This document shows, in pieces, positions 1 through 64,000 of a stretch of DNA of 64,000 nucleotides. The DNA is taken from positions 40,133 through 104,132 of the forward strand of contig UQIT01000003.1 of NCBI GenBank assembly GCA_900541175.1. The letters are read 5' to 3'. The DNA is from an uncultured Collinsella sp. (GTDB lineage Bacteria; Actinomycetota; Coriobacteriia; Coriobacteriales; Coriobacteriaceae). Below the pieces are notes generated by a model. The model saw only the letters and a list, made by a program, of their open reading frames with translations. It was not told the origin of the DNA and searched no databases. Both the position numbers and the translations under genes were made by a program. Numbering within the stretch: the stretch's first letter is position 1; the number at the start of each line of letters is the position of its first letter.

Positions 1-2847
1 CTCGTTCTCGGAGTTCTCCATGTCCTCCTCACTCCAGAACAGGGTGAGCTTGTCCTTATAGGGACGACCCTCCTGGTAGGGGCAGAACACGGCGCAGTTG
101 CCGCACTCGTTGCACATGCCGTCGACGTGGACGACCTGATGCTTGGCCAGGCCCGGCACCTTAATTGCCACGTTGGCGCGGTTGGGGCACACATCGCAGC
201 AGACCTCGCACACCGAGCCGCAGCCCAGGCAGCGAGTCTTGGTGCAGTTGCGCTTGTCGCGGCACAGCGACCCCTTGCGCTCGTAGCAAGTGTCCTCGCG
301 ACCGGTCTGAGCATTCTGGTCGGCGTACTTGTTAAAGTCCACGCCGGCGATGGCACGGGCAACCTCGGCGGCATCGGCGATAGCCTCGACCACGGTGGCA
401 GGACCGCGGCGGCAGTCGCCCGCAGCCCAGACGCCCTCGACGCCGGTGGAGGTGGCGGCAAGGCGGCCGCGACGGTCGTGCTCGATGCCCGCGGCATCGT
501 ACAGGCTGGCATCGATGCCCTCGCCCACGGCGCAGATCACCGTGGTGGCGGAAAGCTCGACGGTCTCGCCCGTGGCGACAGGGCTGCGACGGCCGCTTGC
601 ATCCGGCTCGCCAAGCTCCATAACGTCGCAGGTCAGCACGGCGCCGTTAAGTGCCTTGGGGGCCAGCAGCTCGCAGAACTCAACACCGTCGGCAAGAGCA
701 AGATCAAGCTCTTCCTCGTCAGCGGGCATCTGCTTCTTGGTGCGGCGATACACCAGGCGCACGTTCTTCACGCCAGCCAGACGCTTGGCCACGCGGGCCG
801 CGTCCATGGCGGTGTTACCGGCGCCAATGACCACGACGTCCTCGCCCAGCTCGAGCTTCTCGCCCTTCTTGGCGGCCTCGAGGAACTCCAGCACATCGAG
901 CTCGGCGCCCTCGCCCAAGCCCGCAGAGCCGGGCATCCAGGCACCGGTGGCCACGACCACGTCGGTAAAGCCCTGGGCCTTGAGCTCGTCGATGGACTCC
1001 ACGCGGGCGTTGAGCTGCACCTTGGCACCAAAGGCCAGGCAGAGCTCTGCGTCGTGAGAGATATCGTCGCTGGCGATACGGAACTCGGGGATCACGTGAC
1101 GGACCACGCCTCCGAGCGAGTCGCGGGCTTCGAAGATGGTGACGGGCACGCCGGCGCGCGTCAGGAAGAACGCGGTCGCCAGGCCGGCCGGGCCGCCGCC
1201 GATAACGGCAACGTTGCGCTCGCCGACGTTGGCAATAGCCTGGGCGCGCAGCTTAGGCAGCACGGCGGTCATGGCCTCGCGGGCGGCCTTGAGCTTGCTG
1301 GCGCGAATCTGGGCGCCCTCGGGCTCGTAGAACGCACGCTCGCAGGCACGGCCGCAGGGATGCGGGCAGATGGTGCCGGTAATGAACGGCAGGGCATTGC
1401 GCTCGATGATGATGTTGAGTGCGTCCTCGTAGCGGCCCTCGTCAACAGCCGCCAGGTAGGCGGGAATATCCTGCTGGATGGGGCAGCTCGTACGGCACGG
1501 CGTGGTAAAGCAGTCGGAAAGCGGGCTCTTGCCGGCAACCTTGCGGTCGGGCAGCGGGCGCAGCGGCTTCTTGTAGAGCGGGTTGGTGAGCGAGTCGGTC
1601 TGGATCGCGGTCACTGCCTCGAGCGAAATGCCCTCAAACGGCTTGCCGTCCAGGTCGGCAAACTCGCCGGCCATCTGGCTAAAGCGCTCGTAGCCACCGG
1701 GCTTGAGCACGTCGGTCGCCAGGGTGACGGGCCAAATGCCGGCGTCATACAGAGCGCGGATGTTGTAGACCGTGGCGCCGCCGGAGTAGCTGATGCGCAG
1801 CCTGCCATCGAACTGCTCGGTAATGCGGCGGGCAGCCTCGATGGTCAGCGAGAACAGCGAACGGCCGGACATGTACATCTCGGTGGAGGGCAGCTCGTTT
1901 CTCGTCACGTCGACGGGGAACGTGTTGGTCAGCTTGACGCCAAACTCAAGACCGCGCTCGGCGCACAGGGCAATCAGGCGCTCGAACATGGGCACGGCGT
2001 CGGCCCACTGCAGGTCCTCGCGGAAGTGCGTGTCATCGAAGACGATGTAGTCAAAGCCCAGCTCGTTCAGACGCTGGCGGGCAAACTCATAACCCAGCAG
2101 CGTGGGGTTGCACTTGATGTAGGTGTTGAGGCCCTTCTCGGTGATCAGATAGGTCGCGATGCGCTCGATCTCCGCCGGCGGGCAGCCGTGCAGGGTAGAC
2201 TCGGTGATGGAGTTGGAGACGCGTGCCGGGATGGATTCGACAAATGCGGCGTCGACATGCTCAAACTTGTCCAGGTTGGCAAGCGCCCATGCGCGGCACT
2301 CATTCCAGACGTCAGAGCCGCTGGCGTCCTTCATGCCCTCGATGTAGGCATCGACCTTGGGGCTCTTGATGCCTTCTAGGTCATAGCCCACGGACATGTT
2401 AAAGACAAAGCCGTCCGGGCTGCCCAGACCGTACTCGCGAGCGATGAGGTGGCAGGCGAACCATGCCTTCACGTACTCGGCAAAAGCCTGCGGAACCTCG
2501 AGCTCGGTCGACCACTCGCAGTTGTAGCACTCGTCCTGCGCCACGATGCAGGGCTTGTTCACACACTTGGAGAGCTCCTCGCCGTCCATAACCTGAACGG
2601 TCTTGAGCTCAAAGAAGCGGGAACCGGCCACATAAGAGGCCACGATGTTCTGGGCCAGCTGCGTATTGGGACCGGCGGCCGGGCCAAACGGAGTCTCGAT
2701 GCGCTCGTCAAAAATGGGAAGCGCGCCCTCCTGGTTGGCCGTGACCATCTTACGCACGCCAAAGATGGCGCCCTGGGTCTTGTGCTCCTCGATGATCCAG
2801 TTCATCAGCTGCGAAAACGGGATCGGCCTCATGATGTCGCTCATAAT
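1..2847 (-). CDS. ygfK: YgfK-like putative Fe-S/FAD oxidoreductase subunit (selenate reductase-like), associated with selenium-dependent molybdenum hydroxylases. N-terminal ~948 aa present; C-terminus lies beyond the window start.
   Basis: Manual minus-strand translation from ATG at 2845-2847 (RBS GAGGAG upstream) reads MSDIMRPIPFSQLMNWIIEEHKTQGAIFGV..., matching the characteristic YgfK N-terminus. Downstream it carries the Rossmann motif VAVIGGGPAGLA and C-terminal Cys clusters (CLGCGSVCEVCCDVCPNRA ... CNECGNCAVFCP). No stop codon was met before position 1. It is not in the ORF track because it is edge-truncated; the 127..2379 plus-strand ORF is its antisense shadow. Confidence 0.7.
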   Translation of the reverse strand, partial: MMSDIMRPIPFSQLMNWIIEEHKTQGAIFGVRKMVTANQEGALPIFDERIETPFGPAAGPNTQLAQNIVASYVAGSRFFELKTVQVMDGEELSKCVNKPCIVAQDECYNCEWSTELEVPQAFAEYVKAWFACHLIAREYGLGSPDGFVFNMSVGYDLEGIKSPKVDAYIEGMKDASGSDVWNECRAWALANLDKFEHVDAAFVESIPARVSNSITESTLHGCPPAEIERIATYLITEKGLNTYIKCNPTLLGYEFARQRLNELGFDYIVFDDTHFREDLQWADAVPMFERLIALCAERGLEFGVKLTNTFPVDVTRNELPSTEMYMSGRSLFSLTIEAARRITEQFDGRLRISYSGGATVYNIRALYDAGIWPVTLATDVLKPGGYERFSQMAGEFADLDGKPFEGISLEAVTAIQTDSLTNPLYKKPLRPLPDRKVAGKSPLSDCFTTPCRTSCPIQQDIPAYLAAVDEGRYEDALNIIIERNALPFITGTICPHPCGRACERAFYEPEGAQIRASKLKAAREAMTAVLPKLRAQAIANVGERNVAVIGGGPAGLATAFFLTRAGVPVTIFEARDSLGGVVRHVIPEFRIASDDISHDAELCLAFGAKVQLNARVESIDELKAQGFTDVVVATGAWMPGSAGLGEGAELDVLEFLEAAKKGEKLELGEDVVVIGAGNTAMDAARVAKRLAGVKNVRLVYRRTKKQMPADEEELDLALADGVEFCELLAPKALNGAVLTCDVMELGEPDASGRRSPVATGETVELSATTVICAVGEGIDASLYDAAGIEHDRRGRLAATSTGVEGVWAAGDCRRGPATVVEAIADAAEVARAIAGVDFNKYADQNAQTGREDTCYERKGSLCRDKRNCTKTRCLGCGSVCEVCCDVCPNRANVAIKVPGLAKHQVVHVDGMCNECGNCAVFCPYQEGRPYKDKLTLFWSEEDMENSENE

Positions 2848-2992
2848 GAGCTCCTCTCTGTAACGCCCGGCGAGACCGCGCGGCGGGCGCAAATACGGTG
2901 TAGCGCTAGCACAGCGCCGGCGACCCCGCGGAGGCCGCCTATACGCGCGTCGGATGCGGCGAAACATCCGACGCGCGTGAATCTACTTGTAA

Positions 2993-4357
2993 TTAGTAGG
3001 CGCGATCGTTGAGCGTGCTCCAGAGCTTCTTGGACTCAGCCATGGTCCACGCGTTGATCTTGTCCTCATCAATGCCAACGAACTCGCGATCCTTGTACAG
3101 GACGCGGCCGTTGATGATGGTGGTGCGGCAGTTTTTACCCATCATGCCAAAGAGCATGTGGCCGTCGATGTTCTCCTCGCTCAGCGGCGTAAAGGGCTTG
3201 TAGTCCATGACGATGACGTCGGCGGCAGCGCCGGCCTCGAGCACGCCGAGCTTGCGATCGAAGTACTTGCTCGCCATCTTGGCGTTGTTCTCGAACAGCA
3301 TGGTCATGGCCTCGCACCAGCCCACGTTGGGCATGGCGGCGTTGTGGCGCTGAATGATCAGGAAGACCTTAAGGCTCTCGAGCATATCGTGGGTGTAGGC
3401 GTCGGTACCCATGCACACAGGAATGCCGCGGCGGAAGAATTCGAGCACGGGGGCGCAGCCCACGGCGTTGCCCATATTGGATTCGGGGTTGTTGACGAGC
3501 CAGGTGCCGGACTCCTTGACGATATCCATCTCGGCAGGCGTCACGTGGATGCAGTGGCCCAGCATGGTGTCGGGACCCAGCAGGTTGTGCTGCAGCAGGC
3601 GCTCGACCGGGCTGATGCCACCGCGGTTGAGGCGGGAATCCCACACGTCGTTCATGCCCTCGCACACGTGGATGTGGAAGCCGGTCAGGCCGTTGTTGGC
3701 GTCGGCCATCTTGTCCATGGTCTCGTCCGAAAGCGTAAAGGTGGCGTGACCGCCAAACATGGCGGCGATCATGTGGTTATCGTTATCGCGACGCTCCTTG
3801 GCGGCCCACTGGGCAAACTCGGCGTTCTCGGCAATGGCCTGGTCGCATTTTTCCTGGCCGCGGCGATCAGAGACCTCGTAGCACAGGCACGAACGCATGC
3901 CCAGCTCCTGAGCTGCATCCTTAATGGTAAAGAGGCTTCCCGGGATCTCGCAGAAGCTCGCATGGTGATCGAAGATCGTGGTGACGCCATCGCGGATGGA
4001 GTCAAGAATCGTGGCATAGGCGCTGGCCTTGGTGCCGTCGAGCGTCAGGTTGTCGTCGATCTTCCACCACTGCTGCTCAAGATTCTCCAGGAAGTTGGTG
4101 GGGTTGCAGCCCTTAATGGCAAGGCCGCGGGCCAGACCCGAGTAGATGTGGGTGTGGCAGTTGATGAGTCCGGGCATGATGAGGTTGCCCTGGGCGTCGA
4201 CGTACTCGGCATCCGGGTACTTGGCCTTGAGCTCGCACTCGGGGCCCACTTCGACGATCGTATCTCCGTCAATGGCGACCGCACCGTTTGGAATGAACGG
4301 GGTCTGAGCGTTGCGGGTAAAGACGGAACCGTTAGCGACCAGAAGCATGGATGCTCC
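2993..4357 (-). CDS. ssnA: SsnA-type amidohydrolase (putative aminohydrolase of selenium-dependent molybdenum hydroxylase loci).
   Basis: 457-aa ORF with an amidohydrolase metal-binding HxH motif (INCHTHIYSGLARG) and end-to-end similarity to E. coli SsnA. ATG at 4357 is preceded by GAAGGGAG with a 5-nt spacer, so it is favoured over the TTG at 4366. It lies directly downstream of ygfK, as in E. coli ygfK-ssnA. Confidence 0.8.
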   Translation of the reverse strand, partial: GASMLLVANGSVFTRNAQTPFIPNGAVAIDGDTIVEVGPECELKAKYPDAEYVDAQGNLIMPGLINCHTHIYSGLARGLAIKGCNPTNFLENLEQQWWKIDDNLTLDGTKASAYATILDSIRDGVTTIFDHHASFCEIPGSLFTIKDAAQELGMRSCLCYEVSDRRGQEKCDQAIAENAEFAQWAAKERRDNDNHMIAAMFGGHATFTLSDETMDKMADANNGLTGFHIHVCEGMNDVWDSRLNRGGISPVERLLQHNLLGPDTMLGHCIHVTPAEMDIVKESGTWLVNNPESNMGNAVGCAPVLEFFRRGIPVCMGTDAYTHDMLESLKVFLIIQRHNAAMPNVGWCEAMTMLFENNAKMASKYFDRKLGVLEAGAAADVIVMDYKPFTPLSEENIDGHMLFGMMGKNCRTTIINGRVLYKDREFVGIDEDKINAWTMAESKKLWSTLNDRAY

Positions 4358-4543
4358 CTTCAACATCAGGGGCGGGGTTTGACACCTCTGACATGGCGGA
4401 GTGCGAAGCGCCGGCCTACACCGGAAACGGGCCCTCTCCCGTCAACGCTTCACCAAAGGGACAAACCCTTTGAAGTGCGGCTTGGCGCCGCATGACGTCG
4501 GCGGACGAGGCGATGCGTCCGCCGACGAATAGCACCGAATTGG

Positions 4544-5938
4544 TTACTTCTTGCTCTCGGGCAAGACCAGATCCACGGCAGCGTCCTTGGCAGCATCGAT
4601 GTGCTGAGCCACGACCGGCGTCTGCGGAAGGATCAGGTTAAGGACAATGGCCATGATGGCGGTGGGGGTTACGGCATTGGAGCCGATGACGGTGGACACC
4701 CAGGCGGGCATACCCTCGCCGGCAAGGCAACCGCTGGCCATCCAGATACCCAGGCCAAAGACGACGGAGGTACCGACGATGGTGGTAGTGCGCTGCGTGA
4801 GGCCCTCGCGGGTGAACATGCGCACGCCGTTCATGGTGATGGTGCCAAAGACGCCGACGGTCGCGCCGCCGATGACGGGCTGCGGGATAGCGGAAAGGAC
4901 GGCAGAGAGCTGCGGGAACAGACCGGCGATGGCAAAGACGGCCGCGATGATCACAAAGACCCACTTGTTGACGACCTTGTTGGAGCAGATGATACCCACG
5001 TTCTGGCCAAGGGCGCTGGTGGGAAGACCGCCAAGCAGGCCGCCGACCATAGAGGTGAGGCCCTGGGACACGATAGCGCCGGAGAGCTCGCGCTCGGTGG
5101 GCATACGGTCGATGGAGCCAAGGCAGGCGGCGGAGACGTCACCGATAACCTGGATGGCAACCATGGGGAACACGACGGCGAGGGTAATGCAGACCTCGGG
5201 ATCAAACTCGAGCGCGTAGGGCATGAGCTTGGGAAGGGCGAAGACCTGAGCGGTGGCGACGCTGGAGAAGTCAATCATGCCAAAGGGGATGGAGACGATC
5301 ATGCCGACGATCATGCCAAAGAACACGGATCCCAGCTTGAGCGTGCCCTTGCCAAAGTTGGCGAGCGCAAAGACCACGGCGAAGGTGATAAGAGCGACGC
5401 ACCAGGCCTGCGGAGTGCCCCACAGCGGCGTACCCATACCGCCGGCCATGTACTTAACGGCCGTGGGATAGAGAGAGACGCCAATGGAGAAGATGACCGT
5501 ACCGGTCACGACAGGTGGGAACAGCCACTTGATCTTGCTGTAGGCCAGACCAAAGAGGACCGCGACGGCGCCGCCGACGATCTCGCCACCCAGCAGCGCA
5601 CCAAAGCTAAAGCCCGAGGCACCCATGGCCTGCAGGGCCGGCAGGAACGCGAACGAAACGCCCATGACGATGGGCAGGCCGCCGCCGATGCGACGGAAGG
5701 GAGCGAAGGCCTGAAGGGCCGTGTCGATCGCCGAAAGAATGAGCGCGACCTGAATGATATCGGTGCTCTGCTGGCTATTAAAGCCGTAGACGCCGGCCAT
5801 GATGACCGCCGGGGTAATGATACCGGCAAACGATGCCAGTACGTGCTGAAGGGCACACGGGATCATTTCCTTAACGGGAGGCATGCCTTCGCGAGTGAAC
5901 AGGGCTTCAGTGCCGTTCGTAACCGTCTCCTGGGTCAT
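4544..5938 (-). CDS. NCS2-family nucleobase:cation symporter (xanthine/uric acid permease-like).
   Basis: 464-aa polytopic membrane protein with NCS2 signature regions (QHVLASFAGIITP, GLPIVMGVSFAF). Its position next to ygfK-ssnA suggests a purine substrate. Confidence 0.8.
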   Translation of the reverse strand: MTQETVTNGTEALFTREGMPPVKEMIPCALQHVLASFAGIITPAVIMAGVYGFNSQQSTDIIQVALILSAIDTALQAFAPFRRIGGGLPIVMGVSFAFLPALQAMGASGFSFGALLGGEIVGGAVAVLFGLAYSKIKWLFPPVVTGTVIFSIGVSLYPTAVKYMAGGMGTPLWGTPQAWCVALITFAVVFALANFGKGTLKLGSVFFGMIVGMIVSIPFGMIDFSSVATAQVFALPKLMPYALEFDPEVCITLAVVFPMVAIQVIGDVSAACLGSIDRMPTERELSGAIVSQGLTSMVGGLLGGLPTSALGQNVGIICSNKVVNKWVFVIIAAVFAIAGLFPQLSAVLSAIPQPVIGGATVGVFGTITMNGVRMFTREGLTQRTTTIVGTSVVFGLGIWMASGCLAGEGMPAWVSTVIGSNAVTPTAIMAIVLNLILPQTPVVAQHIDAAKDAAVDLVLPESKK

Positions 5939-6290
5939 TTGACCACCAATCCTCGAAATAGTTGTTTTCGCATCTAACGCTCTATTGTGACGCAGTGCGG
6001 GGTTGAGGTTGTGCCTTCATTGCATATCGTATTAAAGATGATTCTCATTCTCAATAATAATTTTTTGTTATCAGACTATTCTTCAGCTGAAATACCGCAT
6101 TTCCGCAGGTCAGAAAAGTGTCTGGTCAAAATAACATCTAACTTTTCTTTTGGTCAACCGTTTACCGCTAAATTCCTACCGTTCGTCTGCATTACGCAAT
6201 GTACCTGCGGATATACGAGATGATGGGCAGCGTGTTACCATGAGAAAAAATTGTTATGAACATTTCCGATTTCACCCAAAGGAGTTGCCC
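5939..6290. promoter_or_regulatory. AT-rich divergent promoter region between the permease/ssnA/ygfK operon and the YheO-like regulator.
   Basis: GC falls to roughly 40% across this stretch. It contains the inverted pair TTCCGCAGGT (6099-6108) and ACCTGCGGA (6203-6211), plus TGGTCAA direct repeats. Confidence 0.45.
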
Positions 6291-6947
6291 GTGAACGAGA
6301 CCGTACGTCGCTTTTTGCCGATGGTCGATTTTCTGGAGCAGATACTCGGTAAGAACAGCGAAATCGTGCTGCACGATTTCTCGGATCCCGACCACGCCAT
6401 CGTCGATATTCGCAACGGCATCGTGAGCGGCCGCAAGGTCGGCGGTCCCGCCACCGATCTGGCACTCAAGATCATGCACGACGCCAAGTATCGCGACCTG
6501 CCGTTTATTACGGGCTACGAGGGGCGCGGTGCCGGCGGCAAGACGTTGGAGTCAGCTACGTACTTTATCCGCGAGAATGACGAGATCGTCGGTATGCTCT
6601 GCGTCAACACCGACCTCTCGACCGTGCGCTCCATCAACGCCATGGCGCAGCAGCTCATGGCGTGCTTCGACGCGGCGCCGACGCGCACGGAGCCCGCCCC
6701 TATCGAGGTCGAAAGCCTTTCGGAGTCCACCCAGGAGCTCATCGACCGCAGCATTGCCGAGTTGCTGAGCGCGCGCGGGCTGGATGTAGCGTCGCTTGGT
6801 CAGAGCGACCGCGTGGACGTCATTCGCCACCTCAACGGCAACGGGGTGTTCATGCTCAAGGGCGCCGTGGCCTGCGCTGCCACCGCGTTGGGCATCTCGG
6901 AGCCCAGCGTGTACCGCTACCTGCAAAAAGTCCGCAAGGAGGACTAA
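6291..6947 (+). CDS. YheO-like PAS-domain transcriptional regulator with a C-terminal HTH.
   Basis: GTG at 6291 is preceded by AAAGGAG. The N-terminus (RFLPMVDFLEQILGKNSEIVLHDF) is typical of the YheO family, and a C-terminal HTH is present (GAVACAATALGISEPSVYRYLQK). It is divergent from the purine locus. Confidence 0.65.
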   Translation: MNETVRRFLPMVDFLEQILGKNSEIVLHDFSDPDHAIVDIRNGIVSGRKVGGPATDLALKIMHDAKYRDLPFITGYEGRGAGGKTLESATYFIRENDEIVGMLCVNTDLSTVRSINAMAQQLMACFDAAPTRTEPAPIEVESLSESTQELIDRSIAELLSARGLDVASLGQSDRVDVIRHLNGNGVFMLKGAVACAATALGISEPSVYRYLQKVRKED

Positions 6948-6990
6948 CGAGCAAAATGGAGCGCGGCTCCACAAGCGATTCGTCACTTGA

Positions 6991-7031
6991 CAAAAGACCC
7001 TGCAGCTCGCACGCGCTGCAGGGTCTTTTTG
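6991..7031. terminator. Bidirectional intrinsic terminator between the YheO-like gene (+) and ridA (-).
   Basis: Perfect hairpin AAGACCCTGCAGC...GCTGCAGGGTCTT flanked by A-run and T-run. Confidence 0.6.
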
Positions 7032-7059
7032 CATGTCATGTTTAGTTGTTGCCAACGCC

Positions 7060-7437
7060 TTAGAGAGCGGCGACGACCTCGATCTCAACCAGACCGCCAG
7101 CCGGAAGGGCGGCAACCTGGAAAGCGCTGCGCGCGGGGAACGGAGCCTCGAACTTGGAGGAGTAAATCTCGTTCACGGCGGCGAAGTCGGCGATGTCGGC
7201 CAGGTAGACCGTGGTCTTGACGACATCGGCAAACGTAGCGCCGGCGGCAGTCAGCAGAGCCTCGACGTTAGCAAGGGACTGCTTAGCCTGGGCCTCGACA
7301 CCCCCGGGCAGCTTGCCGGTCGCGGGATCGATGCCCAGCTGGCCGGACAGGAACACCATGTTGCCGGTCTGGATGCCGGGGGAATACGGTCCGATGGCTG
7401 CGGGTGCGTTATCGGAAGACACGACGGTCTTGCTCAT
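7060..7437 (-). CDS. ridA: RidA (YjgF/TdcF) family reactive-intermediate deaminase.
   Basis: MSKTVVSSDNAPAAIGPYSPG... matches the RidA family over 125 aa. ATG at 7437 has an AAGGAGATAAAC RBS; the longer ORF to 7512 is an upstream extension. Confidence 0.85.
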   Translation of the reverse strand: MSKTVVSSDNAPAAIGPYSPGIQTGNMVFLSGQLGIDPATGKLPGGVEAQAKQSLANVEALLTAAGATFADVVKTTVYLADIADFAAVNEIYSSKFEAPFPARSAFQVAALPAGGLVEIEVVAAL

Positions 7438-7737
7438 GTTTATCTCCTTACGATCAGTTGAGAAAGCGTGAGCGCGGCGTTCACACCGGGAGGCACAGTT
7501 CGGTCTGAACACCGCGCTTGATTGGGATAGTACTCAAGGTTTCCGCGCGATGCAAGATTATTATCACGTTGCGAGAATATTTTATCGTCCAACGGTTTCC
7601 CTGGACCGCTGAACGGTTCTCCACGGGGTCAGCCAGCCCAAGCTGCTGAAGACTTTATCCCGCTTGGAGCACGGGCATCGTCCATCGCGACGGCGCCACT
7701 ATACTTTTGAGTATCTGAGCATTTTGAAAGGCAGGAT

Positions 7738-10233
7738 ATGACCGCAACCGCCAGTCGAACCACCAACCGCAGACCCGAGCTTTTGGCGCCCGCCGGAGGG
7801 CCCGAGCCCTTTGCCGCCGCACTCGCCGCCGGGGCAGACGCCATCTACTGCGGCATGGGCAGCTTCAACGCACGCCGCAAGGCCACCAACTTTACCGACG
7901 AGGCCTTTGAGCAGGCCTGCCGCGCCGCGCATCTGGCCGGCTCGCGCGTCTACGTCACGGTCAACATCGTCATCAAGGAATCCGAGATGAGCGATGCGCT
8001 GCAGCTCGTCCGTCGCTGCTCCACGCTGGGTGCCGACGCCTTCATCATCCAGGACTGGGGCCTGTTCTTTGAGGTCAAGCGCACCATGCCCGGCATCGAG
8101 ACGCATATCTCGACCCAGGCGAACATCCACGACGACCGCGGAACCCTTTGGTGCCGCGAGCAGGGCGCCGACCGCGTGACCCTCTCGCGCGAGCTTTCCA
8201 TCGACGAGATTGCCGCCATTCACGATGCCGCGCCCGATGTGGACCTTGAGGTCTTTAGCCATGGCGCCATCTGCTTTTGCTACTCTGGCCTGTGTCTGCT
8301 TTCGAGCTTTGCCATGGCGGGACGATCGGCCAACCGTGGCATGTGCGCCCAGCCCTGCCGCTTGCCCTACGAGCTGATCGACGAGAACGGTCGCGCGCTC
8401 TCCCCCGCCGGCCGCGAGCGTGCGCTATGCCCACGCGACACCAACACCTCACAGCTTGTTCGCCGCCTGTATGACGCCGGCGCCGCGTCGCTCAAGCTCG
8501 AGGGCCGCATGAAGGCGCCCGATTACGTGTACTCCATCGTCGATGTGTACCGTCACCAGATTGACGATATGCTGGCCGATGTTTCGACCTCCAAGGATGA
8601 GGATGCAGCCCGCCAGCGCCAGCTCAAGCGCTGCTTTAATCGCGACTTCACGCACGCCTACCAGAATGGCACCTCGGGCGACGAGATGATGAGCTACGAG
8701 CGCTCCAACAACCGCGGCCAGATTGTGGGCACGGTGCTGGGCAGCCGTCTGGCCAACCGCGATGTGCGCGGGCTCAAGCCCGACGATCGCCGTCGCCGCG
8801 CCGCCATCGCCCGCATTGAGCTGTTTGAGCCCGTTGGCAAGGGCGACCTGCTGGAGCTTCGCCACGATAACGAATTTGACCAGTTCCTGACCACCATTTC
8901 CGCCGATGATGCCGCCGCGGGCGACATCATCGAATGCCGCGTGCCCCGCAGCATGCCCGAGGGTTGCCGCGTCCGCGTGATTCGCAGTCAGCGTGCCATC
9001 GACGCCGCCGGCGCCGCGCTCAAGCGCGATGTGCTGCGCCGCCGAGCTGTTGACGTGTCCGTCGTGGCGCGCCTAGGCGAGCCATTTACTGTCACACTCA
9101 CCTGCTGTGACAACCCCGCGCTCACCGCCACCGCCACGGGCTTCACCGTCGAGGCCGCCAAGACCCGCGCCGTCGAGGCGGCAGACCTGGTTGAGCATGT
9201 GGGCCGCATGGGCTCCTCGCCCTTTGAAGCAGCGAGCTTTGATGTGGCACTCGATAAGGGCTGCGGTATGAGCTTTTCCGCCGTGCACAAGGTGCGCGCC
9301 GCCGCTTGTAAGGCGCTGGAAGAGGCCATTCTGGCACCGTACGAGGAGCGCGCGAAAACGCTCGAGCTGCCGGCGATTGTAACCAGTGATTCCCGCCCCG
9401 CGCCCGAGCACTACCGCGATGAGCCGCAGATCTGCGCCACCGTCACCTCGCTCGAGGCCGCCGAAGCCGCTCGCGCCGAGGGTGCAACGCGCATCTATAT
9501 GACCACCGATGCGCTCGAGGCCGCCGGTGTCTCCCCCGCCGATGCATTTGAGCAGGACATCGTACCCGTACTCGACGAGGTCTGCCGCGCCCTTGACCAC
9601 GTACGCGTCGATCCCTGGATCAATGCCGGAGCCACCGTCGCCGTCGGCAATATCTCCGAGCTCGCCGTAGCCGCGCATGCCGGCGCCACGGCCGAGATTC
9701 GCTCTTGCCTGCCGGTGCACAACACGCCCTGCATGGAGGCGCTTGCCGAGCGCGGAGCCGGTGCGTTTTGGCTCTCGCCCGAGATTACGCTCGACGAGAT
9801 TGTCTCGCTCGGCGCCGCCGCGCCCGCGGCTCTGGGCATCACCGTCTTTGGCCGCCCGCGCGTTATGACGAGCGAGCACTGCATCCTGCAGGTGGCCAAT
9901 GGCTGCATCCACGATTGCGCCAACTGCCGCCTGCGCGCCCGCAAGCTGTCGCTCAAGAATATCGACGGCAAGGTCATGCCCGTGCGCACCGACATCCATG
10001 GCCGCTCTCGCTTGTACGATGCCTACCCCATCGACCTTACGCCGCAGGTACCGCAGTTGCTCGACGCCGGCGTCCGTCGTCTTATGGTCGACGGAACCTT
10101 GTTCGAGGCCGATGAGATTGGTCGTGCCGTCGCTCGCGTCCGTCGCGCCGTCGAGGCAGCTCAAGCCGGCCGCAAGCCCGCCGCCCGTCTGCGCGGAGCA
10201 ACCTCGGGCTGCATGTTTGTGGGAATTAGCTAA
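7738..10233 (+). CDS. Large U32-family protein (peptidase U32 / collagenase-like; possibly an RlhA/TrhP-type RNA hydroxylase).
   Basis: 831 aa. The N-terminal U32 core carries conserved Cys residues (CFCYSGLCLLS ... CAQPCRLPYEL). RBS GAAAGGCAGG precedes the ATG. Adjacent to an RluA-family gene. Confidence 0.75.
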   Translation: MTATASRTTNRRPELLAPAGGPEPFAAALAAGADAIYCGMGSFNARRKATNFTDEAFEQACRAAHLAGSRVYVTVNIVIKESEMSDALQLVRRCSTLGADAFIIQDWGLFFEVKRTMPGIETHISTQANIHDDRGTLWCREQGADRVTLSRELSIDEIAAIHDAAPDVDLEVFSHGAICFCYSGLCLLSSFAMAGRSANRGMCAQPCRLPYELIDENGRALSPAGRERALCPRDTNTSQLVRRLYDAGAASLKLEGRMKAPDYVYSIVDVYRHQIDDMLADVSTSKDEDAARQRQLKRCFNRDFTHAYQNGTSGDEMMSYERSNNRGQIVGTVLGSRLANRDVRGLKPDDRRRRAAIARIELFEPVGKGDLLELRHDNEFDQFLTTISADDAAAGDIIECRVPRSMPEGCRVRVIRSQRAIDAAGAALKRDVLRRRAVDVSVVARLGEPFTVTLTCCDNPALTATATGFTVEAAKTRAVEAADLVEHVGRMGSSPFEAASFDVALDKGCGMSFSAVHKVRAAACKALEEAILAPYEERAKTLELPAIVTSDSRPAPEHYRDEPQICATVTSLEAAEAARAEGATRIYMTTDALEAAGVSPADAFEQDIVPVLDEVCRALDHVRVDPWINAGATVAVGNISELAVAAHAGATAEIRSCLPVHNTPCMEALAERGAGAFWLSPEITLDEIVSLGAAAPAALGITVFGRPRVMTSEHCILQVANGCIHDCANCRLRARKLSLKNIDGKVMPVRTDIHGRSRLYDAYPIDLTPQVPQLLDAGVRRLMVDGTLFEADEIGRAVARVRRAVEAAQAGRKPAARLRGATSGCMFVGIS

Positions 10234-10248
10234 CCGAAAGGCTTACAC

Positions 10249-10908
10249 GTGAACGAAGAACCTCAAGTCCTCTACTGCGACGCCTGGCTCATGGCCATCG
10301 ACAAGCCCGCCGGCATGATCGTCCACGGCGACGGCACCGGCGAGCGCACGCTCACCGACTACGCCAGCGACCTGCTGCTGGCGATGGGCGACGGCTTTGC
10401 CGCGACCGACATGCAGCCGCTCAATCGCCTGGACCGTGACACCACCGGCGTGGTGCTGTTCTCGCTCGACAAGCAGACGCAGCCCGCCTTTGACCAGATG
10501 ATTATCGACCACGCTTTCGAAAAGCACTACCTGGCGCTCGCCGAGGGCAAAATCGACTGGAACGAAAAGCTCATCGACAAGCCCATCGCCCGCGACCGTC
10601 ACGACAGCCGAAAGATGCGCGTCGGCGCCAGCGGCAAGCCGTCTCAAACGCGCGTCAAGGTGCTCAAACGTCTTAAGAGCCGTCGTGGCCTGCCCACGCG
10701 CTCGTATATCGATGTCGAGTTGCTCACCGGCCGCAAGCATCAAATCCGTGTGCATCTGGCGAGCGAGCGTCATCCCCTGGTTGGCGACGACCTGTACGGA
10801 ACGCCGCGCCCCTGCGGCCTGATGCTCCACGCCCACAGCGCGTCCTTCACGCATCCCGTAACCGGCGAGCACATCCACATCGAAGCCCCCTGCCCCTGGG
10901 AGCCCTAA
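10249..10908 (+). CDS. RluA-family pseudouridine synthase.
   Basis: Catalytic motif NRLDRDTTGVVLFS, plus HQIRVHLA. Confidence 0.8.
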   Translation: MNEEPQVLYCDAWLMAIDKPAGMIVHGDGTGERTLTDYASDLLLAMGDGFAATDMQPLNRLDRDTTGVVLFSLDKQTQPAFDQMIIDHAFEKHYLALAEGKIDWNEKLIDKPIARDRHDSRKMRVGASGKPSQTRVKVLKRLKSRRGLPTRSYIDVELLTGRKHQIRVHLASERHPLVGDDLYGTPRPCGLMLHAHSASFTHPVTGEHIHIEAPCPWEP

Positions 10909-10909
10909 A

Positions 10910-10960
10910 GCCTGCCGAAAAGGAACAGGTTTATTTTGGATGGTTTTATCTGGGCAAACG
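10910..10960. repeat. Copy 1 of a ~50-bp intergenic repeat (CTGCCRAAAAGGRACAGGTTTATTTTGGWYGGTTTTATCTGGGSAAACGTC).
   Basis: About 90% identical to 36820..36870. Confidence 0.7.
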
Positions 10961-11012
10961 TCAAAACCACCACATAGGTTCCTACCCCTTCGCGGTGGTT
11001 TTGGCGTTTGCC
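10951..11012. terminator. Bidirectional terminator hairpin between the rluA-like gene (+) and the deoR-family gene (-).
   Basis: 22-bp stem GGGCAAACGTCAAAACCACC...GGTGGTTTTGGCGTTTGCCC with T/A runs inside the stem arms. Confidence 0.55.
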
Positions 11013-11024
11013 CGTCCCCTGCTG

Positions 11025-11771
11025 TTAGACCGTGATGACGTTGTCCATTGCCCGGTACTTGGCGGGGACATCGCCTGCGGTAATAATCGTTGCGTCACGG
11101 AAGTCCGCGAACTTGACGGGCGCCACCATGCCAAATTTACTGGCGTCCGAGATTACGAAGCGCTTGGCCGTATGGCGCATCGAGATACGCTTTACTTGCG
11201 CCTCCTCGATATCGGGCGCCGTGAAGCCCTGCTCGGCGGCAATGCCGTTAGAGCCCCAAAAGCCACAGTTGAAGTTGTAGCGGTCTAAGGTTGCCAAGGC
11301 ATCGGGGCCAACGAGCGCCTCGGTCTCGGGTTTGAGCTCGCCGCCCAGCACCACGATACGCATGCCGCGCAAAGCAAGGCGTTGGGCATGGAGCACGGAA
11401 TCGGTCACATAGGTGACATCTTCAAGGTGTGGAAGATGCTCGATGAGCCTGAGCGTCGTCGAACCCGAGTCGATGTATACAAAGCTCTCGGGCTCCACAA
11501 GTGCCGCCGCACGGGCGCAGATACGCTCCTTGTCGTCGTTATGGAGGTCGCTGCGCTCATTAAGCGTTAGGTCGCGCGTCACGTGCGCGCGCTCAAGACT
11601 CGTCGCGCCACCGTGGACCTTGGCGATGCGGTGCGCTCGGTCGAGCGTCTGCAGATCGCGCCGAATGGTAGACGCCGTCACGCCCAGGGCTTCGGCAAGC
11701 TCCGGCACGGTAACCGAGCCGGCCTGCTGAACCATCGACACGATCGCGTTGAGCCTATCTTCCGCTAGCAT
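11025..11771 (-). CDS. DeoR/GlpR-family transcriptional regulator.
   Basis: N-terminal HTH (SVTVPELAEALGVTASTIRRDL) and a C-terminal sugar-phosphate-binding DeoR C domain. Confidence 0.8.
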   Translation of the reverse strand: MLAEDRLNAIVSMVQQAGSVTVPELAEALGVTASTIRRDLQTLDRAHRIAKVHGGATSLERAHVTRDLTLNERSDLHNDDKERICARAAALVEPESFVYIDSGSTTLRLIEHLPHLEDVTYVTDSVLHAQRLALRGMRIVVLGGELKPETEALVGPDALATLDRYNFNCGFWGSNGIAAEQGFTAPDIEEAQVKRISMRHTAKRFVISDASKFGMVAPVKFADFRDATIITAGDVPAKYRAMDNVITV

Positions 11772-11774
11772 CGC

Positions 11775-12854
11775 TTACTCCTCCTCGGGGTACACGACTC
11801 CCCAGTCGGCGCGAAGCTTGGTCATAAGCTTCATAACATCAGAAGCATAATCCAGCAGCTCGCGCTTGGAGTCGTCGCCGGCAACGGCCTTCTCAAGATC
11901 GGCCATCTCATAGCAAAGGGCGTACGCCTCGGTGCCGGCATGGACCTCCTCGCGGTGGCCGTCCGCAGTCCACACGATGGTCGCGTGATCGGCGCGCGGA
12001 TACTCGTTGACCTCGATGTAGCACTTATCGAAGCTGATAACCGAGCGCTTGGGCTGCTTGGAGTGGAGCGTGAGGCTCACAACACCCAGCTGCTGCTCGG
12101 CATTACGGCAGACGATGCCGCCCGCAACGTCAACGCCGGTCTCGCAGGTGTTGCCCAGCGAAATGACCTCAGCGGGCTGGCTTGCCATAAAGAAGCGCAT
12201 AACGGACAGGGCATAGACGCCAATATCGAGCATGGCACCGCCAGCAAGGTTGCGATTGTAGAAGCGGTTGGTCAGGTCACCGTACTCCTTGTAGCTACCA
12301 AAGTTGAGCTGGGCAAGGTTCATGCGGCCAAACTCACCGGCATCCATGCGGCGGTGCAGCTCTTGATACAAGGGCATGTGAAGCACCGTGGTGGCGTCCA
12401 TAAGGACCACGTTGTGCTCGTCGGCGATGGCACGCGCCTCGTCGAGCTCAGCGGAATTGAGGGTAATGGCCTTCTCGCAGAGTACGTGCTTGCCAGCTGC
12501 CAGAGCGGCGCGCAGGTAGGTGATATGCGTGTTGTGCGGGGTGGTGATATAGATCGCATCGATGTTCGGATCGGCATAGAGGTCCTCGACCGTTTCATAG
12601 ACCTTCTCGATGCCATACTGCTCAGCAAAAGCCTGAGCCTTGGACAGCGTACGGTTGGCGACACCCGCAAGCTTGCGGCCGGCCAGCGCGAGGGACTGGG
12701 CCATTTGGTTGGCGATAACGCCGCAACCGATCACAGCCCAACGAAGCTCGGGAGCCGTAAAGATATCATCGGGGAACGGCTTATCCTGGACCGAAGCGAA
12801 CGCTGCTTTTGCGGCTGCCGCGGAGTCGAGTGGAGCCTGCTTGCAATCTGCCAT
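11775..12854 (-). CDS. Gfo/Idh/MocA-family NAD(P)-dependent oxidoreductase.
   Basis: Rossmann motif WAVIGCGVIANQ plus EKA motif (HVLCEKAITL). ATG at 12854 has an AGGAGG RBS. Probably co-operonic with the DeoR regulator. Confidence 0.8.
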   Translation of the reverse strand: MADCKQAPLDSAAAAKAAFASVQDKPFPDDIFTAPELRWAVIGCGVIANQMAQSLALAGRKLAGVANRTLSKAQAFAEQYGIEKVYETVEDLYADPNIDAIYITTPHNTHITYLRAALAAGKHVLCEKAITLNSAELDEARAIADEHNVVLMDATTVLHMPLYQELHRRMDAGEFGRMNLAQLNFGSYKEYGDLTNRFYNRNLAGGAMLDIGVYALSVMRFFMASQPAEVISLGNTCETGVDVAGGIVCRNAEQQLGVVSLTLHSKQPKRSVISFDKCYIEVNEYPRADHATIVWTADGHREEVHAGTEAYALCYEMADLEKAVAGDDSKRELLDYASDVMKLMTKLRADWGVVYPEEE

Positions 12855-13182
12855 ATGTGCCTCCTGAATCATCGGAAGTCCTTCATTTCTAACAACCCTA
12901 TATTCGCACAATTGCGCGCGTATCTGCTCGTGTTCGCGTGTTTATTTGCTTATCGGTCATTATTTAGCCATAGTTGGCAGATGTTTGCGCGGCTATGCGC
13001 ATTATCGCGCAAGGCTATGCGCGTAAATGCGCATGCGACAATCCTTGTGAAACATAAAGGGGCGGAACACCAAAGCCCTAAAAGACAGAGCCAGCTGTAT
13101 TACCTCACCCCTCTGGGGGCACCAGACATCAAAGGACCGTCCCAAACTGCCGGCACATAGAGACTGTCCTCCAACGACTGGT

Positions 13183-13260
13183 CATTTAAGTCTGTCCCCA
13201 ATGAATGGTCCCCAATGAATGCCAAGCGACTTCCACTCATTTAAGTCTGTCCCCAATGAG
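13183..13260. repeat. Direct repeats TCATTTAAGTCTGTCCCCAATGA x2 with CCCCAATGAATG x2 in between.
   Basis: Exact 23-bp copies at 13183-13205 and 13237-13259. Confidence 0.7.
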
Positions 13261-13269
13261 TAGGGATAG

Positions 13270-13301
13270 AAAAAGGCCCGGGTGCCGTGGCATCCGGGCC
13301 T
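13270..13301 (-). terminator. Intrinsic terminator ending the rplC-rplX ribosomal-protein transcription unit.
   Basis: Minus-strand read GGCCCGGATGCCACGGCACCCGGGCC followed by TTTTTC, ~30 bp after the rplX stop. Confidence 0.7.
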
Positions 13302-13329
13302 TTGCTAGCAACTTGATGTTGCGGGCAGC

Positions 13330-13635
13330 TTAGAACTTGTGGCCGCACTTCTTGCAGACGCGCAGCTTGTTCTTGCCGTCCTTCTCGTGACCGACGCGGG
13401 TAACCTTACCGCACTCGGGGCAAACGAGATTGACGTTGGAGGCGTCGATGGGAGCCTCCTGCGAAACGATGCCGCCCTGCTGGTTGGCAGCGTTGGGCTT
13501 GACGGCCTTCTTGACGACCGAAACGCCCTCGACAACGACCTTGTTCTCGGCGGGGAGAGCACGCAGGATAACGCCCTGCTTGCCGCGATCCTTACCAGAG
13601 AGAACCTGGACCTTATCGCCCTTCTTGATATACAT
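13330..13635 (-). CDS. rplX: 50S ribosomal protein L24, with a C-terminal CxxC..CxxC zinc-ribbon extension.
   Basis: N-terminus [21 protein letters not shown] is the KOW domain; C-terminus is CPECGKV...CKKCGHKF. Confidence 0.9.
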
Positions 13636-13648
13636 ATATCTCCCCTAA

Positions 13649-14017
13649 CTACAGGGTCTCGGGAGCGAGCGAGACGATCTTCATGTACTTCTTGTCACGA
13701 AGCTCGCGAGCGACGGGCCCGAAGATACGGGTGCCGACGGGCGAACCATCGTTGTTGATGACAACGCAGGCGTTCTCATCAAAGCGAATGTAGGAGCCAT
13801 CCTTGCGGCGGATCTCCTTAACGGTGCGAACGACGACGCAACGGACAACGTCCTTCTTCTTGACGTTGGCGCCAGGGGTAGCCTCCTGGACAGCACCGAT
13901 GAACACATCGCCGATGCCTGCATAACGACGCTTGGAACCGCCAAGCACCTTGATGCAGCGAATCTTGCGAGCGCCGGAGTTGTCGGCGACGTTCAGCATG
14001 GTTTGCATCTGAATCAT
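13649..14017 (-). CDS. rplN: 50S ribosomal protein L14.
   Basis: [18 protein letters not shown] is the canonical L14 N-terminus. Confidence 0.95.
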
Positions 14018-14135
14018 GGTAGATGTTCCTCCGAACTAAGAACCGAAGAGAGGTGCGCAGCCTTTATACGGCCCATGGTATGCAAGCTAGGCATACGCAC
14101 ATCTTCGGAAACGTACAAGTCGTAAGAGCGACTGC

Positions 14136-14396
14136 TTATTTAGCGCGCTCGACGACCTCGATGAGGCGCCAACGCTTCATCTTGGACATAGGACGGGTCT
14201 CCATAACGCGGACGGTATCGCCCACGCCAGCCGTGCACTCCTCGTCGTGAGCGTGCAGCTTCTTGGAGCTGGTCATCATCTTGCCGTACTTGGGGTGACG
14301 CTTGCGCTCGGTGATGGTGACAACAATGGTCTTGGCACCGGAGACGGAGGTAACGACACCCGTACGGACCTTACGCGAGTTACGCGAATCAGTCAT
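14136..14396 (-). CDS. rpsQ: 30S ribosomal protein S17.
   Basis: S17 family match; operon context. An unusually long 118-bp spacer separates it from rplN. Confidence 0.9.
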   Translation of the reverse strand: MTDSRNSRKVRTGVVTSVSGAKTIVVTITERKRHPKYGKMMTSSKKLHAHDEECTAGVGDTVRVMETRPMSKMKRWRLIEVVERAK

Positions 14397-14412
14397 GTTC
14401 TCTCCTTAGGTC

Positions 14413-14628
14413 CTACTCGGCGACAGCGGACTTCTCCGCTGCAATCTCGCGGGCGCGCTGCTCCGTGAGGACGCGAGCGATGTCCTTCTTCACGGTGTTG
14501 ACGCGAGCGGTGTTGTCCAGCTGGCTGGTGGCCATCTGGAAACGAAGGTTAAAGAGCTCGGCGCGCATTTCCTTCAGCTTCTCAACGAGCTGAGCGTCCG
14601 AGAGCTCACGAATCTCTGCGGGCTTCAT
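14413..14628 (-). CDS. rpmC: 50S ribosomal protein L29.
   Basis: [31 protein letters not shown]. Confidence 0.9.
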   Translation of the reverse strand: MKPAEIRELSDAQLVEKLKEMRAELFNLRFQMATSQLDNTARVNTVKKDIARVLTEQRAREIAAEKSAVAE

Positions 14629-15131
14629 TAGTTCTCCTCCTTGGCGGCGGCGGCGTCCTCAGCAGCCCACTTGGCCTCGAGAGCGGCCTCCTCAGCCATC
14701 TCCTTCTCGATGCGCTGCTCAGCGTTCTTGGCAGCAACAATCTTGGTCTTGATGGGAAGCTTGTGCTGTGCAAGACGCAGAGCCTCGCGAGCGACCTCCT
14801 CGGGCACGCCCTTGACCTCGAACATGATGCGGCCGGGCTTGACGACGGCCACCCACTCCTCGGGGTTACCCTTACCAGAACCCATGCGAGTCTCAGCAGG
14901 CTTCTTGGTGATGGGCTTATCGGGGAAGATCGTGATGTAGACACGACCGCCACGCTTCATGTAGCGGGTCATGGCAATACGAGCGGCCTCGATCTGACGG
15001 TTGGTGATCCAATGGGCCTCGAGAGCCTGGATACCAAACTCGCCGAAATGCAGCTCGGTATTACCCTTGGCCTGGCCCTTCATGGAGCCACGCTGCACCT
15101 TGCGGTGAAGAATACGCTTAGGGGCAAGCAC
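14628..15131 (-). CDS. rplP: 50S ribosomal protein L16, with a ~30-aa Ala/Glu-rich C-terminal extension.
   Basis: [15 protein letters not shown]...; 167 aa against the usual ~138 aa. Confidence 0.9.
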
Positions 15132-15841
15132 TACTGACCCCTCCTCTCGGAGTTACGACGACGAGGACGGGAAGAGCCCTCGAGTGCAGGGTTGGGAACA
15201 GGCTGGCCCGGGAGCTTCTCGCCCAGGTAGATCCAGACCTTCACGCCGCAAGCGCCCATGGTGGTGCTGGCGACAGCCGTGCCGTAGTCGATCTTGGCAC
15301 GGAGGGTGTGCAGAGGCACGCGACCCTCGCGGTACCACTCACGACGGCCCATCTCGGCACCGCCGAGACGACCGGAGCACTGGATACGGATGCCCTTAGC
15401 GCCGGCCTTGCGGGCAGACTGGACAGCCTTGCGCATAGCGCGACGGAAGGCAACGCGGCCCTCGAGCTGCTCGGCAATAGACTGAGCAACGAGGTTGGCG
15501 TCGAGCTCGGGGCGCTTGATCTCGACAACGTCGACGGAGAGCTGGCCCTTGGAGACGCCAGCGACCTTCTCGAGCTCGGTACGGAGGGTATCGATCTCGG
15601 CGCCCTTCTTACCGATGACAACGCCGGGGCGAGCGGTGAGGATGATGACCTTCACCTTGTCGCCAGCGCGCTCGATCTCGACGCGGGAGACAGCTGCGCG
15701 GGAAAGACGCTTCTCGAGGTACTTGCGGATCTCGAGATCGTTACCGAGGGTCTTAGCGTAATCCTTCTCTGCGAACCAGCGGGAGCGCCAGTTCTCGGTG
15801 ATGCCAAGACGGAAGCCGGTGGGGTAGACTTTCTGACCCAT
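15131..15841 (-). CDS. rpsC: 30S ribosomal protein S3.
   Basis: [24 protein letters not shown]; KH domain. Confidence 0.95.
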
Positions 15842-15847
15842 ACAGCT

Positions 15848-16219
15848 TTACGCCTCCTTTCGAGGAGCAACGACGACGGTGATGTGGGAAGTACGCTTCA
15901 GAATGCGAGAAGCGGAACCCTTGGCGCGGGGACGGATGCGCTTAAGCGTCGGACCCTCGTCAACATAGGCAGCGGCGACAACCAGGTTGTCGGCACGCAG
16001 ACCGTTGTTGTTCTCGGCGTTCGCAACGGCGGAACGGAGAACCTTCTCGACATCCACGGCGACGGCGCGGTCGCAGAAGTGGAGGATGTCGAAGGCCTGA
16101 GCGACAGGCTTGCGGCGGATCAGATCGACCACCAGGCGGGCCTTGCTGGGGGAAACACGCACGTACTTAGCGACGGCGCGAACCTCGGTGGCCTCAGTTT
16201 CAATAGACTTAGTTGCCAT
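15848..16219 (-). CDS. rplV: 50S ribosomal protein L22.
   Basis: L22 family match; operon context. Confidence 0.9.
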
Positions 16220-16233
16220 TTACGGTTAACCCC

Positions 16234-16494
16234 CTATTTGGCCTTGTGGCCACGGAACGTACGAGTCGGCGCGAACTCGCCGAGCTTGTGACCAACCATG
16301 GACTCGGTAACATACACGGGCACATGCTTGCGGCCGTCGTGGACGGCGATGGTGTGACCAACCATCTCGGGGAAGATGGTGGACGCGCGGGACCAGGTCT
16401 TCACGACGTCCTTCTTGCCAGCCTCGTTCATCGCGGTGATACGCGAGAGAAGGCGAGTCTCCACGAACGGGCCCTTTTTGAGACTTCTGCTCAT
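16234..16494 (-). CDS. rpsS: 30S ribosomal protein S19.
   Basis: [16 protein letters not shown]...[16 protein letters not shown]. Confidence 0.95.
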
Positions 16495-16526
16495 AAGTGC
16501 TTTCTCCTAAAACTCGGTATCCGAAA

Positions 16527-17357
16527 TTACTTCTTACGGCGACGAATGATGTGCTGGTTCGAGACCTTCTTCTTCTTGCGCGTACGAAGGCCCTTCGTCG
16601 GCTTACCCCAGGGGGTAACAGAGGGACGACCAGAGGTGTGGTTCTTGCCCTCGCCACCGCCGTGCGGGTGGTCGACAGGGTTCATGACGGTACCGCGGAC
16701 GGTCGGGCGCACGTTCATGTGACGCTTACGGCCGGCCTTGCCGATGACGATGTTGGCGTGATCGGCATTGCCGACCTCACCGACGGTGGCGCGGCAGGTA
16801 ACGAGGATGCGGCGCATCTCGGAGGAAGGCATACGGACGATAGCGTACTTGCCCTCCTTACCCATCAGCTGGCAGGAGTTACCGGCGGAACGGGCGATAG
16901 CGGCGCCCTTGCCCGGCTGGAACTCGACGGCGTGGATGAGCGTACCGACGGGGATGTCGGCGAGGGGCAGAGCGTTGCCCGGCTTGATGTCGGCGTCAGA
17001 ACCGGACATGATGGTCTGACCGACCTCGAGGCCCTTGGGGGCCAGGATGTAGCGCTTCTCACCGTCAGCGTAGTGCAGCAGAGCGATGCGAGCGGAACGG
17101 TTCGGATCGTACTCGATCGTGGCAACCTTGGCGGGCACGCCGTCCTTGTTGCGCTTGAAGTCGATCACGCGGTAACGACGCTTCACGCCGCCGCCCTGGT
17201 GGCGGGTGGTGATGCGGCCGTTGTTGTTACGACCGGCCTTCTTGGGCAGGGGCTCGAGAAGAGACTTCTCGGGCTTGGTGCAGGTGATTTCGGAGAAGTC
17301 GGAGATCGTCTGCCAACGCCTACCAGCGGAGGTCGGCTTAAGGTGCTTTACAGCCAT
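16527..17357 (-). CDS. rplB: 50S ribosomal protein L2.
   Basis: True start is [14 protein letters not shown] (ATG at 17357, RBS GAAAGGGA). The ORF extending to 17432 is an upstream extension. Confidence 0.9.
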
Positions 17358-17441
17358 TACAATCCCTTTCAATAGGAATCCGTTAGCCATCGCAGACAGG
17401 GATTCGAGGTTCTGCCTCGGGTGCGATGACACCGGACGTAT

Positions 17442-17470
17442 ACACGGCTCCGGGCGTGTCCATTTTATAC
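17442..17470. repeat. Conserved motif copy (minus-strand sense ATGGACACGCCCGGAGCCGTGTATACG) in the unusually long rplW-rplB spacer.
   Basis: Near-identical to 19305..19333. The GGGCGT/ACGCCC palindrome (minus-sense GGGCGTATAAAATGGACACGCCC) and a GCCTCCC/GGGAGGC hairpin lie next to it in the same 104-bp spacer. Confidence 0.6.
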
Positions 17471-17536
17471 GCCCAAAACCTTGAGCTCTCGCCTCCCCTA
17501 TTTGGGAGGCATGAGCTCACTCAACAGCAGCGAGTC

Positions 17537-17824
17537 TTAGGCCTGGTTGCCAAAGACCTCGATGGTGTCGCCCTCGGCCAGCGTGACGATGGCCTTCTTC
17601 CAAGAACGGGTCTTGCCGGCGACATAGCGCACGCGCTTGGTCTTGGGCTTGACCGTCAGGGTGTTCACGCGAACGACCTTGACGCCGAAGATCTCCTCGA
17701 CAGCGTCCTTGATCTGATACTTGTTAGCATCCTTGGCGACCTCGAACGTGTACTTGTTCTGCTCCATGCCGGAGAAGGAACGCTCGGACACGATCGGACG
17801 GATGATGATCTCGTGGGCGGTCAT
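17537..17824 (-). CDS. rplW: 50S ribosomal protein L23.
   Basis: L23 family match; operon context. Confidence 0.9.
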   Translation of the reverse strand: MTAHEIIIRPIVSERSFSGMEQNKYTFEVAKDANKYQIKDAVEEIFGVKVVRVNTLTVKPKTKRVRYVAGKTRSWKKAIVTLAEGDTIEVFGNQA

Positions 17825-18451
17825 TTATGCAAGCACCTCCCCGAAGTGAGCGGCGATGTCGGCGGGCATCAGCACAGCGTTGTTGTTGACGAGATCGTAG
17901 GTGTTGGCCTCGTCGGCAGTGATGATGAACGTCTTGGGAATGTTGCGGAACGACAGGTAGGCGTTGACGTCCTCATCGCGAACGATGATGGTCAGACGCT
18001 TGCCCTCAAGGCCGAGAGCCTTGAGCATGGCTACGGCAGCCTTGGTGGAAGGCTTCTCGAAGCCGTAGTCGTCGACGAGCACGAGCTCGCCATCGGCCAG
18101 CTTGGCGGACAGCGCGGAGCGCATAGCCAGCTTGACCTCCTTGTTGTTCATACGCTTAGCGTAGGAACGGGGCTTGGGGGCGAAGACAACGCCACCGTGA
18201 CGCCACTGGGCAGCACGGATGGAACCCTGGCGGGCACGGCCGGTGCCCTTCTGACGCCAAGGCTTCTTGCCGCCACCGGAAACCTCAGAGCGGCCCTTAG
18301 CGGACTGGGTGCCCTGACGCCAAGAGGCCATCTGGCACTTGACGATGTGGTGCATAACGTGGATGTTCGGCTCGATGCCGTACACCTCAGCGGCGAGCTC
18401 GGCCTCGGCGACCTTCTTGCCCTCGCTGTTCTTTACTTCAAACTTTGCCAT
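17825..18451 (-). CDS. rplD: 50S ribosomal protein L4.
   Basis: L4 family match; operon context. Confidence 0.9.
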   Translation of the reverse strand: MAKFEVKNSEGKKVAEAELAAEVYGIEPNIHVMHHIVKCQMASWRQGTQSAKGRSEVSGGGKKPWRQKGTGRARQGSIRAAQWRHGGVVFAPKPRSYAKRMNNKEVKLAMRSALSAKLADGELVLVDDYGFEKPSTKAAVAMLKALGLEGKRLTIIVRDEDVNAYLSFRNIPKTFIITADEANTYDLVNNNAVLMPADIAAHFGEVLA

Positions 18452-18497
18452 TTAAGTGTTCTCCTTGGTATGACGCTGGGCTAAATGGGCTGGGCCC

Positions 18498-19118
18498 TTA
18501 GGCCATACGGATGGCGACGAGACCATTCTTGGCACCCGGGACAGCGCCCTTGACCAAGATGAGGTTCTGCTCGGCATCGATGCGGACAACGGAAAGGTTC
18601 TTGACGGTAACGCGCTCGTTACCCATGTGACCGGCCATCTTGACGCCCTTGAGGACGCGCGCAGGATAGGCGCACTGACCGATAGAACCGGGGTGACGCT
18701 GGAAGTGAGAACCATGCGTCATAGGACCGCGGCGCTGACCCCAGCGCTTGATGCGACCCTGGAAGCCCTTACCCTTGGAGGTACCGATGACGTCGACCTT
18801 CTCGACATCAGCGAAATCAGCGACGGTGACGACCTCGCCGACCTTGTGCTCCTCGCCGTTCTCGACGCGGACCTCACGAAGGAAGCGGACAGGCTCGACG
18901 CCAGCCTTGGCGAAGTGACCAGCCATGGGCTTGTTCACGTTCTTGGCCTTGATGTCGCCGAAACCGATCTGGACGGCATCATAGCCGTCGGTTGCCTGAG
19001 TTTTAACCTGCGAGACAGCGCAGGGGCCAGCCTGGATGACCGTGACGGGAACGACGTTGTCGTCCTCGTCCCAAACCTGGGTCATGCCAATCTTGCGGCC
19101 GAGAATCATGCTGATCAA
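18498..19118 (-). CDS. rplC: 50S ribosomal protein L3 (start is either TTG at 19118 or ATG at 19109).
   Basis: [14 protein letters not shown] is the canonical L3 N-terminus. No rpsJ is found upstream of it. Confidence 0.9.
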
Positions 19119-19304
19119 GATATGATCCCAACTCTCGCGTGGTCTTGGGACAATGCGTACACCACCGAGCGTACGCCCCTAGAGGACCACTACTTACACG
19201 ACGTGCTCCCCAGCCTTGTATTTCGCCCGGACTACCTGACAACCCTATTAAGCAGGCATTTTGTCCAGCCAGAATACTCCCCTGGTTTCACACAGCTGTT
19301 TAGT

Positions 19305-19333
19305 ATACACGGCTGCGGGCGTATCCATCGAGA
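19305..19333. repeat. Conserved motif copy (minus-strand sense ATGGATACGCCCGCAGCCGTGTATACT) about 190 nt upstream of rplC.
   Basis: Shares 24 of 27 nt with 17442..17470. TGTATACT resembles an extended -10 element. Confidence 0.6.
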
Positions 19334-19384
19334 TTCATATTTCACTCACATTGTTTACGCAGGTAAAGTGCGTGGAGTCGCCTG

Positions 19385-19524
19385 GGCTTGGCAGAGGGGC
19401 GGCGAAATATATTAAGTTTGCTGCTCTACAGTCCTGCGCAAGACGGAAAGCACATTAAGTGCTTTCCTTTGCGTGCGGAACTCGCGACAAACTTAATATA
19501 TTTCGCCGCCCCTCTGCCAAGCTC
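19385..19524. repeat. Long hairpin element, copy A, upstream of rplC: a perfect 34-bp outer stem enclosing an 82-bp core.
   Basis: Left arm CTTGGCAGAGGGGCGGCGAAATATATTAAGTTTG is the exact reverse complement of the right arm. The core is AAGTTTGCTGCTCTACAGTCCTGCGCAAGACGGAAAGCACATTAAGTGCTTTCCTTTGCGTGCGGAACTCGCGACAAACTT. Confidence 0.85.
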
Positions 19525-19566
19525 GGGAGACGACACGTTGATGTCTGCTTAACTCTGCTCGCTCAG

Positions 19567-20193
19567 CTAATTACTTTGTTGGGGGTCCACTATTTGCTGG
19601 AGGGTGAACTTGCATTGAGACGGTTCGCCTTCTGCTTGTGGCTTTGCCTCATCGAAATCGAAGATCATGATGGCGCAGTTGGGGAGTTTTGTTGGGAGCT
19701 CGAAGCCCTCTGGGGCTGCGGCCTTGATAAATTGGCGGCTGGCGCTGCCGTGGCTTACTGCTAGAAGGGTTTCGATGCCCTCGGAGCCCATGATATTGGT
19801 GAGAGTGTCCACCATGCGTTCTTGCAGCGCCTGGCTTCCTTCTCCTCCGTAAGGGACCAAGTCCTCGCCCGGATCCCAGACGTCGGTGGGTAGCGCGTCG
19901 TGTGGGCCCTCTTCGAAGGTGCCGTAGCAGCGCTCGATGATGCCTTCGCAGGGCTCGACTGCTGCGTCCGGGCCGAGGAGTTCGGTAGCGACGAGCTGAG
20001 CAGTGTCCATGGCTCGGCCTAAGGGCGAAGAGACCACTTTGTCGGGGACAACGTCGTGGCCCTTGAGCCATGCGGCTGCCATTCCCGCTTGTTTGCGGCC
20101 CAGGTCGGTCAGCGGTGAATCGCAGCGGCCCTGGACCAGCTTTTTGACGTTGAACTCCGTCTGACCGTGGCGGAGTAGATACAGCTTCTTCAT
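19567..20193 (-). CDS. Histidine phosphatase family protein (phosphoglycerate mutase-like).
   Basis: N-terminal catalytic RHG motif (LLRHGQTEFN). Confidence 0.8.
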   Translation of the reverse strand: MKKLYLLRHGQTEFNVKKLVQGRCDSPLTDLGRKQAGMAAAWLKGHDVVPDKVVSSPLGRAMDTAQLVATELLGPDAAVEPCEGIIERCYGTFEEGPHDALPTDVWDPGEDLVPYGGEGSQALQERMVDTLTNIMGSEGIETLLAVSHGSASRQFIKAAAPEGFELPTKLPNCAIMIFDFDEAKPQAEGEPSQCKFTLQQIVDPQQSN

Positions 20194-20232
20194 GCTCTCC
20201 CCTTCTGCATAACCTGCTTTGCCGGCACAGCC

Positions 20233-21393
20233 TTACTCGTGGGTATGCCCTACGTAGTCTTCGTCGATCGTAATCTTGGCAATCGACTTGGGATATTCCG
20301 ATTCGACCCGTTGTGCCAGCGCGTGCTTTAAGTCTTCGGCACTCATCTGCAGATCCGAGGGACGCACGCAGTCAAAGATCACGTTGGTGTGCGTAGGACC
20401 CGGCACACAGCGTAGGTCATGAATCGAGAGGCGGTTATCGATCTCCTGAGCCATGGCGTGAATGCGCAAGCGCATGCTCGCCACCTTTGGATCGTCGGTC
20501 ACGATGGGGTCGTAGTGAAGTGTGACAATCATGCCGTCTTCGTTCCTAAACGACTGCTCGATGTTATCGAGCGTGTCGTGACTTTCCAGCGGGCTGGCCT
20601 CGGCTGCCATCTCGGCGTGAGCGCTTGCGAACTTCCTGCCCGGGCCGTAATCGTGAACCATCAGATCGTGAACGCCCAAAACGCCGGGATAGCTCATGAT
20701 CTTGTCTCGAATGTGCTTGACCAGCTTAGGATCGGGCGTCTGGCCCAAAAGCGGGCTCACCGTATCCTGGATGAGTTCAAAACCGCTCCAGCCAATATAG
20801 GCACCAACGGCAAGGCCGACCCAAGCGTCAAGGTTGATGCCCGTCACCTGCGAAACAATTGCGCACGCCAGTACGGCGCCCGTGGCAAGAACATCGTTCT
20901 TGGAATCCTGCGCGGTCGCATGCAGCGTCTCGGACTCAATGCGATCGCCGAGCTTTTGGTTGAGGGCCGCCATCCAGAGCTTTACGACCATCGAAAGCAC
21001 TAGAACTGCCACCAGGGCAAGCGAGAACTCGACAGGTTCGGGGTGGATGACGCGCTCGACCGAGGACTTCACCAGCTCAACGCCAATCAGCAGCACGAGT
21101 GCCGCCACGACCAGACCCGAGAGATACTCGTAGCGACCGTGGCCGTAAGGATGCTCGGGGTCGGCCGGCTTGCTCGCCAGCTTAAAGCCCAGCACGCTCA
21201 CGATATTCGAGCTGGCATCGGACAGGTTGTTCATGGCATCCGCCACGATCGAAACCGATCCCGAAACCACACCAATTGCACTCTTCGCAGCACAAAGCGC
21301 AACATTGGCGACAATACACACCATGCCCGCTAACGTGCCCACACGCGCACGATCGCCCTGCGCGCGACGAACAATCCACTCGACCATCTGCAT
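20233..21393 (-). CDS. Cation diffusion facilitator (CDF) family divalent metal efflux transporter.
   Basis: Six predicted transmembrane segments with CDF signature region (SDASSNIVS); C-terminal cytoplasmic domain. Confidence 0.8.
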   Translation of the reverse strand: MQMVEWIVRRAQGDRARVGTLAGMVCIVANVALCAAKSAIGVVSGSVSIVADAMNNLSDASSNIVSVLGFKLASKPADPEHPYGHGRYEYLSGLVVAALVLLIGVELVKSSVERVIHPEPVEFSLALVAVLVLSMVVKLWMAALNQKLGDRIESETLHATAQDSKNDVLATGAVLACAIVSQVTGINLDAWVGLAVGAYIGWSGFELIQDTVSPLLGQTPDPKLVKHIRDKIMSYPGVLGVHDLMVHDYGPGRKFASAHAEMAAEASPLESHDTLDNIEQSFRNEDGMIVTLHYDPIVTDDPKVASMRLRIHAMAQEIDNRLSIHDLRCVPGPTHTNVIFDCVRPSDLQMSAEDLKHALAQRVESEYPKSIAKITIDEDYVGHTHE

Positions 21394-21465
21394 CCGCCCC
21401 CACGGTACTACTTATATATCTATTGCTCAAACGGATTGTAGTGTAGCCACTTTGCCCTCCAGATA

Positions 21466-21501
21466 CAAAAAGGCCGCAGCCCACACGGGCCGCGGCCTTG
21501 G
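21466..21501 (-). terminator. Intrinsic terminator after the PTS EIIC gene.
   Basis: Minus-strand read AAGGCCGCGGCCCGTGTGGGCTGCGGCCTT followed by TTTTTG. Confidence 0.65.
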
Positions 21502-21537
21502 AACACGACAAAGGGATCGTCCTTTTGTCGCACAGGT

Positions 21538-22777
21538 TTATGCGCTTACTTCAGCAGCGCTCGCCACTGTTTCGGGCGAATCGGCTCCGTCCTCCGTCGC
21601 CTGCCCCTTCGCCGGCACCACGCCAAAGCAGTAGCTCAGAGCCGCAGACACCACAAATGCCACACCGCCGGCAACGCAGCACCACAGCAGGTTCGAGATG
21701 CCGCCCGTAGCAAAGCCAATGACCATGAGGACATTCGTCATGCCGATGGTATAGGCCGTAACGTGGCCCACGGCCGCAACAAGGCCTCCGACGGCGCCGC
21801 CAATGGCCATACACGTCAGGCACCTGCCATATTTAAAGCCGCAACCGTACAGCGCCGGCTCGCTCACGCCGCCCAGAACACCCGAGATCGAATAGCCCAG
21901 CATGAGCGCCTTCTCGTCCTTATCCGCAACGCGGAGCGACGCGCCAAAGGGCATGCCCCAAACGGCAAACGTTGCCATCGTCGCGGCGATCAGAATGCAC
22001 GAATCCGTTCCCACACTCATAAACTGCGCGTAGGCGAGCGATAGGACGACGTTGCTGACGCCCGCGATCTTTAGGAACTCCCAGCCCGCGGCAAGCCCCA
22101 TGAGCGTGAGCAGCGACACGATGCCACCGGAATTGCCAAGCATAAACATAAGCTGGCCCAACAACATGCCCAAATAGCTGCCCGCCGGCGCCGTAATACA
22201 CAGCGAAACCGGAACCATGACAAGCATGGTCGCAAACGGAACGAACGAAAACGCCACGGCCTTAGGGATAACGCGCCGAAAGAAACACTCCACTCGCCAA
22301 AGCACGGGCACCGAGATGAGAACCGGAATAACAGTCGTCGTGTAATCGTTGACCGGCGCGGGAAGCAGGCCATACACGGAAGTCATCGATGCCCCCGTCG
22401 TCGATGCGGCATCGACGAGCTTAAGCAGATCGGGCGCAATCAATACGCCGCCCAGCATCATGCCCAGCTGCTCCGAGCAACCGAGCTGGCGGGCGGCCGC
22501 CCAACCAAGATAAATGGGCAAAAAGTAGTAGCCGGCGTTATAGAGCCAACTGTAGAACAGGCGATAGATTTCGGAATCGGCAGACCATAGGCCCAGCATG
22601 CCTTCGCCCATAATGACGGCGACGGTGCGGAACAACGCCGCGCAGACAATAAACGGCAGCGCCGACATCATGCTTTTGGACAGATAGTCCACCACGGCCA
22701 TGGCGTTTGATGAAACCGTCGTTGTAAACGAGGTGTTAGAAACTTGTGACACAGGAACCCTTTCCCAATGTGACATG
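21538..22777 (-). CDS. PTS sugar transporter EIIC component (glucose/maltose family); EIIC domain only.
   Basis: GISEP-like motif GGVSEPALYG. ATG at 22777 has an AAGGGA RBS, so the longer ORF start at 22950 is rejected. It lies 16 nt downstream of accDA on the same strand. Confidence 0.6.
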
Positions 22778-22792
22778 CGGACTGTCCCTTTG

Positions 22793-24517
22793 TTACATCG
22801 TGCTGTACCGACCGATTGCGCGGTACTTTTCGTAGCGGAGGTTTGCGAGGGTCGCGTCGTCGAGCCGCCCAAGCGTATCGAAGGCATCAAATGCCGAGGA
22901 CATGACGGCGCCGGCAATCTCCTCATGCGACAGGCCCCTATCGTCGACAATGCCGTCGATGATGCCGAGCGCCAACAGATCGGGGGCCGTGAGCTTCAGC
23001 GCCTCGGCGGCCTCATTCGCGCGCTCGGTATCCTTCCACAGGATCGACGCACAGGCCTCGGGGCTCACGACCGAATAGGCCGAGCTCGAGAGCATCAGGA
23101 TGCGGTCGGCCACGGACAGCGCTAGCGCGCCACCAGAGCCGCCCTCGCCTGTCACCACCGAGACAATCGGCGTCTTAAGGCCGCTCATCTCCATGAGATT
23201 CTGGGCAATTGCCTCGCCCTGGCCGCGCTCCTCGGCACCGATGCCGCAAAACGCGCCTGAAGTATCGACCAGGCACAGAACCGGCCGACCAAACTTTTCG
23301 GCCTGGCGCATAAGGCGACGCGCTTTGCGGTAGCCCTCGGGATGCGCCATGCCAAAGTTGCGGCGCATGCGCTCTTTGGTCGTGGTGCCGCGCTCGATGG
23401 CGATGACCGTTACGGGACGTCCGTCTTTCCAGCCAATGCCAGCCACCACAGCGGCGTCGTCGCCAAAGTAACGGTCGCCATGCAGCTCCACAAATCCGTC
23501 CAAGCCCAGCGAGATTATCTCACCCGCCGTGGCACGATCTGCCGAGCGGGTCTGTTTGACAATCTCGAGCGCGGTTTTTGGTGCCGCCGAGCGCTTAAAC
23601 AAGTGTCCCAGCTTTTTGCCGCGGCGACCCACATGCACAATCTCATGCGGTGCCCCCAGGCTGGGCGCATGCCCTTCGTGCAGCGCCAACAACTCGCCTA
23701 CCGTGAGCGTAATCTCGCCGCGCGGAACAACGGCATCGCACAAGCCGTGCTCCAGCAAAAACTCGGAGCGCTGGAATCCCTTGGGCAGGCGCTTGTGCAT
23801 GTTCTGCTCGATCACGCGCGGGCCGGCAAATGCCGTCAGGGCATCGGGCTCGGCCAGGATAATGTCGCCCTCCATGGCAAAGCTCGCGGTTACGCCTCCG
23901 GTCGTGGGGTCGGTGAGCACCGTGATATACAGGCCGCCCGCCTCGCTGTGGCGCCTAACCGCCGCAGAAATCTTGGCCATCTGCATAAGCGATGTCACGC
24001 CCTCTTGCATGCGCGCACCGCCCGAAACGGTAAAGCCGACAACTGGCAGCCCCAGCTCGGTCGCATGCTCAAATGTGCGACAGATCTTCTCGCCCACCAC
24101 GGAGCCCATCGAGCCCATCATAAAGTTGGCATCCATAAAGAAGAGCGCGGTATCGCAACCGCAGATTTTGCCCTTGCCGCACACAACGGCATCGCGCTCG
24201 CCCGAACGCTCGCTTACGCTCTTGAGCTTGTCGGCATAGCCGGGAAACGAGAGGAAGTCCTCCGACGCCAGATTTGCATCCCATTCCTCAAACGTGCCCT
24301 CGTCGACCGTCATGCGCATGCGCGCGCGACCGCTCACGCGAAAGTGTTTGCCGCAACGAGGGCAGACCTCGAGGTTGTCGCGCAGGCGTGCCTCATCGAT
24401 CACACGGCGGCACTCCGGACACTTGATAAACACGTGGCGCGCGGGAAACTCGGCGCACGACTCGGTCATCGGCCCCTCGAGGACGTTGACCGTCTTCGCT
24501 TTTCTATTCATCAGCAT
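22793..24517 (-). CDS. accD-accA: Acetyl-CoA carboxylase carboxyltransferase, fused beta (AccD, N-terminal) and alpha (AccA, C-terminal) subunits. Start may be internal (alternative ATG at 24469).
   Basis: N-terminal AccD zinc ribbon CPECRRV...CPRCGKHF. The C-terminal half matches AccA (RRNFGMAHPEGYRKARRLM, GEGGSGGALAL). Single ORF with no internal stop. Confidence 0.85.
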   Translation of the reverse strand: MLMNRKAKTVNVLEGPMTESCAEFPARHVFIKCPECRRVIDEARLRDNLEVCPRCGKHFRVSGRARMRMTVDEGTFEEWDANLASEDFLSFPGYADKLKSVSERSGERDAVVCGKGKICGCDTALFFMDANFMMGSMGSVVGEKICRTFEHATELGLPVVGFTVSGGARMQEGVTSLMQMAKISAAVRRHSEAGGLYITVLTDPTTGGVTASFAMEGDIILAEPDALTAFAGPRVIEQNMHKRLPKGFQRSEFLLEHGLCDAVVPRGEITLTVGELLALHEGHAPSLGAPHEIVHVGRRGKKLGHLFKRSAAPKTALEIVKQTRSADRATAGEIISLGLDGFVELHGDRYFGDDAAVVAGIGWKDGRPVTVIAIERGTTTKERMRRNFGMAHPEGYRKARRLMRQAEKFGRPVLCLVDTSGAFCGIGAEERGQGEAIAQNLMEMSGLKTPIVSVVTGEGGSGGALALSVADRILMLSSSAYSVVSPEACASILWKDTERANEAAEALKLTAPDLLALGIIDGIVDDRGLSHEEIAGAVMSSAFDAFDTLGRLDDATLANLRYEKYRAIGRYSTM

Positions 24518-25847
24518 AGAGATGCCCCATCAGATCGGTGTGGTACATGCCCGACAAGAACTCGTCGTTTGCCAGCACGTCGAGCTGAAGCTCGCTGTTT
24601 TCGCTCACGCCTTCAATCACGAGCTCGCCCAGGGCCGAGCGCATCTTACGAATAGCGCCGTCACGCGTGGGCGCACACACGATGAGCTTGCCGAGCATAG
24701 AGTCGTAGTACGGCGGAACTTTCGCACCGGTAAACATGGCGGAATCCCAGCGTACGCGCGGACCACCCGGCACACGCAACGCGGTGACCGTTCCACATGA
24801 CGGCAGAAAGTCCGGCGTCTCGGCATTGATGCGGCACTCCATGGCGTGGTTTCGGACCGGCATGTCCTCCTGCTCAAAGGGCAGAGGCTGGCCGGCTGCC
24901 ACACGCAGCTGCCCCTTGACCAGGTCGGTATCGGTCACAAACTCCGTAACCGGATGCTCCACCTGCAAGCGCGTGTTCATTTCCATAAAGTAGAAATTGC
25001 CGTCGTCCGAATACAGAAACTCAATGGTGCCGGCGCCCTCATAGCCAACGGCACGAGCCAGGTCGCGCGCGGCCTTGTGCATGCGCGCGCGAATATCATC
25101 GCGTCCGTCGAGGCACGGCGCGGGGCTCTCCTCGATCAGCTTTTGGTTGCGACGCTGCACCGAGCACTCGCGCTCGCCGAGCGAAAACACATGGCCCAGC
25201 TTATCGGCCATAATCTGCACCTCAACGTGGTGCGCCGGCGCGACGAACTTCTCCATGTAGCACTCGCCGTCGCCAAAAACGGCCTCGCCCTCGGCACGCG
25301 CCTCGATGAACGCCTTTGCCGCATCTTCCACGCGCTCGACCTTGCGAATGCCGCGACCGCCACCACCTGCACGTGCCTTAATAAGCACGGGGCAGCCAAT
25401 GCGCTCGGCCTCGGCCGTCGCCTCCTCGGGGCTTTTGAGCAAATCGCAGCCCGGCACGATGGGCACGCCCGCCGCGGCAGCCGTTCGACGTGCGGCGTCC
25501 TTGTCGCCCATGCTGTCGATCACCTCGGCCGAAGGACCGACAAACGCCAGGCCATACTTGTCGCAGTCGCGCACGAAGCTCGCCTTCTCAGAAAAGAAAC
25601 CGTAGCCAGGATGGATTGCCTTTGCCCCCGACTTCACGGCACAGGTGAGCACAGCATCGTCGTTGAGATAGCTCTCGGCAAGACGCGGGCCACCGATGCA
25701 ATACGCCTCGTCGGCAAGCTGCACGTGCAGCGCGTCCGCATCGGCCGTGGAATAAATGGCGACGGTCTTGATGCCCATATCGCGGCACGCGCGGATAACA
25801 CGGACCGCGACTTCGCCGCGGTTGGCGATGAGCACTTTGTCGAACAT
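24504..25847 (-). CDS. accC: Acetyl-CoA carboxylase biotin carboxylase subunit.
   Basis: MFDKVLIANRGEVAVRVIRAC; RBS AAGGAAGG precedes ATG at 25847. The 73 codons upstream in the ORF track are an extension. Confidence 0.9.
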   Translation of the reverse strand: MFDKVLIANRGEVAVRVIRACRDMGIKTVAIYSTADADALHVQLADEAYCIGGPRLAESYLNDDAVLTCAVKSGAKAIHPGYGFFSEKASFVRDCDKYGLAFVGPSAEVIDSMGDKDAARRTAAAAGVPIVPGCDLLKSPEEATAEAERIGCPVLIKARAGGGGRGIRKVERVEDAAKAFIEARAEGEAVFGDGECYMEKFVAPAHHVEVQIMADKLGHVFSLGERECSVQRRNQKLIEESPAPCLDGRDDIRARMHKAARDLARAVGYEGAGTIEFLYSDDGNFYFMEMNTRLQVEHPVTEFVTDTDLVKGQLRVAAGQPLPFEQEDMPVRNHAMECRINAETPDFLPSCGTVTALRVPGGPRVRWDSAMFTGAKVPPYYDSMLGKLIVCAPTRDGAIRKMRSALGELVIEGVSENSELQLDVLANDEFLSGMYHTDLMGHLYADE

Positions 25848-25857
25848 GAAGCCTTCC

Positions 25858-26289
25858 TTAACTTTCGTGCATGAGTGCAAAGGACATATCGGCGCGGCAG
25901 CAAACCTCACCGTTGACGCTCGCGGTACCCGTCGCAAAGCGGAACGGCCCGCGCGCACGCGTGATGGAGCACACCAGATCCACCGTGTCGCCCGGGCGCA
26001 CCGGACGCTTAAAGCGCACCTTGTCCAGACTCGTGTAGAACGGCGTCGCGCCGCGCGCCTCCTCATCGCCCATCAGCAGCACGCAGCAGTTCTGGGCGAG
26101 CATCTCGCACTGAATCACGCCGGGGACGACCGGGTTTCCCGGAAAATGCCCCTGCAAAAAGTACTCGTCGCCCGTAATCGTGATCTTGCCGTGGGCCTCG
26201 TCGCCCACCAGCTCGGCTTCGTCGAGCAAAAGCATCGGCTCGCGATGCGGTAACAGCTTCTTGAGCTCTTCTTTGTTCATGGATATCAC
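25858..26289 (-). CDS. fabZ: 3-hydroxyacyl-ACP dehydratase FabZ.
   Basis: HFPGNPVVPGV hotdog motif. Confidence 0.9.
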   Translation of the reverse strand: MISMNKEELKKLLPHREPMLLLDEAELVGDEAHGKITITGDEYFLQGHFPGNPVVPGVIQCEMLAQNCCVLLMGDEEARGATPFYTSLDKVRFKRPVRPGDTVDLVCSITRARGPFRFATGTASVNGEVCCRADMSFALMHES

Positions 26290-26763
26290 CTATCCGATCC
26301 TCATGAGGCAGCTGCCAAACTCCACGAGGTCGCCGTCGGCCACGCAGATCTCGAGCACCTCGCCATCCGCCTCGGCCGTTACCTCGTTGAGAACCTTCAT
26401 GGCCTCGATGATGCAGAGGGTCTCGCCGGCCTTGACCTTAGAGCCCACGTGCACAAACGGCTCGTCGCCCGGCGCCGGGGCAGCATAGAAAACGCCGACC
26501 ATGGGAGCGGTCACCTCGGTGCCCTTGGGCTCCGGTGCGGCGGCAGGTGTCTGCGCGGCGGGCTCCGGTGCGGCAGGCGCGACTGTGGGAGCTTCAACTG
26601 GAGCGGCCATAGCGCTCGGCATAGGCATGGGCACGGCAACCGGCTGCGCTGCACTCGCGCGCTCGAGCTCAACCGCGGTGCCATCGGGCTCCTCAACGCG
26701 CACGCGCGTGAGGCCGCGGTCCTCCATAACATCGGCTATCTCGGCAAGTCTTTTGGAATCCAT
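26290..26763 (-). CDS. accB: Biotin carboxyl carrier protein AccB.
   Basis: Biotinyl-lysine motif EAMKV and a Pro/Ala-rich linker. Confidence 0.85.
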   Translation of the reverse strand: MDSKRLAEIADVMEDRGLTRVRVEEPDGTAVELERASAAQPVAVPMPMPSAMAAPVEAPTVAPAAPEPAAQTPAAAPEPKGTEVTAPMVGVFYAAPAPGDEPFVHVGSKVKAGETLCIIEAMKVLNEVTAEADGEVLEICVADGDLVEFGSCLMRIG

Positions 26764-26766
26764 GCT

Positions 26767-28032
26767 CTAGCTCCTCGTATATCTACGCAGCGCGATGGCG
26801 GCGTTGTGCCCGCCAAAGCCCAGGTTGGTCGAAAGCGCCCAGGTAAGGTCGGCGCGAACCGCGCGATTGGGCGTGTAGTCAAGATCGCAGGCGGGATCGG
26901 GCGTGTGGTAGTTAATGGTCGGCGGCACCACGCCCTGCTCGAGCGCCATGGCGCAGGCCATGACCTCGATGGCACCCGTGGCACCGATCATGTGGCCGGT
27001 CATCGACTTAGTCGACGAGACGCGCGCGGCGCGCGCCGCGTCCTCGCCGAGCGCACGCTTAATGCCCGCCGTCTCGGACGAATCGTTGAGCTTGGTCGAG
27101 GTGCCGTGGGCATTGATGTAGAGACCCTCGGAAGGCCTGACGTCGCCCTCGGTCACCGCCAGCGATATCGCGCGGGCAATGCCGGCAGCCTCGGGATCAG
27201 GGCTCGTGATGTGATAGGCATCATCGGTGTTGCCGTAGCCCACGACCTCGGCATAAATGTGCGCACCGCGCGCCTGCGCATGTTCCATGCTCTCGAGTAC
27301 CAGCACGCAGGCGCCCTCGCCCATCACAAAGCCATCGCGGTCTGCATCGAACGGGCGGCAAGCCGTCGCGGGATCGGGGTTGGTGGTCAATGCACGGCAG
27401 GACGTAAAGCCTGCAACGGCATCGGGGATAATGGCCGCCTCGGCGCCGCCCGCGAGGATCGCGTCGGCATAGCCATGCTTGATGGCGCGGAACGCCTCGC
27501 CCACCGCATGGGCCGAGGTTGCGCACGCGGTCACCACGGGCAGGGTCGGGCCCTTTGCCTTGTGGCGGATCGCGATATTGCCCGATGCCATGTTGGGGAT
27601 CATCATCGCGATCATATAGGGCGATGCGCGGCGGGGCCCACGGTCGGCAATCGTATGGACGTTGTCGACAAGCGTCTGCATGCCGCCCACGCCCGAGCCC
27701 ACGTAGACGCCCAGGCGCTCGCGATCGATGGCGCCTTCGACATCAAAGCCCGCATCGTGCATCGCCTCGTCCGAAGCCGCCATCGCAAACTGAACGCAGG
27801 GGTCGAGATGCTTGGCGTCACGCTTGCCAAAGTACTCGTTGCCGTCAAAGCCCTTGACCTCGGCCGCCACCTTGACGGCAAATGCATCGGTATCGAAGTG
27901 CGTAATCGGGCCGATGCCGCACGTGCCAGCGCACATTGCCGCCCAGGTGGCAAGCGCGGTGTTGCCGAGCGGCGATACGGCACCTATGCCGGTGATTGCA
28001 ACTCTCTGTTCCATCATGGTCTCCTCATCCAA
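26767..28032 (-). CDS. fabF: Beta-ketoacyl-ACP synthase II.
   Basis: Active-site Cys (ACATSAH) and His residues. The start may be a few codons in from the ORF start. Confidence 0.9.
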   Translation of the reverse strand: MDEETMMEQRVAITGIGAVSPLGNTALATWAAMCAGTCGIGPITHFDTDAFAVKVAAEVKGFDGNEYFGKRDAKHLDPCVQFAMAASDEAMHDAGFDVEGAIDRERLGVYVGSGVGGMQTLVDNVHTIADRGPRRASPYMIAMMIPNMASGNIAIRHKAKGPTLPVVTACATSAHAVGEAFRAIKHGYADAILAGGAEAAIIPDAVAGFTSCRALTTNPDPATACRPFDADRDGFVMGEGACVLVLESMEHAQARGAHIYAEVVGYGNTDDAYHITSPDPEAAGIARAISLAVTEGDVRPSEGLYINAHGTSTKLNDSSETAGIKRALGEDAARAARVSSTKSMTGHMIGATGAIEVMACAMALEQGVVPPTINYHTPDPACDLDYTPNRAVRADLTWALSTNLGFGGHNAAIALRRYTRS

Positions 28033-28053
28033 GCCGTTCTTCGGCCCTGATTT

Positions 28054-28827
28054 CTACATCGCCATTCCGCCGTCAACGCGTACAACCTCGCCCGTAATGT
28101 AGGAAGCCGCATCGCTCGCCAAAAAGCGCACCACGCCGGCCACTTCCTCGGGGCGCGCCATGCGCTTAAGGGGAATCTGCTCCTCGGTTGCCGCACGAAC
28201 CTTTTCCGAAAGCTTTGCCGTCATATCTGTCTCGACAAACCCGGGGGCGACCGCGTTCACTCGTACGCCGCGGGGCGCAAGCTCGCGCGCCACCGCCTTG
28301 GTCAGGCCGATCACGCCCGCCTTGGAGGCAGCGTAGTTGGCTTGCCCGGCATTGCCCATCAGGCCCACAACCGAGCTCATGTTGACGACGCAGCCGCCGC
28401 GCTGGCGCATAAAGGTCTTGGTGAGCGTGCGCGTCATGTTAAACGTTCCTTTAAGATTGACATCGAGCACACGATCGAAGGCGTCATCGCCCATGCGCAT
28501 GAGCAGGCCATCGCGGGTGATGCCAGCGTTGTTGACGAGCGCCCAAATGGAGCCAAAGTCGTTGAGGACCGTCTCCACGCAAGTGTTGACGGCGGCGGGG
28601 TCGGCCACGTCACATTGATATGCGCGCGCCGTGGCGCCTGACGCCTCGCAGGCTTCGCACGTCTCGCGCGCCGCATCTGCGCTACCGGCATAGACGACGG
28701 CGATATCAAAGCCGTCCTCCGCCAGGCCCACGGCACAAGCGCGACCGATGCCGCGCGAGCCGCCCGTGACAAGCGCCACGCGACGTGAGTCGTTGCGCTC
28801 GAGCGCGCCGTTGTTCAAGTTGCCCAT
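28054..28827 (-). CDS. fabG: 3-oxoacyl-ACP reductase FabG.
   Basis: SDR family: TGGSRGIG and YAASKAG. Confidence 0.9.
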   Translation of the reverse strand: MGNLNNGALERNDSRRVALVTGGSRGIGRACAVGLAEDGFDIAVVYAGSADAARETCEACEASGATARAYQCDVADPAAVNTCVETVLNDFGSIWALVNNAGITRDGLLMRMGDDAFDRVLDVNLKGTFNMTRTLTKTFMRQRGGCVVNMSSVVGLMGNAGQANYAASKAGVIGLTKAVARELAPRGVRVNAVAPGFVETDMTAKLSEKVRAATEEQIPLKRMARPEEVAGVVRFLASDAASYITGEVVRVDGGMAM

Positions 28828-28857
28828 GTCATTCCTTTCGGGTTACAGCCCTGTGAA

Positions 28858-29784
28858 CTATGCGAGCTCGTCGGCAATAGCTGCGACCTGCTCGGCCGTT
28901 TCGCACGAATACACGCGAACGTCGCTCAACGTACGCTTGACCAGGCCCGACAGCGTTTTGCCGGGGCCGACCTCAATAAACGTGTCGATGCCCTGATCCT
29001 GCAGAGTGTGCAGTGTGTCGACCCAGCGCACGGCATGGCTCACCTGGTTGGCCAAGACATCCGATGCCGCCTGCGGGTCGGCCGGATAGGGCGCCGCCGT
29101 CATATTTGCCATGACCGGAATGTGCAACGGGGACGGGGCGTGCCCGGCCTCGATATATGCAGCAAGGCCACAGGTCGCCTCGGCCATATAGGGGCTATGG
29201 AATGCACCCGACACCGCGACCTTCATGGCCCGGCCACCAGCCTCTTTTACCAGGACGTCGAGGGTCTGCAACGCATCGGGCGCTCCGGCCACAACCGTCT
29301 GCTGCGGGCTGTTGTAGTTGACCGGCCAGCAGTCCTCGCCGGCCTTTTTTGCCAAGCCCTCGACCTGCGCCGCATCGAGTTTGATGACGGCGCGCATGCC
29401 GCCGGGGTGACGCTCAGCCGCCGTGGCCATCAATGCCGCGCGCTCACACACGAGCTCAAAGCCCGCTCTCGTATCGAATGCCCCCGCAAAGGTGAGTGCA
29501 GCGACCTCGCCCAGCGAGAATCCCGCACAGGAGGCAGGCACCACGCCGCGCTCACGCAGGGCGACGGCGACAGCCAAGTCGTGCACGAACACGCAAGGCT
29601 GTGTGTTCTCGGTCTGCGAGAGCTCCTCCTTGGAGGCGCTCCGGCACTGCTCGCTGGTCCCCGGGCGCACCTCGTCGGCAATGGCGAACACCTCGGCAGC
29701 TGCCGGCGATGCTTCGATGAGGTCGACGCCCATCGCGGGATGCTGGGCACCCTGACCGGCAAACAGAAACGCTACGCTACCCAT
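28858..29784 (-). CDS. fabD: Malonyl CoA-ACP transacylase FabD.
   Basis: GFSLGE active-site motif. Confidence 0.9.
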   Translation of the reverse strand: MGSVAFLFAGQGAQHPAMGVDLIEASPAAAEVFAIADEVRPGTSEQCRSASKEELSQTENTQPCVFVHDLAVAVALRERGVVPASCAGFSLGEVAALTFAGAFDTRAGFELVCERAALMATAAERHPGGMRAVIKLDAAQVEGLAKKAGEDCWPVNYNSPQQTVVAGAPDALQTLDVLVKEAGGRAMKVAVSGAFHSPYMAEATCGLAAYIEAGHAPSPLHIPVMANMTAAPYPADPQAASDVLANQVSHAVRWVDTLHTLQDQGIDTFIEVGPGKTLSGLVKRTLSDVRVYSCETAEQVAAIADELA

Positions 29785-30719
29785 GCGGACGCACCCTTCA
29801 GGACATGCTCGGCGCCATCGACCAGATCGTCAACGATTTCGCGTGCGCTCTGGCGTTCGTTGACCATGCCGGCAATCTGTCCGCACAAATACGAACCCTC
29901 TTCGTAATTACCGTCCTTTGCAGCTTTACGAAGCGCGCCCGTGCCCATGGCCCCAAGCTCCTCGGGGCTTGCGCCCGCCGCCTCGTTCTTGGCATACGCG
30001 TTAGTGAAGGGGCTCTTGAGGGCGCGAACCGGATGTCCCGTCGAGCGACCGGTCGCACGCGTCGACGTGTCGCCCGCCTTGAGCACCAGCTCTTTGTACT
30101 GTTCGGATACGGTGCACTCGTTTGCGACCAGAAAGCGTGTTCCCACCTGGACGCCGGCGGCGCCGAGCATAAAGGCGGCCGCCACACCGCGGCCATCGGC
30201 GATGCCGCCAGCCGCAACCACGGGAATATCGACCGCATCGACAACCTGCGGCACTAGTGCCATCGTCGAGGTCTCTCCAATATGGCCGCCTGATTCGGTG
30301 CCCTCTGCAACCACGGCAGTTGCTCCGCGACGCGCCACGAGACGCGCCAGCGCCACCGAAGCCACGACGGGTATGACCTTGATGCCTGCATCGTTCCAGG
30401 CCTTCATGTACTTGGTGGGATTGCCGGCGCCGGTCACCACAACGGGCACCCGCTCATCAATCACCACTTGTGCGACCTCGTCGACAAACGGGCTCATGAG
30501 CATAACGTTGACGCCAAAGGGCTTATCCGTCTTGGCGCGCAGCTCGTGAATCTGATCGCGCAGCCAGTTTGCGTCGGCATTCATGGCCGCGATAATGCCT
30601 AAGCCGCCCGCCTCGGACACGGCAGATGCCAGCGAGGCGTCGGCAATCCAGGCCATGCCACCCTGGAATACGGGCTTTTCGATGCCGAGCAGATCGCAGA
30701 GAGGAGACTTGAGCATCAC
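29772..30719 (-). CDS. fabK: Enoyl-ACP reductase II (FMN-dependent, nitronate monooxygenase fold) FabK.
   Basis: FabK-type protein at the fabK position of the streptococcal-order cluster. No FabI/FabL/FabV homologue in the cluster. Confidence 0.8.
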   Translation of the reverse strand: MMLKSPLCDLLGIEKPVFQGGMAWIADASLASAVSEAGGLGIIAAMNADANWLRDQIHELRAKTDKPFGVNVMLMSPFVDEVAQVVIDERVPVVVTGAGNPTKYMKAWNDAGIKVIPVVASVALARLVARRGATAVVAEGTESGGHIGETSTMALVPQVVDAVDIPVVAAGGIADGRGVAAAFMLGAAGVQVGTRFLVANECTVSEQYKELVLKAGDTSTRATGRSTGHPVRALKSPFTNAYAKNEAAGASPEELGAMGTGALRKAAKDGNYEEGSYLCGQIAGMVNERQSAREIVDDLVDGAEHVLKGASAWVA

Positions 30720-30955
30720 TACTTCTCCAATGCCGCCTCGACCGTATCGACGAACTCGCCGACCGTCTTGGGGTTCTCCTCGGTATCGAGCTCAATGCCA
30801 AACTCGTCCTCGACGGCAACGAGGATCTCGACGGTACCCAGACTGTCGAGGCCAATCTCCTCGAGCGTGGACTCGGGCTTCATCTCGACATCGTCAAGGC
30901 CGGCGGTCTCGCGGATAACGTCGCAAACCCGCTCGAAGGTCTTCTGATCTGCCAT
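30719..30955 (-). CDS. acpP: Acyl carrier protein.
   Basis: MADQKTFERV..., with the LDSL phosphopantetheine attachment site. RBS AAAGGAGAAG precedes ATG at 30955. Confidence 0.9.
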   Translation of the reverse strand: MADQKTFERVCDVIRETAGLDDVEMKPESTLEEIGLDSLGTVEILVAVEDEFGIELDTEENPKTVGEFVDTVEAALEK

Positions 30956-31007
30956 GGTACTTCTCCTTTGTTTGTGCCCCAGGGGCGTTTTCATTTCCTA
31001 TGTGCAA

Positions 31008-31967
31008 CTACTTCCAGCGAAGTAGATAGCCACCTACATCCAAGCCGGCGCCAAATCCGACCAGGGCGATGGTGTCGCCCGCGTGCAGCGCGCCGGTACT
31101 TGCCAGTCGATCGAGAGCAAGCGGAATACAGGCACTCGAGATGTTGCCGGTTTCACGCAACGTTCGGACCACACGGTCATCCGGCACACCCAGGCGCTTG
31201 ACTGCCTGGCTCAAGATTCGTTCGTTAGCCTGATGGAATACAAAGTGGTCGATGTCCTCGACCGCGATGCTCGCGTCGCAGGCGAGCTTGTTGACCGTGT
31301 CGCAGATGGCATTGACGCCAAACTTGAAGACGCGACGGCCGTTCATGGAAAGCACGCTTTCGCAGTCCTGCGCCGTCTTATACGGCGAGGAGCCCGCCAA
31401 TCCGGGGACGCGCAGTGTTTCGACGTCAGGCGACGTCGAAAGCTCAACAGCAAGGGGATTCTCTCCCCCAGCCTCTATGACCGCAGCACCCGCGCCATCG
31501 CCAAAGAGCACGCACGTGGCACGGTCGGTCCAATCGAGCGCGCGCGTCATCTGCTCGGCGGCAACGACCAGCACGTGCTTGGCGCGACCGCGGGCGATAT
31601 AGCCCTCGGCGACATCGAGCGCAAATACGAAGCCGGCACAAGCCGCCGAAACGTCGAAGGCTGGACATGTGGCACCCAGGCGCTCAGCAACGGCGCACGC
31701 TTCGGCAGGAACGAGATGATCGCCCGTCGTCGTCGAGCAGACGATAAGATCCAGCTGGCTCGCATCGATTCCGGATACCTGAAGCGCCCGCTCGCTCGCC
31801 GCTACGGCAAGGTCGTCGAGTGACTCAGTGGTGCAGACGTGGCGGCTCTTGATACCGGTACGGGTAAAAATCCACTCATCCGAGGTATCGAGGAACTCGG
31901 ACAGCTCGTCATTGGAAACACTGCGCGCAGGAAGCGCCGAGCCTGTTCCAAGAATCGTGAAACCCAT
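31008..31967 (-). CDS. fabH: Beta-ketoacyl-ACP synthase III.
   Basis: MGFTILGTGSALP... RBS AAAGGAGG precedes ATG at 31967. The longer ORF to 32024 has no RBS and overlaps the operator-like repeat. Confidence 0.9.
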   Translation of the reverse strand: MGFTILGTGSALPARSVSNDELSEFLDTSDEWIFTRTGIKSRHVCTTESLDDLAVAASERALQVSGIDASQLDLIVCSTTTGDHLVPAEACAVAERLGATCPAFDVSAACAGFVFALDVAEGYIARGRAKHVLVVAAEQMTRALDWTDRATCVLFGDGAGAAVIEAGGENPLAVELSTSPDVETLRVPGLAGSSPYKTAQDCESVLSMNGRRVFKFGVNAICDTVNKLACDASIAVEDIDHFVFHQANERILSQAVKRLGVPDDRVVRTLRETGNISSACIPLALDRLASTGALHAGDTIALVGFGAGLDVGGYLLRWK

Positions 31968-31984
31968 CACTAACCTCCTTTGAG

Positions 31985-32050
31985 TTGTTGACGTGTTTAC
32001 ATCGACCAAGAGAGGATAGCGCATTTCAGTCGTTGTTGACGTGTTAACAT
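31985..32050. promoter_or_regulatory. Two direct copies of a 19-bp operator-like motif, GTTGTTGACGTGTT(T/A)ACAT, in the fabH-birA divergent intergenic region.
   Basis: Copies at 31985-32003 and 32032-32050, 47 bp centre to centre. Each contains a TTGACG -35-like hexamer and a near-palindrome (GTTGAC...GTTAAC). Confidence 0.55.
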
Positions 32051-32143
32051 TAAATTGTCCAAATGCGACAAAGGCTTCACATTGTGTCTGTCTCTCGACA
32101 CCATTGCGTTATTCACTTATTCATTAAGGAGGTAGCAGCCGCT

Positions 32144-32920
32144 ATGGATGCCCAATTAACGATAGTCGACGTAACCGGATCGACCAACGATGACCTGCTC
32201 GAAGCAGGAAAACAAGGAGCTCCGCACGGCACAGGACTTGCCGCCCGGGCTCAGACAGCAGGACGTGGCCGGCGCGGCCACAAGTGGGATTCAACCGCCG
32301 GCAACCTATTGCTTTCGATTGTCCTGCGTCCATGCGTTAATCCTGCAAAGTACTCTGGTCTTGCAGCCGTCAGCGGCCTAGCGGTGCTCGAGGCGCTCGA
32401 AAATCAGGGTCTTGCAAACGAGATTGGCCTCAAATGGCCCAACGATCTGGTCGCGCGAGGACGCAAGCTCGGCGGCATTCTGGTCGAGGCCGCACGCGAT
32501 AACGAAGGCAAACCTTTCGCCGTCTGCGGCATTGGCGTCAATGTGAACTACACGCCCCAAGAGGTGCCCGATGGCGGCCTGGCGGCAATTGGCCTCTCAG
32601 ACCTCAACGAAACTGTTCCCGCCGTCGATGTGCTACTCAAAGAGGTCTATCACGCAGTTATAGAAGCTGTAGATGCGTGGGCAGAGCGTCTCAACGCCAT
32701 GGAAAAAGACGCCGGACCGCTCGCGCCCGTCCACGGCGAATATATCGGTCATCTCAATTGGATTGGGGAGCGCGTTACCGCCCGCTCCCCCGCTGGGGAC
32801 GAGCTGGCGCGTGGCATCTTTCAAACGGTCGATGACTTTGGTCGCGCGTGCATCGAGACGGAAGACGACTTGCGATCCTTCCATTTTGAGGAGGCATCTC
32901 TGCGTCCCATTGGTAAATAA
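32144..32920 (+). CDS. birA: Biotin--[acetyl-CoA-carboxylase] ligase, group I (no N-terminal HTH).
   Basis: GRGRRGHKW biotin-binding motif. AAGGAGG sits upstream of ATG at 32144 with an 11-nt spacer. Divergent from the fab/acc cluster, which includes its substrate AccB. Confidence 0.8.
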   Translation: MDAQLTIVDVTGSTNDDLLEAGKQGAPHGTGLAARAQTAGRGRRGHKWDSTAGNLLLSIVLRPCVNPAKYSGLAAVSGLAVLEALENQGLANEIGLKWPNDLVARGRKLGGILVEAARDNEGKPFAVCGIGVNVNYTPQEVPDGGLAAIGLSDLNETVPAVDVLLKEVYHAVIEAVDAWAERLNAMEKDAGPLAPVHGEYIGHLNWIGERVTARSPAGDELARGIFQTVDDFGRACIETEDDLRSFHFEEASLRPIGK

Positions 32921-32979
32921 GGCGCCACAGCCACCCATTCGGCCGCATTATCCGGGCCCCGGAGGCCATCATTCAAAAC

Positions 32980-33015
32980 AAAAGAGCCCCGCTACCGTAA
33001 TGGCAGCGGGGCTCT
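32980..33015. terminator. Bidirectional intrinsic terminator between birA (+) and rpsJ (-).
   Basis: AAAAGAGCCCCGCTACCGTAATGGCAGCGGGGCTCT. Confidence 0.65.
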
Positions 33016-33036
33016 GTAAGCTATGAGCGATATCGC

Positions 33037-33345
33037 TTAGAGCTTGATGTCGATGTCGACGCCAGCGGGGAGGTCGAGACGCATGAGCGAATCAACGGTG
33101 CCCGAGGTGGGGTCGAGGATGTCGATGAGGCGCTTGTGGGTGCGCATCTCGAACTGCTCACGGGAGTCCTTGTTCACGTGCGGCGAGCGGATAACCGTGT
33201 ACAGGTTGCGCTCGGTGGGCAGGGGGACAGGACCGGAAACGCGAGCGCCGGTCTTCTGAGCGGTCTCGACGATGAGCTTCGCGGACTGATCGACGACCTC
33301 GTGATCATAGCCCTTGAGGCGAATGCGGATCTTCTGGGTAGCCAA
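33037..33345 (-). CDS. rpsJ: 30S ribosomal protein S10.
   Basis: [44 protein letters not shown] is canonical S10. It lies 60 nt downstream of fusA, about 14 kb from rplC. Confidence 0.95.
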
Positions 33346-33405
33346 CTTAAACCTCCAAAGAGTGCGAGAGATGTTCTCGCGGATTACGTAACAGGGAGCT
33401 CGAAC

Positions 33406-35505
33406 TTAGGCGTTCTTGCTCATGACCTCGTCCACGATGGACTTGGGCGCGGGCTCATAAGAGTCGAACTGCATCGTGTAGGATGCACGGCCCTGGGTCT
33501 GGGAGCGAAGGTCGGTAGCGTAACCGAACATCTCGCCCAGCGGCACCTTGGCACGGATGAGCTTGCTGTTCTTGCGATCCTCCATGCCCTCGATCTTGCC
33601 GCGGCGACCGGAGAGGTTGCCCATAACGTCGCCCATGTACTGCTCGGGGGTCTCGACCTCGACAGCCATGATCGGCTCGAGCAGCTGCGGATCGGACTTC
33701 TTGAGGGCGTCCTTGATAGCCATGGAACCGGCGATCTTGAAGGCGGCCTCGGAGGAGTCGACCTCGTGGTAAGAACCGTCAAACAGGGTGACCTTGACGT
33801 CGAGGACCGGGAAGCCGGCGATAACACCGGTGTTCAGGGCCTCCTGGATGCCCTTGTCGATGGACGGGATGTACTCCTTGGGCACGACGCCGCCGACGAT
33901 AGCGTTGACGAACTCGTAGCCGAAGCCCTCCTCCATCTTCTCGAGCTTAATGACGGCGTGGCCGTACTGACCGCGACCGCCGGACTGACGGACGAACTTG
34001 CCCTCAGCCTTCTCGACGTCGTGACCAGCGGTCTCGCGGTAGGCAACCTGGGGCTTACCAACGTTAGCGTCAACCTTGAACTCGCGGAGCAGACGGTCGA
34101 CGATGATCTCGAGGTGCAGCTCACCCATGCCGGCGATGATGGTCTGGCCGGTCTCGTGGTTGGTGGACACCTGGAAGGTCGGGTCCTCCTCGGCGAGCTT
34201 GGTCAGAGCCAGGGACATCTTGTCCTGCTCGGCCTTGGTCTTGGGCTCGATGGCAACGTCGATAACGGGCTTAGCGAACTCGATCTTCTCGAGGACGATC
34301 TCCTTGCCCTCGGCGCACAGGGTGTCACCGGTGGTGGAGTTCTTGAAGCCGACGCAAGCGACGATGTCGCCGGCAGCGGCATCGTCACGGTCGATACGCT
34401 CGGCAGCGTTCATCTCGAGGATGCGGCCGAGGCGCTCGCGCTGACCGTTGGAAGCGTTGACAACGTAGGAGCCGGACTCGGCGCGGCCGGAGTAAACGCG
34501 GACGTAGGTGAGCTTACCGACGAACGGGTCGGTCATGATCTTGAAGACCAGGCCGGAGAAGGGCTCGTCGAAGGAAGGATGACGCTCGATCTCCTCGCCG
34601 GTATCCGGATCGGTACCGGTGACGGCCTCGACGTCGAGCGGGCTGGGCAGGTAGTCAACGACAGCGTCGAGCAGCTCCTGGACGCCCTTGTTCTTGTAGG
34701 CGGAGCCCACGAAGACGAGGTTGAGCTCGTTGGCCAGAACGCCCTTGCGCAGAGCAGCCTTGAGCTCCTCGACGGTGAAGTCCTCCTCCATGAGGATCTT
34801 CTCCATGAGCTCGTCGTCAAAGCTGGCAGCAGCGTCGAGGAGCTCCTCGCGCTTGGTGGCAGCGATGTCGGCGAACTCAGCCGGGATCTCGTCCATCGGC
34901 TCGGGGTAGGTCATGCCCTTGTCGTCGGCCTTGAAGTCCCAAGCAGTCATGGTGACCAGGTCGATGACGCCCCAGAAGTTGTCCTCGGCGCCCATCGGGA
35001 CCTGAGCGGCCACGGCGTTAGCGTCGAGACGATCCTTCATGGTCTCGATAGCGTTGAAGAAGTCGGCGCCCACGCGGTCATACTTGTTGATGAAGGCGAT
35101 GCGGGGGACGTTGAAGGTAGAAGCCTGACGCCAAACGGTCTCAGACTGGGGCTGAACGCCGGCAACGGCGTCGAAGACGGCGACAGCGCCATCGAGGACG
35201 CGCAGGCAGCGCTCGACCTCGGCGGTGAAGTCAACGTGGCCCGGGGTGTCGATGATCTGGATGCGGTAGTCCTTACCGTCCTTGTTCCAGAAGCACGTGG
35301 TAGCAGCGGAGGTAATGGTTACGCCGCGCTCCTGCTCCTGAACCATCCAGTCCATGGTGGCAGCGCCCTCATGGACCTCACCGATCTTGTGGGTCTTACC
35401 GGTGTAGTAAAGAATACGCTCGGTCGTGGTGGTCTTACCGGCATCGATGTGAGCCATGATGCCGATGTTACGGGTATCGGAAAGCTTGTACTTAGGCTTA
35501 GCCAT
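33406..35505 (-). CDS. fusA: Elongation factor G.
   Basis: [16 protein letters not shown]-domain; 699 aa. Confidence 0.95.
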
Positions 35506-35524
35506 GTTAGTTCCTTACCTTAAC

Positions 35525-35998
35525 TTACCAACGATAGTGAGAGAACGCGCGGTTGGCCTCGGCCATCTTGAAGACGTCCTCACGCTTCTTGACGGAAGCG
35601 CCCAGGCCGTTGGAGGCGTCGAGGATCTCGTTGGCGAGACGCTCGGCCATGGTCTTCTCCTTGCGAGCGCGGGAGAAGTTGACGATCCAGCGGATACCCA
35701 GAGCGGTGGAACGACGGGAGTTGACCTCCATCGGGACCTGATAGGTAGCGCCACCGACACGCTTGGGCTTAACCTCGAGCGTGGGCTTGACGTTGTCCAT
35801 AGCCTTCTTGAAGGTAGCGAGAGCGTCGCCACCCTCGGACTTCTCGGCAACGATCTCGAAAGCGGTGTAAACGATGCGCTCAGCGGTGGCCTTCTTGCCG
35901 TCAAGAAGGACCTTGTTGATGAGCTGAGTCACCAGGCGGTTGTTGTAAACGGCGTCAGGCTGAACCTCACGACGATTAGCTGCTGCACGACGCGGCAT
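35525..35998 (-). CDS. rpsG: 30S ribosomal protein S7.
   Basis: S7 family match; str operon context. Confidence 0.95.
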
Positions 35999-36071
35999 GT
36001 GAAATCTCCTTAAGTGTCTACCGTGCGGCGCTTAGGCGGCACACGGCGAAAGTATCAAAACGTTATCTGGC

Positions 36072-36449
36072 TTATTTGGCCTTGGGGCGCTTAGCACCGT
36101 ACTTGGAACGGGCCTGCATACGGTTCTGGACCGGAGCAGCGTCGTAGGCGCCACGGATGACGTGATAACGGACACCAGGGAGGTCACGGACACGACCGCC
36201 GCGGACGAGCACGATGGAGTGCTCCTGCAGGTTGTGGCCCTCACCCGGGATGTAAGCAGTAACTTCGATGCCGTTGACAAGGCGAACACGGGCAACCTTA
36301 CGAAGAGCCGAGTTCGGCTTCTTGGGGCTCGTGGTGAAGACGCGGGTGCACACGCCGCGCTTCTGGGAGTTGTGCTGCAGAGCAGCGTTCTTGGACTTCT
36401 TGGGCACGGAACGACGGCCCTGGCGAACCAGCTGGTTAATAGTAGGCAA
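36072..36449 (-). CDS. rpsL: 30S ribosomal protein S12.
   Basis: [20 protein letters not shown]... Confidence 0.95.
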
Positions 36450-36542
36450 AGCGTACTCCTTCTCGAATGATTCCAGCTTTCTGTAAAGTGCAACGGCTTG
36501 AATCGAGGGGTCAGCATCCCCCTACGAAACACGCAGTTCGAT

Positions 36543-36572
36543 AGGATACGTGGCGTTAGCTGTGCCGTCAAC
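36543..36572 (-). promoter_or_regulatory. Putative sigma-70-type promoter of the str operon (TTGACG, 17-nt spacer, TATCCT).
   Basis: Minus-strand read TTGACGgcacagctaacgccacgTATCCT, about 95 nt upstream of rpsL. TGGATACGCCCGG sits immediately upstream of the -35. Confidence 0.4.
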
Positions 36573-36654
36573 AGACCACGCCGCCGGGCGTATCCAAAAA
36601 TTGGTACATTTCCGCAAAGCCTACACAAAAGGAATCCCCTCCTGTGCGCTTGGG

Positions 36655-36795
36655 AGGATTCCCGGATCGGGCGGCCCAGGTTTTAAGTTTGCTGCTCTAC
36701 AGTCCTGCGCAAGACGGAAAGCACATTAAGTGCTTTCCTTTGCGTGCGGAACTCGCGACAAACTTAAAACCTGGGCCGCCCGGTCCGGGAATCCG
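36655..36795. repeat. Long hairpin element, copy B, upstream of the rpsL promoter: a 35/36-bp outer stem enclosing a core identical to copy A.
   Basis: The 82-bp core is 100% identical to 19416-19497. The outer arms GGATTCCCGGATCGGGCGGCCCAGGTTTTAAGTTTG and their reverse complement differ from copy A's arms. Confidence 0.85.
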
Positions 36796-36819
36796 ACGTG
36801 CTCGTTGGGGCAACGCCAC

Positions 36820-36870
36820 CTGCCAAAAAGGGACAGGTTTATTTTGGTCGGTTTTATCTGGGGAAACGTC
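36820..36870. repeat. Copy 2 of the ~50-bp intergenic repeat (see 10910..10960).
   Basis: CTGCCAAAAAGGGACAGGTTTATTTTGGTCGGTTTTATCTGGGGAAACGTC. Confidence 0.7.
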
Positions 36871-36916
36871 GCGCTCCGGCGGTGATCCGACCTCACTAAC
36901 ACTGTAGATTGACGGT

Positions 36917-37048
36917 GTTTTCGGAAGTATGCGGCAAATTATGAACTTACCGAGCACACAGGGATTTTGCGATAACAAACCCGCAGGTAGAACGCTTGAG
37001 CATATACGGTGTGGTCGACCCATCAAGATTTTGCCGCATACTTCAGAA
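36917..37048. repeat. Long-range 17-bp inverted repeat (GAAGTATGCGGCAAA / TTTGCCGCATACTTC) enclosing about 90 bp.
   Basis: Arms at 36921-36937 and 37032-37046. Lies in the 680-bp non-coding stretch between the anti-sigma gene and rpsL. Confidence 0.55.
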
Positions 37049-37090
37049 ATGCAGGCGAATATCGTGCGGTCTAACCGCCCATTTACCGCA

Positions 37091-37124
37091 AAGAAGGCCG
37101 CTTCCCCTAGTAGGAAGCGGCCCC
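37091..37124 (-). terminator. Putative terminator after the anti-sigma gene.
   Basis: Minus-strand read GGCCGCTTCCTACTAGGGGAAGCGGCC followed by TTCTTTG. Confidence 0.5.
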
Positions 37125-37129
37125 AAATC

Positions 37130-38206
37130 TTACGAATAGACGATGGTAAAGGGTTCCGACGTTTCGGCGCCCCCTGTTGAAGTGCAGCGTGTGCCTTCGA
37201 GCGTTACTGAAACCACTTGGTCGACATCAATCAACTTCGTTGGCACCCAAATGTTCTCTCCGCTATTGCGTGCCATCGAAACATAGAAATTGTACGCCCC
37301 TGCGTCGTCATCTTCGATAATCTGCTCCGATCCATCCTTGTAGCTGACGGTCAGTTTATGATCAACTGCTTCATAGCCCAGATCATCGATGTGCGTCTGG
37401 ATGGAAAACGGGCTAATCTCGAGAGGCGAGTCATCAGAGCGGAGTTCCTTTGTATCGACGTGCGCTCCGACGTTAAACTCTGGCGTCGATACCTCGATCA
37501 CCTTCGCATCCTCACCTTTGCCCTCCGTCCAGCTGATATTCCAGGTGACCGCATGTCCCAAATCTCGCTCGCGATTCCACGAGGCAAAGTACATCGTGCC
37601 ATTAATGACCGTGTCGCTTGATGTGTCCTTATCAATTGTGCAGCGTGTGTCAGCCCATTCCTCGCCGAAGTTCATGCTGGGTGTACCGATGCCTTGTTCT
37701 TCTTCACCATAGAGAACAAGTTCGCCTGTCTCTGCTGCCGGCTTGTAGTAGTTAACGCCATTTGGATTGGACAACGTAAACGTCACGGCTCCGCAGCCGT
37801 TTTGGTCAATAGCCATCTCATGGATATCAAGCGTATAGCCGTTACCCTCGACGGACAGATTAACCTCCTGGACTGCACCCTCCAGGCTTTGGGGCGCGAT
37901 GCCATCACCAAACTCTCTGGTGTAGGTATATTTAGTTCCCGATGAGCCTCCGTTGGTCCAGGTAATGGAATCCCCATTGCCGTGGTTTCCCCAGGCTGAG
38001 GCAAAATAGCTGGAATTGACAACGGCGTAGGCGACCCCTCCGGTCGCCAACACTCCGGCAAGACATCCGATTACGGCAACATACAGAGGTTTCGCGTGAC
38101 CCTTTCGACGAAGCGGCTTTCCAGCCGCAGCATCAATAACACGGTCGGCAAGATCGCTATCGGCTTGGATGGACTCGAAGGCCTGCTTGATTTGATTGGA
38201 TTTCAC
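37130..38206 (-). CDS. Putative membrane-anchored anti-sigma factor: N-terminal cytoplasmic segment, one transmembrane helix, ~280-aa extracytoplasmic domain.
   Basis: Transmembrane segment LYVAVIGCLAGVLATGGVAYAVV. Overlaps the 3' end of the ECF sigma gene by 50 nt. GC is lower than the surrounding ribosomal genes. Confidence 0.6.
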   Translation of the reverse strand: MKSNQIKQAFESIQADSDLADRVIDAAAGKPLRRKGHAKPLYVAVIGCLAGVLATGGVAYAVVNSSYFASAWGNHGNGDSITWTNGGSSGTKYTYTREFGDGIAPQSLEGAVQEVNLSVEGNGYTLDIHEMAIDQNGCGAVTFTLSNPNGVNYYKPAAETGELVLYGEEEQGIGTPSMNFGEEWADTRCTIDKDTSSDTVINGTMYFASWNRERDLGHAVTWNISWTEGKGEDAKVIEVSTPEFNVGAHVDTKELRSDDSPLEISPFSIQTHIDDLGYEAVDHKLTVSYKDGSEQIIEDDDAGAYNFYVSMARNSGENIWVPTKLIDVDQVVSVTLEGTRCTSTGGAETSEPFTIVYS

Positions 38207-38675
38207 GGTCGCCCTCCTCTAGGATGAATTTGAGCTTCGATCGACCACGAGCTAAACGCGTTCGAGCGGTCGCGGCTGGCACATGCAGTAACTCGGCAAT
38301 CTCTGAGGTCGAAAAGCCCAGATAGTAATAGAGCACGATGGGAACACGGAATCGCTCCGGAAGTCGCATAACGTCTGACAGGACCGCCTTGGACTCCTCC
38401 TGCGCCGTCGAAAGCGAATCGGCCAGGTTCTCAATATCCTCCACACGCCTCCATGGCTTTCGAAAGAGCGATTTGCATTCATTGATCGTGACCCGGATAA
38501 GCCAGCGGCGAAGATGCTCCCGACTTTCAAAGTGTCCATCGCTTTTGAGCAACTTAAGAAAGACGTCTTGTGCAACATCGTCGGCATCGGCGCGATCGCG
38601 CAGGTACGTCAATGCGATTCGAAACACGACATCCCGGTGATCTTCGACCGCCTGTCTAAAAGCTTGTTCTTCCAT
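38157..38675 (-). CDS. ECF (group IV) RNA polymerase sigma factor.
   Basis: Sigma-70 region 2 (FRIALTYLRDRADADDVAQDVFLKL) and region 4 (LGFSTSEIAELLHVPAATARTRL). ATG at 38675 has a GGGAGGTG RBS. Confidence 0.85.
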   Translation of the reverse strand: MEEQAFRQAVEDHRDVVFRIALTYLRDRADADDVAQDVFLKLLKSDGHFESREHLRRWLIRVTINECKSLFRKPWRRVEDIENLADSLSTAQEESKAVLSDVMRLPERFRVPIVLYYYLGFSTSEIAELLHVPAATARTRLARGRSKLKFILEEGDREIQSNQAGLRVHPSR

Positions 38676-38724
38676 AATCACCTCCCGGTGATGCTGATGT
38701 TTCTTGCTGAGGCCCTCACCATAG

Positions 38725-38751
38725 ATACGCTTTGACCGAACGGAATGTTTC
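38725..38751 (-). promoter_or_regulatory. Putative autoregulated ECF promoter, SigW-like (TGAAAC, N17, CGTA).
   Basis: Minus-strand read TGAAACattccgttcggtcaaagCGTATC, about 50 nt upstream of the sigma start codon. Confidence 0.5.
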
Positions 38752-38832
38752 AAATTCAAGCAGGAAAAACCTACCAAAAATTAATCAGTCCCTTTTTGGC
38801 AGGCTTTCTTCAACAAAAAAGACCCGCTTCCC

Positions 38833-38871
38833 TGTTGGGAAACGGGTCTTTGGAAGGACGGTTAACGTACT
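38833..38871 (-). terminator. Intrinsic terminator of rpoBC.
   Basis: Minus-strand read AAGACCCGTTTCCCAACAGGGAAGCGGGTCTT followed by TTTTTTG, immediately after the rpoC stop. Confidence 0.8.
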
Positions 38872-38877
38872 AGGAAA

Positions 38878-46854
<7,977 letters not shown>

Positions 46855-47086
46855 CAGGTTTTTCCTCCTTCACGGAAATGCTCGGTGGATTGGCGAGGCA
46901 TAGCTTCGCCAGTTATCGCAACCTAATAGTTTATCAGGTACCGACCGTTGAGCAAGAAAAGCCTTGACGTGATTGAGTTTTTGGAGTAGCAAAGTTTTTC
47001 GACAGAAAATTCGCAGGTAGATGTATGTGTATCGAACATCTGTTCATATATTTTCTGTGAACAGAGAACCAGCAATCGTAGCTCTT

Positions 47087-47121
47087 ATAAAAAACGGGCG
47101 CGAACCGAGGTCCGCGCCCGT
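47087..47121 (-). terminator. Intrinsic terminator after galU.
   Basis: Minus-strand read ACGGGCGCGGACCTCGGTTCGCGCCCGT followed by TTTTTTAT. Confidence 0.75.
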
Positions 47122-47142
47122 AAATGTCGATGCCCGAAAGGC

Positions 47143-48051
47143 TTATTTGCGCATCAAACCGCCGCGCTCGTCGATGGCATCCCAGAAGGCGCCGGCAAAG
47201 CGAGGATCGCTTGCAGCCATGAGGGCGTTGGTGGCCATCCAGCCAGACGGGGTACCGGTATCGTAGCCCGACAGCGGGTCGATGACAACAGCGTACATGG
47301 CCTCGCGATCGAGCGAACGGGCCATAGCGTCGGTCAGCTGGATCTCGCCGCCCTTACCGGCCTGCTGATCGGCGAGCAAGTCCATGACCAACGGGCTCAG
47401 CAGGTAGCGACCGACGATGTACAGGTTGGACGGAGCCGCCTCGGGAGCGGGCTTCTCGACCAGGCCGCCGATGCGCCAAACGGCACCGGGCTCGTCGTCG
47501 GCGGCATTCTCGAAGCCCTCGAGAGCGCCCACGCGATCGCCGGCGATAACGCCATAGCGGCTGACTTCCTCGGGAGCGCACGCGGCAACGGCGATAACAG
47601 AAGCGCCACCGTGCTCCTTGGAGACGGCAAGCATCTTGTCGCAGATGTCGCGGTTGGGCACAACGTAGTCGCCCAGAAGAACCAGGAAGTTCTCCCCCGC
47701 CACAGCGTCAGCGGCAGAGCGAATGGCGTGACCGAGGCCCTTGGGCTCGTACTGATAGCGGAAGTCGACCGGCATACCGCCCGCATGGGCGACGGCGTCG
47801 GCATAAGCATCCTTGCCGCGCTCGCGCAGCAGGTTCTCGAGCGAACGATCGGGCTGGAAGTAGCTCAGCAACTCGGGCTTGCCGGGAGAGGTGACGATAA
47901 TGGCGTCGTCGACCTCCTCGGGGTCGAGCGCCTCCTCGACGACGTACTGGATGACCGGCTTGTCGAGCACCGGCAGCATCTCTTTAGGCGTGCACTTGGT
48001 GCCAGGCAGAAAACGCGTGCCAAGACCGGCGGCGGGGATGATTGCCTTCAT
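47143..48051 (-). CDS. galU: UTP--glucose-1-phosphate uridylyltransferase.
   Basis: MKAIIPAAGLGTRFLPGTKCTPKEMLPVLDKPVIQYVVEEA matches the GalU signature. Confidence 0.9.
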   Translation of the reverse strand: MKAIIPAAGLGTRFLPGTKCTPKEMLPVLDKPVIQYVVEEALDPEEVDDAIIVTSPGKPELLSYFQPDRSLENLLRERGKDAYADAVAHAGGMPVDFRYQYEPKGLGHAIRSAADAVAGENFLVLLGDYVVPNRDICDKMLAVSKEHGGASVIAVAACAPEEVSRYGVIAGDRVGALEGFENAADDEPGAVWRIGGLVEKPAPEAAPSNLYIVGRYLLSPLVMDLLADQQAGKGGEIQLTDAMARSLDREAMYAVVIDPLSGYDTGTPSGWMATNALMAASDPRFAGAFWDAIDERGGLMRK

Positions 48052-48300
48052 AGTATTCAGGGATCCTTTCGCAGGCGCAGGATGCGCCCTGTGCGTGCGG
48101 CACGGCGGCCGCAGACCAAATTGCGATACCGGTTTATCTTACCGCCGTTAATTAACGTTACTGTAGGCAAGCGCCATTCTTCAGCAGGTCAACGCAAATT
48201 ATTGCTCGAATGGTGCAATTTTATCGCCCAACGGTAGCGACCCCAAAGCACCGCAAGCGGCAGCAATTTGTATGCCAAGCCAACAAAATAGAGGGATCAA

Positions 48301-48336
48301 AACGAAAAAGACGGGGCTCGCAATGCGAACCCCGTC
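48301..48336 (-). terminator. Intrinsic terminator after rplL.
   Basis: Minus-strand read GACGGGGTTCGCATTGCGAGCCCCGTC followed by TTTTTCGTTTT. Confidence 0.75.
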
Positions 48337-48364
48337 TGCAAAGAAATCTGGCGAGAAAGCCTGA

Positions 48365-48742
48365 TTACTTGAGGGTGACAGCAGCGCCAGCAGCCTCGAG
48401 CTTCTCCTTGGCAGCCTCGGCGTCCTCCTTCTTGGCACCCTCGAGAACAGCCTTGGGAGCGCCCTCGACGACCTCCTTGGCCTCCTTCAGGCCAAGGTTG
48501 GTGAGCTCACGGACGGCCTTGATGACCTGGATCTTGTTGTCGCCGAAGCCCTCGAGCACGACGTCAAACTCGGTCTTCTCCTCGGCCTCAGCAGCGCCAG
48601 CAGCGGGAGCGGCGACAACAGCGGCAGGAGCAGCGGCGGAAACGCCGAAGGTGTCCTCGATAGCCTTAACGAGCTCGGAAGCCTCGAGAAGGGTCATTTC
48701 CTTAAGAGCATCGATGATCTCATCGGTGGTAAGCTTAGCCAT
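48365..48742 (-). CDS. rplL: 50S ribosomal protein L7/L12.
   Basis: [34 protein letters not shown]. The ORF extension to 48775 is rejected. Confidence 0.95.
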
Positions 48743-48844
48743 TTCTAAGTCCTTTCGGTTTCCGTGTCTGTGCACGGAGATCAGTTAAAACACGGCGCGA
48801 ATGCGCCAGGGGTGCGGCGTTGCCGCCGCGGGTGAAAACAGCGA

Positions 48845-49366
48845 CTAGGCTGCCTTCTGCTCGGAGACCTGCTGGATCGAACGAGCGAGACCAGAGGAAA
48901 CGCCGTTGACGCAGACAGCGATGTCGCGAGCGAAACCGGAGATGAGACCGGCGATCTGGCCGAGAAGCTGGTCCTTGGTGGGCAGCTCGGCGATAGCCTT
49001 AACATCATCAGCGGAAACGGCCTTGCCGTCGGAGATACCGCCCTTGATCTCAAGGACGCCCTTGGACTTAGCGGAGAAGTCCTTAAGGGTCTTAGCGGCC
49101 TCGACCGGCTCGGTCTCGTAGAACACATAAGCGACGGGGCCGGCGAGGATCTCGTCGAGCTCGGGCTGCTCCTGGTTCTTGAGAGCGATCTTGACCAGGT
49201 TGTTCTTGTAGACCTTCATCTCGGCGCCGCACTCGCGAAGCTGATGACGCAGCTCCTGAGCCTGCTTAACCGTCAGACCGTTGTAGTTGACGACGAACAG
49301 ACCGGCGTTCTCGGCGATACGGGACTCGATCTCTGCAACCTTGTCGATTTTGTACTGCTGGGGCAT
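48845..49366 (-). CDS. rplJ: 50S ribosomal protein L10.
   Basis: L10 family match, directly upstream of rplL. Confidence 0.9.
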   Translation of the reverse strand: MPQQYKIDKVAEIESRIAENAGLFVVNYNGLTVKQAQELRHQLRECGAEMKVYKNNLVKIALKNQEQPELDEILAGPVAYVFYETEPVEAAKTLKDFSAKSKGVLEIKGGISDGKAVSADDVKAIAELPTKDQLLGQIAGLISGFARDIAVCVNGVSSGLARSIQQVSEQKAA

Positions 49367-49651
49367 GAATTACACCTCCTCGATTTCTTTCCGGGCACGG
49401 TCCGCCACAAGGACGTGACGGGGGCATGTCCAAAAAGAAAGCCCCCGCGCTGCATGAGCGACGGGGGCGAGAAGACATATCTACTCGACCACCTCGGCTG
49501 GCGGGATATCCCATTAAGCTCGCGGGCGATGCCCGTTTGCACCGGCTGTCTCTGGCAGCGGATTCGTGCGTGAACCGAAAGTATTATGGCGGGGACCCCG
49601 GCGTCGGTCAACGGAAAACCGGGCTGTACACAATTCCACCATCCGGCCGCA

Positions 49652-49770
49652 CCGCCGAAGGCCAGGCGCAAGGTTTTCGCTCGGTCAAGTCCTGGCTCGC
49701 ACGAAGGCCACATTAAGTGGCCTTCGGCTCGTGCGGAATCTACGAAAACCTTGCGCCTGGCCTTCGGCGG
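49652..49770. repeat. Long hairpin element, copy C (diverged), upstream of rplJ: a perfect 28-bp outer stem.
   Basis: Arms CCGCCGAAGGCCAGGCGCAAGGTTTTCG and its reverse complement. The core keeps AGTCCTG, the CAC-ATTAA-GTG loop and CGTGCGGAA. The inner stem CGAAGGCCAC/GTGGCCTTCG replaces GGAAAGCAC/GTGCTTTCC of copies A and B with full pairing preserved. Confidence 0.8.
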
Positions 49771-49870
49771 CGCGTGCCTGCGTTGACTTTGGGCAGCCCG
49801 GGTTTTCGTTGGCTGACGCCCCCACTCATAATGCTTGGGTCGGTGGGCTGATGTGTTGCGTCCCTGATGG

Positions 49871-51007
49871 CTATAGGGTTGAGACGAAGGTGGACAGGCG
49901 GCGGAGACCTTCGTCCAAATCCTTGTCGGAGACGCAGTAGCTTAGGCGGATGTGGCCTTCGGTGCCGAAGCAGTCGCCCGGGACTAGGGCTACGTTTGCT
50001 TCTTTGATGGCCTTGATGCAGAAGTCTTCGCTTGTTAGGCCATGCTGTTTGATGCTGGGGAAGGCGTAGAAGGCGCCCGCGGGCTCCACGACGTCCAGGC
50101 CCATGGCGTCTAAGGCTGCGAGCACGCGTTCGCGGCGGGCTCGGTAGACTTTGAGCATGGGGGTTGGGTCGACGGTGAGGGCTCGGGCTGCGGCGCCCAT
50201 TTCGAAGGAGACGGCGCTCGATACTAGGTATTGGTGAGCCTTGGCGATCTCGGCGATGACGGGTGCCGCCGCTGCGAGCCAACCCAGGCGCCAGCCGGTC
50301 ATAGCCCATGGCTTGGAGAAGCTCTCGATGACCACCGTCTGCTCGCGCAGCTCCGAGTGGCGCTGGGCAAAGCGCTCGTAGCCGTCCACGTAGACCAGGC
50401 GGTTATATACGTCGTCGCAGACCACGTAGATGCCCGCCTGCTCCGCTACGCGCGCCACGGCGTCGAGCGATGCCGCGTCGAGGATGCATCCCGTGGGATT
50501 GTTGGGCGAGCAGATGACGATAGCCTTGGTCGCCGGCGTCACACAGGCACGAAGCGCCTCCTCGTCAATCTGGAATTGCGTAGGCTCCGTATCCAAAAAG
50601 ACCGCTTTGGCGTGGTTGGCCACGACGATGCTCTCGTACAGGCCAAAGGCCGGCGTGGGGATAATGACCTCGTCGCCGGGGTTGAGCATAGCCATGAATG
50701 TTGCCGACAGGGCCTCGGTCGCGCCGTCGGTCAGGATGACCTCGTCGGCCGAAAACGTAAGGCCCGCATCCCCCATGTAGGCAGACAGCGCTTCGCGCAG
50801 AGCGGGGCGACCGTTGTTGGGCGGATAGTGCGTGTCGCCGCGGTCCAACGAAGCGGTCACCTCGGCGCCAATCACATCGGGCGTGGAAAAATCGGGCTCG
50901 CCGAGCGCAAGCGCGATGCACCCTGGGTGCTGGGCAGCGAGCGCGTTAATCCGACGGATGCCGGAGGGTTTAAGCGTGGCAAGCGAGGTATTCATGGGCA
51001 GACGCAT
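49871..51007 (-). CDS. Class I/II pyridoxal-phosphate-dependent aminotransferase.
   Basis: SFSKPWAMTGWRLGW PLP-lysine motif. RBS GAAAGGA upstream. Confidence 0.8.
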   Translation of the reverse strand: MRLPMNTSLATLKPSGIRRINALAAQHPGCIALALGEPDFSTPDVIGAEVTASLDRGDTHYPPNNGRPALREALSAYMGDAGLTFSADEVILTDGATEALSATFMAMLNPGDEVIIPTPAFGLYESIVVANHAKAVFLDTEPTQFQIDEEALRACVTPATKAIVICSPNNPTGCILDAASLDAVARVAEQAGIYVVCDDVYNRLVYVDGYERFAQRHSELREQTVVIESFSKPWAMTGWRLGWLAAAAPVIAEIAKAHQYLVSSAVSFEMGAAARALTVDPTPMLKVYRARRERVLAALDAMGLDVVEPAGAFYAFPSIKQHGLTSEDFCIKAIKEANVALVPGDCFGTEGHIRLSYCVSDKDLDEGLRRLSTFVSTL

Positions 51008-51100
51008 GGCATTCCTTTCGTAAGGGTTGCACTAGGATAGCGCGGCGGGGCGCCGTCAGACGGTGTAACCTAAACGGAAACCAACCGGAAAGGAGGCGGC

Positions 51101-51763
51101 ATGGAGACGATCGCGCGCGGCGATAAGCCCAAAACGCTGCAAACCATTGCGTATGTCAGTATTCCCGATAGCGCCGATCTTGAGTTTTTGCTTTGGGACC
51201 TGCAGGATGCCATCGCCGCCTATACCCAGCTTTCCGGCACCGCGCTCCCCCGCCCGGTTGATTTGGAGACGGATGATGCCGGCAGCGTTGCCGATGGCAT
51301 CGTGTTGGCCATTGAAGATGTGGCTGACGATGAGACGTTGACAGCTATCGAGCAGGCGCTTGAGCGCTTTGGCGGCACGGGAACGCGCGTCTATGCCGCG
51401 ATTCGAGCCGCACAAGAGGGCGCTAAGCAGGCGCGCGGGACCGCCGTTCGTCTGCACGAGGCATGTGAGCGCCATGACCAATTGTGGTGTGGCGGCGTTG
51501 TCGTCTGTGCCGGCAGCGGTATTGCGGCGCTTCGCCACTCCTCGCGTATGGGCTTCTTGCGCCGGCCATTTTCCGAAGCGATGGACAAGCTCGTAGGCGC
51601 CGTTCGCATGGGCTGCTCCATCGAGCATGCGCAGCGACTTGGCGGCGGCAATGCCGGTAGCGTCGATGACGACGGCATGGTTTGCGCCGAGCCAGCCGTG
51701 CCCGCGCCGATCTGGCGAGGCGTTCTGAAACGCCTCGGCGCCCGCGCCCAATCAGATATCTAA
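51101..51763 (+). CDS. Hypothetical protein of unknown function.
   Basis: 220 aa. AAAGGAGG RBS lies 6 nt before the ATG. The overlapping minus-strand ORF 51056..51751 is Ala/Gly/Arg-rich and judged a shadow. No recognisable motif. Confidence 0.5.
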   Translation: METIARGDKPKTLQTIAYVSIPDSADLEFLLWDLQDAIAAYTQLSGTALPRPVDLETDDAGSVADGIVLAIEDVADDETLTAIEQALERFGGTGTRVYAAIRAAQEGAKQARGTAVRLHEACERHDQLWCGGVVVCAGSGIAALRHSSRMGFLRRPFSEAMDKLVGAVRMGCSIEHAQRLGGGNAGSVDDDGMVCAEPAVPAPIWRGVLKRLGARAQSDI

Positions 51764-51764
51764 A

Positions 51765-52328
51765 TTAGAGAGCGGCCCAGCCAACGGCTTCGTGCCAACG
51801 TTCAACAAGACGCTCCAGACGCCAGGCGGCATTGGCGGGACTCGTCGAGGGCAGGACGATGGCGGGCAGCCCGGTGCGTTCTTGTAGATAGCGCTTGTAG
51901 AGCCGGCCAGCTGCACCTCCGTTGCATACCACCTGCTCAATAGGCGTATTGTCCGCAATGCGCTCGATATGTGCCGGCACAACGTTGCGAATGCTCGCGT
52001 CACTCGAGCCCTTAATGTCACAGCTCTCGATCACGTCCCACAGGGCCACGCCGCCGTTCAGCAGCATGGATCGCTTAGCAGCAATCGAGGCGTCGAGCGT
52101 CGCGGGCTCACCGCTTGCCAAAGAATCGCCCTCGTTGGGCGGCACAGGCACGCCGAGACACGCGGCCATCACGCGCCAAAAGCGATTCTGAGGGTTGCCG
52201 TAATAAAAGGCATTGGCGCGCGAAAGCACCGAGGGAAACGACCCGAGCACCAAAACGCGCGAGTGCTGGTCGAACACGGGTTCAAACCCATGCTCAATAT
52301 GTTGATAGCCCTCATCAGACGCCGTCAT
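51765..52328 (-). CDS. DNA-deoxyinosine glycosylase (UDG family 6, hypoxanthine-DNA glycosylase-like).
   Basis: VLVLGSFPSVLS motif. Confidence 0.65.
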   Translation of the reverse strand: MTASDEGYQHIEHGFEPVFDQHSRVLVLGSFPSVLSRANAFYYGNPQNRFWRVMAACLGVPVPPNEGDSLASGEPATLDASIAAKRSMLLNGGVALWDVIESCDIKGSSDASIRNVVPAHIERIADNTPIEQVVCNGGAAGRLYKRYLQERTGLPAIVLPSTSPANAAWRLERLVERWHEAVGWAAL

Positions 52329-52331
52329 GAT

Positions 52332-53708
52332 CTAGACCCTCAACAGATAGCGCACCTCGTAGGGCGCAAGCTCAAGAGAGCCCGCCAGCTCGACCGTGGG
52401 CACGCCGTCGGCAAGCAGGTCGACAAAGGACCCGTTGAGCTCGCCGGCGCCAAAGGTGTAAGGCTCGTTCACGGCGTTCACCGCCACGAGCACCGTCGCG
52501 TCGTCGCAGGTGCGCTCGAACAGCAGCTGCTTGTTCTGGATCACCACGTTGCGATAGGCACCGTAGTTGAGAGCACGGGCCGCCGCGTCGTCGGCTGCGC
52601 GCAGGTGCGTGAGCTGCTTGATGAAAGCCGTCAGCTCGTTGGGCGCAGGCTCATCGAGCGCAGGTCGCAGCGCCCAGTCGCCATCGGGGCCGCCCTTTTC
52701 GCCAGCAATTCCCCACTCGCTGCCATAGTAGACGCACGGGATGCCCGGCATGCCAAAGAGCATGCCATAGGCGGGACGCAGGCACGATTTGTCGGTAAGG
52801 ATGCTTGCCAGGCGCGGCACGTCGTGGTTGTCGACAAACGACAGCAGGTGCTTGCCGCGGTAGATGCACCAGGGGTCGCCGCCAAACTGACGGTGCAGCG
52901 AGTGCGCGATCTCGAACATATTGACCGAGTTAAAGCTAGAGTACAGGCCCTTGTAGCACTCGTAGTTGGTGCAGGAGTCGAGCATCTCGTCGTTGACGAT
53001 CTGGTTGTAGTCGCCGTGGAGCGTCTCGCCGATCAGCACGAAGTCGGGCTTGAGCTCGCGGGTAAAGGCATGTAGGCGGCGCATAAAGTCGCGGTCGAGC
53101 ATATAGGCGACGTCCAGACGCAGGCCGTCGACGCCAAAGACCTCGGCCCAGCGGCGCACGGACTCGAGCAGGTAATCGACCACGGCAGGGTTTTGCAAGT
53201 TGAGCTTCACGAGCTCAAAATGGCCTTCCCAGCCCTCGTACCAAAAGCCGTCGCCGTAGCAGGAGTCGCCGTCAAAGCTGATGTGGAACCAATCCTTGTA
53301 GGGCGAGTCCCACTTACGCTCCTGCACATCGCGGAAGGCCCAAAAGCCACGGCCCACATGGTTGAAGACCGCATCGAGTACCACGCGGATGCCGTGGGCG
53401 TGCAGCGTCTCGCATACGGCGGCAAAATCGGCATCCCCACCCAGGCGGCGGTCGATATGGCGCAGGCTACGCGTATCGTAGCCATGGCTATCAGACTCGA
53501 GCGGTGGGTTGATGAGCACGGCGCCAACGCCGAGTTCCTGCAGGTAGTCGGCCCATTGGGCGATTTTCATGATAGGAGCATCGGGGTTGGGCGCGGCGTT
53601 GGCAGCCTGGGCGAGCTCATCCTCGGCAACGGGCGCGGCGTTTTCGCGCGGAGCCCCGCAAAAGCCCAGCGGATAGATCTGATAGAACGTCGTCTCGTAT
53701 GCCCACAT
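52332..53708 (-). CDS. Glycoside hydrolase family 13 (alpha-amylase family) enzyme.
   Basis: Conserved regions GVDGLRLDVAYML, LIGETLHGD and FVDNHDVPR. ATG at 53708 has a GGGAGG RBS. Confidence 0.8.
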   Translation of the reverse strand: MWAYETTFYQIYPLGFCGAPRENAAPVAEDELAQAANAAPNPDAPIMKIAQWADYLQELGVGAVLINPPLESDSHGYDTRSLRHIDRRLGGDADFAAVCETLHAHGIRVVLDAVFNHVGRGFWAFRDVQERKWDSPYKDWFHISFDGDSCYGDGFWYEGWEGHFELVKLNLQNPAVVDYLLESVRRWAEVFGVDGLRLDVAYMLDRDFMRRLHAFTRELKPDFVLIGETLHGDYNQIVNDEMLDSCTNYECYKGLYSSFNSVNMFEIAHSLHRQFGGDPWCIYRGKHLLSFVDNHDVPRLASILTDKSCLRPAYGMLFGMPGIPCVYYGSEWGIAGEKGGPDGDWALRPALDEPAPNELTAFIKQLTHLRAADDAAARALNYGAYRNVVIQNKQLLFERTCDDATVLVAVNAVNEPYTFGAGELNGSFVDLLADGVPTVELAGSLELAPYEVRYLLRV

Positions 53709-53779
53709 AACAGCCTCCCGGAAATCCTTCACGCAACGCCACCCATTGTATGCCCAGCTTGTATCCTCTTCCCCAAAAT

Positions 53780-53847
53780 AAGTTGCGGTGGAATAGTTCC
53801 TGCTTGGGCCTTCAGAGGCCTTAAACAGGAACTGTTTCACCGCAACT
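53780..53847. repeat. Palindromic element D, copy 1: 22-bp arms AAGTTGCGGTGGAATAGTTCCTG / CAGGAACTGTTTCACCGCAACT around a 23-nt loop.
   Basis: The arms are shared with 63298..63364. It begins 16 bp after the MFS gene stop, so it is probably a terminator. Confidence 0.7.
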
Positions 53848-53863
53848 GATGAGGAGGATGTGG

Positions 53864-55060
53864 CTAGGCGACGGGCTTTGCGCGGCGTATGGCTGGGAAC
53901 ATCACCGTGATGGCGAGGATGACGCCCACGACGGCAATCGCCCCACCCGCGAAGCCGATCCAAGCGATACCGGGACCCGAAACCACGGCGCCGCCGATTG
54001 CGGTGCCCGTGCCAATACCGAGGTTAAACAGGCCCGAGAAGATCGACATGGCGACGGCCGACGAATCTGCCGGCGTGTGCTTGATGAGCTCGGCCTGAAA
54101 CGCCACGTTAAAGGCCGTGGCGCAGCAACCCCACAGTGCGCAGACGGCAAGCACTGTCACGAGCGACGATGCGGCCGGCCCCATGAGCAGCAGAGCCACC
54201 GGCACGCCGGAAAGCGTGATAGCAAGGAACGGAAAACGGTGCCCGTCGAACAGGCGGCTGAACAGCCAGCTGCCCACCAAGCCGGAACAGCCAAACGCCG
54301 TCAGCGTCATGGTGATGGCGCCCGCATCGACGTGCGCGACCTGCGCCAGGAATGGCTCGATATAGCTGTAGCTTGCGTAATAGCCGGTCGCCATGAAGAC
54401 CGTGACTGCGTAGAGCGCGATGAGGAGAGGGTTCTTGAGCAGCTCGGGCAGCTGTTTGACGGTAAAGCGCTCACCCGCCGGCATGGCCGGGAACACCGCT
54501 GCCTGGTAGACGACCGCGATGGCTGAGAGGCCCCCGACCACGGCAAACGTCATGCGCCAGCCCACGGCCAAGCCAATGGCGCGACCGAGAGGCAGGCCAA
54601 AGATCTGCGCGATGGACGAGCCCGTGGCGATCATGCTGATGGCGAGCGCGCCGTGGCGAGTGTCGACCAGGCGCGAGGCCATAATCGAGGCGACTGACCA
54701 GAACACGGCATGTGCGCAAGCGACCACCAGGCGCGCGCAGACCAGGATGGGATAGGTCGGCGCCACAGCGGACAGGAACTGACCGAGCGAGAACACGGCC
54801 AGCACGCCCAGCAGCATCCGCTTGAACTCGAAGCGCGAGGCAAACACCATGAGCGGCAACGACAGCAGCATGACGCCCCAGGCATAGACCGAGATCATGA
54901 TGCCAGCTTGGGCCTCGGTGAGCGAAAACGATGCAGCGATGTCGGTCAGCAGGCCGATGGGCATGAACTCCGACGTGTTGAACACGAACGCGCAGCAGGT
55001 GAGCCCGATGAGCGGGAGCCACTGCCTGAGCGTGATGCCGTCTTGCTTTGTTTGAGCCAT
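53864..55060 (-). CDS. MFS transporter (sugar efflux transporter-like).
   Basis: 12 predicted transmembrane segments; GGAGAGG RBS. Confidence 0.75.
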   Translation of the reverse strand: MAQTKQDGITLRQWLPLIGLTCCAFVFNTSEFMPIGLLTDIAASFSLTEAQAGIMISVYAWGVMLLSLPLMVFASRFEFKRMLLGVLAVFSLGQFLSAVAPTYPILVCARLVVACAHAVFWSVASIMASRLVDTRHGALAISMIATGSSIAQIFGLPLGRAIGLAVGWRMTFAVVGGLSAIAVVYQAAVFPAMPAGERFTVKQLPELLKNPLLIALYAVTVFMATGYYASYSYIEPFLAQVAHVDAGAITMTLTAFGCSGLVGSWLFSRLFDGHRFPFLAITLSGVPVALLLMGPAASSLVTVLAVCALWGCCATAFNVAFQAELIKHTPADSSAVAMSIFSGLFNLGIGTGTAIGGAVVSGPGIAWIGFAGGAIAVVGVILAITVMFPAIRRAKPVA

Positions 55061-55235
55061 ATAGGAAAACCTCTCCGATTATCTTGAGCGGTGGGCGATT
55101 ATAGCAATGAGAAGTTTATAAAATGAGCAACAAAAGAATTCTTGGAAAACGATTGTTAACAGACGGCGCGCCAATTCTACTTAGAAAGCAAGGTACGCAG
55201 GAACTCAATGTCGAAAACGCGGCTTCATCTTCGGG

Positions 55236-55989
55236 CTATCGCGCCTGCTCGGATACGCACAAGGACACCCCCATGAGCACGTCAATTTCGAGCCAACTCG
55301 CAACCGCACAATGAACCAGCAAAAGCAGCATATAAGCAAACGCCCCATAATAAAGTCCCTCATGCACAAGCGCCGTCACTGAAAGTGCCGACGGCAGCGC
55401 CGCACTCGAAACTACCCATCCAACAAGAACCTGGATAGCGCAACTTGCAACCAGGTTCCATGCCACCAGCAGCGTTGCGGGACGCGCGATTTCTCTCCAG
55501 GAGGAACGAAGCACCGTGACCGAACGCATGATGTAGCGTGGTGCAAACCGAATGCCTCGTAGTCCCCTCTGCTCCACGTCCGCATCTTCAATTAACACGA
55601 ATACGAACGACGCGGAAAGAAGCGTCACGATTACTGCCACCACAAGCGAGCACAACACCCCGAGCTGACTGCTCGCAAGCGAGGCAAAGACTACAATTGC
55701 CGATAAAATCAAGTGAACCAAATAAATTAGCAGCGCCCCAGAAATCTGGAGGGGAACCGTCGAGGCCATGAGATAAACCGGAGGGGTTCGAGCAGGTTGC
55801 ACCGTCTCTTTGGACCGGTCGACGGCAAATAATGAAAAAGCCACATTCGATAGAAGCAGGTTTAAAAAGGCCGCGACCACAGTGCAAATAAGCGTAATGG
55901 ACGGATAGATATAGGCGAGCTCAGTTGCAACGTTTGATACACCAATTTGAAGCGCGCTCATAACAAACAAGGGGATATATAACGCCATC
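55236..55989 (-). CDS. Hypothetical polytopic membrane protein in a low-GC region; start uncertain (alternative GTG at 56063).
   Basis: At least six hydrophobic helices; no recognisable motif. Local GC is about 50%. Confidence 0.5.
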
Positions 55990-56153
55990 GTGCAGCCACT
56001 CCGGCATTCCTTCGCCCGATCGCCCGATTCCAGAAAGACATTGAAGTTCTCTCGCAAGTTCACTCTATACCCGTTTTCTTACTAAGCAGGGCGAACGGGC
56101 GCCAATATAAACGCCGGTCCGCCCATCCATAATTTCTAGTTTTAACGTCCAGA

Positions 56154-57527
56154 CTAGTCTGTCCAGCCGTCGATGTAGTCGCGGTTAAGCTCAAAGTACT
56201 GCGCGGCGATATCTTTCGCCAAGGAGTACGAATTAACGAGCGGGTGCATCGCGAGGCTCTCGACAATGTCGCGCTTCGATCGGTTAACGATGCCACGCGC
56301 CACGGTGCGCTCGTAGTACTTGACGCGACGAATCAATTCGAGGTTTCCCGCGGGCACAGAATCGGCTTCGACGCGATGCGGCACGCAGCCATCGGTGGAG
56401 ATATCGCACGTTGACTCAATGACATCTGTATCGAGAAGGCCGGGGATGGCGCCATTGTTGGGGGTACACAGGATCATCTGCTGCGTCTTGCCAGAGCGAG
56501 CAATATCCATGAAGCGGAGCGCGACACCTGCATATCCGCCAGCATCTTTGCCGTACACGTCAAACGTCCACGGCTTGTCGCGATGAATACCCGTCTCGGC
56601 CGCCATGTAGTTGTTTTCGCGCATTCCGTACCACTTCTCAAAGCACGCGAGGCCTTTTTCGAAGTCGTTCTCAATATCGATAGATGCAAGCTCGCTCGTC
56701 ATTTCTCGATTAATTTCTTCGATTAGTTCGCCGCGCGTCTGGGGCGAAGAGAGAACGTTGGCAACGGCGCGCTCGCGATAGTAGAAATAGTATAGGTACT
56801 CATTTGGCACGCATCCGCGATTTAGGACGAGGTCCTTCTCGAAGAACCTAAGATCTGTATGAGCATATGCCCCGTCGTCGTGGATCAAGTCGGACATGAT
56901 GTCCTCGCCGTCAACCGTCACATTGCGGAAGAACGAGAGGTGGTTGAGTCCATAGCACTCGCCCTGAACCGATGCGGGATCAACGCCTTTATACTCGGCA
57001 AACTGATGCAACATGCCCGAGGGGGCATCGCAAATGCCATAAGTAAAATCATAGCCCATATCGCGTAGGGCCTGAGATACGACGCCAGCGGGATTAGTAA
57101 AGTTAAACACCTTGACGTCCGGCTTTGCGTACTTCTTGATTAACTCGCAATACGAAGCAAGCGCAGGGACGGAGCGCATGGCAAAAGACACGCCGGCTGC
57201 GCCAGTCGTCTCTTGGCCAAGAACCCCATGCGAAAGAGCAATGCGCTCATCGCGAACGCGCATATGGTCCCCACCGACGCGAATCGTCGTGATCACGTAA
57301 TCGGCGTCCTTAACGGCCTCGACTGCATCGCCCGTCAGTGAAAAATTAAGCGTGGGGCAAAGCATGCCCGAGACATGGGCGGCAAGGCCACCGTAGATGC
57401 GCAGCTTCTCGGGATCATTGTCCATAAACACAAGTTCGTCGATTCCAAGCGATGACGCCTGCTGGGCTATGCTCTTTGCCAAAAACATGGAGCGGACGCC
57501 ACCGCCACCTATGACCGTAAGTTTCAT
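56154..57527 (-). CDS. Glycoside hydrolase family 4 6-phospho-alpha-glucosidase (GlvA/MalH-like).
   Basis: NAD-binding MKLTVIGGGGVRS, plus conserved CDAPSGM and GLNH GH4 motifs. ATG at 57527. Confidence 0.8.
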   Translation of the reverse strand: MKLTVIGGGGVRSMFLAKSIAQQASSLGIDELVFMDNDPEKLRIYGGLAAHVSGMLCPTLNFSLTGDAVEAVKDADYVITTIRVGGDHMRVRDERIALSHGVLGQETTGAAGVSFAMRSVPALASYCELIKKYAKPDVKVFNFTNPAGVVSQALRDMGYDFTYGICDAPSGMLHQFAEYKGVDPASVQGECYGLNHLSFFRNVTVDGEDIMSDLIHDDGAYAHTDLRFFEKDLVLNRGCVPNEYLYYFYYRERAVANVLSSPQTRGELIEEINREMTSELASIDIENDFEKGLACFEKWYGMRENNYMAAETGIHRDKPWTFDVYGKDAGGYAGVALRFMDIARSGKTQQMILCTPNNGAIPGLLDTDVIESTCDISTDGCVPHRVEADSVPAGNLELIRRVKYYERTVARGIVNRSKRDIVESLAMHPLVNSYSLAKDIAAQYFELNRDYIDGWTD

Positions 57528-57702
57528 ATCGAAACCCCCAATTAGCACATTCAATATTGCATGGTTCGCCTGTGTTTGGATATTGTATCCAGCATGGAGG
57601 GCCGCTTCCCGCCCCGGTTGCAAGGCGGGAAAGGAATTCCCCAAGGAGTTATTATTTACGCAACGGAAGCGGCCACACACGTCCGGCGGGAAGGAAGCAC
57701 CG
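57528..57702. promoter_or_regulatory. Divergent promoter region between the GH4 gene and the rpiR-family gene, with palindrome GGATATTGTATCC.
   Basis: Palindrome at 57568-57580. A second hairpin CCGCTTCCCGCC...GGCGGGAAAGG lies nearby. Confidence 0.4.
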
Positions 57703-58455
57703 ATGGTTGATAAAAAGCAGATTTCCAAGCTCTACTCAGCCGCAAAGCTATCCGAAACCGAGCAAAGCGTACTCGAATACCTACTCAACAATATCGACAC
57801 CCTCGATGATATTGGCATAAAACCCGTCGCCATGGCATGCTTTACCAGCATGACGACAGTCATTAGGCTTTCGAAAAAGCTCGGCTACCGTGGCTACCGC
57901 GAAATGATGTACGATCTCAAGCACCTTCAGCATGTCTCCCGCGAAATGAATCAATCACTCAAAGACAGTAGCGTCCACTTCGTATGTCACACCGGAGATG
58001 TAGACGTATTCATCGCCGCACTGCATCGCAACAGAATGATCGGAGTAAACGGAGAGGGCTTCTCACGCATCGTTGCGCAGTACATGGCGACTAAGCTCGT
58101 TGGACTTGGCTTTTTGGCCGTCATACAGGACTTCCTAGAAACCGATCAGTTTGTCGAATCCAACCGAAATACGCTCAGCTGCATGATGCTCATATCCAAA
58201 TCGGGCCAGACAGAAGCCATCCTGGAAACCGCAAGGGCATGCCACGACGCGGGCATTACGACCCTCGCTTTTACCGGCAACGAAGACAGCGAGCTCGCCA
58301 AGACGGCAGACGCGATCTTTACGATACATGACGATCACCCAATGGATCTTAAGAACGTTAAGCCTAACTGCTTTACCGGAAGTTGCATTCTCGCATTCGA
58401 AGAACTATTGAGTATCTGCCTTGACAATCTAAAACAAGAAGGCTTGGCCCCCTAA
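57703..58455 (+). CDS. MurR/RpiR-family transcriptional regulator (HTH plus SIS domain).
   Basis: MVDKKQISKLYSAAKLSETEQSVLEYLL, with a SIS domain after it. AAGGAAG RBS upstream. Confidence 0.8.
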   Translation: MVDKKQISKLYSAAKLSETEQSVLEYLLNNIDTLDDIGIKPVAMACFTSMTTVIRLSKKLGYRGYREMMYDLKHLQHVSREMNQSLKDSSVHFVCHTGDVDVFIAALHRNRMIGVNGEGFSRIVAQYMATKLVGLGFLAVIQDFLETDQFVESNRNTLSCMMLISKSGQTEAILETARACHDAGITTLAFTGNEDSELAKTADAIFTIHDDHPMDLKNVKPNCFTGSCILAFEELLSICLDNLKQEGLAP

Positions 58456-58517
58456 ATCATGCGATAGGAAGCCAAGCCCTGGAATTGCACTATGCAATTG
58501 CAAGCCACTTGCGCGTT

Positions 58518-60182
58518 TTACTCGTCACCGAGAACGTCGTGCACCTCAGAAGCGACTTCGCCGACACGAGGACCGTAAACGACCTGGATTGCCTTGTCGC
58601 TCAGGCGGATAACGCCCATAGCTTCAAGATTCTTGGTGAACACCTCGTCGTCTGCAACCTTAGAACCATCCTTGACAATCACGCGAAGACGTGAGATGCA
58701 GTTGTCAAGATCATCAATGTTGTCGGCTCCACCAAGCGCTTCGACAATGCCGACAGCAAGCGCGCTGTCCTTGGTCGCATGGCCCTGGACTGCCTTCTCG
58801 GGAGTGCTACCAGACTCGCCCTTTGCCTCAGCGGCCTTTGCCTCGAACTCGGCTCTGCTGTTGATCAACTCAATATCGTCACCATCATCTCGACCGGGCG
58901 TCTTGATATCGAACTTAGTAATAAAGAACCGGAAGAGGAAGAAAGCTGCCAGGAAAAAGGCGGGGAGCAAAATAAGGTACGGAAGCAGATTAAGCTTCTC
59001 GGGGCGGAATAAGAATGGGATCAGGTCCTTGATATTTCCCTGGTACACCGAAACGCCCATTGCTTCCGAGAGAACTTCACCCAGTCCGGAAAGCGGAGCG
59101 TAAACGCCAAAGTAGAGCCAGGGGGCGGCAAACAGGAACGTAAAGAGAATAGGCTCCGTAACACCAAAGAAAACAGTCGAAATCACTGTGGGGATTAAAA
59201 GACCAGCAACCTTCTTGCGGTTCTGGGGCTTGGCACAAGACCACATAGCAAGGGCGATGCCCGGGAACAACGCATAATCGTTAATGCCATAACCAGCCAT
59301 GAAGGCCCTAACCAAGAGCTTGTCGCTGCTGGGAGAAGCGAACTGTGCAAGCTGAATGGCGCTATTGCCCACCACGCGCGTTCCATCGACGACCATGGAG
59401 CCGCCAAGCTCAGTCCAATACATGGGCGTCTCGAGCAGCGGATGCAAGCCAAACGGCACAAGGCTCTCGAGCACCCAGCGATAGACAAACGTACCGACCA
59501 GACCGGAGCCTTTCACGAACGTCGCAATACCCGAGAAGCATCCACCGATGACGGGCCAGACGAAGTACATGATGCCGCCCAGGATGCCACCGGCGACCAG
59601 CGATACAATGGGGACCGTTCGACTGCCCGCAAAAAACGCCAGCGCCGTCGGAAGCTTGGTCTTGTAAAAACGGCCGGTGATCCAAGCGACCAGGCAGCCC
59701 ACGATAATGCCGCCAAAGACACCAGAGCTGTAGCCAAAAAAGCCGAGCGAGGTAGTGTAGAGTGCGGACTGCTCACTCGCCTGAATGGACGTAAGGCCGA
59801 CCTTCTGAAGAGCTTCCACCGTTGTATTGTCGGCAGCCAAGCCAGCTGCTCCAAGCAGAATCTCAACCGTCTTGAGCATGGTGAGATAGCAGACAAGGGC
59901 AGAAAAGGCAGCCCAGCCCTTCTCTTTGCGAGACAAGGAGAAGGCGCAGCCGACGGCAAACAAAACACCGAGGTTTCCAATGATTACCTCGCCGAGACCC
60001 TTAAATACCGAGAAGAACGTAAAGAGCGGCGAAGCGGCATACCAGTCCCAATTAACGCCAAGGGACACAAGGGTCAGTTCGGTCGTAAAAACGCTACCGA
60101 TACCCAAAAAGAGACCGGAAATGGCAATGAGCGTAATCGGAACGAGCATTGCCTTTCCGAACGATTGGAATTTTTCTTTCAT
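58518..60182 (-). CDS. PTS alpha-glucoside/maltose-family transporter subunit EIICB.
   Basis: EIIC core (GVTEPILF) and a C-terminal EIIB with the phospho-Cys motif NCISRLR. GAGGAGGG RBS precedes ATG at 60182. Confidence 0.85.
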   Translation of the reverse strand: MKEKFQSFGKAMLVPITLIAISGLFLGIGSVFTTELTLVSLGVNWDWYAASPLFTFFSVFKGLGEVIIGNLGVLFAVGCAFSLSRKEKGWAAFSALVCYLTMLKTVEILLGAAGLAADNTTVEALQKVGLTSIQASEQSALYTTSLGFFGYSSGVFGGIIVGCLVAWITGRFYKTKLPTALAFFAGSRTVPIVSLVAGGILGGIMYFVWPVIGGCFSGIATFVKGSGLVGTFVYRWVLESLVPFGLHPLLETPMYWTELGGSMVVDGTRVVGNSAIQLAQFASPSSDKLLVRAFMAGYGINDYALFPGIALAMWSCAKPQNRKKVAGLLIPTVISTVFFGVTEPILFTFLFAAPWLYFGVYAPLSGLGEVLSEAMGVSVYQGNIKDLIPFLFRPEKLNLLPYLILLPAFFLAAFFLFRFFITKFDIKTPGRDDGDDIELINSRAEFEAKAAEAKGESGSTPEKAVQGHATKDSALAVGIVEALGGADNIDDLDNCISRLRVIVKDGSKVADDEVFTKNLEAMGVIRLSDKAIQVVYGPRVGEVASEVHDVLGDE

Positions 60183-60496
60183 CAATTCCCTCCTCAATGA
60201 GCCTCTACAAACGACTATTGCATCCCACGTCCCCACACAGGCGAAACGGAAGACATGTTCGGCAATAGAAACAAAGTGATTGTAGAAAGGGGCGCACAAA
60301 ATACGCATCGACATCGCGTAATACGGTTAAATCGACCGACGATTGCAAGTATTTACGAATCCGTAAACGGCAGCAAATAGGCAGCGAACGGCAATCTGCA
60401 GCGTAGGACAGTCCCCGCAGGCCGACAATTGACGGTATTTTGGCTCATTTTTATTGAATTGTTGCTCGCCCAAAAGCGCGGAGCATCAACGCGCCC

Positions 60497-62908
60497 CTAA
60501 GCCAATCCCAGCAATATGCCCGCCGAATGCACGACAAACGCCACGATCCAGGCGACCGTCACTTGAAATGCGAATACGGCCACGGCGTAGCGCGCGCCCA
60601 GCTCGCTCTTGACGGCGCCGATGGCAGCCACGCAGGGCGGATACAGCAGCGTGAAGACCAAAAACACGTAGGCGGTGAACGGCGAAAACATGGTCGACAA
60701 CACCGCAGGCGAGGTCGCGCCCAAAAGCACCGTGAGGGTCGAGATGACGCTCTCCTTGGCGATAAGTCCGGTGACGAGCGCCGTGGATGCACGCCAGTCG
60801 CCAAAGCCGAGCGGTGCCAGCGCCGGCGCGATAATGCTACCCAGACCGGCAAGTAGACTCTGCGACTGATCGGCGACCACATTAAAGCGAATGTCGAACG
60901 TCTGAAGGAACCAGATGACCACGGTAGCAGCAAAGATAATGGTAAAGGCTTTGGTAATAAAGTCTTTGGCCTTATCCCATGCCAGCATCACCGTCGTCTT
61001 GACGCTCGGCAGGCGGTAATTGGGAAGCTCCATGATAAACGGCACCGGGTCGCCTTTAAATGCCGTGCGGTTAAGCACCAAAGCCGCGATGCAACCAACC
61101 GCAATGCCAATCAGATAGAGCGAGACCATGGCGGGGACCGTCGCCTGCGGGAAGAATGCTCCGCACAGCAAGCCGTAAACCGGCAGCTTGGCCGAGCAGC
61201 TCATGAACGGCGTGAGCATGACGGTCATCTTGCGGTCGTGCTCGGATGGGAGCGTACGGGTCGACATGATAGCCGGCACGGTGCAGCCAAACCCGACGAG
61301 CATGGGCACAAAGCTGCGGCCCGAAAGGCCAAAGCGGCGAAGCACCTTATCCATGACAAAGGCAACACGCGCCATGTAGCCCGAGTCCTCCAGAATGGAG
61401 AGGAACAAAAAGAGCACGACGATAATCGGCAGGAAGGTCAGCACGCTGCCCACGCCCGTAAGCACGCCGTCGACAGCCAGCGAGCGCACTACGTCGTTGG
61501 TGCCGAACGCCTTGAGACCCGCATCGGCCGAGGCGATGATGGCAGCGATGCCGTCCTCCATAAGTCCCTGCAACGCCGCGCCGATCACGCCAAACGTCAG
61601 CCAAAAGACGAGACCCATGATCACCAGGAACGCCGGGATAGCCGTGTAGCGACCCGTCAGGATGCGGTCAATCTTGACGGAGCGCACGTGCTCGCGGCTC
61701 TCGTGCGGCTTGACGACGCAACGCCCGCACACGTCGCCGATAAAGCCGAAGCGCATGTCAGCCAGCGCAGATAGACGGTCGGTGCCGGCCTCGCCCTCCA
61801 TTTGGCTAATGATGTGCTCGATGGCGTCGAGCTCGTTGCGGTCCAGGTGAAGCGCCTCGGTCACCAGCTCGTCGCCCTCAACCAGCTTGGTCGCCGCAAA
61901 ACGCACGGGAATGTGCGCCGTCGCGGCATGGTCCTCGATAAGGTTGGCGATGCCGTGAATGCAGCGATGCAGCGCGCCGCCGTCCGGACCATCGGGCGCG
62001 CAGAAGTCCAGGCGACCGGGACGCTCGCGGAACCGCGCCACGTGCAAGGCATGATCCACCAACTCGCCAATACCCTCGTTGCGGGCAGCACTAATGGGAA
62101 CAACAGGCACGCCCAGCAGGCTCTCGAGCAGGTTGACGTCCACGGCGCCGCCGTTGGCGGTCACCTCGTCCATCATGTTGAGCGCGATGACCATAGGACG
62201 GTCAAGCTCCATGAGCTGCAGTGTCAGGTACAGGTTACGCTCGATGTTGGTGGCGTCAATGATGTCGATGATGGCGTCCGGGCGTTCGTCAAGGATGAAC
62301 TGACGGCTCACGACCTCTTCGCCTGTGTACGGCGACAGGGAGTAAATGCCGGGCAGGTCGGTAACGCTCGCCTCGGGATGGTTACGGATGGTGCCATCTT
62401 TGCGGTCGACCGTCACGCCGGGAAAGTTACCGACGTGCTGGTTGGAGCCCGTCAGCTGGTTGAATAACGTGGTCTTGCCGCAGTTTTGGTTGCCGGCGAG
62501 GGCAAAGTGCAGCGGCGCGCCCTCGGGCACGGCCGTCTTTGCCGCACGGGGCGAATACGTCCCCTCGCCCAGGGCCGGATGCTCCGTCGTGCCGATTGCG
62601 GCGTTAGCGCGCGGACCCGTATCGGTGTCGTGAATACCCACGAGCTCGATGCGAGCGGCATCGTCCTTGCGCAGTGTCAACTCGTAGCCACGCAGGCGGA
62701 TCTCGAGCGGATCGCCCATGGGGGCGTACTTCATCATGGTGACTTCGGTGCCCGGCGTTAGACCCATGTCCAAAATATGCTGTCGGAGTGCCTGATCGTC
62801 CGATGCCACCGATGCGACAACGGCGTCCTTTCCAATCTCGAGTGTATCGAGCCTCACGTCCGCGTTCCTCCCCCGGCGCCCACAGGGCGTTGTATTTATG
62901 TTCACCAT
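60497..62908 (-). CDS. feoAB: Ferrous iron transporter: FeoA domain fused to FeoB.
   Basis: N-terminal FeoA SH3-like domain (LDMGLTPGTEVTMMKYAPMGDPLEIRLRGYELTLRKDDAARIELV), a G-domain P-loop (GNQNCGKTTLFN) and a C-terminal gate region. ATG at 62908. Confidence 0.85.
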   Translation of the reverse strand: MVNINTTPCGRRGRNADVRLDTLEIGKDAVVASVASDDQALRQHILDMGLTPGTEVTMMKYAPMGDPLEIRLRGYELTLRKDDAARIELVGIHDTDTGPRANAAIGTTEHPALGEGTYSPRAAKTAVPEGAPLHFALAGNQNCGKTTLFNQLTGSNQHVGNFPGVTVDRKDGTIRNHPEASVTDLPGIYSLSPYTGEEVVSRQFILDERPDAIIDIIDATNIERNLYLTLQLMELDRPMVIALNMMDEVTANGGAVDVNLLESLLGVPVVPISAARNEGIGELVDHALHVARFRERPGRLDFCAPDGPDGGALHRCIHGIANLIEDHAATAHIPVRFAATKLVEGDELVTEALHLDRNELDAIEHIISQMEGEAGTDRLSALADMRFGFIGDVCGRCVVKPHESREHVRSVKIDRILTGRYTAIPAFLVIMGLVFWLTFGVIGAALQGLMEDGIAAIIASADAGLKAFGTNDVVRSLAVDGVLTGVGSVLTFLPIIVVLFLFLSILEDSGYMARVAFVMDKVLRRFGLSGRSFVPMLVGFGCTVPAIMSTRTLPSEHDRKMTVMLTPFMSCSAKLPVYGLLCGAFFPQATVPAMVSLYLIGIAVGCIAALVLNRTAFKGDPVPFIMELPNYRLPSVKTTVMLAWDKAKDFITKAFTIIFAATVVIWFLQTFDIRFNVVADQSQSLLAGLGSIIAPALAPLGFGDWRASTALVTGLIAKESVISTLTVLLGATSPAVLSTMFSPFTAYVFLVFTLLYPPCVAAIGAVKSELGARYAVAVFAFQVTVAWIVAFVVHSAGILLGLA

Positions 62909-62933
62909 GGCTAACCGTTTGCCATGGCTAACC
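62905..62933. promoter_or_regulatory. Direct repeat CCATGGCTAACC-gtttg-CCATGGCTAACC overlapping the feoAB start codon; possible metalloregulator box.
   Basis: Exact 12-mers at 62905-62916 and 62922-62933. GGCTAACC resembles a DtxR/IdeR iron-box half-site. Confidence 0.45.
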
Positions 62934-63030
62934 AATTTTAAGCTTACATGATAGCGTGAACACACAACGACGTTCAATCGACAGATCGGTGCAAGGGGAA
63001 TTCTGGGCCATTGCTTCCCAGACGGGCCTG

Positions 63031-63230
63031 TTGCGGAAACCGAATCCCACTCCGGAACACCTAAACGGGACGGGCTTTCCGGTTGAGGCATCTAGCGGAA
63101 ACTGCAGCCCGGAATCGGCGCTCAGACTGGGATGCGATTTCCCGATCGAGCCCCTCGGGGAAACTGCGACCCGGAATCTGCGCCCAAAACGGGTCACGAT
63201 TTCCCAAACGGGACGTGGTTTCCCGCGGGA
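63031..63230. repeat. Three imperfect tandem copies of a ~63-bp unit (GCGGAAACTGC..CCCGGAATC.GCGC....GGG....CGATTTCCC) upstream of feoAB.
   Basis: Units at about 63031-63095, 63096-63157 and 63158-63230. Each has internal dyad ends GGAAAC...GTTTCC / GATTTCCC. Confidence 0.6.
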
Positions 63231-63297
63231 GCAGAAACAGCCGCCCGCTCCCTCGACAAAATGATCCATTTTCCTCCGTCTCCAACAGATCAAAACG

Positions 63298-63364
63298 AAG
63301 TTGCGGTGGAATAGTTCCTGTTTAAAGCCCCGTGACTTTAATTGGAACTATTTCACCGCAAGTT
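63298..63364. repeat. Palindromic element D, copy 2.
   Basis: GAAGTTGCGGTGGAATAGTTCCTG ... GGAACTATTTCACCGCAAGTT. It lies 34 bp after the stop of the hydrolase gene. Confidence 0.7.
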
Positions 63365-63397
63365 ATGAGGGACGGGATGGGGCTGGCCCTCTTACTC

Positions 63398-64000
63398 TTA
63401 CAGATGGCGCTCCAGGAAGCGGAAGGCTAGGCGGATCCAGGGACGGACTGCCGCCTGCTTGTCCTCGTTGTCGACCGCGGTGTTGGCGTTGCCGAGCGAA
63501 AGGCCGTGACCACCCTGGTCGAAGACGTGCATCTCGCATGCAACGCCCTCCTCGGCCATGCGCTGCGCAAACGGGTAGACCTGCGCGATCGGCGCCGTCT
63601 TGTCGTCGGACACGCCCCACACAAAGGTCGGTGGCATCTGACGCGAAGCATGCGTGGTGGGGCAGATGTCGGCCAGATGCTCGTCAGTTGCCTCGCCGCC
63701 CGTCACCATCGACAGGTAGTCGTTGAGCAAATCGCGCCCCGTCTTGCCGCCCGTCTTGGGCACACGCAAGTCAATGCGCGGATCGCGCGTCTGCATGTCA
63801 CGCACATAGGCAAAGTCGAGCAATGGATAGCCCAGCACCACGGCATCGGGACGAATGTCGTCCGGACGCGCCCCGGCAAGTGCCGCGAAGGGGCCGGTCT
63901 TCCACTGTGTTGCCAGCGAGGCGCAAATCATGCCGCCAGCAGAAAAGCCCACGACGCACACGCGCTTAGGATCGACATGCCACTCGTCGGCGTTGGCGCG
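63398..64000 (-). CDS. Alpha/beta-hydrolase fold esterase (partial; N-terminus beyond the window end).
   Basis: Nucleophile elbow GFSAGG and a C-terminal HG motif (DQGGHGLS). Confidence 0.6.
   Translation of the reverse strand, partial: RANADEWHVDPKRVCVVGFSAGGMICASLATQWKTGPFAALAGARPDDIRPDAVVLGYPLLDFAYVRDMQTRDPRIDLRVPKTGGKTGRDLLNDYLSMVTGGEATDEHLADICPTTHASRQMPPTFVWGVSDDKTAPIAQVYPFAQRMAEEGVACEMHVFDQGGHGLSLGNANTAVDNEDKQAAVRPWIRLAFRFLERHL

Follow-up and report, generated by a model that had tools for sequence, protein, structure and literature searches.

A probably lineage-typical arrangement of ribosomal operons in Collinsella, with a structured candidate leader before rplC and putative stepwise gene insertions between rpsJ and rplC

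In the canonical arrangement, tuf lies directly 3' of fusA in the str operon, and rpsJ lies tens of nucleotides 5' of rplC as the first gene of the S10 operon. The S10 operon of E. coli is directly preceded by a structured RNA, the L4 leader, which is limited to Gammaproteobacteria (PMC3616713). Insertions between ribosomal operons and a later loss of synteny have also been described (PMC8046335). These Brandis-type insertions are small sets of unrelated genes at operon boundaries (bfd-bfr or ilv-leu between str and S10, nrdHEF after rplL), followed by further separation, and the studies cover Gammaproteobacteria and Bacilli. The canonical rpsJ-rplC order is not universal, since in Archaea uS10 is always found apart from uL3-uL4-uL23 (PMC10833476), and in Archaeoglobi a candidate L4 r-leader has been placed 5' of rplC-rplD-rplW-rplB (Eckert and Weinberg 2020, PMC7247131). 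This candidate lies directly 5' of rplC in an operon that does not contain S10, as is the case for the leader described below. In the str operons of cyanobacteria and plastids, the order of the genes is rps12-rps7-fus-tufA-rps10. Fatty-acid genes beside a ribosomal-protein gene are known from the rpmF-plsX-fabHDG-acpP-fabF cluster of E. coli, which is partly co-transcribed.

The stretch of DNA analysed here (the window) is 64,000 nt long. Its RplC is an exact match to L3 of Collinsella aerofaciens, found on at least 1000 contigs, and by its sequence the window is assigned to that species. Every gene named in a preliminary description of the window was identified in NCBIfam scans (Table 1); birA is the only one of them on the plus strand. 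The gene order given in that description proved to be real: rpsL-rpsG-fusA is followed by rpsJ, a strong terminator (a T-run after a GC-rich stem of 14 bp), a 13.9-kb stretch of unrelated genes, and an rplC-to-rplX unit closed by a terminator of its own. The 60-nt, tuf-free distance between fusA and rpsJ was exact, and both the content of the intervening block (birA, FAS II, EIIC, a CDF transporter and a histidine phosphatase) and a long hairpin, copy A, 5' of rplC were borne out. Also as described, the spc unit ends at rplX without continuing to rplE, and a galU-like gene (47143-48051) separates rplL from rpoB. Terminators were found on both sides of this gene.

Table 1 Features of the rpsJ-rplC region and its surroundings in the window
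Feature	Position (nt)	Strand	Basis
rpsL, str operon gene	36072-36449	-	NCBIfam equivalog (TIGR00981)
rpsG, str operon gene	35525-35998	-	NCBIfam equivalog (TIGR01029)
fusA, str operon gene	33406-35505	-	NCBIfam equivalog (TIGR00484)
fusA-rpsJ spacer, 60 nt, GGAGG Shine-Dalgarno, no tuf	33346-33405	-	Sequence
rpsJ (S10)	33037-33345	-	NF001861, 168.6 bits
Intrinsic terminator after rpsJ: 14-bp stem, 10 GC pairs, then TTTTGTTTTG	32983-33015	-	Terminator scan and fold
11.5-kb segment (rpsJ terminator, birA, FAS II, EIIC), long allele only	21504-33034		blastn
birA (biotin-protein ligase), convergent with rpsJ, divergent from fabH	32063-32920	+	TIGR00121
FAS II operon, fabH-acpP-fabK-fabD-fabG-fabF-accB-fabZ-accC-accD/A fusion	22793-32024	-	NCBIfam equivalogs
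PTS EIIC-only permease	about 21538-22950	-	Matches positions ~95-457 only of EIIBC/EIIABC models
Intrinsic terminator after EIIC	21470-21499	-	Terminator scan, junction sequences
CDF cation-efflux transporter	20233-21393	-	TIGR01297
Histidine phosphatase (HisPhos)	19567-20193	-	His_Phos match
Very stable long hairpin, copy A, 5' of the rplC promoter	19371-19537	-	Repeat search, fold
Inferred rplC promoter, extended -10 TGTG-TATACT	19302-19310	-	Alignments
Structured rplC leader, about 56 nt	19139-19195	-	Covariance model R1, 65.5 bits; covariation
L3 operon, rplC (18498-19118) to rplX (13330-13635)	13330-19118	-	NCBIfam equivalogs
Terminator after rplX	13270-13301	-	Fold, z = -5.4

By tblastn, neither the window nor any of the Coriobacteriales loci was found to encode an EF-Tu homologue, and what follows fusA directly is rpsJ instead of tuf. 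By its gene context, rpsJ would functionally close the str operon; the spacer before it holds a 6-bp hairpin recognised by eye (GCGAGA-acat-TCTCGC), and a terminator scan of these 60 nt flagged nothing. The stop codon of rpsJ and the start codon of rplC are 13,918 nt apart, with the terminator between them. Between 14136 and 19118, the S10 gene order is that of the E. coli operon from rplC to rpsQ (NCBIfam equivalogs), and in both species a structured RNA placed for possible autogenous control lies directly 5' of the operon. In contrast to E. coli, rpsJ is outside the unit in Collinsella, the leader precedes rplC instead of rpsJ, and the unit continues through rplN-rplX. The linkage of uS10 to elongation-factor genes, apart from uL3-uL4-uL23-uL2, resembles the archaeal and the cyanobacterial or plastid arrangement, although the Coriobacteriales unit has no tuf and rpsJ comes directly after fusA; the likeness is probably convergent rather than inherited. 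Downstream of rplX, an oxidoreductase and a DeoR regulator are found, and no rplE is present in the window. The rplE-to-rplQ cluster is located elsewhere in Collinsella, where in two loci (L209, L210) rplE to rplQ come after metNIQ-like genes and a gap of 336 nt. The galU-like gene after rplL is an insertion of the same type as those of Brandis, whereas the other breaks lie one gene further than the boundary in those studies (rpsJ/rplC) and inside the canonical spc operon (rplX/rplE).

This organisation is not a rearrangement peculiar to one genome: the comparison of synteny that the preliminary description proposed, with a lineage-typical arrangement as the refuting result, gave largely that outcome. 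The fusA-rpsJ junction without tuf is common to Coriobacteriaceae and Atopobiaceae (36-82 nt in Coriobacteriales loci; none of the loci compared was explicitly assigned to Eggerthellales). The order fusA-rpsJ-birA(-)-FAS II was present in 11 of 12 Collinsella species genomes, and FAS/EIIC-CDF-HisPhos-rplC on at least 15 metagenome contigs. In 63 loci from outside the Coriobacteriia, rplC follows rpsJ after some 15-80 nt, mostly 20-45, and fusA, where the locus includes it, lies at least about 1.3 kb 5' of rpsJ. Full-length EF-Tu was detected in 41 of these 63 loci; EF-Tu is also present in two environmental loci that are Coriobacteriia-like, L107 and L088, which brings the total to 43. An assembly chimera, in which the 14-kb block had been misjoined between rpsJ and rplC, was considered, as copy A (fold -97 kcal/mol, z = -13), confined to Collinsella among the loci searched, has an 85-nt core that is 100 % identical to a copy 5' of rpsL. 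Such an exact repeat could mislead assemblers, and in the metagenome contig L189 it links rpsL(-) with rplC(+). The junctions of the block are not located at the repeat, however, and both recur in many independent assemblies, rpsJ-birA-FAS in 11 species genomes; L191 is continuous from birA to rplD and L128 covers rpsJ to rplD. The chimera was rejected on the ground of this recurrence and is extremely improbable.

The content of the rpsJ/rplC gap varies widely. A mere spacer is found in C. glomerans (392 nt) and in the Atopobiaceae loci L014 (386 nt) and L017 (191 nt). Other loci carry HisPhos (L083, Paratractidigestivibacter), HAD and HisPhos (L084), Bax1-I (L086), CDF (L087), CDF and HisPhos (L082, L193, L161, L201), or birA and FAS II alone (L128, which covers rpsJ to rplC); in L085, a locus informative downstream of birA only, FAS II lies directly 5' of rplC. 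The EIIC gene, which probably begins only after the part that overlaps accDA, is missing from L165 and L128. Using blastn, it was shown that homology of L193, L161 and L201 to the window ends at 33035 and restarts at 21503. These three independent contigs, from very close relatives, share an identical junction and are without exactly the 11.5-kb birA-FAS II-EIIC segment, and in this short allele the terminator that follows EIIC in the window adjoins rpsJ directly. The birA-FAS II-EIIC part of the block is thus a presence/absence polymorphism among very close relatives. The block is composite and was probably assembled stepwise, HisPhos and CDF, of which one or both occur in the gap of L082, L083, L084, L087 and L193, being the older residents. 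With at least eight distinct gap contents across Coriobacteriales and an exact 11.5-kb indel, the gap is an insertion hotspot of variable content that is typical of the lineage; the polymorphism among close relatives distinguishes it from the insertions of Brandis.

A change in the transcriptional coupling of rpsJ and rplC had also been proposed in the preliminary description. The uncoupling itself is well supported at the sequence level by the terminator after rpsJ together with a conserved extended -10 sequence and a structured leader 5' of rplC; the attribution to the 14-kb block did not stand. Terminator and promoter are predicted from consensus or conservation. The putative rplC promoter was missed by a simple promoter scan; its extended -10 is conserved in alignments of all Coriobacteriales rplC upstream regions. 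In all three relatives with adjacent rpsJ and rplC, a spacer of 190-390 nt carries both the leader and this -10 box (TGTGTATACT). A strong GC-rich hairpin directly follows rpsJ in those adjacent-type relatives that were folded, except L017. Only the L133 hairpin, which has a T-run, can clearly be called a terminator; that of C. glomerans has no T-run. The uncoupling would therefore be older than the block and not caused by it. The genes fusA and rpsJ would be co-transcribed, and transcription would end after rpsJ and start anew before rplC. A very improbable alternative is a giant operon in which read-through of a leaky rpsJ terminator leads to co-expression of rpsJ-FAS II-EIIC-CDF-HisPhos-rplC and couples membrane and ribosome synthesis to growth rate. 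All genes of the block except birA are on the strand of the ribosomal genes, FAS II adjoins str/S10 genes at two alternative positions across the order, and the E. coli rpmF-plsX-fab cluster offers a precedent for such co-transcription. Here, however, two strong terminators and the convergent birA lie in the path and part FAS II from rpsJ, and the highly variable gap content, even among close relatives, argues against selected co-transcription.

The origin of the FAS II cluster bears on the same question. It is 59-85 % identical to the cluster of the distant locus L127, which is also located directly 5' of the rplC leader; a similar cluster (Pfam calls only, no identities) has this position in L085, and FAS II adjoins rpsL in L084. 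The gene order is the same in L085, L127 and L128. As RplC diverges to a similar extent between Coriobacteriales loci (about 82 % for L085), the cluster seems to belong to the order itself and not to be of foreign origin. Recent horizontal acquisition of a Firmicutes-type fabK FAS II island, which broke an intact co-transcribed rpsJ-rplC operon in Collinsella with uncoupling as its consequence, would agree with the clean polymorphism of the 11.5-kb segment and with the order fabH-acpP-fabK-fabD-fabG-fabF-accB-fabZ-accC-accDA, which is known from Streptococcus and Clostridium. Such an acquisition is very improbable: in the relatives without the insert, rpsJ is already followed by the hairpin and rplC preceded by promoter and leader, and the clusters near rplC in L127 and L085 and beside rpsL in L084 fit a native origin. 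Moreover, no integrase, tRNA or flanking direct repeats were found in the rpsJ-rplC block and no repeats at the junctions of the indel, the open reading frames of the block all encode metabolic or transport functions, and its GC content (0.59-0.65) is similar to that of the flanks.

The leader is a covariation-supported secondary structure that ends approximately 20 nt before the rplC start codon, directly 5' of the Shine-Dalgarno sequence. It comprises P1 (GUGGUC/GACCAC), P2 and the variable hairpin P3; P2 reads UAGGG/UCCCA in the window, whereas most relatives have UGGGG/UCCCA. It was present in all 11 homology-retrieved Coriobacteriia loci covering the rplC upstream region, including L211 of the Anaerosomatales, and always 20-25 nt 5' of the rplC start; the model had no match in the 63 non-Coriobacteriia loci. 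Environmental Coriobacteriia with tuf beside rpsJ (L107, L211) carry it in rpsJ-rplC spacers of 109-130 nt. Over 44 distinct sequences and 19 pairs, pairing was observed in 93.8 % of cells. Shuffles gave 79.5 % and slid controls 37-49 %, and none of 500 shuffles reached the observed values. Compensatory changes affected 11 of the 19 pairs, including all eight of P3 and the outer pair of P1 (UA 31, CG 11, AU 1). Most of the 44 sequences were fetched by a pattern fixing part of P1 and P2, so that conservation there is partly imposed, and the unbiased covariation is that of P3 and the outer P1 pairs, outside the fixed positions. A search of Rfam 15 gave no match at gathering thresholds in the whole window, and the region 19050-19600 gave only spurious sub-threshold matches. 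No similarity of the Collinsella leader to an Rfam family was thus detectable, in which it differs from the leader of E. coli. The Archaeoglobi candidate gave no sequence or structure match in this search either and is of another motif and another domain of life.

The most likely role of the leader would be translational autoregulation, for which L4 and L3 are the candidates among the proteins that the operon encodes. Apart from the covariation of the stems, nucleotides in single strands and internal loops hardly vary within the class (5' side, CC(G/U)CU; 3' side, A(U/A)G); the spacing to the Shine-Dalgarno sequence is fixed at about 20 nt, and a related motif recurs 5' of rplN in two environmental lineages. 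These properties are typical of a protein-binding site rather than of a generic stabiliser, and they make it rather unlikely that the element is an mRNA-stabilising 5' hairpin or an RNase processing site without a feedback ligand. The latter reading draws on the fact that many 5' hairpins merely stabilise mRNAs, that the candidate leader has no known ligand and that mimicry of rRNA is not significant: against the E. coli rrnH operon, and thus not against Coriobacteriia rRNA, the best match of R1 was a weak one to 23S 2521-2542 (H91, CUGGGG...GUCCCAA; 6.7 bits, E = 1.6).

In conclusion, the window probably shows the ribosomal gene cluster that is typical of Coriobacteriia, in which rplC heads a unit with its own leader and genes were inserted stepwise at the rpsJ/rplC boundary. 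In this class, rplC-rplD and the following genes would form their own unit, headed by the hairpin leader just 5' of the rplC ribosome-binding site and, in Coriobacteriales, preceded by the extended -10 promoter, while rpsJ would belong with the elongation-factor gene located 5' of it. Upon departure of tuf from its position in Coriobacteriales, rpsJ would have come to close the unit rpsL-rpsG-fusA-rpsJ and gained a terminator. With the rpsJ/rplC junction being an inter-operon boundary, gene insertions would have been tolerated and have accumulated stepwise: HisPhos, CDF and then birA-FAS II-EIIC, although some steps concerning HisPhos, CDF or FAS may be losses instead of gains. The rplX/rplE junction may have been broken in the same way. 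Such a course agrees with the pattern that selection on synteny is relaxed once genes have been inserted between ribosomal operons. The arrangement as a lineage-typical one is of modest interest, and the rplC leader is its most novel part.

The str genes of the window run rpsL-rpsG-fusA-rpsJ without tuf, and the ribosomal genes of the S10 region resume with rplC only 13,918 nt after the rpsJ stop codon, with birA, a FAS II operon, a PTS EIIC-only permease, a cation-efflux (CDF) transporter and a histidine phosphatase (HisPhos) in between. ORFs were chosen with GC3 as a guide and genes were identified by NCBIfam scans. The gene order given in a preliminary description was thereby recovered in full, all genes named in it lying on the minus strand with birA as the sole exception. 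A tblastn search of the window with an actinobacterial EF-Tu query gave no match, and Collinsella tuf was found neither there nor in any locus fetched for comparison (L numbers), with an EF-Tu query not taken from a close relative. rpsJ is probably co-transcribed with rpsL-rpsG-fusA, because the spacer of exactly 60 nt behind fusA has a GGAGG and the terminator scan flagged nothing in it. Transcription would then stop at 32983, where a strong intrinsic terminator 3' of rpsJ ends. As had also been described, the spc part ends at rplX with a second terminator (fold z = -5.4) and does not continue to rplE, and a galU-like gene lies between rplL and rpoB. The genes next to rplX are an oxidoreductase and a DeoR regulator, and the galU-like gene has terminators on both flanks. 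RplC, read from the ATG at 19109, is identical to L3 of Collinsella aerofaciens and occurs on at least 1000 public contigs. The accD and accA genes are fused into a single carboxyltransferase ORF of 574 aa (22793-24517), a fusion also present in L084 and L085.

Positions in the window of the genes (identified by NCBIfam) and of the other elements discussed
Feature	Position	Strand	Remark
rpsL	36072-36449	-	
rpsG	35525-35998	-	
fusA	33406-35505	-	
rpsJ	33037-33345	-	
Terminator 3' of rpsJ	33015-32983		
birA	32063-32920	+	
FAS II operon	32024 down to 22793	-	fabH-acpP-fabK-fabD-fabG-fabF-accB-fabZ-accC-accD/A
PTS EIIC-only permease	about 21538-22950	-	
CDF transporter	20233-21393	-	
Histidine phosphatase	19567-20193	-	
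Conserved extended -10	19310-19302		TGTGTATACT
Structured leader	19195-19139		5' of rplC
rplC	18498-19118	-	head of L3 operon
rplX	13330-13635	-	end of L3 operon (rplC through rplX)
Terminator 3' of rplX	about 13301-13270		
Long hairpins	19371-19537, 36656-36794, 49648-49774		
orf358	37130-38206		in region 36819-38803

An assembly chimera, raised earlier as a possible source of the 14-kb block, was excluded by recurrence of both junctions in independent assemblies. Species-representative genomes were scanned with RpsJ and the loci sorted by tblastn. In 11 of the 12 Collinsella species loci, fusA is followed after about 64 nt by rpsJ, birA on the opposite strand and fabH through accDA; the twelfth contig stops directly after rpsJ. 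The other side, from FAS or EIIC-CDF-HisPhos to rplC, was seen on at least 15 metagenome contigs, and two loci are unbroken from birA to rplD (L191) or from rpsJ to rplD (L128).

The fusA-rpsJ junction without tuf is not confined to Collinsella. It was found in Coriobacterium glomerans PW2 (L081), an Atopobiaceae MAG (L014), Atopobium MAGs (L015, L016), Paratractidigestivibacter (L083), an Olsenella-like contig (L084) and other Collinsella-like genomes (L082, L086, L087). Among 63 loci from outside the Coriobacteriia (L018-L080), the gap from rpsJ to rplC is only about 15-80 nt, fusA, where included, lies at least about 1.3 kb upstream of rpsJ, and full-length EF-Tu is encoded in 41. The split had thus been correctly described as a gene order but not as a peculiarity, since synteny across the Coriobacteriales shows it to be typical of the lineage. 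A literature search found no published description of the Coriobacteriia arrangement. In cyanobacterial and plastid str operons, rps10 comes after tufA. In Archaea, uS10 is as a rule separate from uL3-uL4-uL23 (PMC10833476).

Within the Coriobacteriales, the content of the interval from rpsJ to rplC varies among lineages. Only a spacer is present in C. glomerans (392 nt), L014 (386 nt), L017 (191 nt), L095 and L133. The gap holds HisPhos in L083 and L124, a HAD gene plus HisPhos in L084, Bax1-I in L086, CDF in L087, L143 and L166, CDF plus HisPhos in L082, L172 and L192, and an oxidoreductase plus HisPhos in L013, the contig of which stops before rplC. birA and FAS II alone span the distance in L128; FAS II stands directly 5' of rplC or its leader in L085 and L127, where the gene 5' of birA or fabH falls outside the region covered, and the window has the full set. 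The rpsJ|rplC gap is an insertion hotspot.

The order rpsJ-CDF-HisPhos-rplC was found on three independent metagenome contigs that belong to very close relatives (L193, L161, L201; RpsJ 98-100% and RplC 100% identical to the window). Their homology to the window ends at the rpsJ stop codon (33035) and restarts at 21503, so that within the C. aerofaciens complex segment 21504-33034 (11.5 kb), with birA, FAS II and EIIC, is a polymorphism of clean presence or absence. In these contigs rpsJ is directly followed by the terminator (21499-21470) that in the window stands behind EIIC. That the block is a mobile island was considered and rejected, as integrase, tRNA, flanking repeats and a composition shift are all lacking. 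The label "accessory" given to the block was not borne out for FAS II, which looks native to the order, judging from three comparisons: its proteins are 59-85% identical to those of the L127 cluster, itself directly 5' of the rplC leader; a similar cluster stands directly upstream of rplC in L085 (RplC 82% identical); and in the Olsenella-like L084 (1-4620) a cluster fabZ-accC-accDA-DegV lies directly 5' of rpsL and not 3' of rpsJ. FAS II therefore stays near str/S10 in two alternative positions across the order, keeping a loose association with this region.

Alignment of the rplC upstream regions of ten loci, retrieved by protein homology, revealed a conserved extended -10 and, about 110-190 nt past it, a nearly invariant structured element ending about 20 nt before the rplC start codon, next to the Shine-Dalgarno sequence. 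A simple promoter scan of the window did not flag the rplC promoter, which is predicted from cross-species conservation; rplC through rplX would be transcribed from this -10. The same promoter and leader are already present in relatives with adjacent rpsJ and rplC genes, in a spacer of 190-390 nt. A strong GC-rich hairpin follows rpsJ directly in the adjacent-type relatives that were folded, except L017; only that of L133 is a textbook terminator with a T-run, and that of C. glomerans has none.

The leader consists of the helices P1 (GUGGUC/GACCAC) and P2 (UGGGG/UCCCA) and a hairpin of variable sequence, P3, with a loop that is commonly (C)AAGGG. RNAalifold on six sequences gave 7 pairs with compensatory changes. 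A covariance model of the leader, R1, matched every Coriobacteriales locus covering the region (56-75 bits) and scored no higher than 19 bits in any of the 63 other loci, their tuf-rpsJ spacers included; homology to a leader 5' of rpsJ in Actinomycetota, Firmicutes or other loci was thus rejected. A pattern scan of metagenome contigs followed by cmsearch yielded 85 matches with 44 distinct sequences, in which 93.8% of cells are paired, compared with 79.5% after shuffling and 37-49% when partners were slid. Compensatory changes were present in 11 of the 19 pairs, including all eight of P3 and the outer P1 pair (UA 31, CG 11, AU 1), all of which lie outside the positions fixed by the scan pattern. 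Rfam 15 had no match in the whole window at gathering thresholds; for 19050-19600 with E up to 10, the matches were limited to spurious ones, to a plant miRNA and to a Pyrobaculum sRNA. Two surveys of ribosomal leaders (PMC7247131, PMC3616713) contain no entry 5' of rplC for Coriobacteria or Actinobacteria, and a literature search found no description of an rplC leader in Coriobacteriia.

The leader also occurs in the short rpsJ-rplC spacers (109-130 nt) of environmental lineages with an RplC only 56-66% identical to that of Collinsella (L088, L103, L107, L115, L116, L129, L137, L164, L176, L179, L185, L205). L107, in the order fusA-tuf-rpsJ-leader-rplC, has an RplC for which the nearest named relatives come from MAGs labelled "Coriobacteriia bacterium" and "Anaerosomatales bacterium". 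L211, a genome of the Anaerosomatales retrieved through protein identity, has tuf, 36 nt, rpsJ, 109 nt with the leader, and rplC through rplX-rplE.

The leader is probably a protein-binding translational operator, which is favoured over a plain stabilising hairpin because the internal-loop nucleotides are invariant and the distance to the Shine-Dalgarno sequence is fixed. L4 is a candidate ligand by precedent of E. coli and of an Archaeoglobi candidate upstream of rplC; L3 is another, since rplC adjoins the leader. With filters off, R1 gave a weak partial match in E. coli rrnH to 23S helix 91 (CUGGGG...GUCCCAA; 6.7 bits, E = 1.6). The base of that helix, with its closing G-U pair (L208:4780-4801, 23S nt 2521-2542), has the same sequence as P2 together with its flanks (CUGGGG...GUCCCAAG), but the model score is not significant; the resemblance is a lead, not evidence, and literature searches on the proteins that contact helix 91 yielded nothing of use. 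Weaker copies of the leader motif (CCGGUCCGCUCGG...CCGAUGACCGG), without the helix-91-like P2, stand upstream of rplN in the rpsQ-rplN spacer of L107 (8352-8394; 27.8 bits) and L211 (11880-11923; 20.7 bits), a hint that two units may be under the control of one protein. In the window (14018-14135), L081, L014 and L083, this spacer contains a conserved hairpin of another kind (GUGCGC...GCGCACCUCU) with UUCGGAGGAA after it, which may be another candidate leader for rplN.

The break at rplX|rplE follows the same logic as the rpsJ|rplC gap: the junction is intact in L014, L083, L084 and L085, holds a single inserted gene in C. glomerans, and is lost altogether in the window, in L082 and in L086. 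Elsewhere in Collinsella (L209, L210), rplE was found at the head of a separate cluster running through secY-adk-map-infA-rpmJ-rpsM-rpsK-rpsD-rpoA-rplQ, with a methionine-type ABC transporter upstream. Upstream of rplJ (49871-53963) are an aminotransferase, a deoxyinosine glycosylase and an alpha-amylase-family gene; rplK-rplA is not there, and the secE-nusG-rplKA unit is therefore also detached. The Rfam L10_leader had no match 5' of rplJ (49367-49650) at the gathering threshold.

Each of the rplC, rpsL and rplJ operons has an extremely stable long hairpin (about -97 kcal/mol, z about -13) shortly 5' of its promoter region; among the loci searched, these three hairpins were seen in Collinsella only. 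Two of them share an identical (100%) 85-nt core but differ in their outer arms (36-50 bp). Across copies and species, the inner stem changes in a compensatory manner around an invariant loop, CACUUAAUGUG, and the flanking motifs UUCCGCACG and CAGGACU. The hairpins may act as insulators or terminators, or provide an RNase III site or an element bound by protein. In one metagenome contig (L189:1-2000), rpsG(-)-rpsL(-) is joined to rplC(+) across the shared core, either by a real inversion between two hairpin copies or by misassembly at the repeat. Between rpoC and rpsL, orf358 (358 aa, low GC of 0.53, no NCBIfam match) is flanked by 40-nt inverted repeats, an arm copy of which (90% identical) is present at 10911-10962. 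It is a variable insertion, as it is absent from Collinsella sp. 4_8_47FAA (L002), and its region is possibly a mobile element.

The uncoupling of rpsJ from rplC would be older than the insertions in the gap. A change in coupling had been attributed to the rearrangement; uncoupling itself is probable, but the 14-kb block is not its cause, since the adjacent-type relatives already possess the promoter and leader. The most economical history would begin early in the class with the rise of the leader, accompanied by a promoter-like -10 located at the rpsJ stop itself; tuf would then have left its position beside rpsJ, the spacer would have enlarged to hold a terminator and a promoter, and genes would have piled up in the gap. 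We give about even chances to the rplC hairpin being a new Coriobacteriia-wide r-protein leader through which an operon protein, most plausibly L4 or L3, represses the adjacent RBS, and which took over the role of the S10 leader, freed rpsJ to join the elongation-factor operon and made rpsJ|rplC a neutral landing site. Such a site would explain the 14-kb block, and the related motif 5' of rplN in environmental lineages suggests that the same protein could control two units. Compared with the known insertions between ribosomal operons, the process in Collinsella is of the same kind, its boundary being displaced by a single gene.

In conclusion, the split stems from an old operon boundary, which at a later time turned into an insertion hotspot. 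The conserved rplC leader, which has no Rfam match, and the clean 11.5-kb FAS II polymorphism deserve further study. The order of the ribosomal super-cluster, often taken as near-invariant, is relied on in genome annotation and operon prediction. Since a whole class of Actinomycetota has the operon boundary between rpsJ and rplC, pipelines assuming that rpsJ heads the S10 operon will mis-assign units in Collinsella, Olsenella and Atopobium relatives, which are abundant gut taxa. The graded series from a mere spacer to 14 kb, together with the precisely bounded 11.5-kb indel that separates close relatives, offers a clear-cut natural case of cluster erosion after a boundary has formed. As a candidate for a new ribosomal autoregulatory RNA, the conserved leader is concrete and open to testing, and presence or absence of FAS II at the rpsJ|rplC gap may serve as a strain marker in Collinsella.

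Follow-up and report, generated by a model that had tools for sequence, protein, structure and literature searches.

Three long hairpins upstream of ribosomal-protein genes

The window (the whole stretch of Collinsella DNA that was analysed, 64,000 nucleotides long) carries rplC, rpsL and rplJ, and upstream of each gene lies one long palindromic hairpin, referred to here as copies A, B and C. The features are listed below, with the genes given as context only.

18498-19118, minus strand: rplC (L3), downstream of copy A
19371-19537, plus strand: copy A, whole hairpin; stem of 35 bp without mismatches (19386-19420 / 19488-19522), continued outward in decayed form to 19371 / 19537
19421-19487, plus strand: asymmetric core of copy A; AGTCCTG, inner helix CGCAA/TTGCG, apical stem GGAAAGCAC-ATTAA-GTGCTTTCC, and CGTGCGGAA
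19567-20193, minus strand: histidine-phosphatase family gene, stop codon 45 nt from copy A
36072-36449, minus strand: rpsL (S12), downstream of copy B
36543-36571, minus strand: promoter-like site TTGACG-17-TATCCT separating copy B from rpsL, within a stretch that hardly varies across 11 genomes
36656-36794, plus strand: copy B, whole hairpin; stem of 36 bp (36656-36691 / 36759-36794) with a single T·G mismatch, around the core 36692-36758
48845-49366, minus strand: rplJ (L10), downstream of copy C
49583-49611, minus strand: promoter-like site TTGACC-17-CATAAT between copy C and rplJ
49648-49774, plus strand: copy C, whole hairpin; perfect 28-bp stem 49652-49679 / 49743-49770, core 49680-49742
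49871-51007, minus strand: aminotransferase gene, stop codon about 100 nt from copy C

A preliminary description of this DNA had placed three hairpins at these positions, and all of them were recovered. Folded as single-stranded DNA, copies A, B and C had energies of -62.2, -64.5, and -58.8 kcal/mol, with z scores against dinucleotide shuffles of -16.1, -15.0, and -12.0, respectively. The covariance-model scan of the window returned exactly these three copies, all on the plus strand at 98-99 bits, and the next match reached 15 bits. The distances to the start codons were 267 nt for rplC (19118), 206 nt for rpsL (36449), and 282 nt for rplJ (49366), in agreement with the 200-290 nt described. 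On the other side, the co-oriented, non-ribosomal upstream genes have their stop codons 45 (A), 336 (B), and 101 nt (C) before the elements. The core shared by copies A and B had been described as 82 bp of complete identity; the identity was verified, and the block proved to be 85 nt long (19412-19496 = 36683-36767). Beyond it the arms are unrelated, as had been noted. The stem of copy A is indeed perfect, at 35 bp instead of 34 bp, and its arms show 90% complementarity over 50 nt (19371-19420 / 19488-19537). Copy C represents a diverged subfamily and matches its earlier description: its outer stem of 28 bp is perfect (32 bp at 97% when extended to 49648-49774), AGTCCTG, CAC-ATTAA-GTG, and CGTGCGGAA are kept, and the compensated apical stem reads CGAAGGCCAC-ATTAA-GTGGCCTTCG.

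Because the promoter-like sites separate the element from rpsL and from rplJ, the element is probably outside the leaders of those operons; none was called for rplC. The terminator scan called none of the three copies, and no U tract was found. The native terminators of this genome have stems of 11-16 bp with flanking A and T tracts. A terminator-like module was observed 3' of copy B and of the copies at the RNase J site, on the plus strand. In line with the earlier statement that this is not a described leader, no Rfam family matched at the gathering score in the window, and around copy B just chance-level matches (E > 0.4) were obtained.

Anatomy and distribution of the repeat in Collinsella

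The pattern scan of genomes gave at least 120 loci, nearly all of them in Collinsella, and at least 28 distinct intergenic sites were occupied among the matches listed. Only 3 of these (at least 28, among the matches listed) lie upstream of ribosomal-protein operons; the other neighbors include pnp (PNPase), rnj (RNase J), valS (ValRS), leuS (LeuRS), gyrA, polA (Pol I), uvrD, nrdD, def (peptide deformylase), thrC (threonine synthase), PTS genes, and sulfatase genes. The proposed confinement to the upstream regions of ribosomal-protein operons therefore does not hold. Many matches were located at contig ends, as expected for a multicopy repeat, and the covariance model found about 117 copies in 700 kb of fetched loci, about 17 more than one anchor per locus. 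We estimate tens of copies per Collinsella genome. Scattered copies without ribosomal bias and without covariation would have meant a generic repeat in the preliminary description; the copies were dispersed without such a bias, but covariation was abundant.

The repeat is palindromic and 125-170 bp in size, and in each copy a long stem of site-specific sequence carries at its tip a core of about 65 nt that is conserved and asymmetric. AGTCCTG marks the 5' side of the core and CGTGCGGAA its 3' side, and most copies also have a CAC-ATTAA-GTG apex and internal loops. The apex is variable (the copy at locus L048 carries another), and a CTAC/GTAG tetranucleotide was found in some variants only. Among 112 complete copies, the median stem was 31 bp and the maximum 49 bp, with 74 stems perfect and 30 containing one mismatch. 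The similarity of arms from different sites barely exceeds the reversed-sequence null, and what they loosely share is a G-rich 5' half and, 22-30 nt from the core, a CCGG motif. AAGTTTG/CAAACTT, previously taken as a terminal inverted repeat, is the innermost stem segment and covaries across the family, so that it is not a fixed terminus. The stem ends are sharp, and the flanks are inverted complements (e.g., TGAAG...CTTCA and TTATG...CATAA), not direct repeats; no target-site duplication was found. The outer arms differ from site to site, and family-wide terminal inverted repeats are absent. Within the fetched loci, we saw no parent insertion sequence, no transposase or other candidate gene beside any copy, and no excision footprints, and no small gene lay between inverted copies (a RAYT-like arrangement) in the 8-kb loci.

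Copies are intergenic, beside genes of all kinds, and most lie a few nucleotides 3' of a stop codon, some of them within likely operons (nrdD-nrdG, def-fmt, and thrC-thrB). By flanking genes, 17 of 27 sites were tandem, 7 convergent, and 3 divergent. The two ends of the element are not equivalent: the nearest gene lay a median of 17 nt away on the AGTCCTG side but 217 nt away on the opposite side, stop codons less than 50 nt away favored the AGTCCTG side by 14 to 1, and at 14 of the 27 sites a stop codon lies 4-46 nt ahead of the arm on that side. Such a bias is unexpected for a purely symmetric DNA hairpin. Some elements form inverted doublets with a spacing of 93-145 nt, and others are single. 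An integron attC site was considered and rejected, as the copies stand singly or as inverted doublets amid housekeeping genes, with no cassette arrays beside intI.

Occupancy also differs between genomes. At the rpsL site the core is missing in 2 of 10 genomes, one of which (L129) has no element at all and the other (L124) one arm, whereas at rplC and at rplJ the element was present in every one of the 10 places fetched per site. Downstream of rpoC, a 192-bp unit including the element is duplicated in L121, and L123 and L130 have a second copy with near-identical flanks at the same place. As no transposase, target-site duplication, or fixed termini were found, the evidence for mobility consists of dispersal and presence/absence differences.

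Complementarity and divergence of the arms

At the DNA level, the two arms pair by Watson-Crick complementarity. Covariation was seen at 20 of 27 pairs when 53 sequences were aligned, and one-sided (G-U) changes are almost absent. The 47 mismatches in 3357 bp of stem from the 112 complete copies comprise 17 C·A, 13 G·T, and 17 transversion-type. Relative to transcription, the element can point either way, tandem sites being '+ +' in 7 cases and '- -' in 10. The preliminary description had correctly recognized a genuine family in which pairing is kept as the sequence diverges and had read this as selection on a structure, either an RNA leader or a DNA cruciform or protein site. However, because G-U pairs are virtually lacking, C·A mismatches are about as frequent as G·T, indels are mirrored, and both orientations occur, the covariation is Watson-Crick palindromy and no sign of RNA selection.

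Between orthologous alleles, the arms differ by 0.216, fourfold sites by 0.143, and the core by 0.083. Inside one copy, the two arms differ from each other by 0.014, and this contrast (1.4% arm to arm vs 21.6% ortholog to ortholog) is the pattern of concerted evolution. Close alleles at the rplJ site are separated by single compensated substitutions, and at the rplC site a 4-nt indel is mirrored on both arms; fresh one-arm mutations are present in some alleles, e.g., L056 and L146. Divergence is bimodal between sites, and some sites have discrete haplotypes with arms 30-46% apart and flanking fourfold sites differing by about 5%. These haplotypes and the bimodality are not accounted for by concerted evolution alone. 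Alleles at the rpsL site agree in the distal arm GGATTCCCGG.CCGGGCGGC but have a wholly different core-adjacent segment of 7-8 nt; at the gyrA/tRNA site, L100 has a different subfamily within the same outer flanks; and in chimeric copies the junction falls within the core. The cores of copies A and B are 100% identical even though orthologous cores vary from genome to genome, which requires recent exchange between copies or reinsertion. Inversion of the core would be expected occasionally from template switching, and no orthologous site has the core in both orientations.

Origin and probable effect of the repeat

We consider it probable that the element is a REP/MITE-like dispersed palindromic repeat with arms under concerted evolution and no role beyond that of a large gene-boundary hairpin. 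REPINs are REP doublets that form hairpins and are mobilised by RAYT transposases (Y1 HUH). Like the REP/BIME/REPIN repeats of Proteobacteria, the Collinsella repeat is extragenic, multicopy, and vertically persistent, forms long hairpins as single-stranded DNA or RNA, lies mostly at gene 3' ends and inside operons, and occurs as singlets and inverted doublets. Compensatory changes on both sides of the hairpin have likewise been published for REPINs (PMC3116915). The architecture, however, is reversed: REPINs have conserved REP 16-mers at the base and a variable spacer at the tip, whereas the Collinsella repeat has a conserved asymmetric tip and a freely varying base. It also differs in having no conserved GTAG-type tetranucleotide, no RAYT in the fetched loci, and an actinobacterial host of the class Coriobacteriia. 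With the MITEs Correia (Neisseria), ERIC/IRU, RUP, and BOX, it shares a size of 100-170 bp, long inverted-repeat arms, a hairpin, intergenic dispersal, likely effects on neighboring transcripts, and broken short-read assemblies, and, as in MITEs, there are many dispersed copies with presence/absence differences. Unlike them, it has no target-site duplication, flanks that carry on the inverted symmetry, no family-wide terminal inverted repeats, no known parent insertion sequence, and site-specific arms. The small repeat or MITE that the preliminary description kept as a fallback came close to the truth.

The arms resemble the repeats attributed to template switching in bacteria (Ripley model; PMC5941160), in which imperfect arms are made perfect, substitutions and indels are mirrored, and orthologous sites retain perfect repeats to a greater extent than neutrality predicts. 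The published cases are mainly short repeats at unrelated sites (PMC5941160), whereas here 30-49-bp arms of a whole family are concerned, the asymmetric core is untouched, and the accompanying spacer inversion was not seen. The element is also like the L10, S10, and str leaders and intrinsic terminators in being a GC-rich hairpin upstream of rplJ, rplC, and rpsL and elsewhere just past stop codons. It is unlike the leaders in extending beyond ribosomal operons, lying upstream of promoter-like sites at rpsL and rplJ, and matching no Rfam family, and unlike intrinsic terminators in lacking a U tract and having a stem three to four times longer than native ones.

Alternatively, existing long palindromes, possibly old terminators or remnants of earlier copies, could have received a small mobile core of about 85 nt (roughly TTAAGTTTG...CAAACTTAA) exactly at their dyad center, the arms then being target DNA. 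The identical 85-nt blocks of A and B within unrelated arms, the allele-specific 7-8 nt inside a conserved distal arm at rpsL, the exchanged subfamily in L100, the single arm without a core in L124, and the sharp stem ends are consistent with this, and insertion at a dyad would account for the missing target-site duplication. We nevertheless regard it as unlikely: neither the 150 loci nor the window contained an empty palindrome, native terminators are unlike the arms, the basal 7 bp covary continuously with the arms and thus give the core no fixed ends, the arms of different sites have loose features in common, and compensated point changes between close alleles would still demand homogenisation in place. 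It is quite unlikely, too, that the element is a DNA hairpin or cruciform site at which a dedicated protein acts, such as a RAYT/HUH-type or IS110-type transposase, a tyrosine recombinase, or a nuclease. Such a protein would move the element or repeatedly cut it and synthesise it anew, restoring perfect arms and giving rise to new haplotypes. Asymmetric motifs and internal loops are conserved within an otherwise free-running palindrome, and the discrete haplotypes with mirrored indels, the chimeric copies joined in the core, the orientation bias linked to the core, and the inverted doublets would all fit such a protein. However, no candidate gene adjoins any copy in the fetched loci, the GTAG-type tetranucleotide is restricted to some variants, neither excision footprints nor target-site duplications were seen, and the apex varies, differing in L048.

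A structured RNA, whether a ribosomal cis-regulatory leader, a small RNA, or a 3'-UTR element with stems under selection for RNA pairing, appears very improbable. Conserved pairing and unpaired motifs, the single fixed orientation of the element at the 14 sites just past stop codons, and the terminator-like module speak in its favor, but the sites extend well beyond ribosomal operons, promoter-like sites lie downstream of the element at rpsL and rplJ, and Rfam gave no match. The mismatch spectrum and the two orientations relative to transcription point the same way, and an RNA would hardly be affected by one mismatch in a 30-49-bp stem, whereas 66% of the stems have none.

For the dispersed repeat with concerted arms, we infer that changes in one arm, be they substitutions or indels, are transferred to its partner, most likely by intramolecular template switching during replication (quasipalindrome correction). 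Each copy would thereby remain perfectly palindromic, and orthologous copies would diverge at about the neutral rate. The core may be maintained by selection, e.g., as a protein-recognition site for spreading, or by exchange between copies, and the family probably spread long ago as a non-autonomous mobile element. By analogy with REP/BIME-type repeats, its cellular effect would be that of a very stable hairpin at gene boundaries, expected to insulate or attenuate transcription and to guard mRNA ends. Within the window, the probable role of the element is to keep read-through from the upstream genes away from the rplC, rpsL, and rplJ promoters rather than to serve as a leader. The three hairpins are thus not a ribosomal leader but copies of a repeat of Collinsella gut bacteria that is scattered between many kinds of genes and whose arms stay perfectly complementary as DNA despite sequence drift.

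Three long hairpins beside ribosomal-protein genes

The preliminary description had placed long hairpins, here copies A, B and C, upstream of rplC, rpsL and rplJ. Their presence was confirmed by strong folding of the single-stranded DNA, with energies of -62.2, -64.5 and -58.8 kcal/mol (z of -16.1, -15.0 and -12.0) for A, B and C, respectively, and by a covariance model, which recovered exactly these three from the window (each at 98–99 bits and on the + strand), with the next match at 15 bits. The element's + strand is the one that reads with AGTCCTG on the 5' side of the core.

Copies A, B and C and their surroundings (window coordinates)
19386-19420 / 19488-19522, + strand: copy A, perfect 35-bp stem, with a decayed extension to 19371 / 19537
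36656-36691 / 36759-36794, + strand: copy B, 36-bp stem with a single T·G mismatch
49652-49679 / 49743-49770, + strand: copy C, perfect 28-bp stem
18498-19118, - strand: rplC
36072-36449, - strand: rpsL
48845-49366, - strand: rplJ
19567-20193: histidine phosphatase gene, upstream neighbour at copy A
37130-38206: gene for a 358-aa protein of no known kind, upstream neighbour at copy B
49871-51007: aminotransferase gene, upstream neighbour at copy C
36543-36571: promoter-like hexamers TTGACG-17-TATCCT, between copy B and rpsL
49583-49611: promoter-like hexamers TTGACC-17-CATAAT, between copy C and rplJ

Copies A and B are identical over 85 nt (19412-19496 and 36683-36767), beyond which their arms are unrelated. 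Copy C retains AGTCCTG, CAC-ATTAA-GTG and CGTGCGGAA, and its apical stem is fully compensated. All ribosomal-protein genes of the window lie on the minus strand, and each copy sits between a ribosomal operon and the stop codon of a co-oriented, non-ribosomal upstream gene. No promoter-like site was called between copy A and rplC, and the stretch from copy B to rpsL was nearly invariant across 11 genomes. Within the core, inspection by eye found no conserved hexamers at a spacing workable for an outward-facing promoter. The window's native terminators have 11-16-bp stems with A and T tracts on either side, unlike the element. No Rfam family was matched by the window at gathering thresholds or by an E-value search around copy B, in keeping with the earlier statement that the hairpins correspond to no described leader.

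Several other sequences were observed in the same stretch. An identical 11-mer, GGGCGTATCCA, lies upstream of rplC (19317-19327) and rpsL (36586-36596), near the promoter region; with one mismatch allowed, the window holds 3 matches against 0.95 expected, a count reached in 9 of 100 shuffles. The S10 operon is split, unlike its usual form: about 14 kb (window 19118-33345) lies between rplC and rpsJ (33037-33345) and contains birA and genes for fatty-acid synthesis, a CDF transporter and a phosphatase. Another family of long-hairpin repeats has the opposite layout, with conserved arms (AGTTGCGGTGGAATAGTTCCTG...) and differing centres (53755-53870, -64.8 kcal/mol; 63295-63365, -34.6 kcal/mol). 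An imperfect long hairpin upstream of rpsL (36919-37049) is present in the window and in two fetched loci from elsewhere (L125, in which the arm changes are compensated, and L127), is half present in locus L124, and is absent from the other genomes. A terminator-like module, CCTGCCAAAAAGGGACAGGTTTATTTTGG, is repeated at 10907-10950 (+), 36819-36858 (+) and 38764-38807 (inverted); one of them is found 25 nt rightward of copy B, where its + strand T-run is antisense to the local genes, and in other genomes the module also comes after the element at the RNase J site. Between convergent genes at 10948-11017 is a long palindrome without the core (~22-bp stem, ~24-nt loop, -41.9 kcal/mol).

A repeat family at gene boundaries

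To survey the family, one genome per species was scanned with the pattern CACATTAAGTG-N8-18-CGTGCGGAA, which yielded at least 120 loci. Nearly all of the matches listed were from Collinsella, with a few in unclassified Coriobacteriaceae or 'uncultured bacterium' bins. One typical copy lies at the end of a 5-kb contig labelled Methanobrevibacter smithii (CAVHBE010000088.1, locus L038), which is probably mis-binned Collinsella. Many matches were at contig ends, as is expected because repeats break assemblies. A link to phages was rejected, as only three matches were on viral contigs. The scan pattern undersamples the family, since a variant in locus L048 has another apex (GGAGGCGCC-ACTG-GCGCCTCC). 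No description of the family was found in Rfam or by full-text searching for Collinsella repeats, and a broader literature query gave no Collinsella paper among those listed; a paper on microbiome RNA motifs that mentions Collinsella deals with a different, 51-bp motif upstream of L7/L12.

Complete copies occupy at least 28 distinct intergenic sites, with neighbours including PNPase, RNase J, threonine synthase, DNA polymerase I, ValRS, LeuRS, UvrD, GyrA, a TsaD fusion, NrdD, peptide deformylase, PTS, serine dehydratase and a sulfatase-family protein. The proposal that the element is confined to ribosomal-protein operons is therefore refuted, because its sites adjoin many kinds of gene. The window happens to be rich in ribosomal operons; the initial observation was real and its headline interpretation wrong. 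Across the fetched loci (700 kb), the covariance model identified about 117 copies, of which about 17, or roughly one per 40 kb, were additional to the locus anchors. Together with the three copies in 64 kb, these extra copies suggest, as a rough estimate, some tens of copies per 2.3-2.4-Mb genome.

In every copy, a long outer stem encloses a core of ~65 nt, which contains a compensated apical stem of 9-10 bp and conserved motifs that are unpaired or loosely paired. Among the 112 complete copies, the outer stem reaches 49 bp (median 31 bp); 74 of these stems pair perfectly and 30 contain a single mismatch. The AAGTTTG/CAAACTT pair, initially taken for a terminal repeat, is only the innermost 7 bp of the stem, and its pairs covary across the family (TAGTTCG/CGAACTA, AAGGTCG/CGACCTT and AACATCG/CGATGTT also occur). 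No direct target-site duplication was found at the copies, because the inverted symmetry carries on into the flanks. Stem ends are sharp in most copies, and some keep decayed outer layers; a gradual decay of pairing past the stem was rejected, since ungapped pairing falls at once to the random level of 0.25-0.30 and gapped relics occur in some copies only. Arms of different sites are essentially unrelated (8 pairs scoring at least 12, versus 1 under the null, a marginal excess). What they have in common is loose: their 5' halves are rich in G (G 718, C 493), and a CCGG/CCCGGG motif occurs 22-30 nt away from the core. The idea that copies carry a conserved, non-palindromic right-hand tail was also rejected, as GTTGG and CGTTG are enriched there but not general, and flank matches between sites were traced to neighbouring elements and one terminator-like module.

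Orientation was counted at the 27 sites with a called gene on either side. Both genes were opposite to the element's + strand at 10 sites and on the same strand at 7, and the genes were convergent at 7 and divergent at 3. This occurrence in either orientation to transcription argues against a strand-specific RNA. The AGTCCTG-side end was closer to a gene at 22 of the 27 sites (Wilcoxon p = 0.004), with a median distance to the nearest gene of 17 nt, versus 217 nt for the other end. A stop codon reading into the element from within 50 nt was found 14 times on the AGTCCTG side and once on the other, at the rplC site. At thrB, valS, leuS and sdaA, the AGTCCTG-side end abuts the ribosome-binding site of an opposite-strand gene, as judged by eye from flank sequences. 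Several copies also lie within likely operons (nrdD-nrdG, def-fmt and thrC-thrB), positions at which a strong terminator is unlikely and an intercistronic hairpin like those of REP elements more plausible. The element also forms inverted doublets with a separation of 93-145 nt, seen between pnp and rnj and between convergent genes. Orientation relative to replication was not convincing by local GC skew (19 vs 9 sites) or by gene-strand bias (11 vs 17).

Arm evolution and site haplotypes

The covariation noted in the preliminary description was borne out as far as pairing is concerned, but not as a sign of RNA structure. In an alignment of 53 sequences, double changes were present in 20 of 27 pairs, whereas one-sided (G-U) changes were nearly absent. 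The 47 stem mismatches (17 C·A, 13 G·T and 17 transversion-type) are an unfiltered mutation spectrum with neither strand preferred. Between orthologous alleles, the mean difference was 0.216 for the left arm, 0.213 for the right arm and 0.083 for the core, compared with 0.143 at fourfold-degenerate sites of flanking genes, and the two arms within one copy differed by 0.014. Close alleles are separated by single mirrored substitutions (for example, L029 and L084 at the rplJ site), the two arms at the rplC site show a 4-nt indel in mirror form, and a few alleles, such as L056 and L146, carry fresh changes in one arm. Selection on folding is an unlikely keeper of the perfect arms, because an RNA or a terminator with a stem of 30-49 bp should be little affected by a single mismatch. 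We infer that the arm pattern fits DNA-level concerted evolution of both arms, for which template switching at quasipalindromes is an established bacterial mechanism (PMC5941160); earlier work noted compensatory changes between the two sides of REPIN hairpins (PMC3116915). Spacer inversion, a possible companion of template switching, was not seen at orthologous sites.

The rplC and rplJ sites each carried the element in 10 of 10 places fetched. At the rpsL site, the core is missing from two of 10 genomes: L129 lacks the element and neighbouring modules, and L124 keeps the rpsL-proximal arm alone. At ~2160-2300 of L124, an arm of the element and an arm of the 36919-37049 hairpin directly abut, which looks like a deletion between the centres of two adjacent hairpins. 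No empty site was present among the fetched loci, a biased test in that loci were chosen by element presence. Locus L121 carries twice, at 96-287 and 2133-2324 and with 94% identity, a 192-bp segment comprising the element and ~25-35 bp of decayed outer flank per side; this segment lies downstream of rpoC as well as upstream of rpsL. In L123 and L130, too, a second copy occupies this position downstream of rpoC, and its flanks are nearly identical.

Single sites carry discrete element haplotypes. The rplC site has three, each a perfect palindrome, with arms 30-46% different versus ~5% at flanking fourfold sites, and arm divergence is bimodal across sites. Chimeric copies with non-complementary arm segments (L126, L007:6705-6794, L077 and L047) look like allele recombinants with a crossover in the conserved core. 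Recent exchange or reinsertion is implied by the identical cores of copies A and B, because orthologous cores differ.

Nature and significance of the element

The element is an interspersed palindromic repeat of the REP/MITE-like kind, distributed genus-wide, that we place outside both classical MITEs and REPINs: unlike the former, it has neither a target-site duplication nor shared termini, and unlike the latter, it has a reversed architecture and no conserved GTAG motif. It most likely works as a large DNA or RNA hairpin at gene boundaries, its two arms most likely being homogenised by replication-associated template switching. The divergent haplotypes, the chimeras and the identical cores of A and B go beyond simple concerted evolution. 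Because simple concerted evolution leaves these features unexplained, insertion of the core at hairpin tips and a core-directed enzyme were both kept in consideration. It is improbable that a dedicated enzyme recognises the conserved asymmetric core, either to prime fold-back synthesis after a nick or cut at the hairpin or to insert the element into hairpin tips. Such an element would rebuild its own perfect arms from one strand, and the proposal would account for the perfect arms, the mirrored indels, the discrete and strongly diverged single-site haplotypes, the core-junction chimeras, the identical cores in unrelated arms and the fixed orientation to gene ends. It would then be a self-symmetrising mobile palindrome, a kind undescribed in bacteria.

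These results remove a false lead, in that the three ribosomal operons have no shared regulatory leader. They also show that abundant 'textbook covariation' can arise from DNA palindromy instead of RNA structure, the signs of palindromy being a lack of G-U pairs, a symmetric range of mismatch types and indels mirrored between the arms. The family provides a natural system, with dozens of orthologous sites in hundreds of genomes, for measuring the concerted evolution of long inverted repeats. For Collinsella, an abundant human-gut genus, it defines a repeat that breaks short-read assemblies and marks gene boundaries and, if the core were an enzyme recognition site, could reveal a new route by which small DNA elements spread or persist.

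Follow-up and report, generated by a model that had tools for sequence, protein, structure and literature searches.

Two abutting near-palindromic boxes at the predicted feoA-feoB promoter of Collinsella, and an interspersed 62-bp repeat upstream

Directly downstream of the predicted promoter of a feoA-feoB fusion gene in Collinsella, we found two abutting 17-bp near-palindromes whose arms are conserved among related loci and whose centres vary. These boxes are very likely a binding site for a regulator. On balance, we regard it as probable that they are two single-dimer operators of a metal-dependent repressor, and that a conspicuous 62-bp tandem array lying upstream is an unrelated repeat resembling REP/BIME elements. 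Bacteria resembling Collinsella aerofaciens abound in the human gut, and the Feo system is a major route by which bacteria take up ferrous iron. The DNA analyzed (hereafter, the window) is a stretch of 64,000 nucleotides from a C. aerofaciens-like gut actinobacterium, and we compared it with the feoAB loci of 80 Collinsella species representatives. Together with the window, these yield 34 distinct promoter variants; 70 of the 80 loci form group 1, and the remaining 10 (group 2) have a rebuilt promoter.

The feoA-feoB gene and its start codon

A single open reading frame carries the FeoA, FeoB_N, FeoB_Cyto, two Gate and FeoB_C domains of Pfam, which confirms the gene fusion proposed in the initial annotation of this DNA (Table 1). 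That annotation had also placed the start codon inside the boxes, and here our results differ. The GTG codon at 62857-62855 is preceded by a GGAGG Shine-Dalgarno sequence with 9 nt between them, position 1 of the Pfam FeoA profile aligns exactly on it, and it is kept in 80/80 related loci. The ATG in the boxes (62908-62906) is in frame in only 22 of the 80 and lacks a Shine-Dalgarno sequence; the GTG with its GGAGG is universal. Public gene calls for FeoAB disagree: most give 786 aa, others 803, 812 or 815 aa. The 803-aa annotations correspond to a protein begun at the box ATG, and in that reading the FeoA and FeoB_N domains fall at positions 18-88 and 134-286. Since the box ATG is not the start codon, the boxes are non-coding. 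The use of the ATG of box 2 as an alternative start, which those 803-aa annotations would favor, belongs with the RNA-level reading discussed below; given the in-frame counts and the universal GTG, we consider both very improbable.

The gene upstream encodes an esterase-like alpha/beta-hydrolase, lies on the same strand as feoAB and is cut by the end of the window. The hairpin that follows it gave an Rfam miRNA match far below the gathering score, which we regard as spurious.

Table 1. Features of the feoAB promoter region and its neighborhood (window coordinates)
Feature	Coordinates	Strand	Remarks
feoA-feoB fusion gene	60497..62857	minus	786 aa; GTG start
Shine-Dalgarno region GGGGGAGGAA	62865..62874	minus	GGAGG core, 9 nt before GTG; kept in 70/70 group-1 loci
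Small GC stem-loop ACGCCC-TGT-GGGCG	62876..62890	minus	5' leader, between boxes and Shine-Dalgarno sequence
Box 2, promoter-distal	62900..62916	minus	GGTTAGCC-AT-GGTGAAC; TTAGC-N4-GTGAA; putative single-dimer-type palindromic operator
Box 1, promoter-proximal	62917..62933	minus	GGTTAGCC-AT-GGCAAAC; TTAGC-N4-GCAAA; about +9 to +25; putative single-dimer-type palindromic operator
-10 hexamer TATCAT	62948..62953	minus	promoter scan; 78/80 loci, TATGAT in the other two
-35 hexamer TTGAAC	62972..62977	minus	promoter scan; 18-nt spacer to -10; invariant in the 70 group-1 loci
Array of interspersed 62-bp repeat	63005..63232		about 3.7 units
Array, partial unit	63005-63034
Array, full units	63035-63096, 63097-63158, 63159-63220
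Array, 19-bp internal duplication			extends the array to 63232
Long hairpin, 28-nt arms, then CGTTTTGAT	63298..63364	minus	likely terminator of the upstream alpha/beta-hydrolase gene
Alpha/beta-hydrolase (esterase-like) gene, 3' part	63398..64000	minus	Pfam Abhydrolase_3, Peptidase_S9

Anatomy and conservation of the boxes

The sequence CCATGGCTAACC occurs in exactly two copies on the plus strand (62905-62916 and 62922-62933) with GTTTG between them, just as initially annotated. In full, the repeated units measure 17 nt (GTTCACCATGGCTAACC and GTTTGCCATGGCTAACC), are identical at 15 of 17 positions and abut on the minus strand (62933-62917 and 62916-62900). Both units are near-palindromes in their own right, with CCATGG at the centre, and the earlier description of a direct repeat rather than a palindrome does not hold. 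Exact 12-mers repeated within 30 bp are found at four places in the window, versus 0.15 expected from 100 dinucleotide shuffles, and the degenerate palindrome GTTWGCCATGGCWAAC has four window matches with at most three mismatches, versus 0.52 expected. Two matches to this palindrome were set aside as chance: one at 17382-17397 (2 mismatches), within the rplB open reading frame as listed and upstream of its likely ATG, and another at 53477 (3 mismatches), overlapping long open reading frames on both strands.

There are 14 nt between the end of the predicted sigma-70-like promoter, TTGAAC-18-TATCAT, and box 1, and the promoter is conserved in the related loci. Box 1 begins 12-15 nt past the -10 hexamer in all of them, and both boxes span approximately +9 to +41 relative to the predicted transcription start. 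They overlap the region that RNA polymerase occupies on this conserved, predicted promoter (-35 to about +20), a position suited to a repressor operator.

Across the 34 variants, little or no change is seen in T-GGTTAGCC, GGCAAAC-G-GTTAGCC and the final AAC, and the box centres and both flanks depart from the consensus in 20-45% of variants. In box 2, no variant departs from the left arm or from the AAC of the right arm, and the central 4-6 nt vary freely (ATGG, AAGG, AAGA, AAGT, TTGG, ATAG). Box 1 is nearly invariant, even in the 10 loci with a rebuilt promoter. These group-2 loci have a different leader, with 48 instead of 75/76 nt to the start codon, and they keep two boxes in the 17-bp register (GGTTAGCCCCGGTAAAC and GGTTAACCGCGTCTAAC). 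The GC stem-loop of the 5' leader, present in group 1, is deleted in all 10 and is thus dispensable. One locus (L062) carries three boxes. The comparison genomes all come from one narrow clade (C. aerofaciens), with FeoAB proteins 98-100% identical, and therefore part of the conservation of the boxes could reflect short divergence time, although their flanks do vary.

This pattern bears on two explanations other than a protein binding site. The boxes could be a functionless 17-bp tandem duplication that arose recently by slippage, as the locus with three units and the three other short exact tandem duplications in the window might suggest. Nevertheless, both units are kept in 80/80 loci, diverged promoters included, and the arm-specific pattern of substitution is not expected of a neutral copy; we regard this as the least credible of the explanations considered. 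Alternatively, the boxes could act as RNA, their copies pairing (GUUAGCCAUGGC with GCCAUGGUGAAC) into a 12-bp leader hairpin that affects translation or stability. They do lie downstream of the predicted transcription start, and 85.5% of the cells of the proposed helix are paired across variants, but column shuffles give 84.7%, so that the pairing is no better than in the shuffles. In 9-13 of the 34 variants, pairs are lost through changes at the centre of box 2, with no compensation in box 1, and the dyad symmetry inside each unit points instead to a dimer on double-stranded DNA. This RNA-level reading has, in our view, a very small chance of being correct.

Likeness of the boxes to metalloregulator sites

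The initial annotation had pointed to a resemblance with a DtxR/IdeR half-site, and the resemblance holds up on closer inspection. The DtxR consensus TTAGGTTAGCCTAACCTAA contains GGTTAGCC as an exact 8-mer (PMC7762939). Moreover, one IdeR dimer reads two inverted CCTAA pentamers 4 bp apart, which in the 19-mer are repeats 1+3 or 2+4; a half site of this kind, suited to one dimer, can be bound by IdeR on its own (PMC8464063). The boxes have the same layout, with inverted TTAGS/SCTAA-type pentamers separated by a 4-bp gap, conserved arms and a free N4: compared with TTAGS-N4-SCTAA, box 1 (TTAGC-CATG-GCAAA) matches at 9/10 positions and box 2 (TTAGC-CATG-GTGAA) at 8/10. This 5-4-5 geometry matches the site of one IdeR/DtxR dimer, and we therefore interpret the two boxes as neighboring operators, each for a single dimer of a metal-dependent repressor. 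Like the iron box of Actinobacteria, they are GC-rich and stand at the promoter of a metal-uptake gene.

The boxes differ from the canonical iron box in their arrangement. There, four CCTAA-type pentamers form 9-bp arms around a single central base, giving two interdigitated dimer sites offset by 5 bp within 19 bp and on opposite faces; in Collinsella, the one-dimer sites lie side by side with an offset of 17 bp, the distance between arms exceeds that of the 19-mer by 4-5 bp, and the right-arm pentamers are GCAAA and GTGAA instead of CCTAA. Indeed, the canonical 19-bp iron box TTAGGTTAGSCTAACCTAA finds its best match in the promoter and leader at only 12/19, in the left arm alone (ATTGGTTAGCCATGGCAAA), a score equalled by 11 of 400 random window segments.

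The boxes also compare with MntR-type operators of the DtxR family, whose 5-4-5 geometry they have. Enterobacterial MntR sites have the form AACATAGC-N4-GCTATGTT (PMC1698941), and the boxes share with operators of this type the core TAGC-N4-GC.A with a free 4-bp centre (PMC1698941; bioRxiv 10.1101/2024.02.12.579695). Such operators, for example those of D. radiodurans DR2539, hold one dimer per palindrome of about 16-21 bp, as we propose for the boxes. Nonetheless, the outer positions of the boxes differ, and they come in two, rarely three, abutting copies; the match to the E. coli MntR box (9/16) is at chance level. The boxes are predicted to regulate Feo and not the MntH or Sit transporter of MntR systems, which leaves the metal uncertain.

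The Fur box shares with the boxes their expected function, metal-dependent repression of an iron-uptake promoter by occlusion, and the central GGCAAAC-G-GTTAGCC has the same 7-1-7 format. In sequence, however, the likeness does not exceed chance, as judged from random window segments (GATAATGATAATCATTATC, 10/19; 7-1-7 form TGATAATnATTATCA, 9/14). Palindromes of 16 bp or of 5-4-5 type with free centres are common to many dimeric helix-turn-helix families, and thus geometry alone does not fix the family. The boxes may accordingly be the operator of a regulator outside the DtxR family, either of the Fur family or a Crp/Fnr-, GntR-, TetR- or MarR-type dimer, with manganese, redox state or oxygen as a conceivable signal. 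In favor of this are the low score with the canonical DtxR 19-mer, the free-centre 16-bp palindromes known from so many families, and the 7-1-7 format of what is also the most conserved stretch. Moreover, searches by tblastn with sequences of C. diphtheriae DtxR and of B. subtilis MntR and Fur returned no homologue in the window, the 80 loci or 120 metagenome loci. Against it, similarity to the Fur, PerR and Zur consensus is that of chance, and the combination of the GGTTAGCC 8-mer with the TTAGC-N4 geometry is common to IdeR, DtxR and MntR sites. The composition of the boxes, too, is GC-rich as in DtxR-type sites and unlike the AT-rich Fur sites (PMC7762939). We consider a regulator outside the DtxR family unlikely, although by no means negligible. 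A search of the literature on Collinsella with feoB or DtxR found nothing relevant.

We infer repression by the box sites, as well as the family and metal of the regulator. In the single-dimer operator reading that we prefer, the boxes would be bound by a helix-turn-helix repressor acting as a dimer, most probably a metal sensor of the DtxR/IdeR/MntR family charged with Fe2+ (or Mn2+), with one dimer on each box, side by side. The bound repressor would occlude RNA polymerase or block promoter escape; metal limitation would free it, and the FeoAB ferrous-iron transporter would then be switched on. No further box motif was detected in the window, in the 10-kb flanks of the 80 loci or in 0.9 Mb of additional Collinsella-like DNA, a sample that includes no other metal-uptake promoter. 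A single box has about 12-15 fixed bases, for which hundreds of chance matches are expected in about 10^12 bases, and looser patterns would be swamped by feoAB promoters.

The 62-bp array and implications for Collinsella

The tandem array upstream of the promoter is real and contains three full units, as first described, although with a period of 62 rather than 63 bp. The dyad ends noted at the time (GGAAAC...TTTCC) are likewise present: each unit consists of a 46-nt imperfect palindrome with arms GGAAAC..CCC / GGG..GTTTCC and a 16-nt linker. The 14-nt arms alternate in orientation, with spacers of 18 and 16 nt. They recur about every 31 bp, and the GGAAA, CCC, GGG and TTTCC blocks are conserved approximately one helical turn apart. 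The units are merely 65-76% identical, which explains why TRF misses the array even at score 30; run on the whole window at this score, it reports neither boxes nor array. The array folds well (z = -5.1 on the minus strand, -2.95 on the plus strand). We nevertheless rejected a structured RNA, as compensatory changes are lacking: among 311 distinct units, Watson-Crick pairing in the stem interior does not exceed the expectation under independence (mutual information 0.02-0.04 bit). An Rfam scan of 62500-63600 on both strands (E <= 10) returned only sub-threshold miRNA and snoRNA noise, with no match to the array. A CRISPR-like array was rejected since similarity runs through the whole unit with no unique spacers, and a coding repeat since 62 bp is not a multiple of three.

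By nhmmer and regular-expression scans, arrays lie upstream of feoAB in about 32 of the 80 loci (approximately 40%), with 2-4 units where present, and are absent from the other 60% or so of otherwise conserved feoAB promoters. The spacer ranges from about 70 to 420 bp, and the suggestion of a hypervariable element is supported by this comparison of copy number across related loci. A second array site lies about 10.5 kb downstream of the feoAB start in related loci, and in two loci (L027 and L062) arrays flank both sides of a gene inserted between the esterase gene and feoAB. The family is present in at least 120 metagenome stretches, nearly all of which are labelled as human gut or agree with that origin, and two or three separate arrays occur on some contigs. 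Among 129 arrays in the matches listed, we distinguished at least 23 flank contexts, and three of these arrays are at feoAB; the other neighbors are functionally unrelated, among them a Na/H exchanger, a short-chain dehydrogenase, a ClC channel, a histidine kinase and a flavodoxin gene. The arrays are intergenic, mostly by the 3' ends of genes (25 convergent, 17 tandem and 5 divergent among 47 crude calls).

Such a distribution does not bear out the view of the array as clustered metalloregulator sites of feoAB: the family occupies at least 23 other intergenic contexts, and the conserved feoAB promoter module, which begins only about 25 bp upstream of the -35 hexamer, excludes it. More broadly, the array could be a functional upstream module of feoAB, in which a regulator or nucleoid protein would bind clustered sites and copy number would tune expression. 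The blocks one helical turn apart and the arm repeat of about 31 bp do resemble phased protein-binding sites, only about 25 bp separate the array from the -35 hexamer, and it has two to four copies at this site. Weighed against the many feoAB promoters that lack an array, the unrelated genes that the same family adjoins, mostly at their 3' ends, and the absence of any sequence relation to the boxes, we think such a role improbable. The array could still have a local effect on feoAB, through curvature, insulation from read-through or protein binding.

As judged from its sequence and distribution, the array is a REP/BIME-like interspersed extragenic repeat of Collinsella, outside the conserved feoAB control region; its place in the hypervariable spacer that separates the upstream gene from the feoAB promoter would be incidental. 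REP elements are GC-rich palindromes of 20-40 bp, tagged at one end with GTAG or CGTC and linked to RAYT transposases (PMC3733652, PMC2817692), and in BIMEs they are regularly spaced in alternating orientation (PMC2817692). The array resembles them in its many extragenic copies, regular spacing and alternating orientation, as well as in its preference for 3' ends, variable copy number and presence or absence by strain. It departs from them in that its palindrome has 46 nt, begins with GGAAAC and bears neither GTAG nor CGTC, and in that the single 14-nt arm is not itself palindromic; the host is a Coriobacteriia actinobacterium. No RAYT or other transposase-like gene was found beside the arrays examined. 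Mycobacterial VNTRs of MIRU type and pneumococcal BOX elements are also head-to-tail units of 40-100 bp, dispersed between genes and variable in number among strains, and MIRUs often carry small overlapping ORFs that link adjacent genes. The array is similar to these in unit size, head-to-tail layout, intergenic dispersal and variable copy number, with no sequence relation to them; unlike MIRUs, it has a period that is not a multiple of three and dyad-symmetric units. In the literature on repeat families of Collinsella and Coriobacteriia, we found no described family.

We put forward, tentatively and as a possibility that falls well short of probable, that the boxes could represent an undescribed operator layout for a DtxR-like metal sensor in gut Coriobacteriia, with one-dimer sites set side by side in a 17-bp register where the iron box interdigitates them within 19 bp, two or three copies depending on the strain, and a dedicated or very small regulon centred on FeoAB. 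Separately, and as part of the same tentative proposal, the 62-bp arrays could be an undescribed BIME-like family of Collinsella, whose phased GGAAA-N6-CCC arms would be recognized by a protein and whose positions would be hot spots for rearrangement between genes and for gene insertion. The gene inserted between arrays in L027 and L062 supports arrays as such hot spots.

The start codon of this FeoAB is corrected here where public annotations differ. The results also advise caution: repeats that stand out next to a regulated promoter may be no more than generic interspersed elements. The 62-bp repeats, apparently an undescribed Collinsella family, help to explain the variability of the feoAB intergenic spacer and could serve in strain typing. 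The box motif may be used to find the regulator and its regulon, and a defined operator would provide a handle on iron sensing by these bacteria in the gut lumen, for instance when iron is supplemented orally.

Start codon and leader of feoAB

The initial annotation had described a feoA-feoB fusion whose start codon lay within a repeated box. The fusion itself is confirmed by its Pfam domains, and the source organism is Collinsella aerofaciens-like, with a FeoAB 98-100% identical to proteins labelled "Collinsella sp." or "C. aerofaciens". The start codon lies outside the box: the Pfam FeoA profile and conservation both place it at GTG 62857. An in-frame ATG is present at 62908-62906, without a ribosome-binding site, and counting from that ATG, position 1 of the FeoA profile falls on residue 18, precisely at the GTG codon. 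This GTG and the GGAGG preceding it are found in 80/80 related loci (the feoAB loci of 80 Collinsella species representatives). The codon 51 nt upstream of it is ATG in only 22 of the 80; substitutions (AAG, TTG) and a 1-nt difference in leader length account for the others. Public annotations accordingly give FeoAB inconsistent start calls and lengths (786, 803, 812 and 815 aa). The 803-aa version in RefSeq-named entries, starting at the ATG within box 2 (window 60497-62908), is probably a wrong call.

Features upstream of feoAB, in the sense of the gene (window positions)
Feature	Position	Remarks
Alpha/beta-hydrolase gene stop	63398	same strand as feoAB
Long hairpin with short T-run	63364-63298	28-nt arms; likely terminator of hydrolase gene
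Spacer, ~65 nt		between hairpin and array
Repeat array	63232-63005	
-35, TTGAAC	62977-62972	promoter-like; promoter scan
Spacer, -35 to -10		18 nt
-10, TATCAT	62953-62948	promoter-like; promoter scan
Spacer, -10 to box 1		14 nt
Box 1, GGTTAGCCATGGCAAAC	62933-62917	minus strand
Box 2, GGTTAGCCATGGTGAAC	62916-62900	minus strand
Small GC stem-loop	62874-62892	between box 2 and GGGGGAGGAA
GGGGGAGGAA		between GC stem-loop and GTG
feoA-feoB fusion, start GTG	62857	minus strand

The small GC stem-loop of the leader scores as terminator-like on the plus strand, that is, antisense to feoAB. The sequence of the hydrolase-gene hairpin directly abuts an array in several loci; an Rfam match of this hairpin (63298-63364) to a microRNA is spurious (32 bits versus a gathering score of 83). 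Elsewhere in the window, a very long ORF of 2629 aa occupies 39037-46926 on the plus strand.

Two abutting palindromic boxes at the feoAB promoter

The repeat reported at this promoter is real, the 12-mer CCATGGCTAACC being present in exactly two copies, 17 bp apart. Exact 12-mers recurring within 30 bp occur at 4 places in the window, versus 0.15 expected in shuffles. The three other exact short duplications, tandem or near-tandem, are a 12-bp sequence repeated twice (5294-5317), a 14-bp sequence repeated twice (13194-13221) and a 12-mer that recurs 27 bp further on (about 44995); the first and third overlap long ORFs, and the second falls between listed ORFs. The description of the boxes as a direct repeat rather than a palindrome does not hold: both 17-bp units are near-palindromes centred on CCATGG, and the element thus consists of two tandem palindromes.

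In the 80 loci, we compared the 130 nt that precede the start. In 70 of them (group 1) the promoter is the same as in the window, with box 1 reading GGTTAGCC[A/G]TGGCAAAC and box 2 reading GGTTAGCC plus a variable tetranucleotide (ATGG, AAGG, AAGA, AAGT, TTGG, ATAG or ATGT) plus [T/C][G/A/T]AAC. The remaining 10 loci (group 2) have a rebuilt promoter and a different leader, with only 48 nt from box 1 to the start; they keep two boxes in the 17-bp register, GGTTA[G/A]CCCCGGTAAAC and GGTTAACCGCGTCTAAC. The GC stem-loop of the leader is kept in the group 1 loci and deleted in those of group 2. Group 2 also carries, between the upstream gene and feoAB, an extra 107-aa ORF (MLEGTYVVLAQTPVGSKRGEVTF...) that has a good Shine-Dalgarno sequence but matches no Pfam family (L030:5838-6158; also in L011, L021, L024, L026, L029, L037, L060, L064 and L070).

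The 34 distinct variants show little or no change in the arms T-GGTTAGCC and GGCAAAC-G-GTTAGCC or in the final AAC, while the box centres and both flanks deviate from the consensus in 20-45%. Constant arms flanking an unconstrained centre are characteristic of sites at which a dimeric protein reads two major grooves. In every locus the boxes start 12-15 nt past the -10, at about +9, inside the polymerase footprint, where repressor sites lie. Judging from this pattern and placement, the boxes would quite probably be the operator of a dimeric repressor. An RNA hairpin formed between the two copies was tested for and received no support: its pairing is no better than in shuffles, and changes in the box 2 centre break pairs in 9-13 of the 34 variants, with no compensation. 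One representative locus, L062, has three boxes (9908-9960; GGTTAGCCATGGCAAAC twice, then GGTTAGCCATAGCAAAC), the others two, and so the copy number of the putative operator differs between lineages.

As to the regulator, the proposed resemblance to DtxR/IdeR sites is meaningful in the GGTTAGCC 8-mer and in the pentamer layout; it fails for the canonical iron box, of which the best match is 12/19, in one arm. GGTTAGCC matches eight consecutive bases of the DtxR consensus exactly (PMC7762939). In IdeR-DNA structures each subunit recognises a single CCTAA pentamer and a dimer covers repeats 1+3 or 2+4 (inverted pentamers 4 bp apart); IdeR also binds a one-dimer half site by itself (PMC8464063). 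The boxes would be two single-dimer sites of DtxR type, abutting at a 17-bp offset, because each has the one-dimer layout (TTAGC-CATG-GCAAA and TTAGC-CATG-GTGAA). In the classical 19-bp iron box, two sites interdigitate at an offset of 5 bp, whereas the Collinsella boxes lie side by side. Enterobacterial MntR sites, AACATAGC-N4-GCTATGTT (PMC1698941), share the layout of the boxes. The E. coli MntR consensus was rejected for the boxes, as were, by consensus comparison, Fur, PerR and Zur box identities. We infer the DtxR family only tentatively, as a possibility at somewhat short of even chances; that the gene is feo is the sole ground for considering iron a more likely metal than manganese. We found no DtxR, MntR or Fur homologue in the window, the 80 loci and 0.9 Mb of other Collinsella-like DNA, and the box motif at no other promoter there. 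An operator with an unusual tandem layout is a credible reading of this sequence.

An interspersed repeat family upstream of feoAB

The tandem array noted upstream of the promoter is also real, with a period of 62 bp and not 63. Its units are only 65-76% identical to one another, and it goes unreported by TRF. A unit comprises a 46-nt imperfect palindrome, GGAAAC-N6-CCC...GGG-N6-GTTTCC, with an 18-nt centre, and then a linker of 16 nt. It can alternatively be viewed as 14-nt arms whose orientation alternates approximately every 31 bp, a BIME-type layout (PMC2817692).

The conserved feoAB module begins only ~25 bp upstream of the -35. The spacer between it and the upstream gene is hypervariable, about 70-420 bp across loci, and differs in terminators, other short repeats, the upstream gene (some loci) and an inserted gene (two loci). 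The array is present there in ~32 of the 80 loci, with a variable copy number of 2-4 units. Spacers lacking it (L014, L033, L048, L003 and L065) carry 2-3 copies of a ~27-bp tandem repeat, GCCGGCACTTGGGGACGTTCCTTTTGT, ~60-130 nt upstream of the feoAB -35; many spacers with this repeat use a different terminator hairpin, GTTACGGCGTTTTACCAAACGCCGTAAC. The inserted gene (L027:8357-9589, L062:8247-9515) separates the esterase gene from feoAB, is on the opposite strand and encodes a zinc-ribbon protein of 410-422 aa, probably membrane-anchored. Arrays lie on both sides of it, which suggests that they mark insertion or recombination sites. In four loci (L004, L030, L035 and L080) the family is also found ~10.5 kb downstream of the feoAB start.

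We scanned a metagenome collection with a pattern comprising the full 62-nt unit and the 5' arm of the next (approximately one and a quarter units), and at least 120 stretches contained it, with GC of 0.47-0.65. Nearly all the matches listed are labelled as, or consistent with, human gut; among them the arrays have ~2-9 units, some contigs carry two or three separate arrays, and the flanks represent at least 23 contexts, with only three arrays at feoAB. Neighbouring genes among these matches include a Na/H exchanger, a short-chain dehydrogenase, a ClC channel, a histidine kinase, a xanthine-dehydrogenase-like protein, a flavodoxin and a DUF234 ATPase, which have no relation to iron or to one another. 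On several metagenome stretches (L095:546-4683, L112, L146, L172, L179 and L186), 2-3 arrays of up to about 540 bp (~9 units) lie within 2-5 kb and bracket single genes, in L095 the DUF234 ATPase gene. The proposal that the array is a cluster of iron-regulator sites is contradicted by this family's occurrence next to many unrelated genes; the array has no specific connection with iron, being an interspersed repeat of a generic kind.

Folding of the array is much stronger than that of shuffled sequences (z = -5.1 for the sense strand, -2.95 for the other). Across 311 distinct units, interior stem positions vary independently, with Watson-Crick counts not above expectation and mutual information of 0.02-0.04 bit, and a separate analysis agrees; the hairpin itself is thus not under detectable selection. 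The sequence blocks are what is retained, their constancy being partly by construction since the search pattern fixes the outer and inner blocks, and this fits protein recognition or a mechanism of spread. By crude gene calls, 47 arrays among the matches listed lie between 25 convergent, 17 tandem and 5 divergent gene pairs, the same preference for gene 3' ends as REP elements. The unit lacks the classical REP palindrome of 20-40 bp tagged with GTAG or CGTC, and no RAYT gene was found near the arrays examined. We file the array as REP/BIME-like in behaviour and not as a member of the REP/BIME family. We found no description of such a repeat family in Collinsella in the literature; the array adds a new case to a class of bacterial repeats that is well known.
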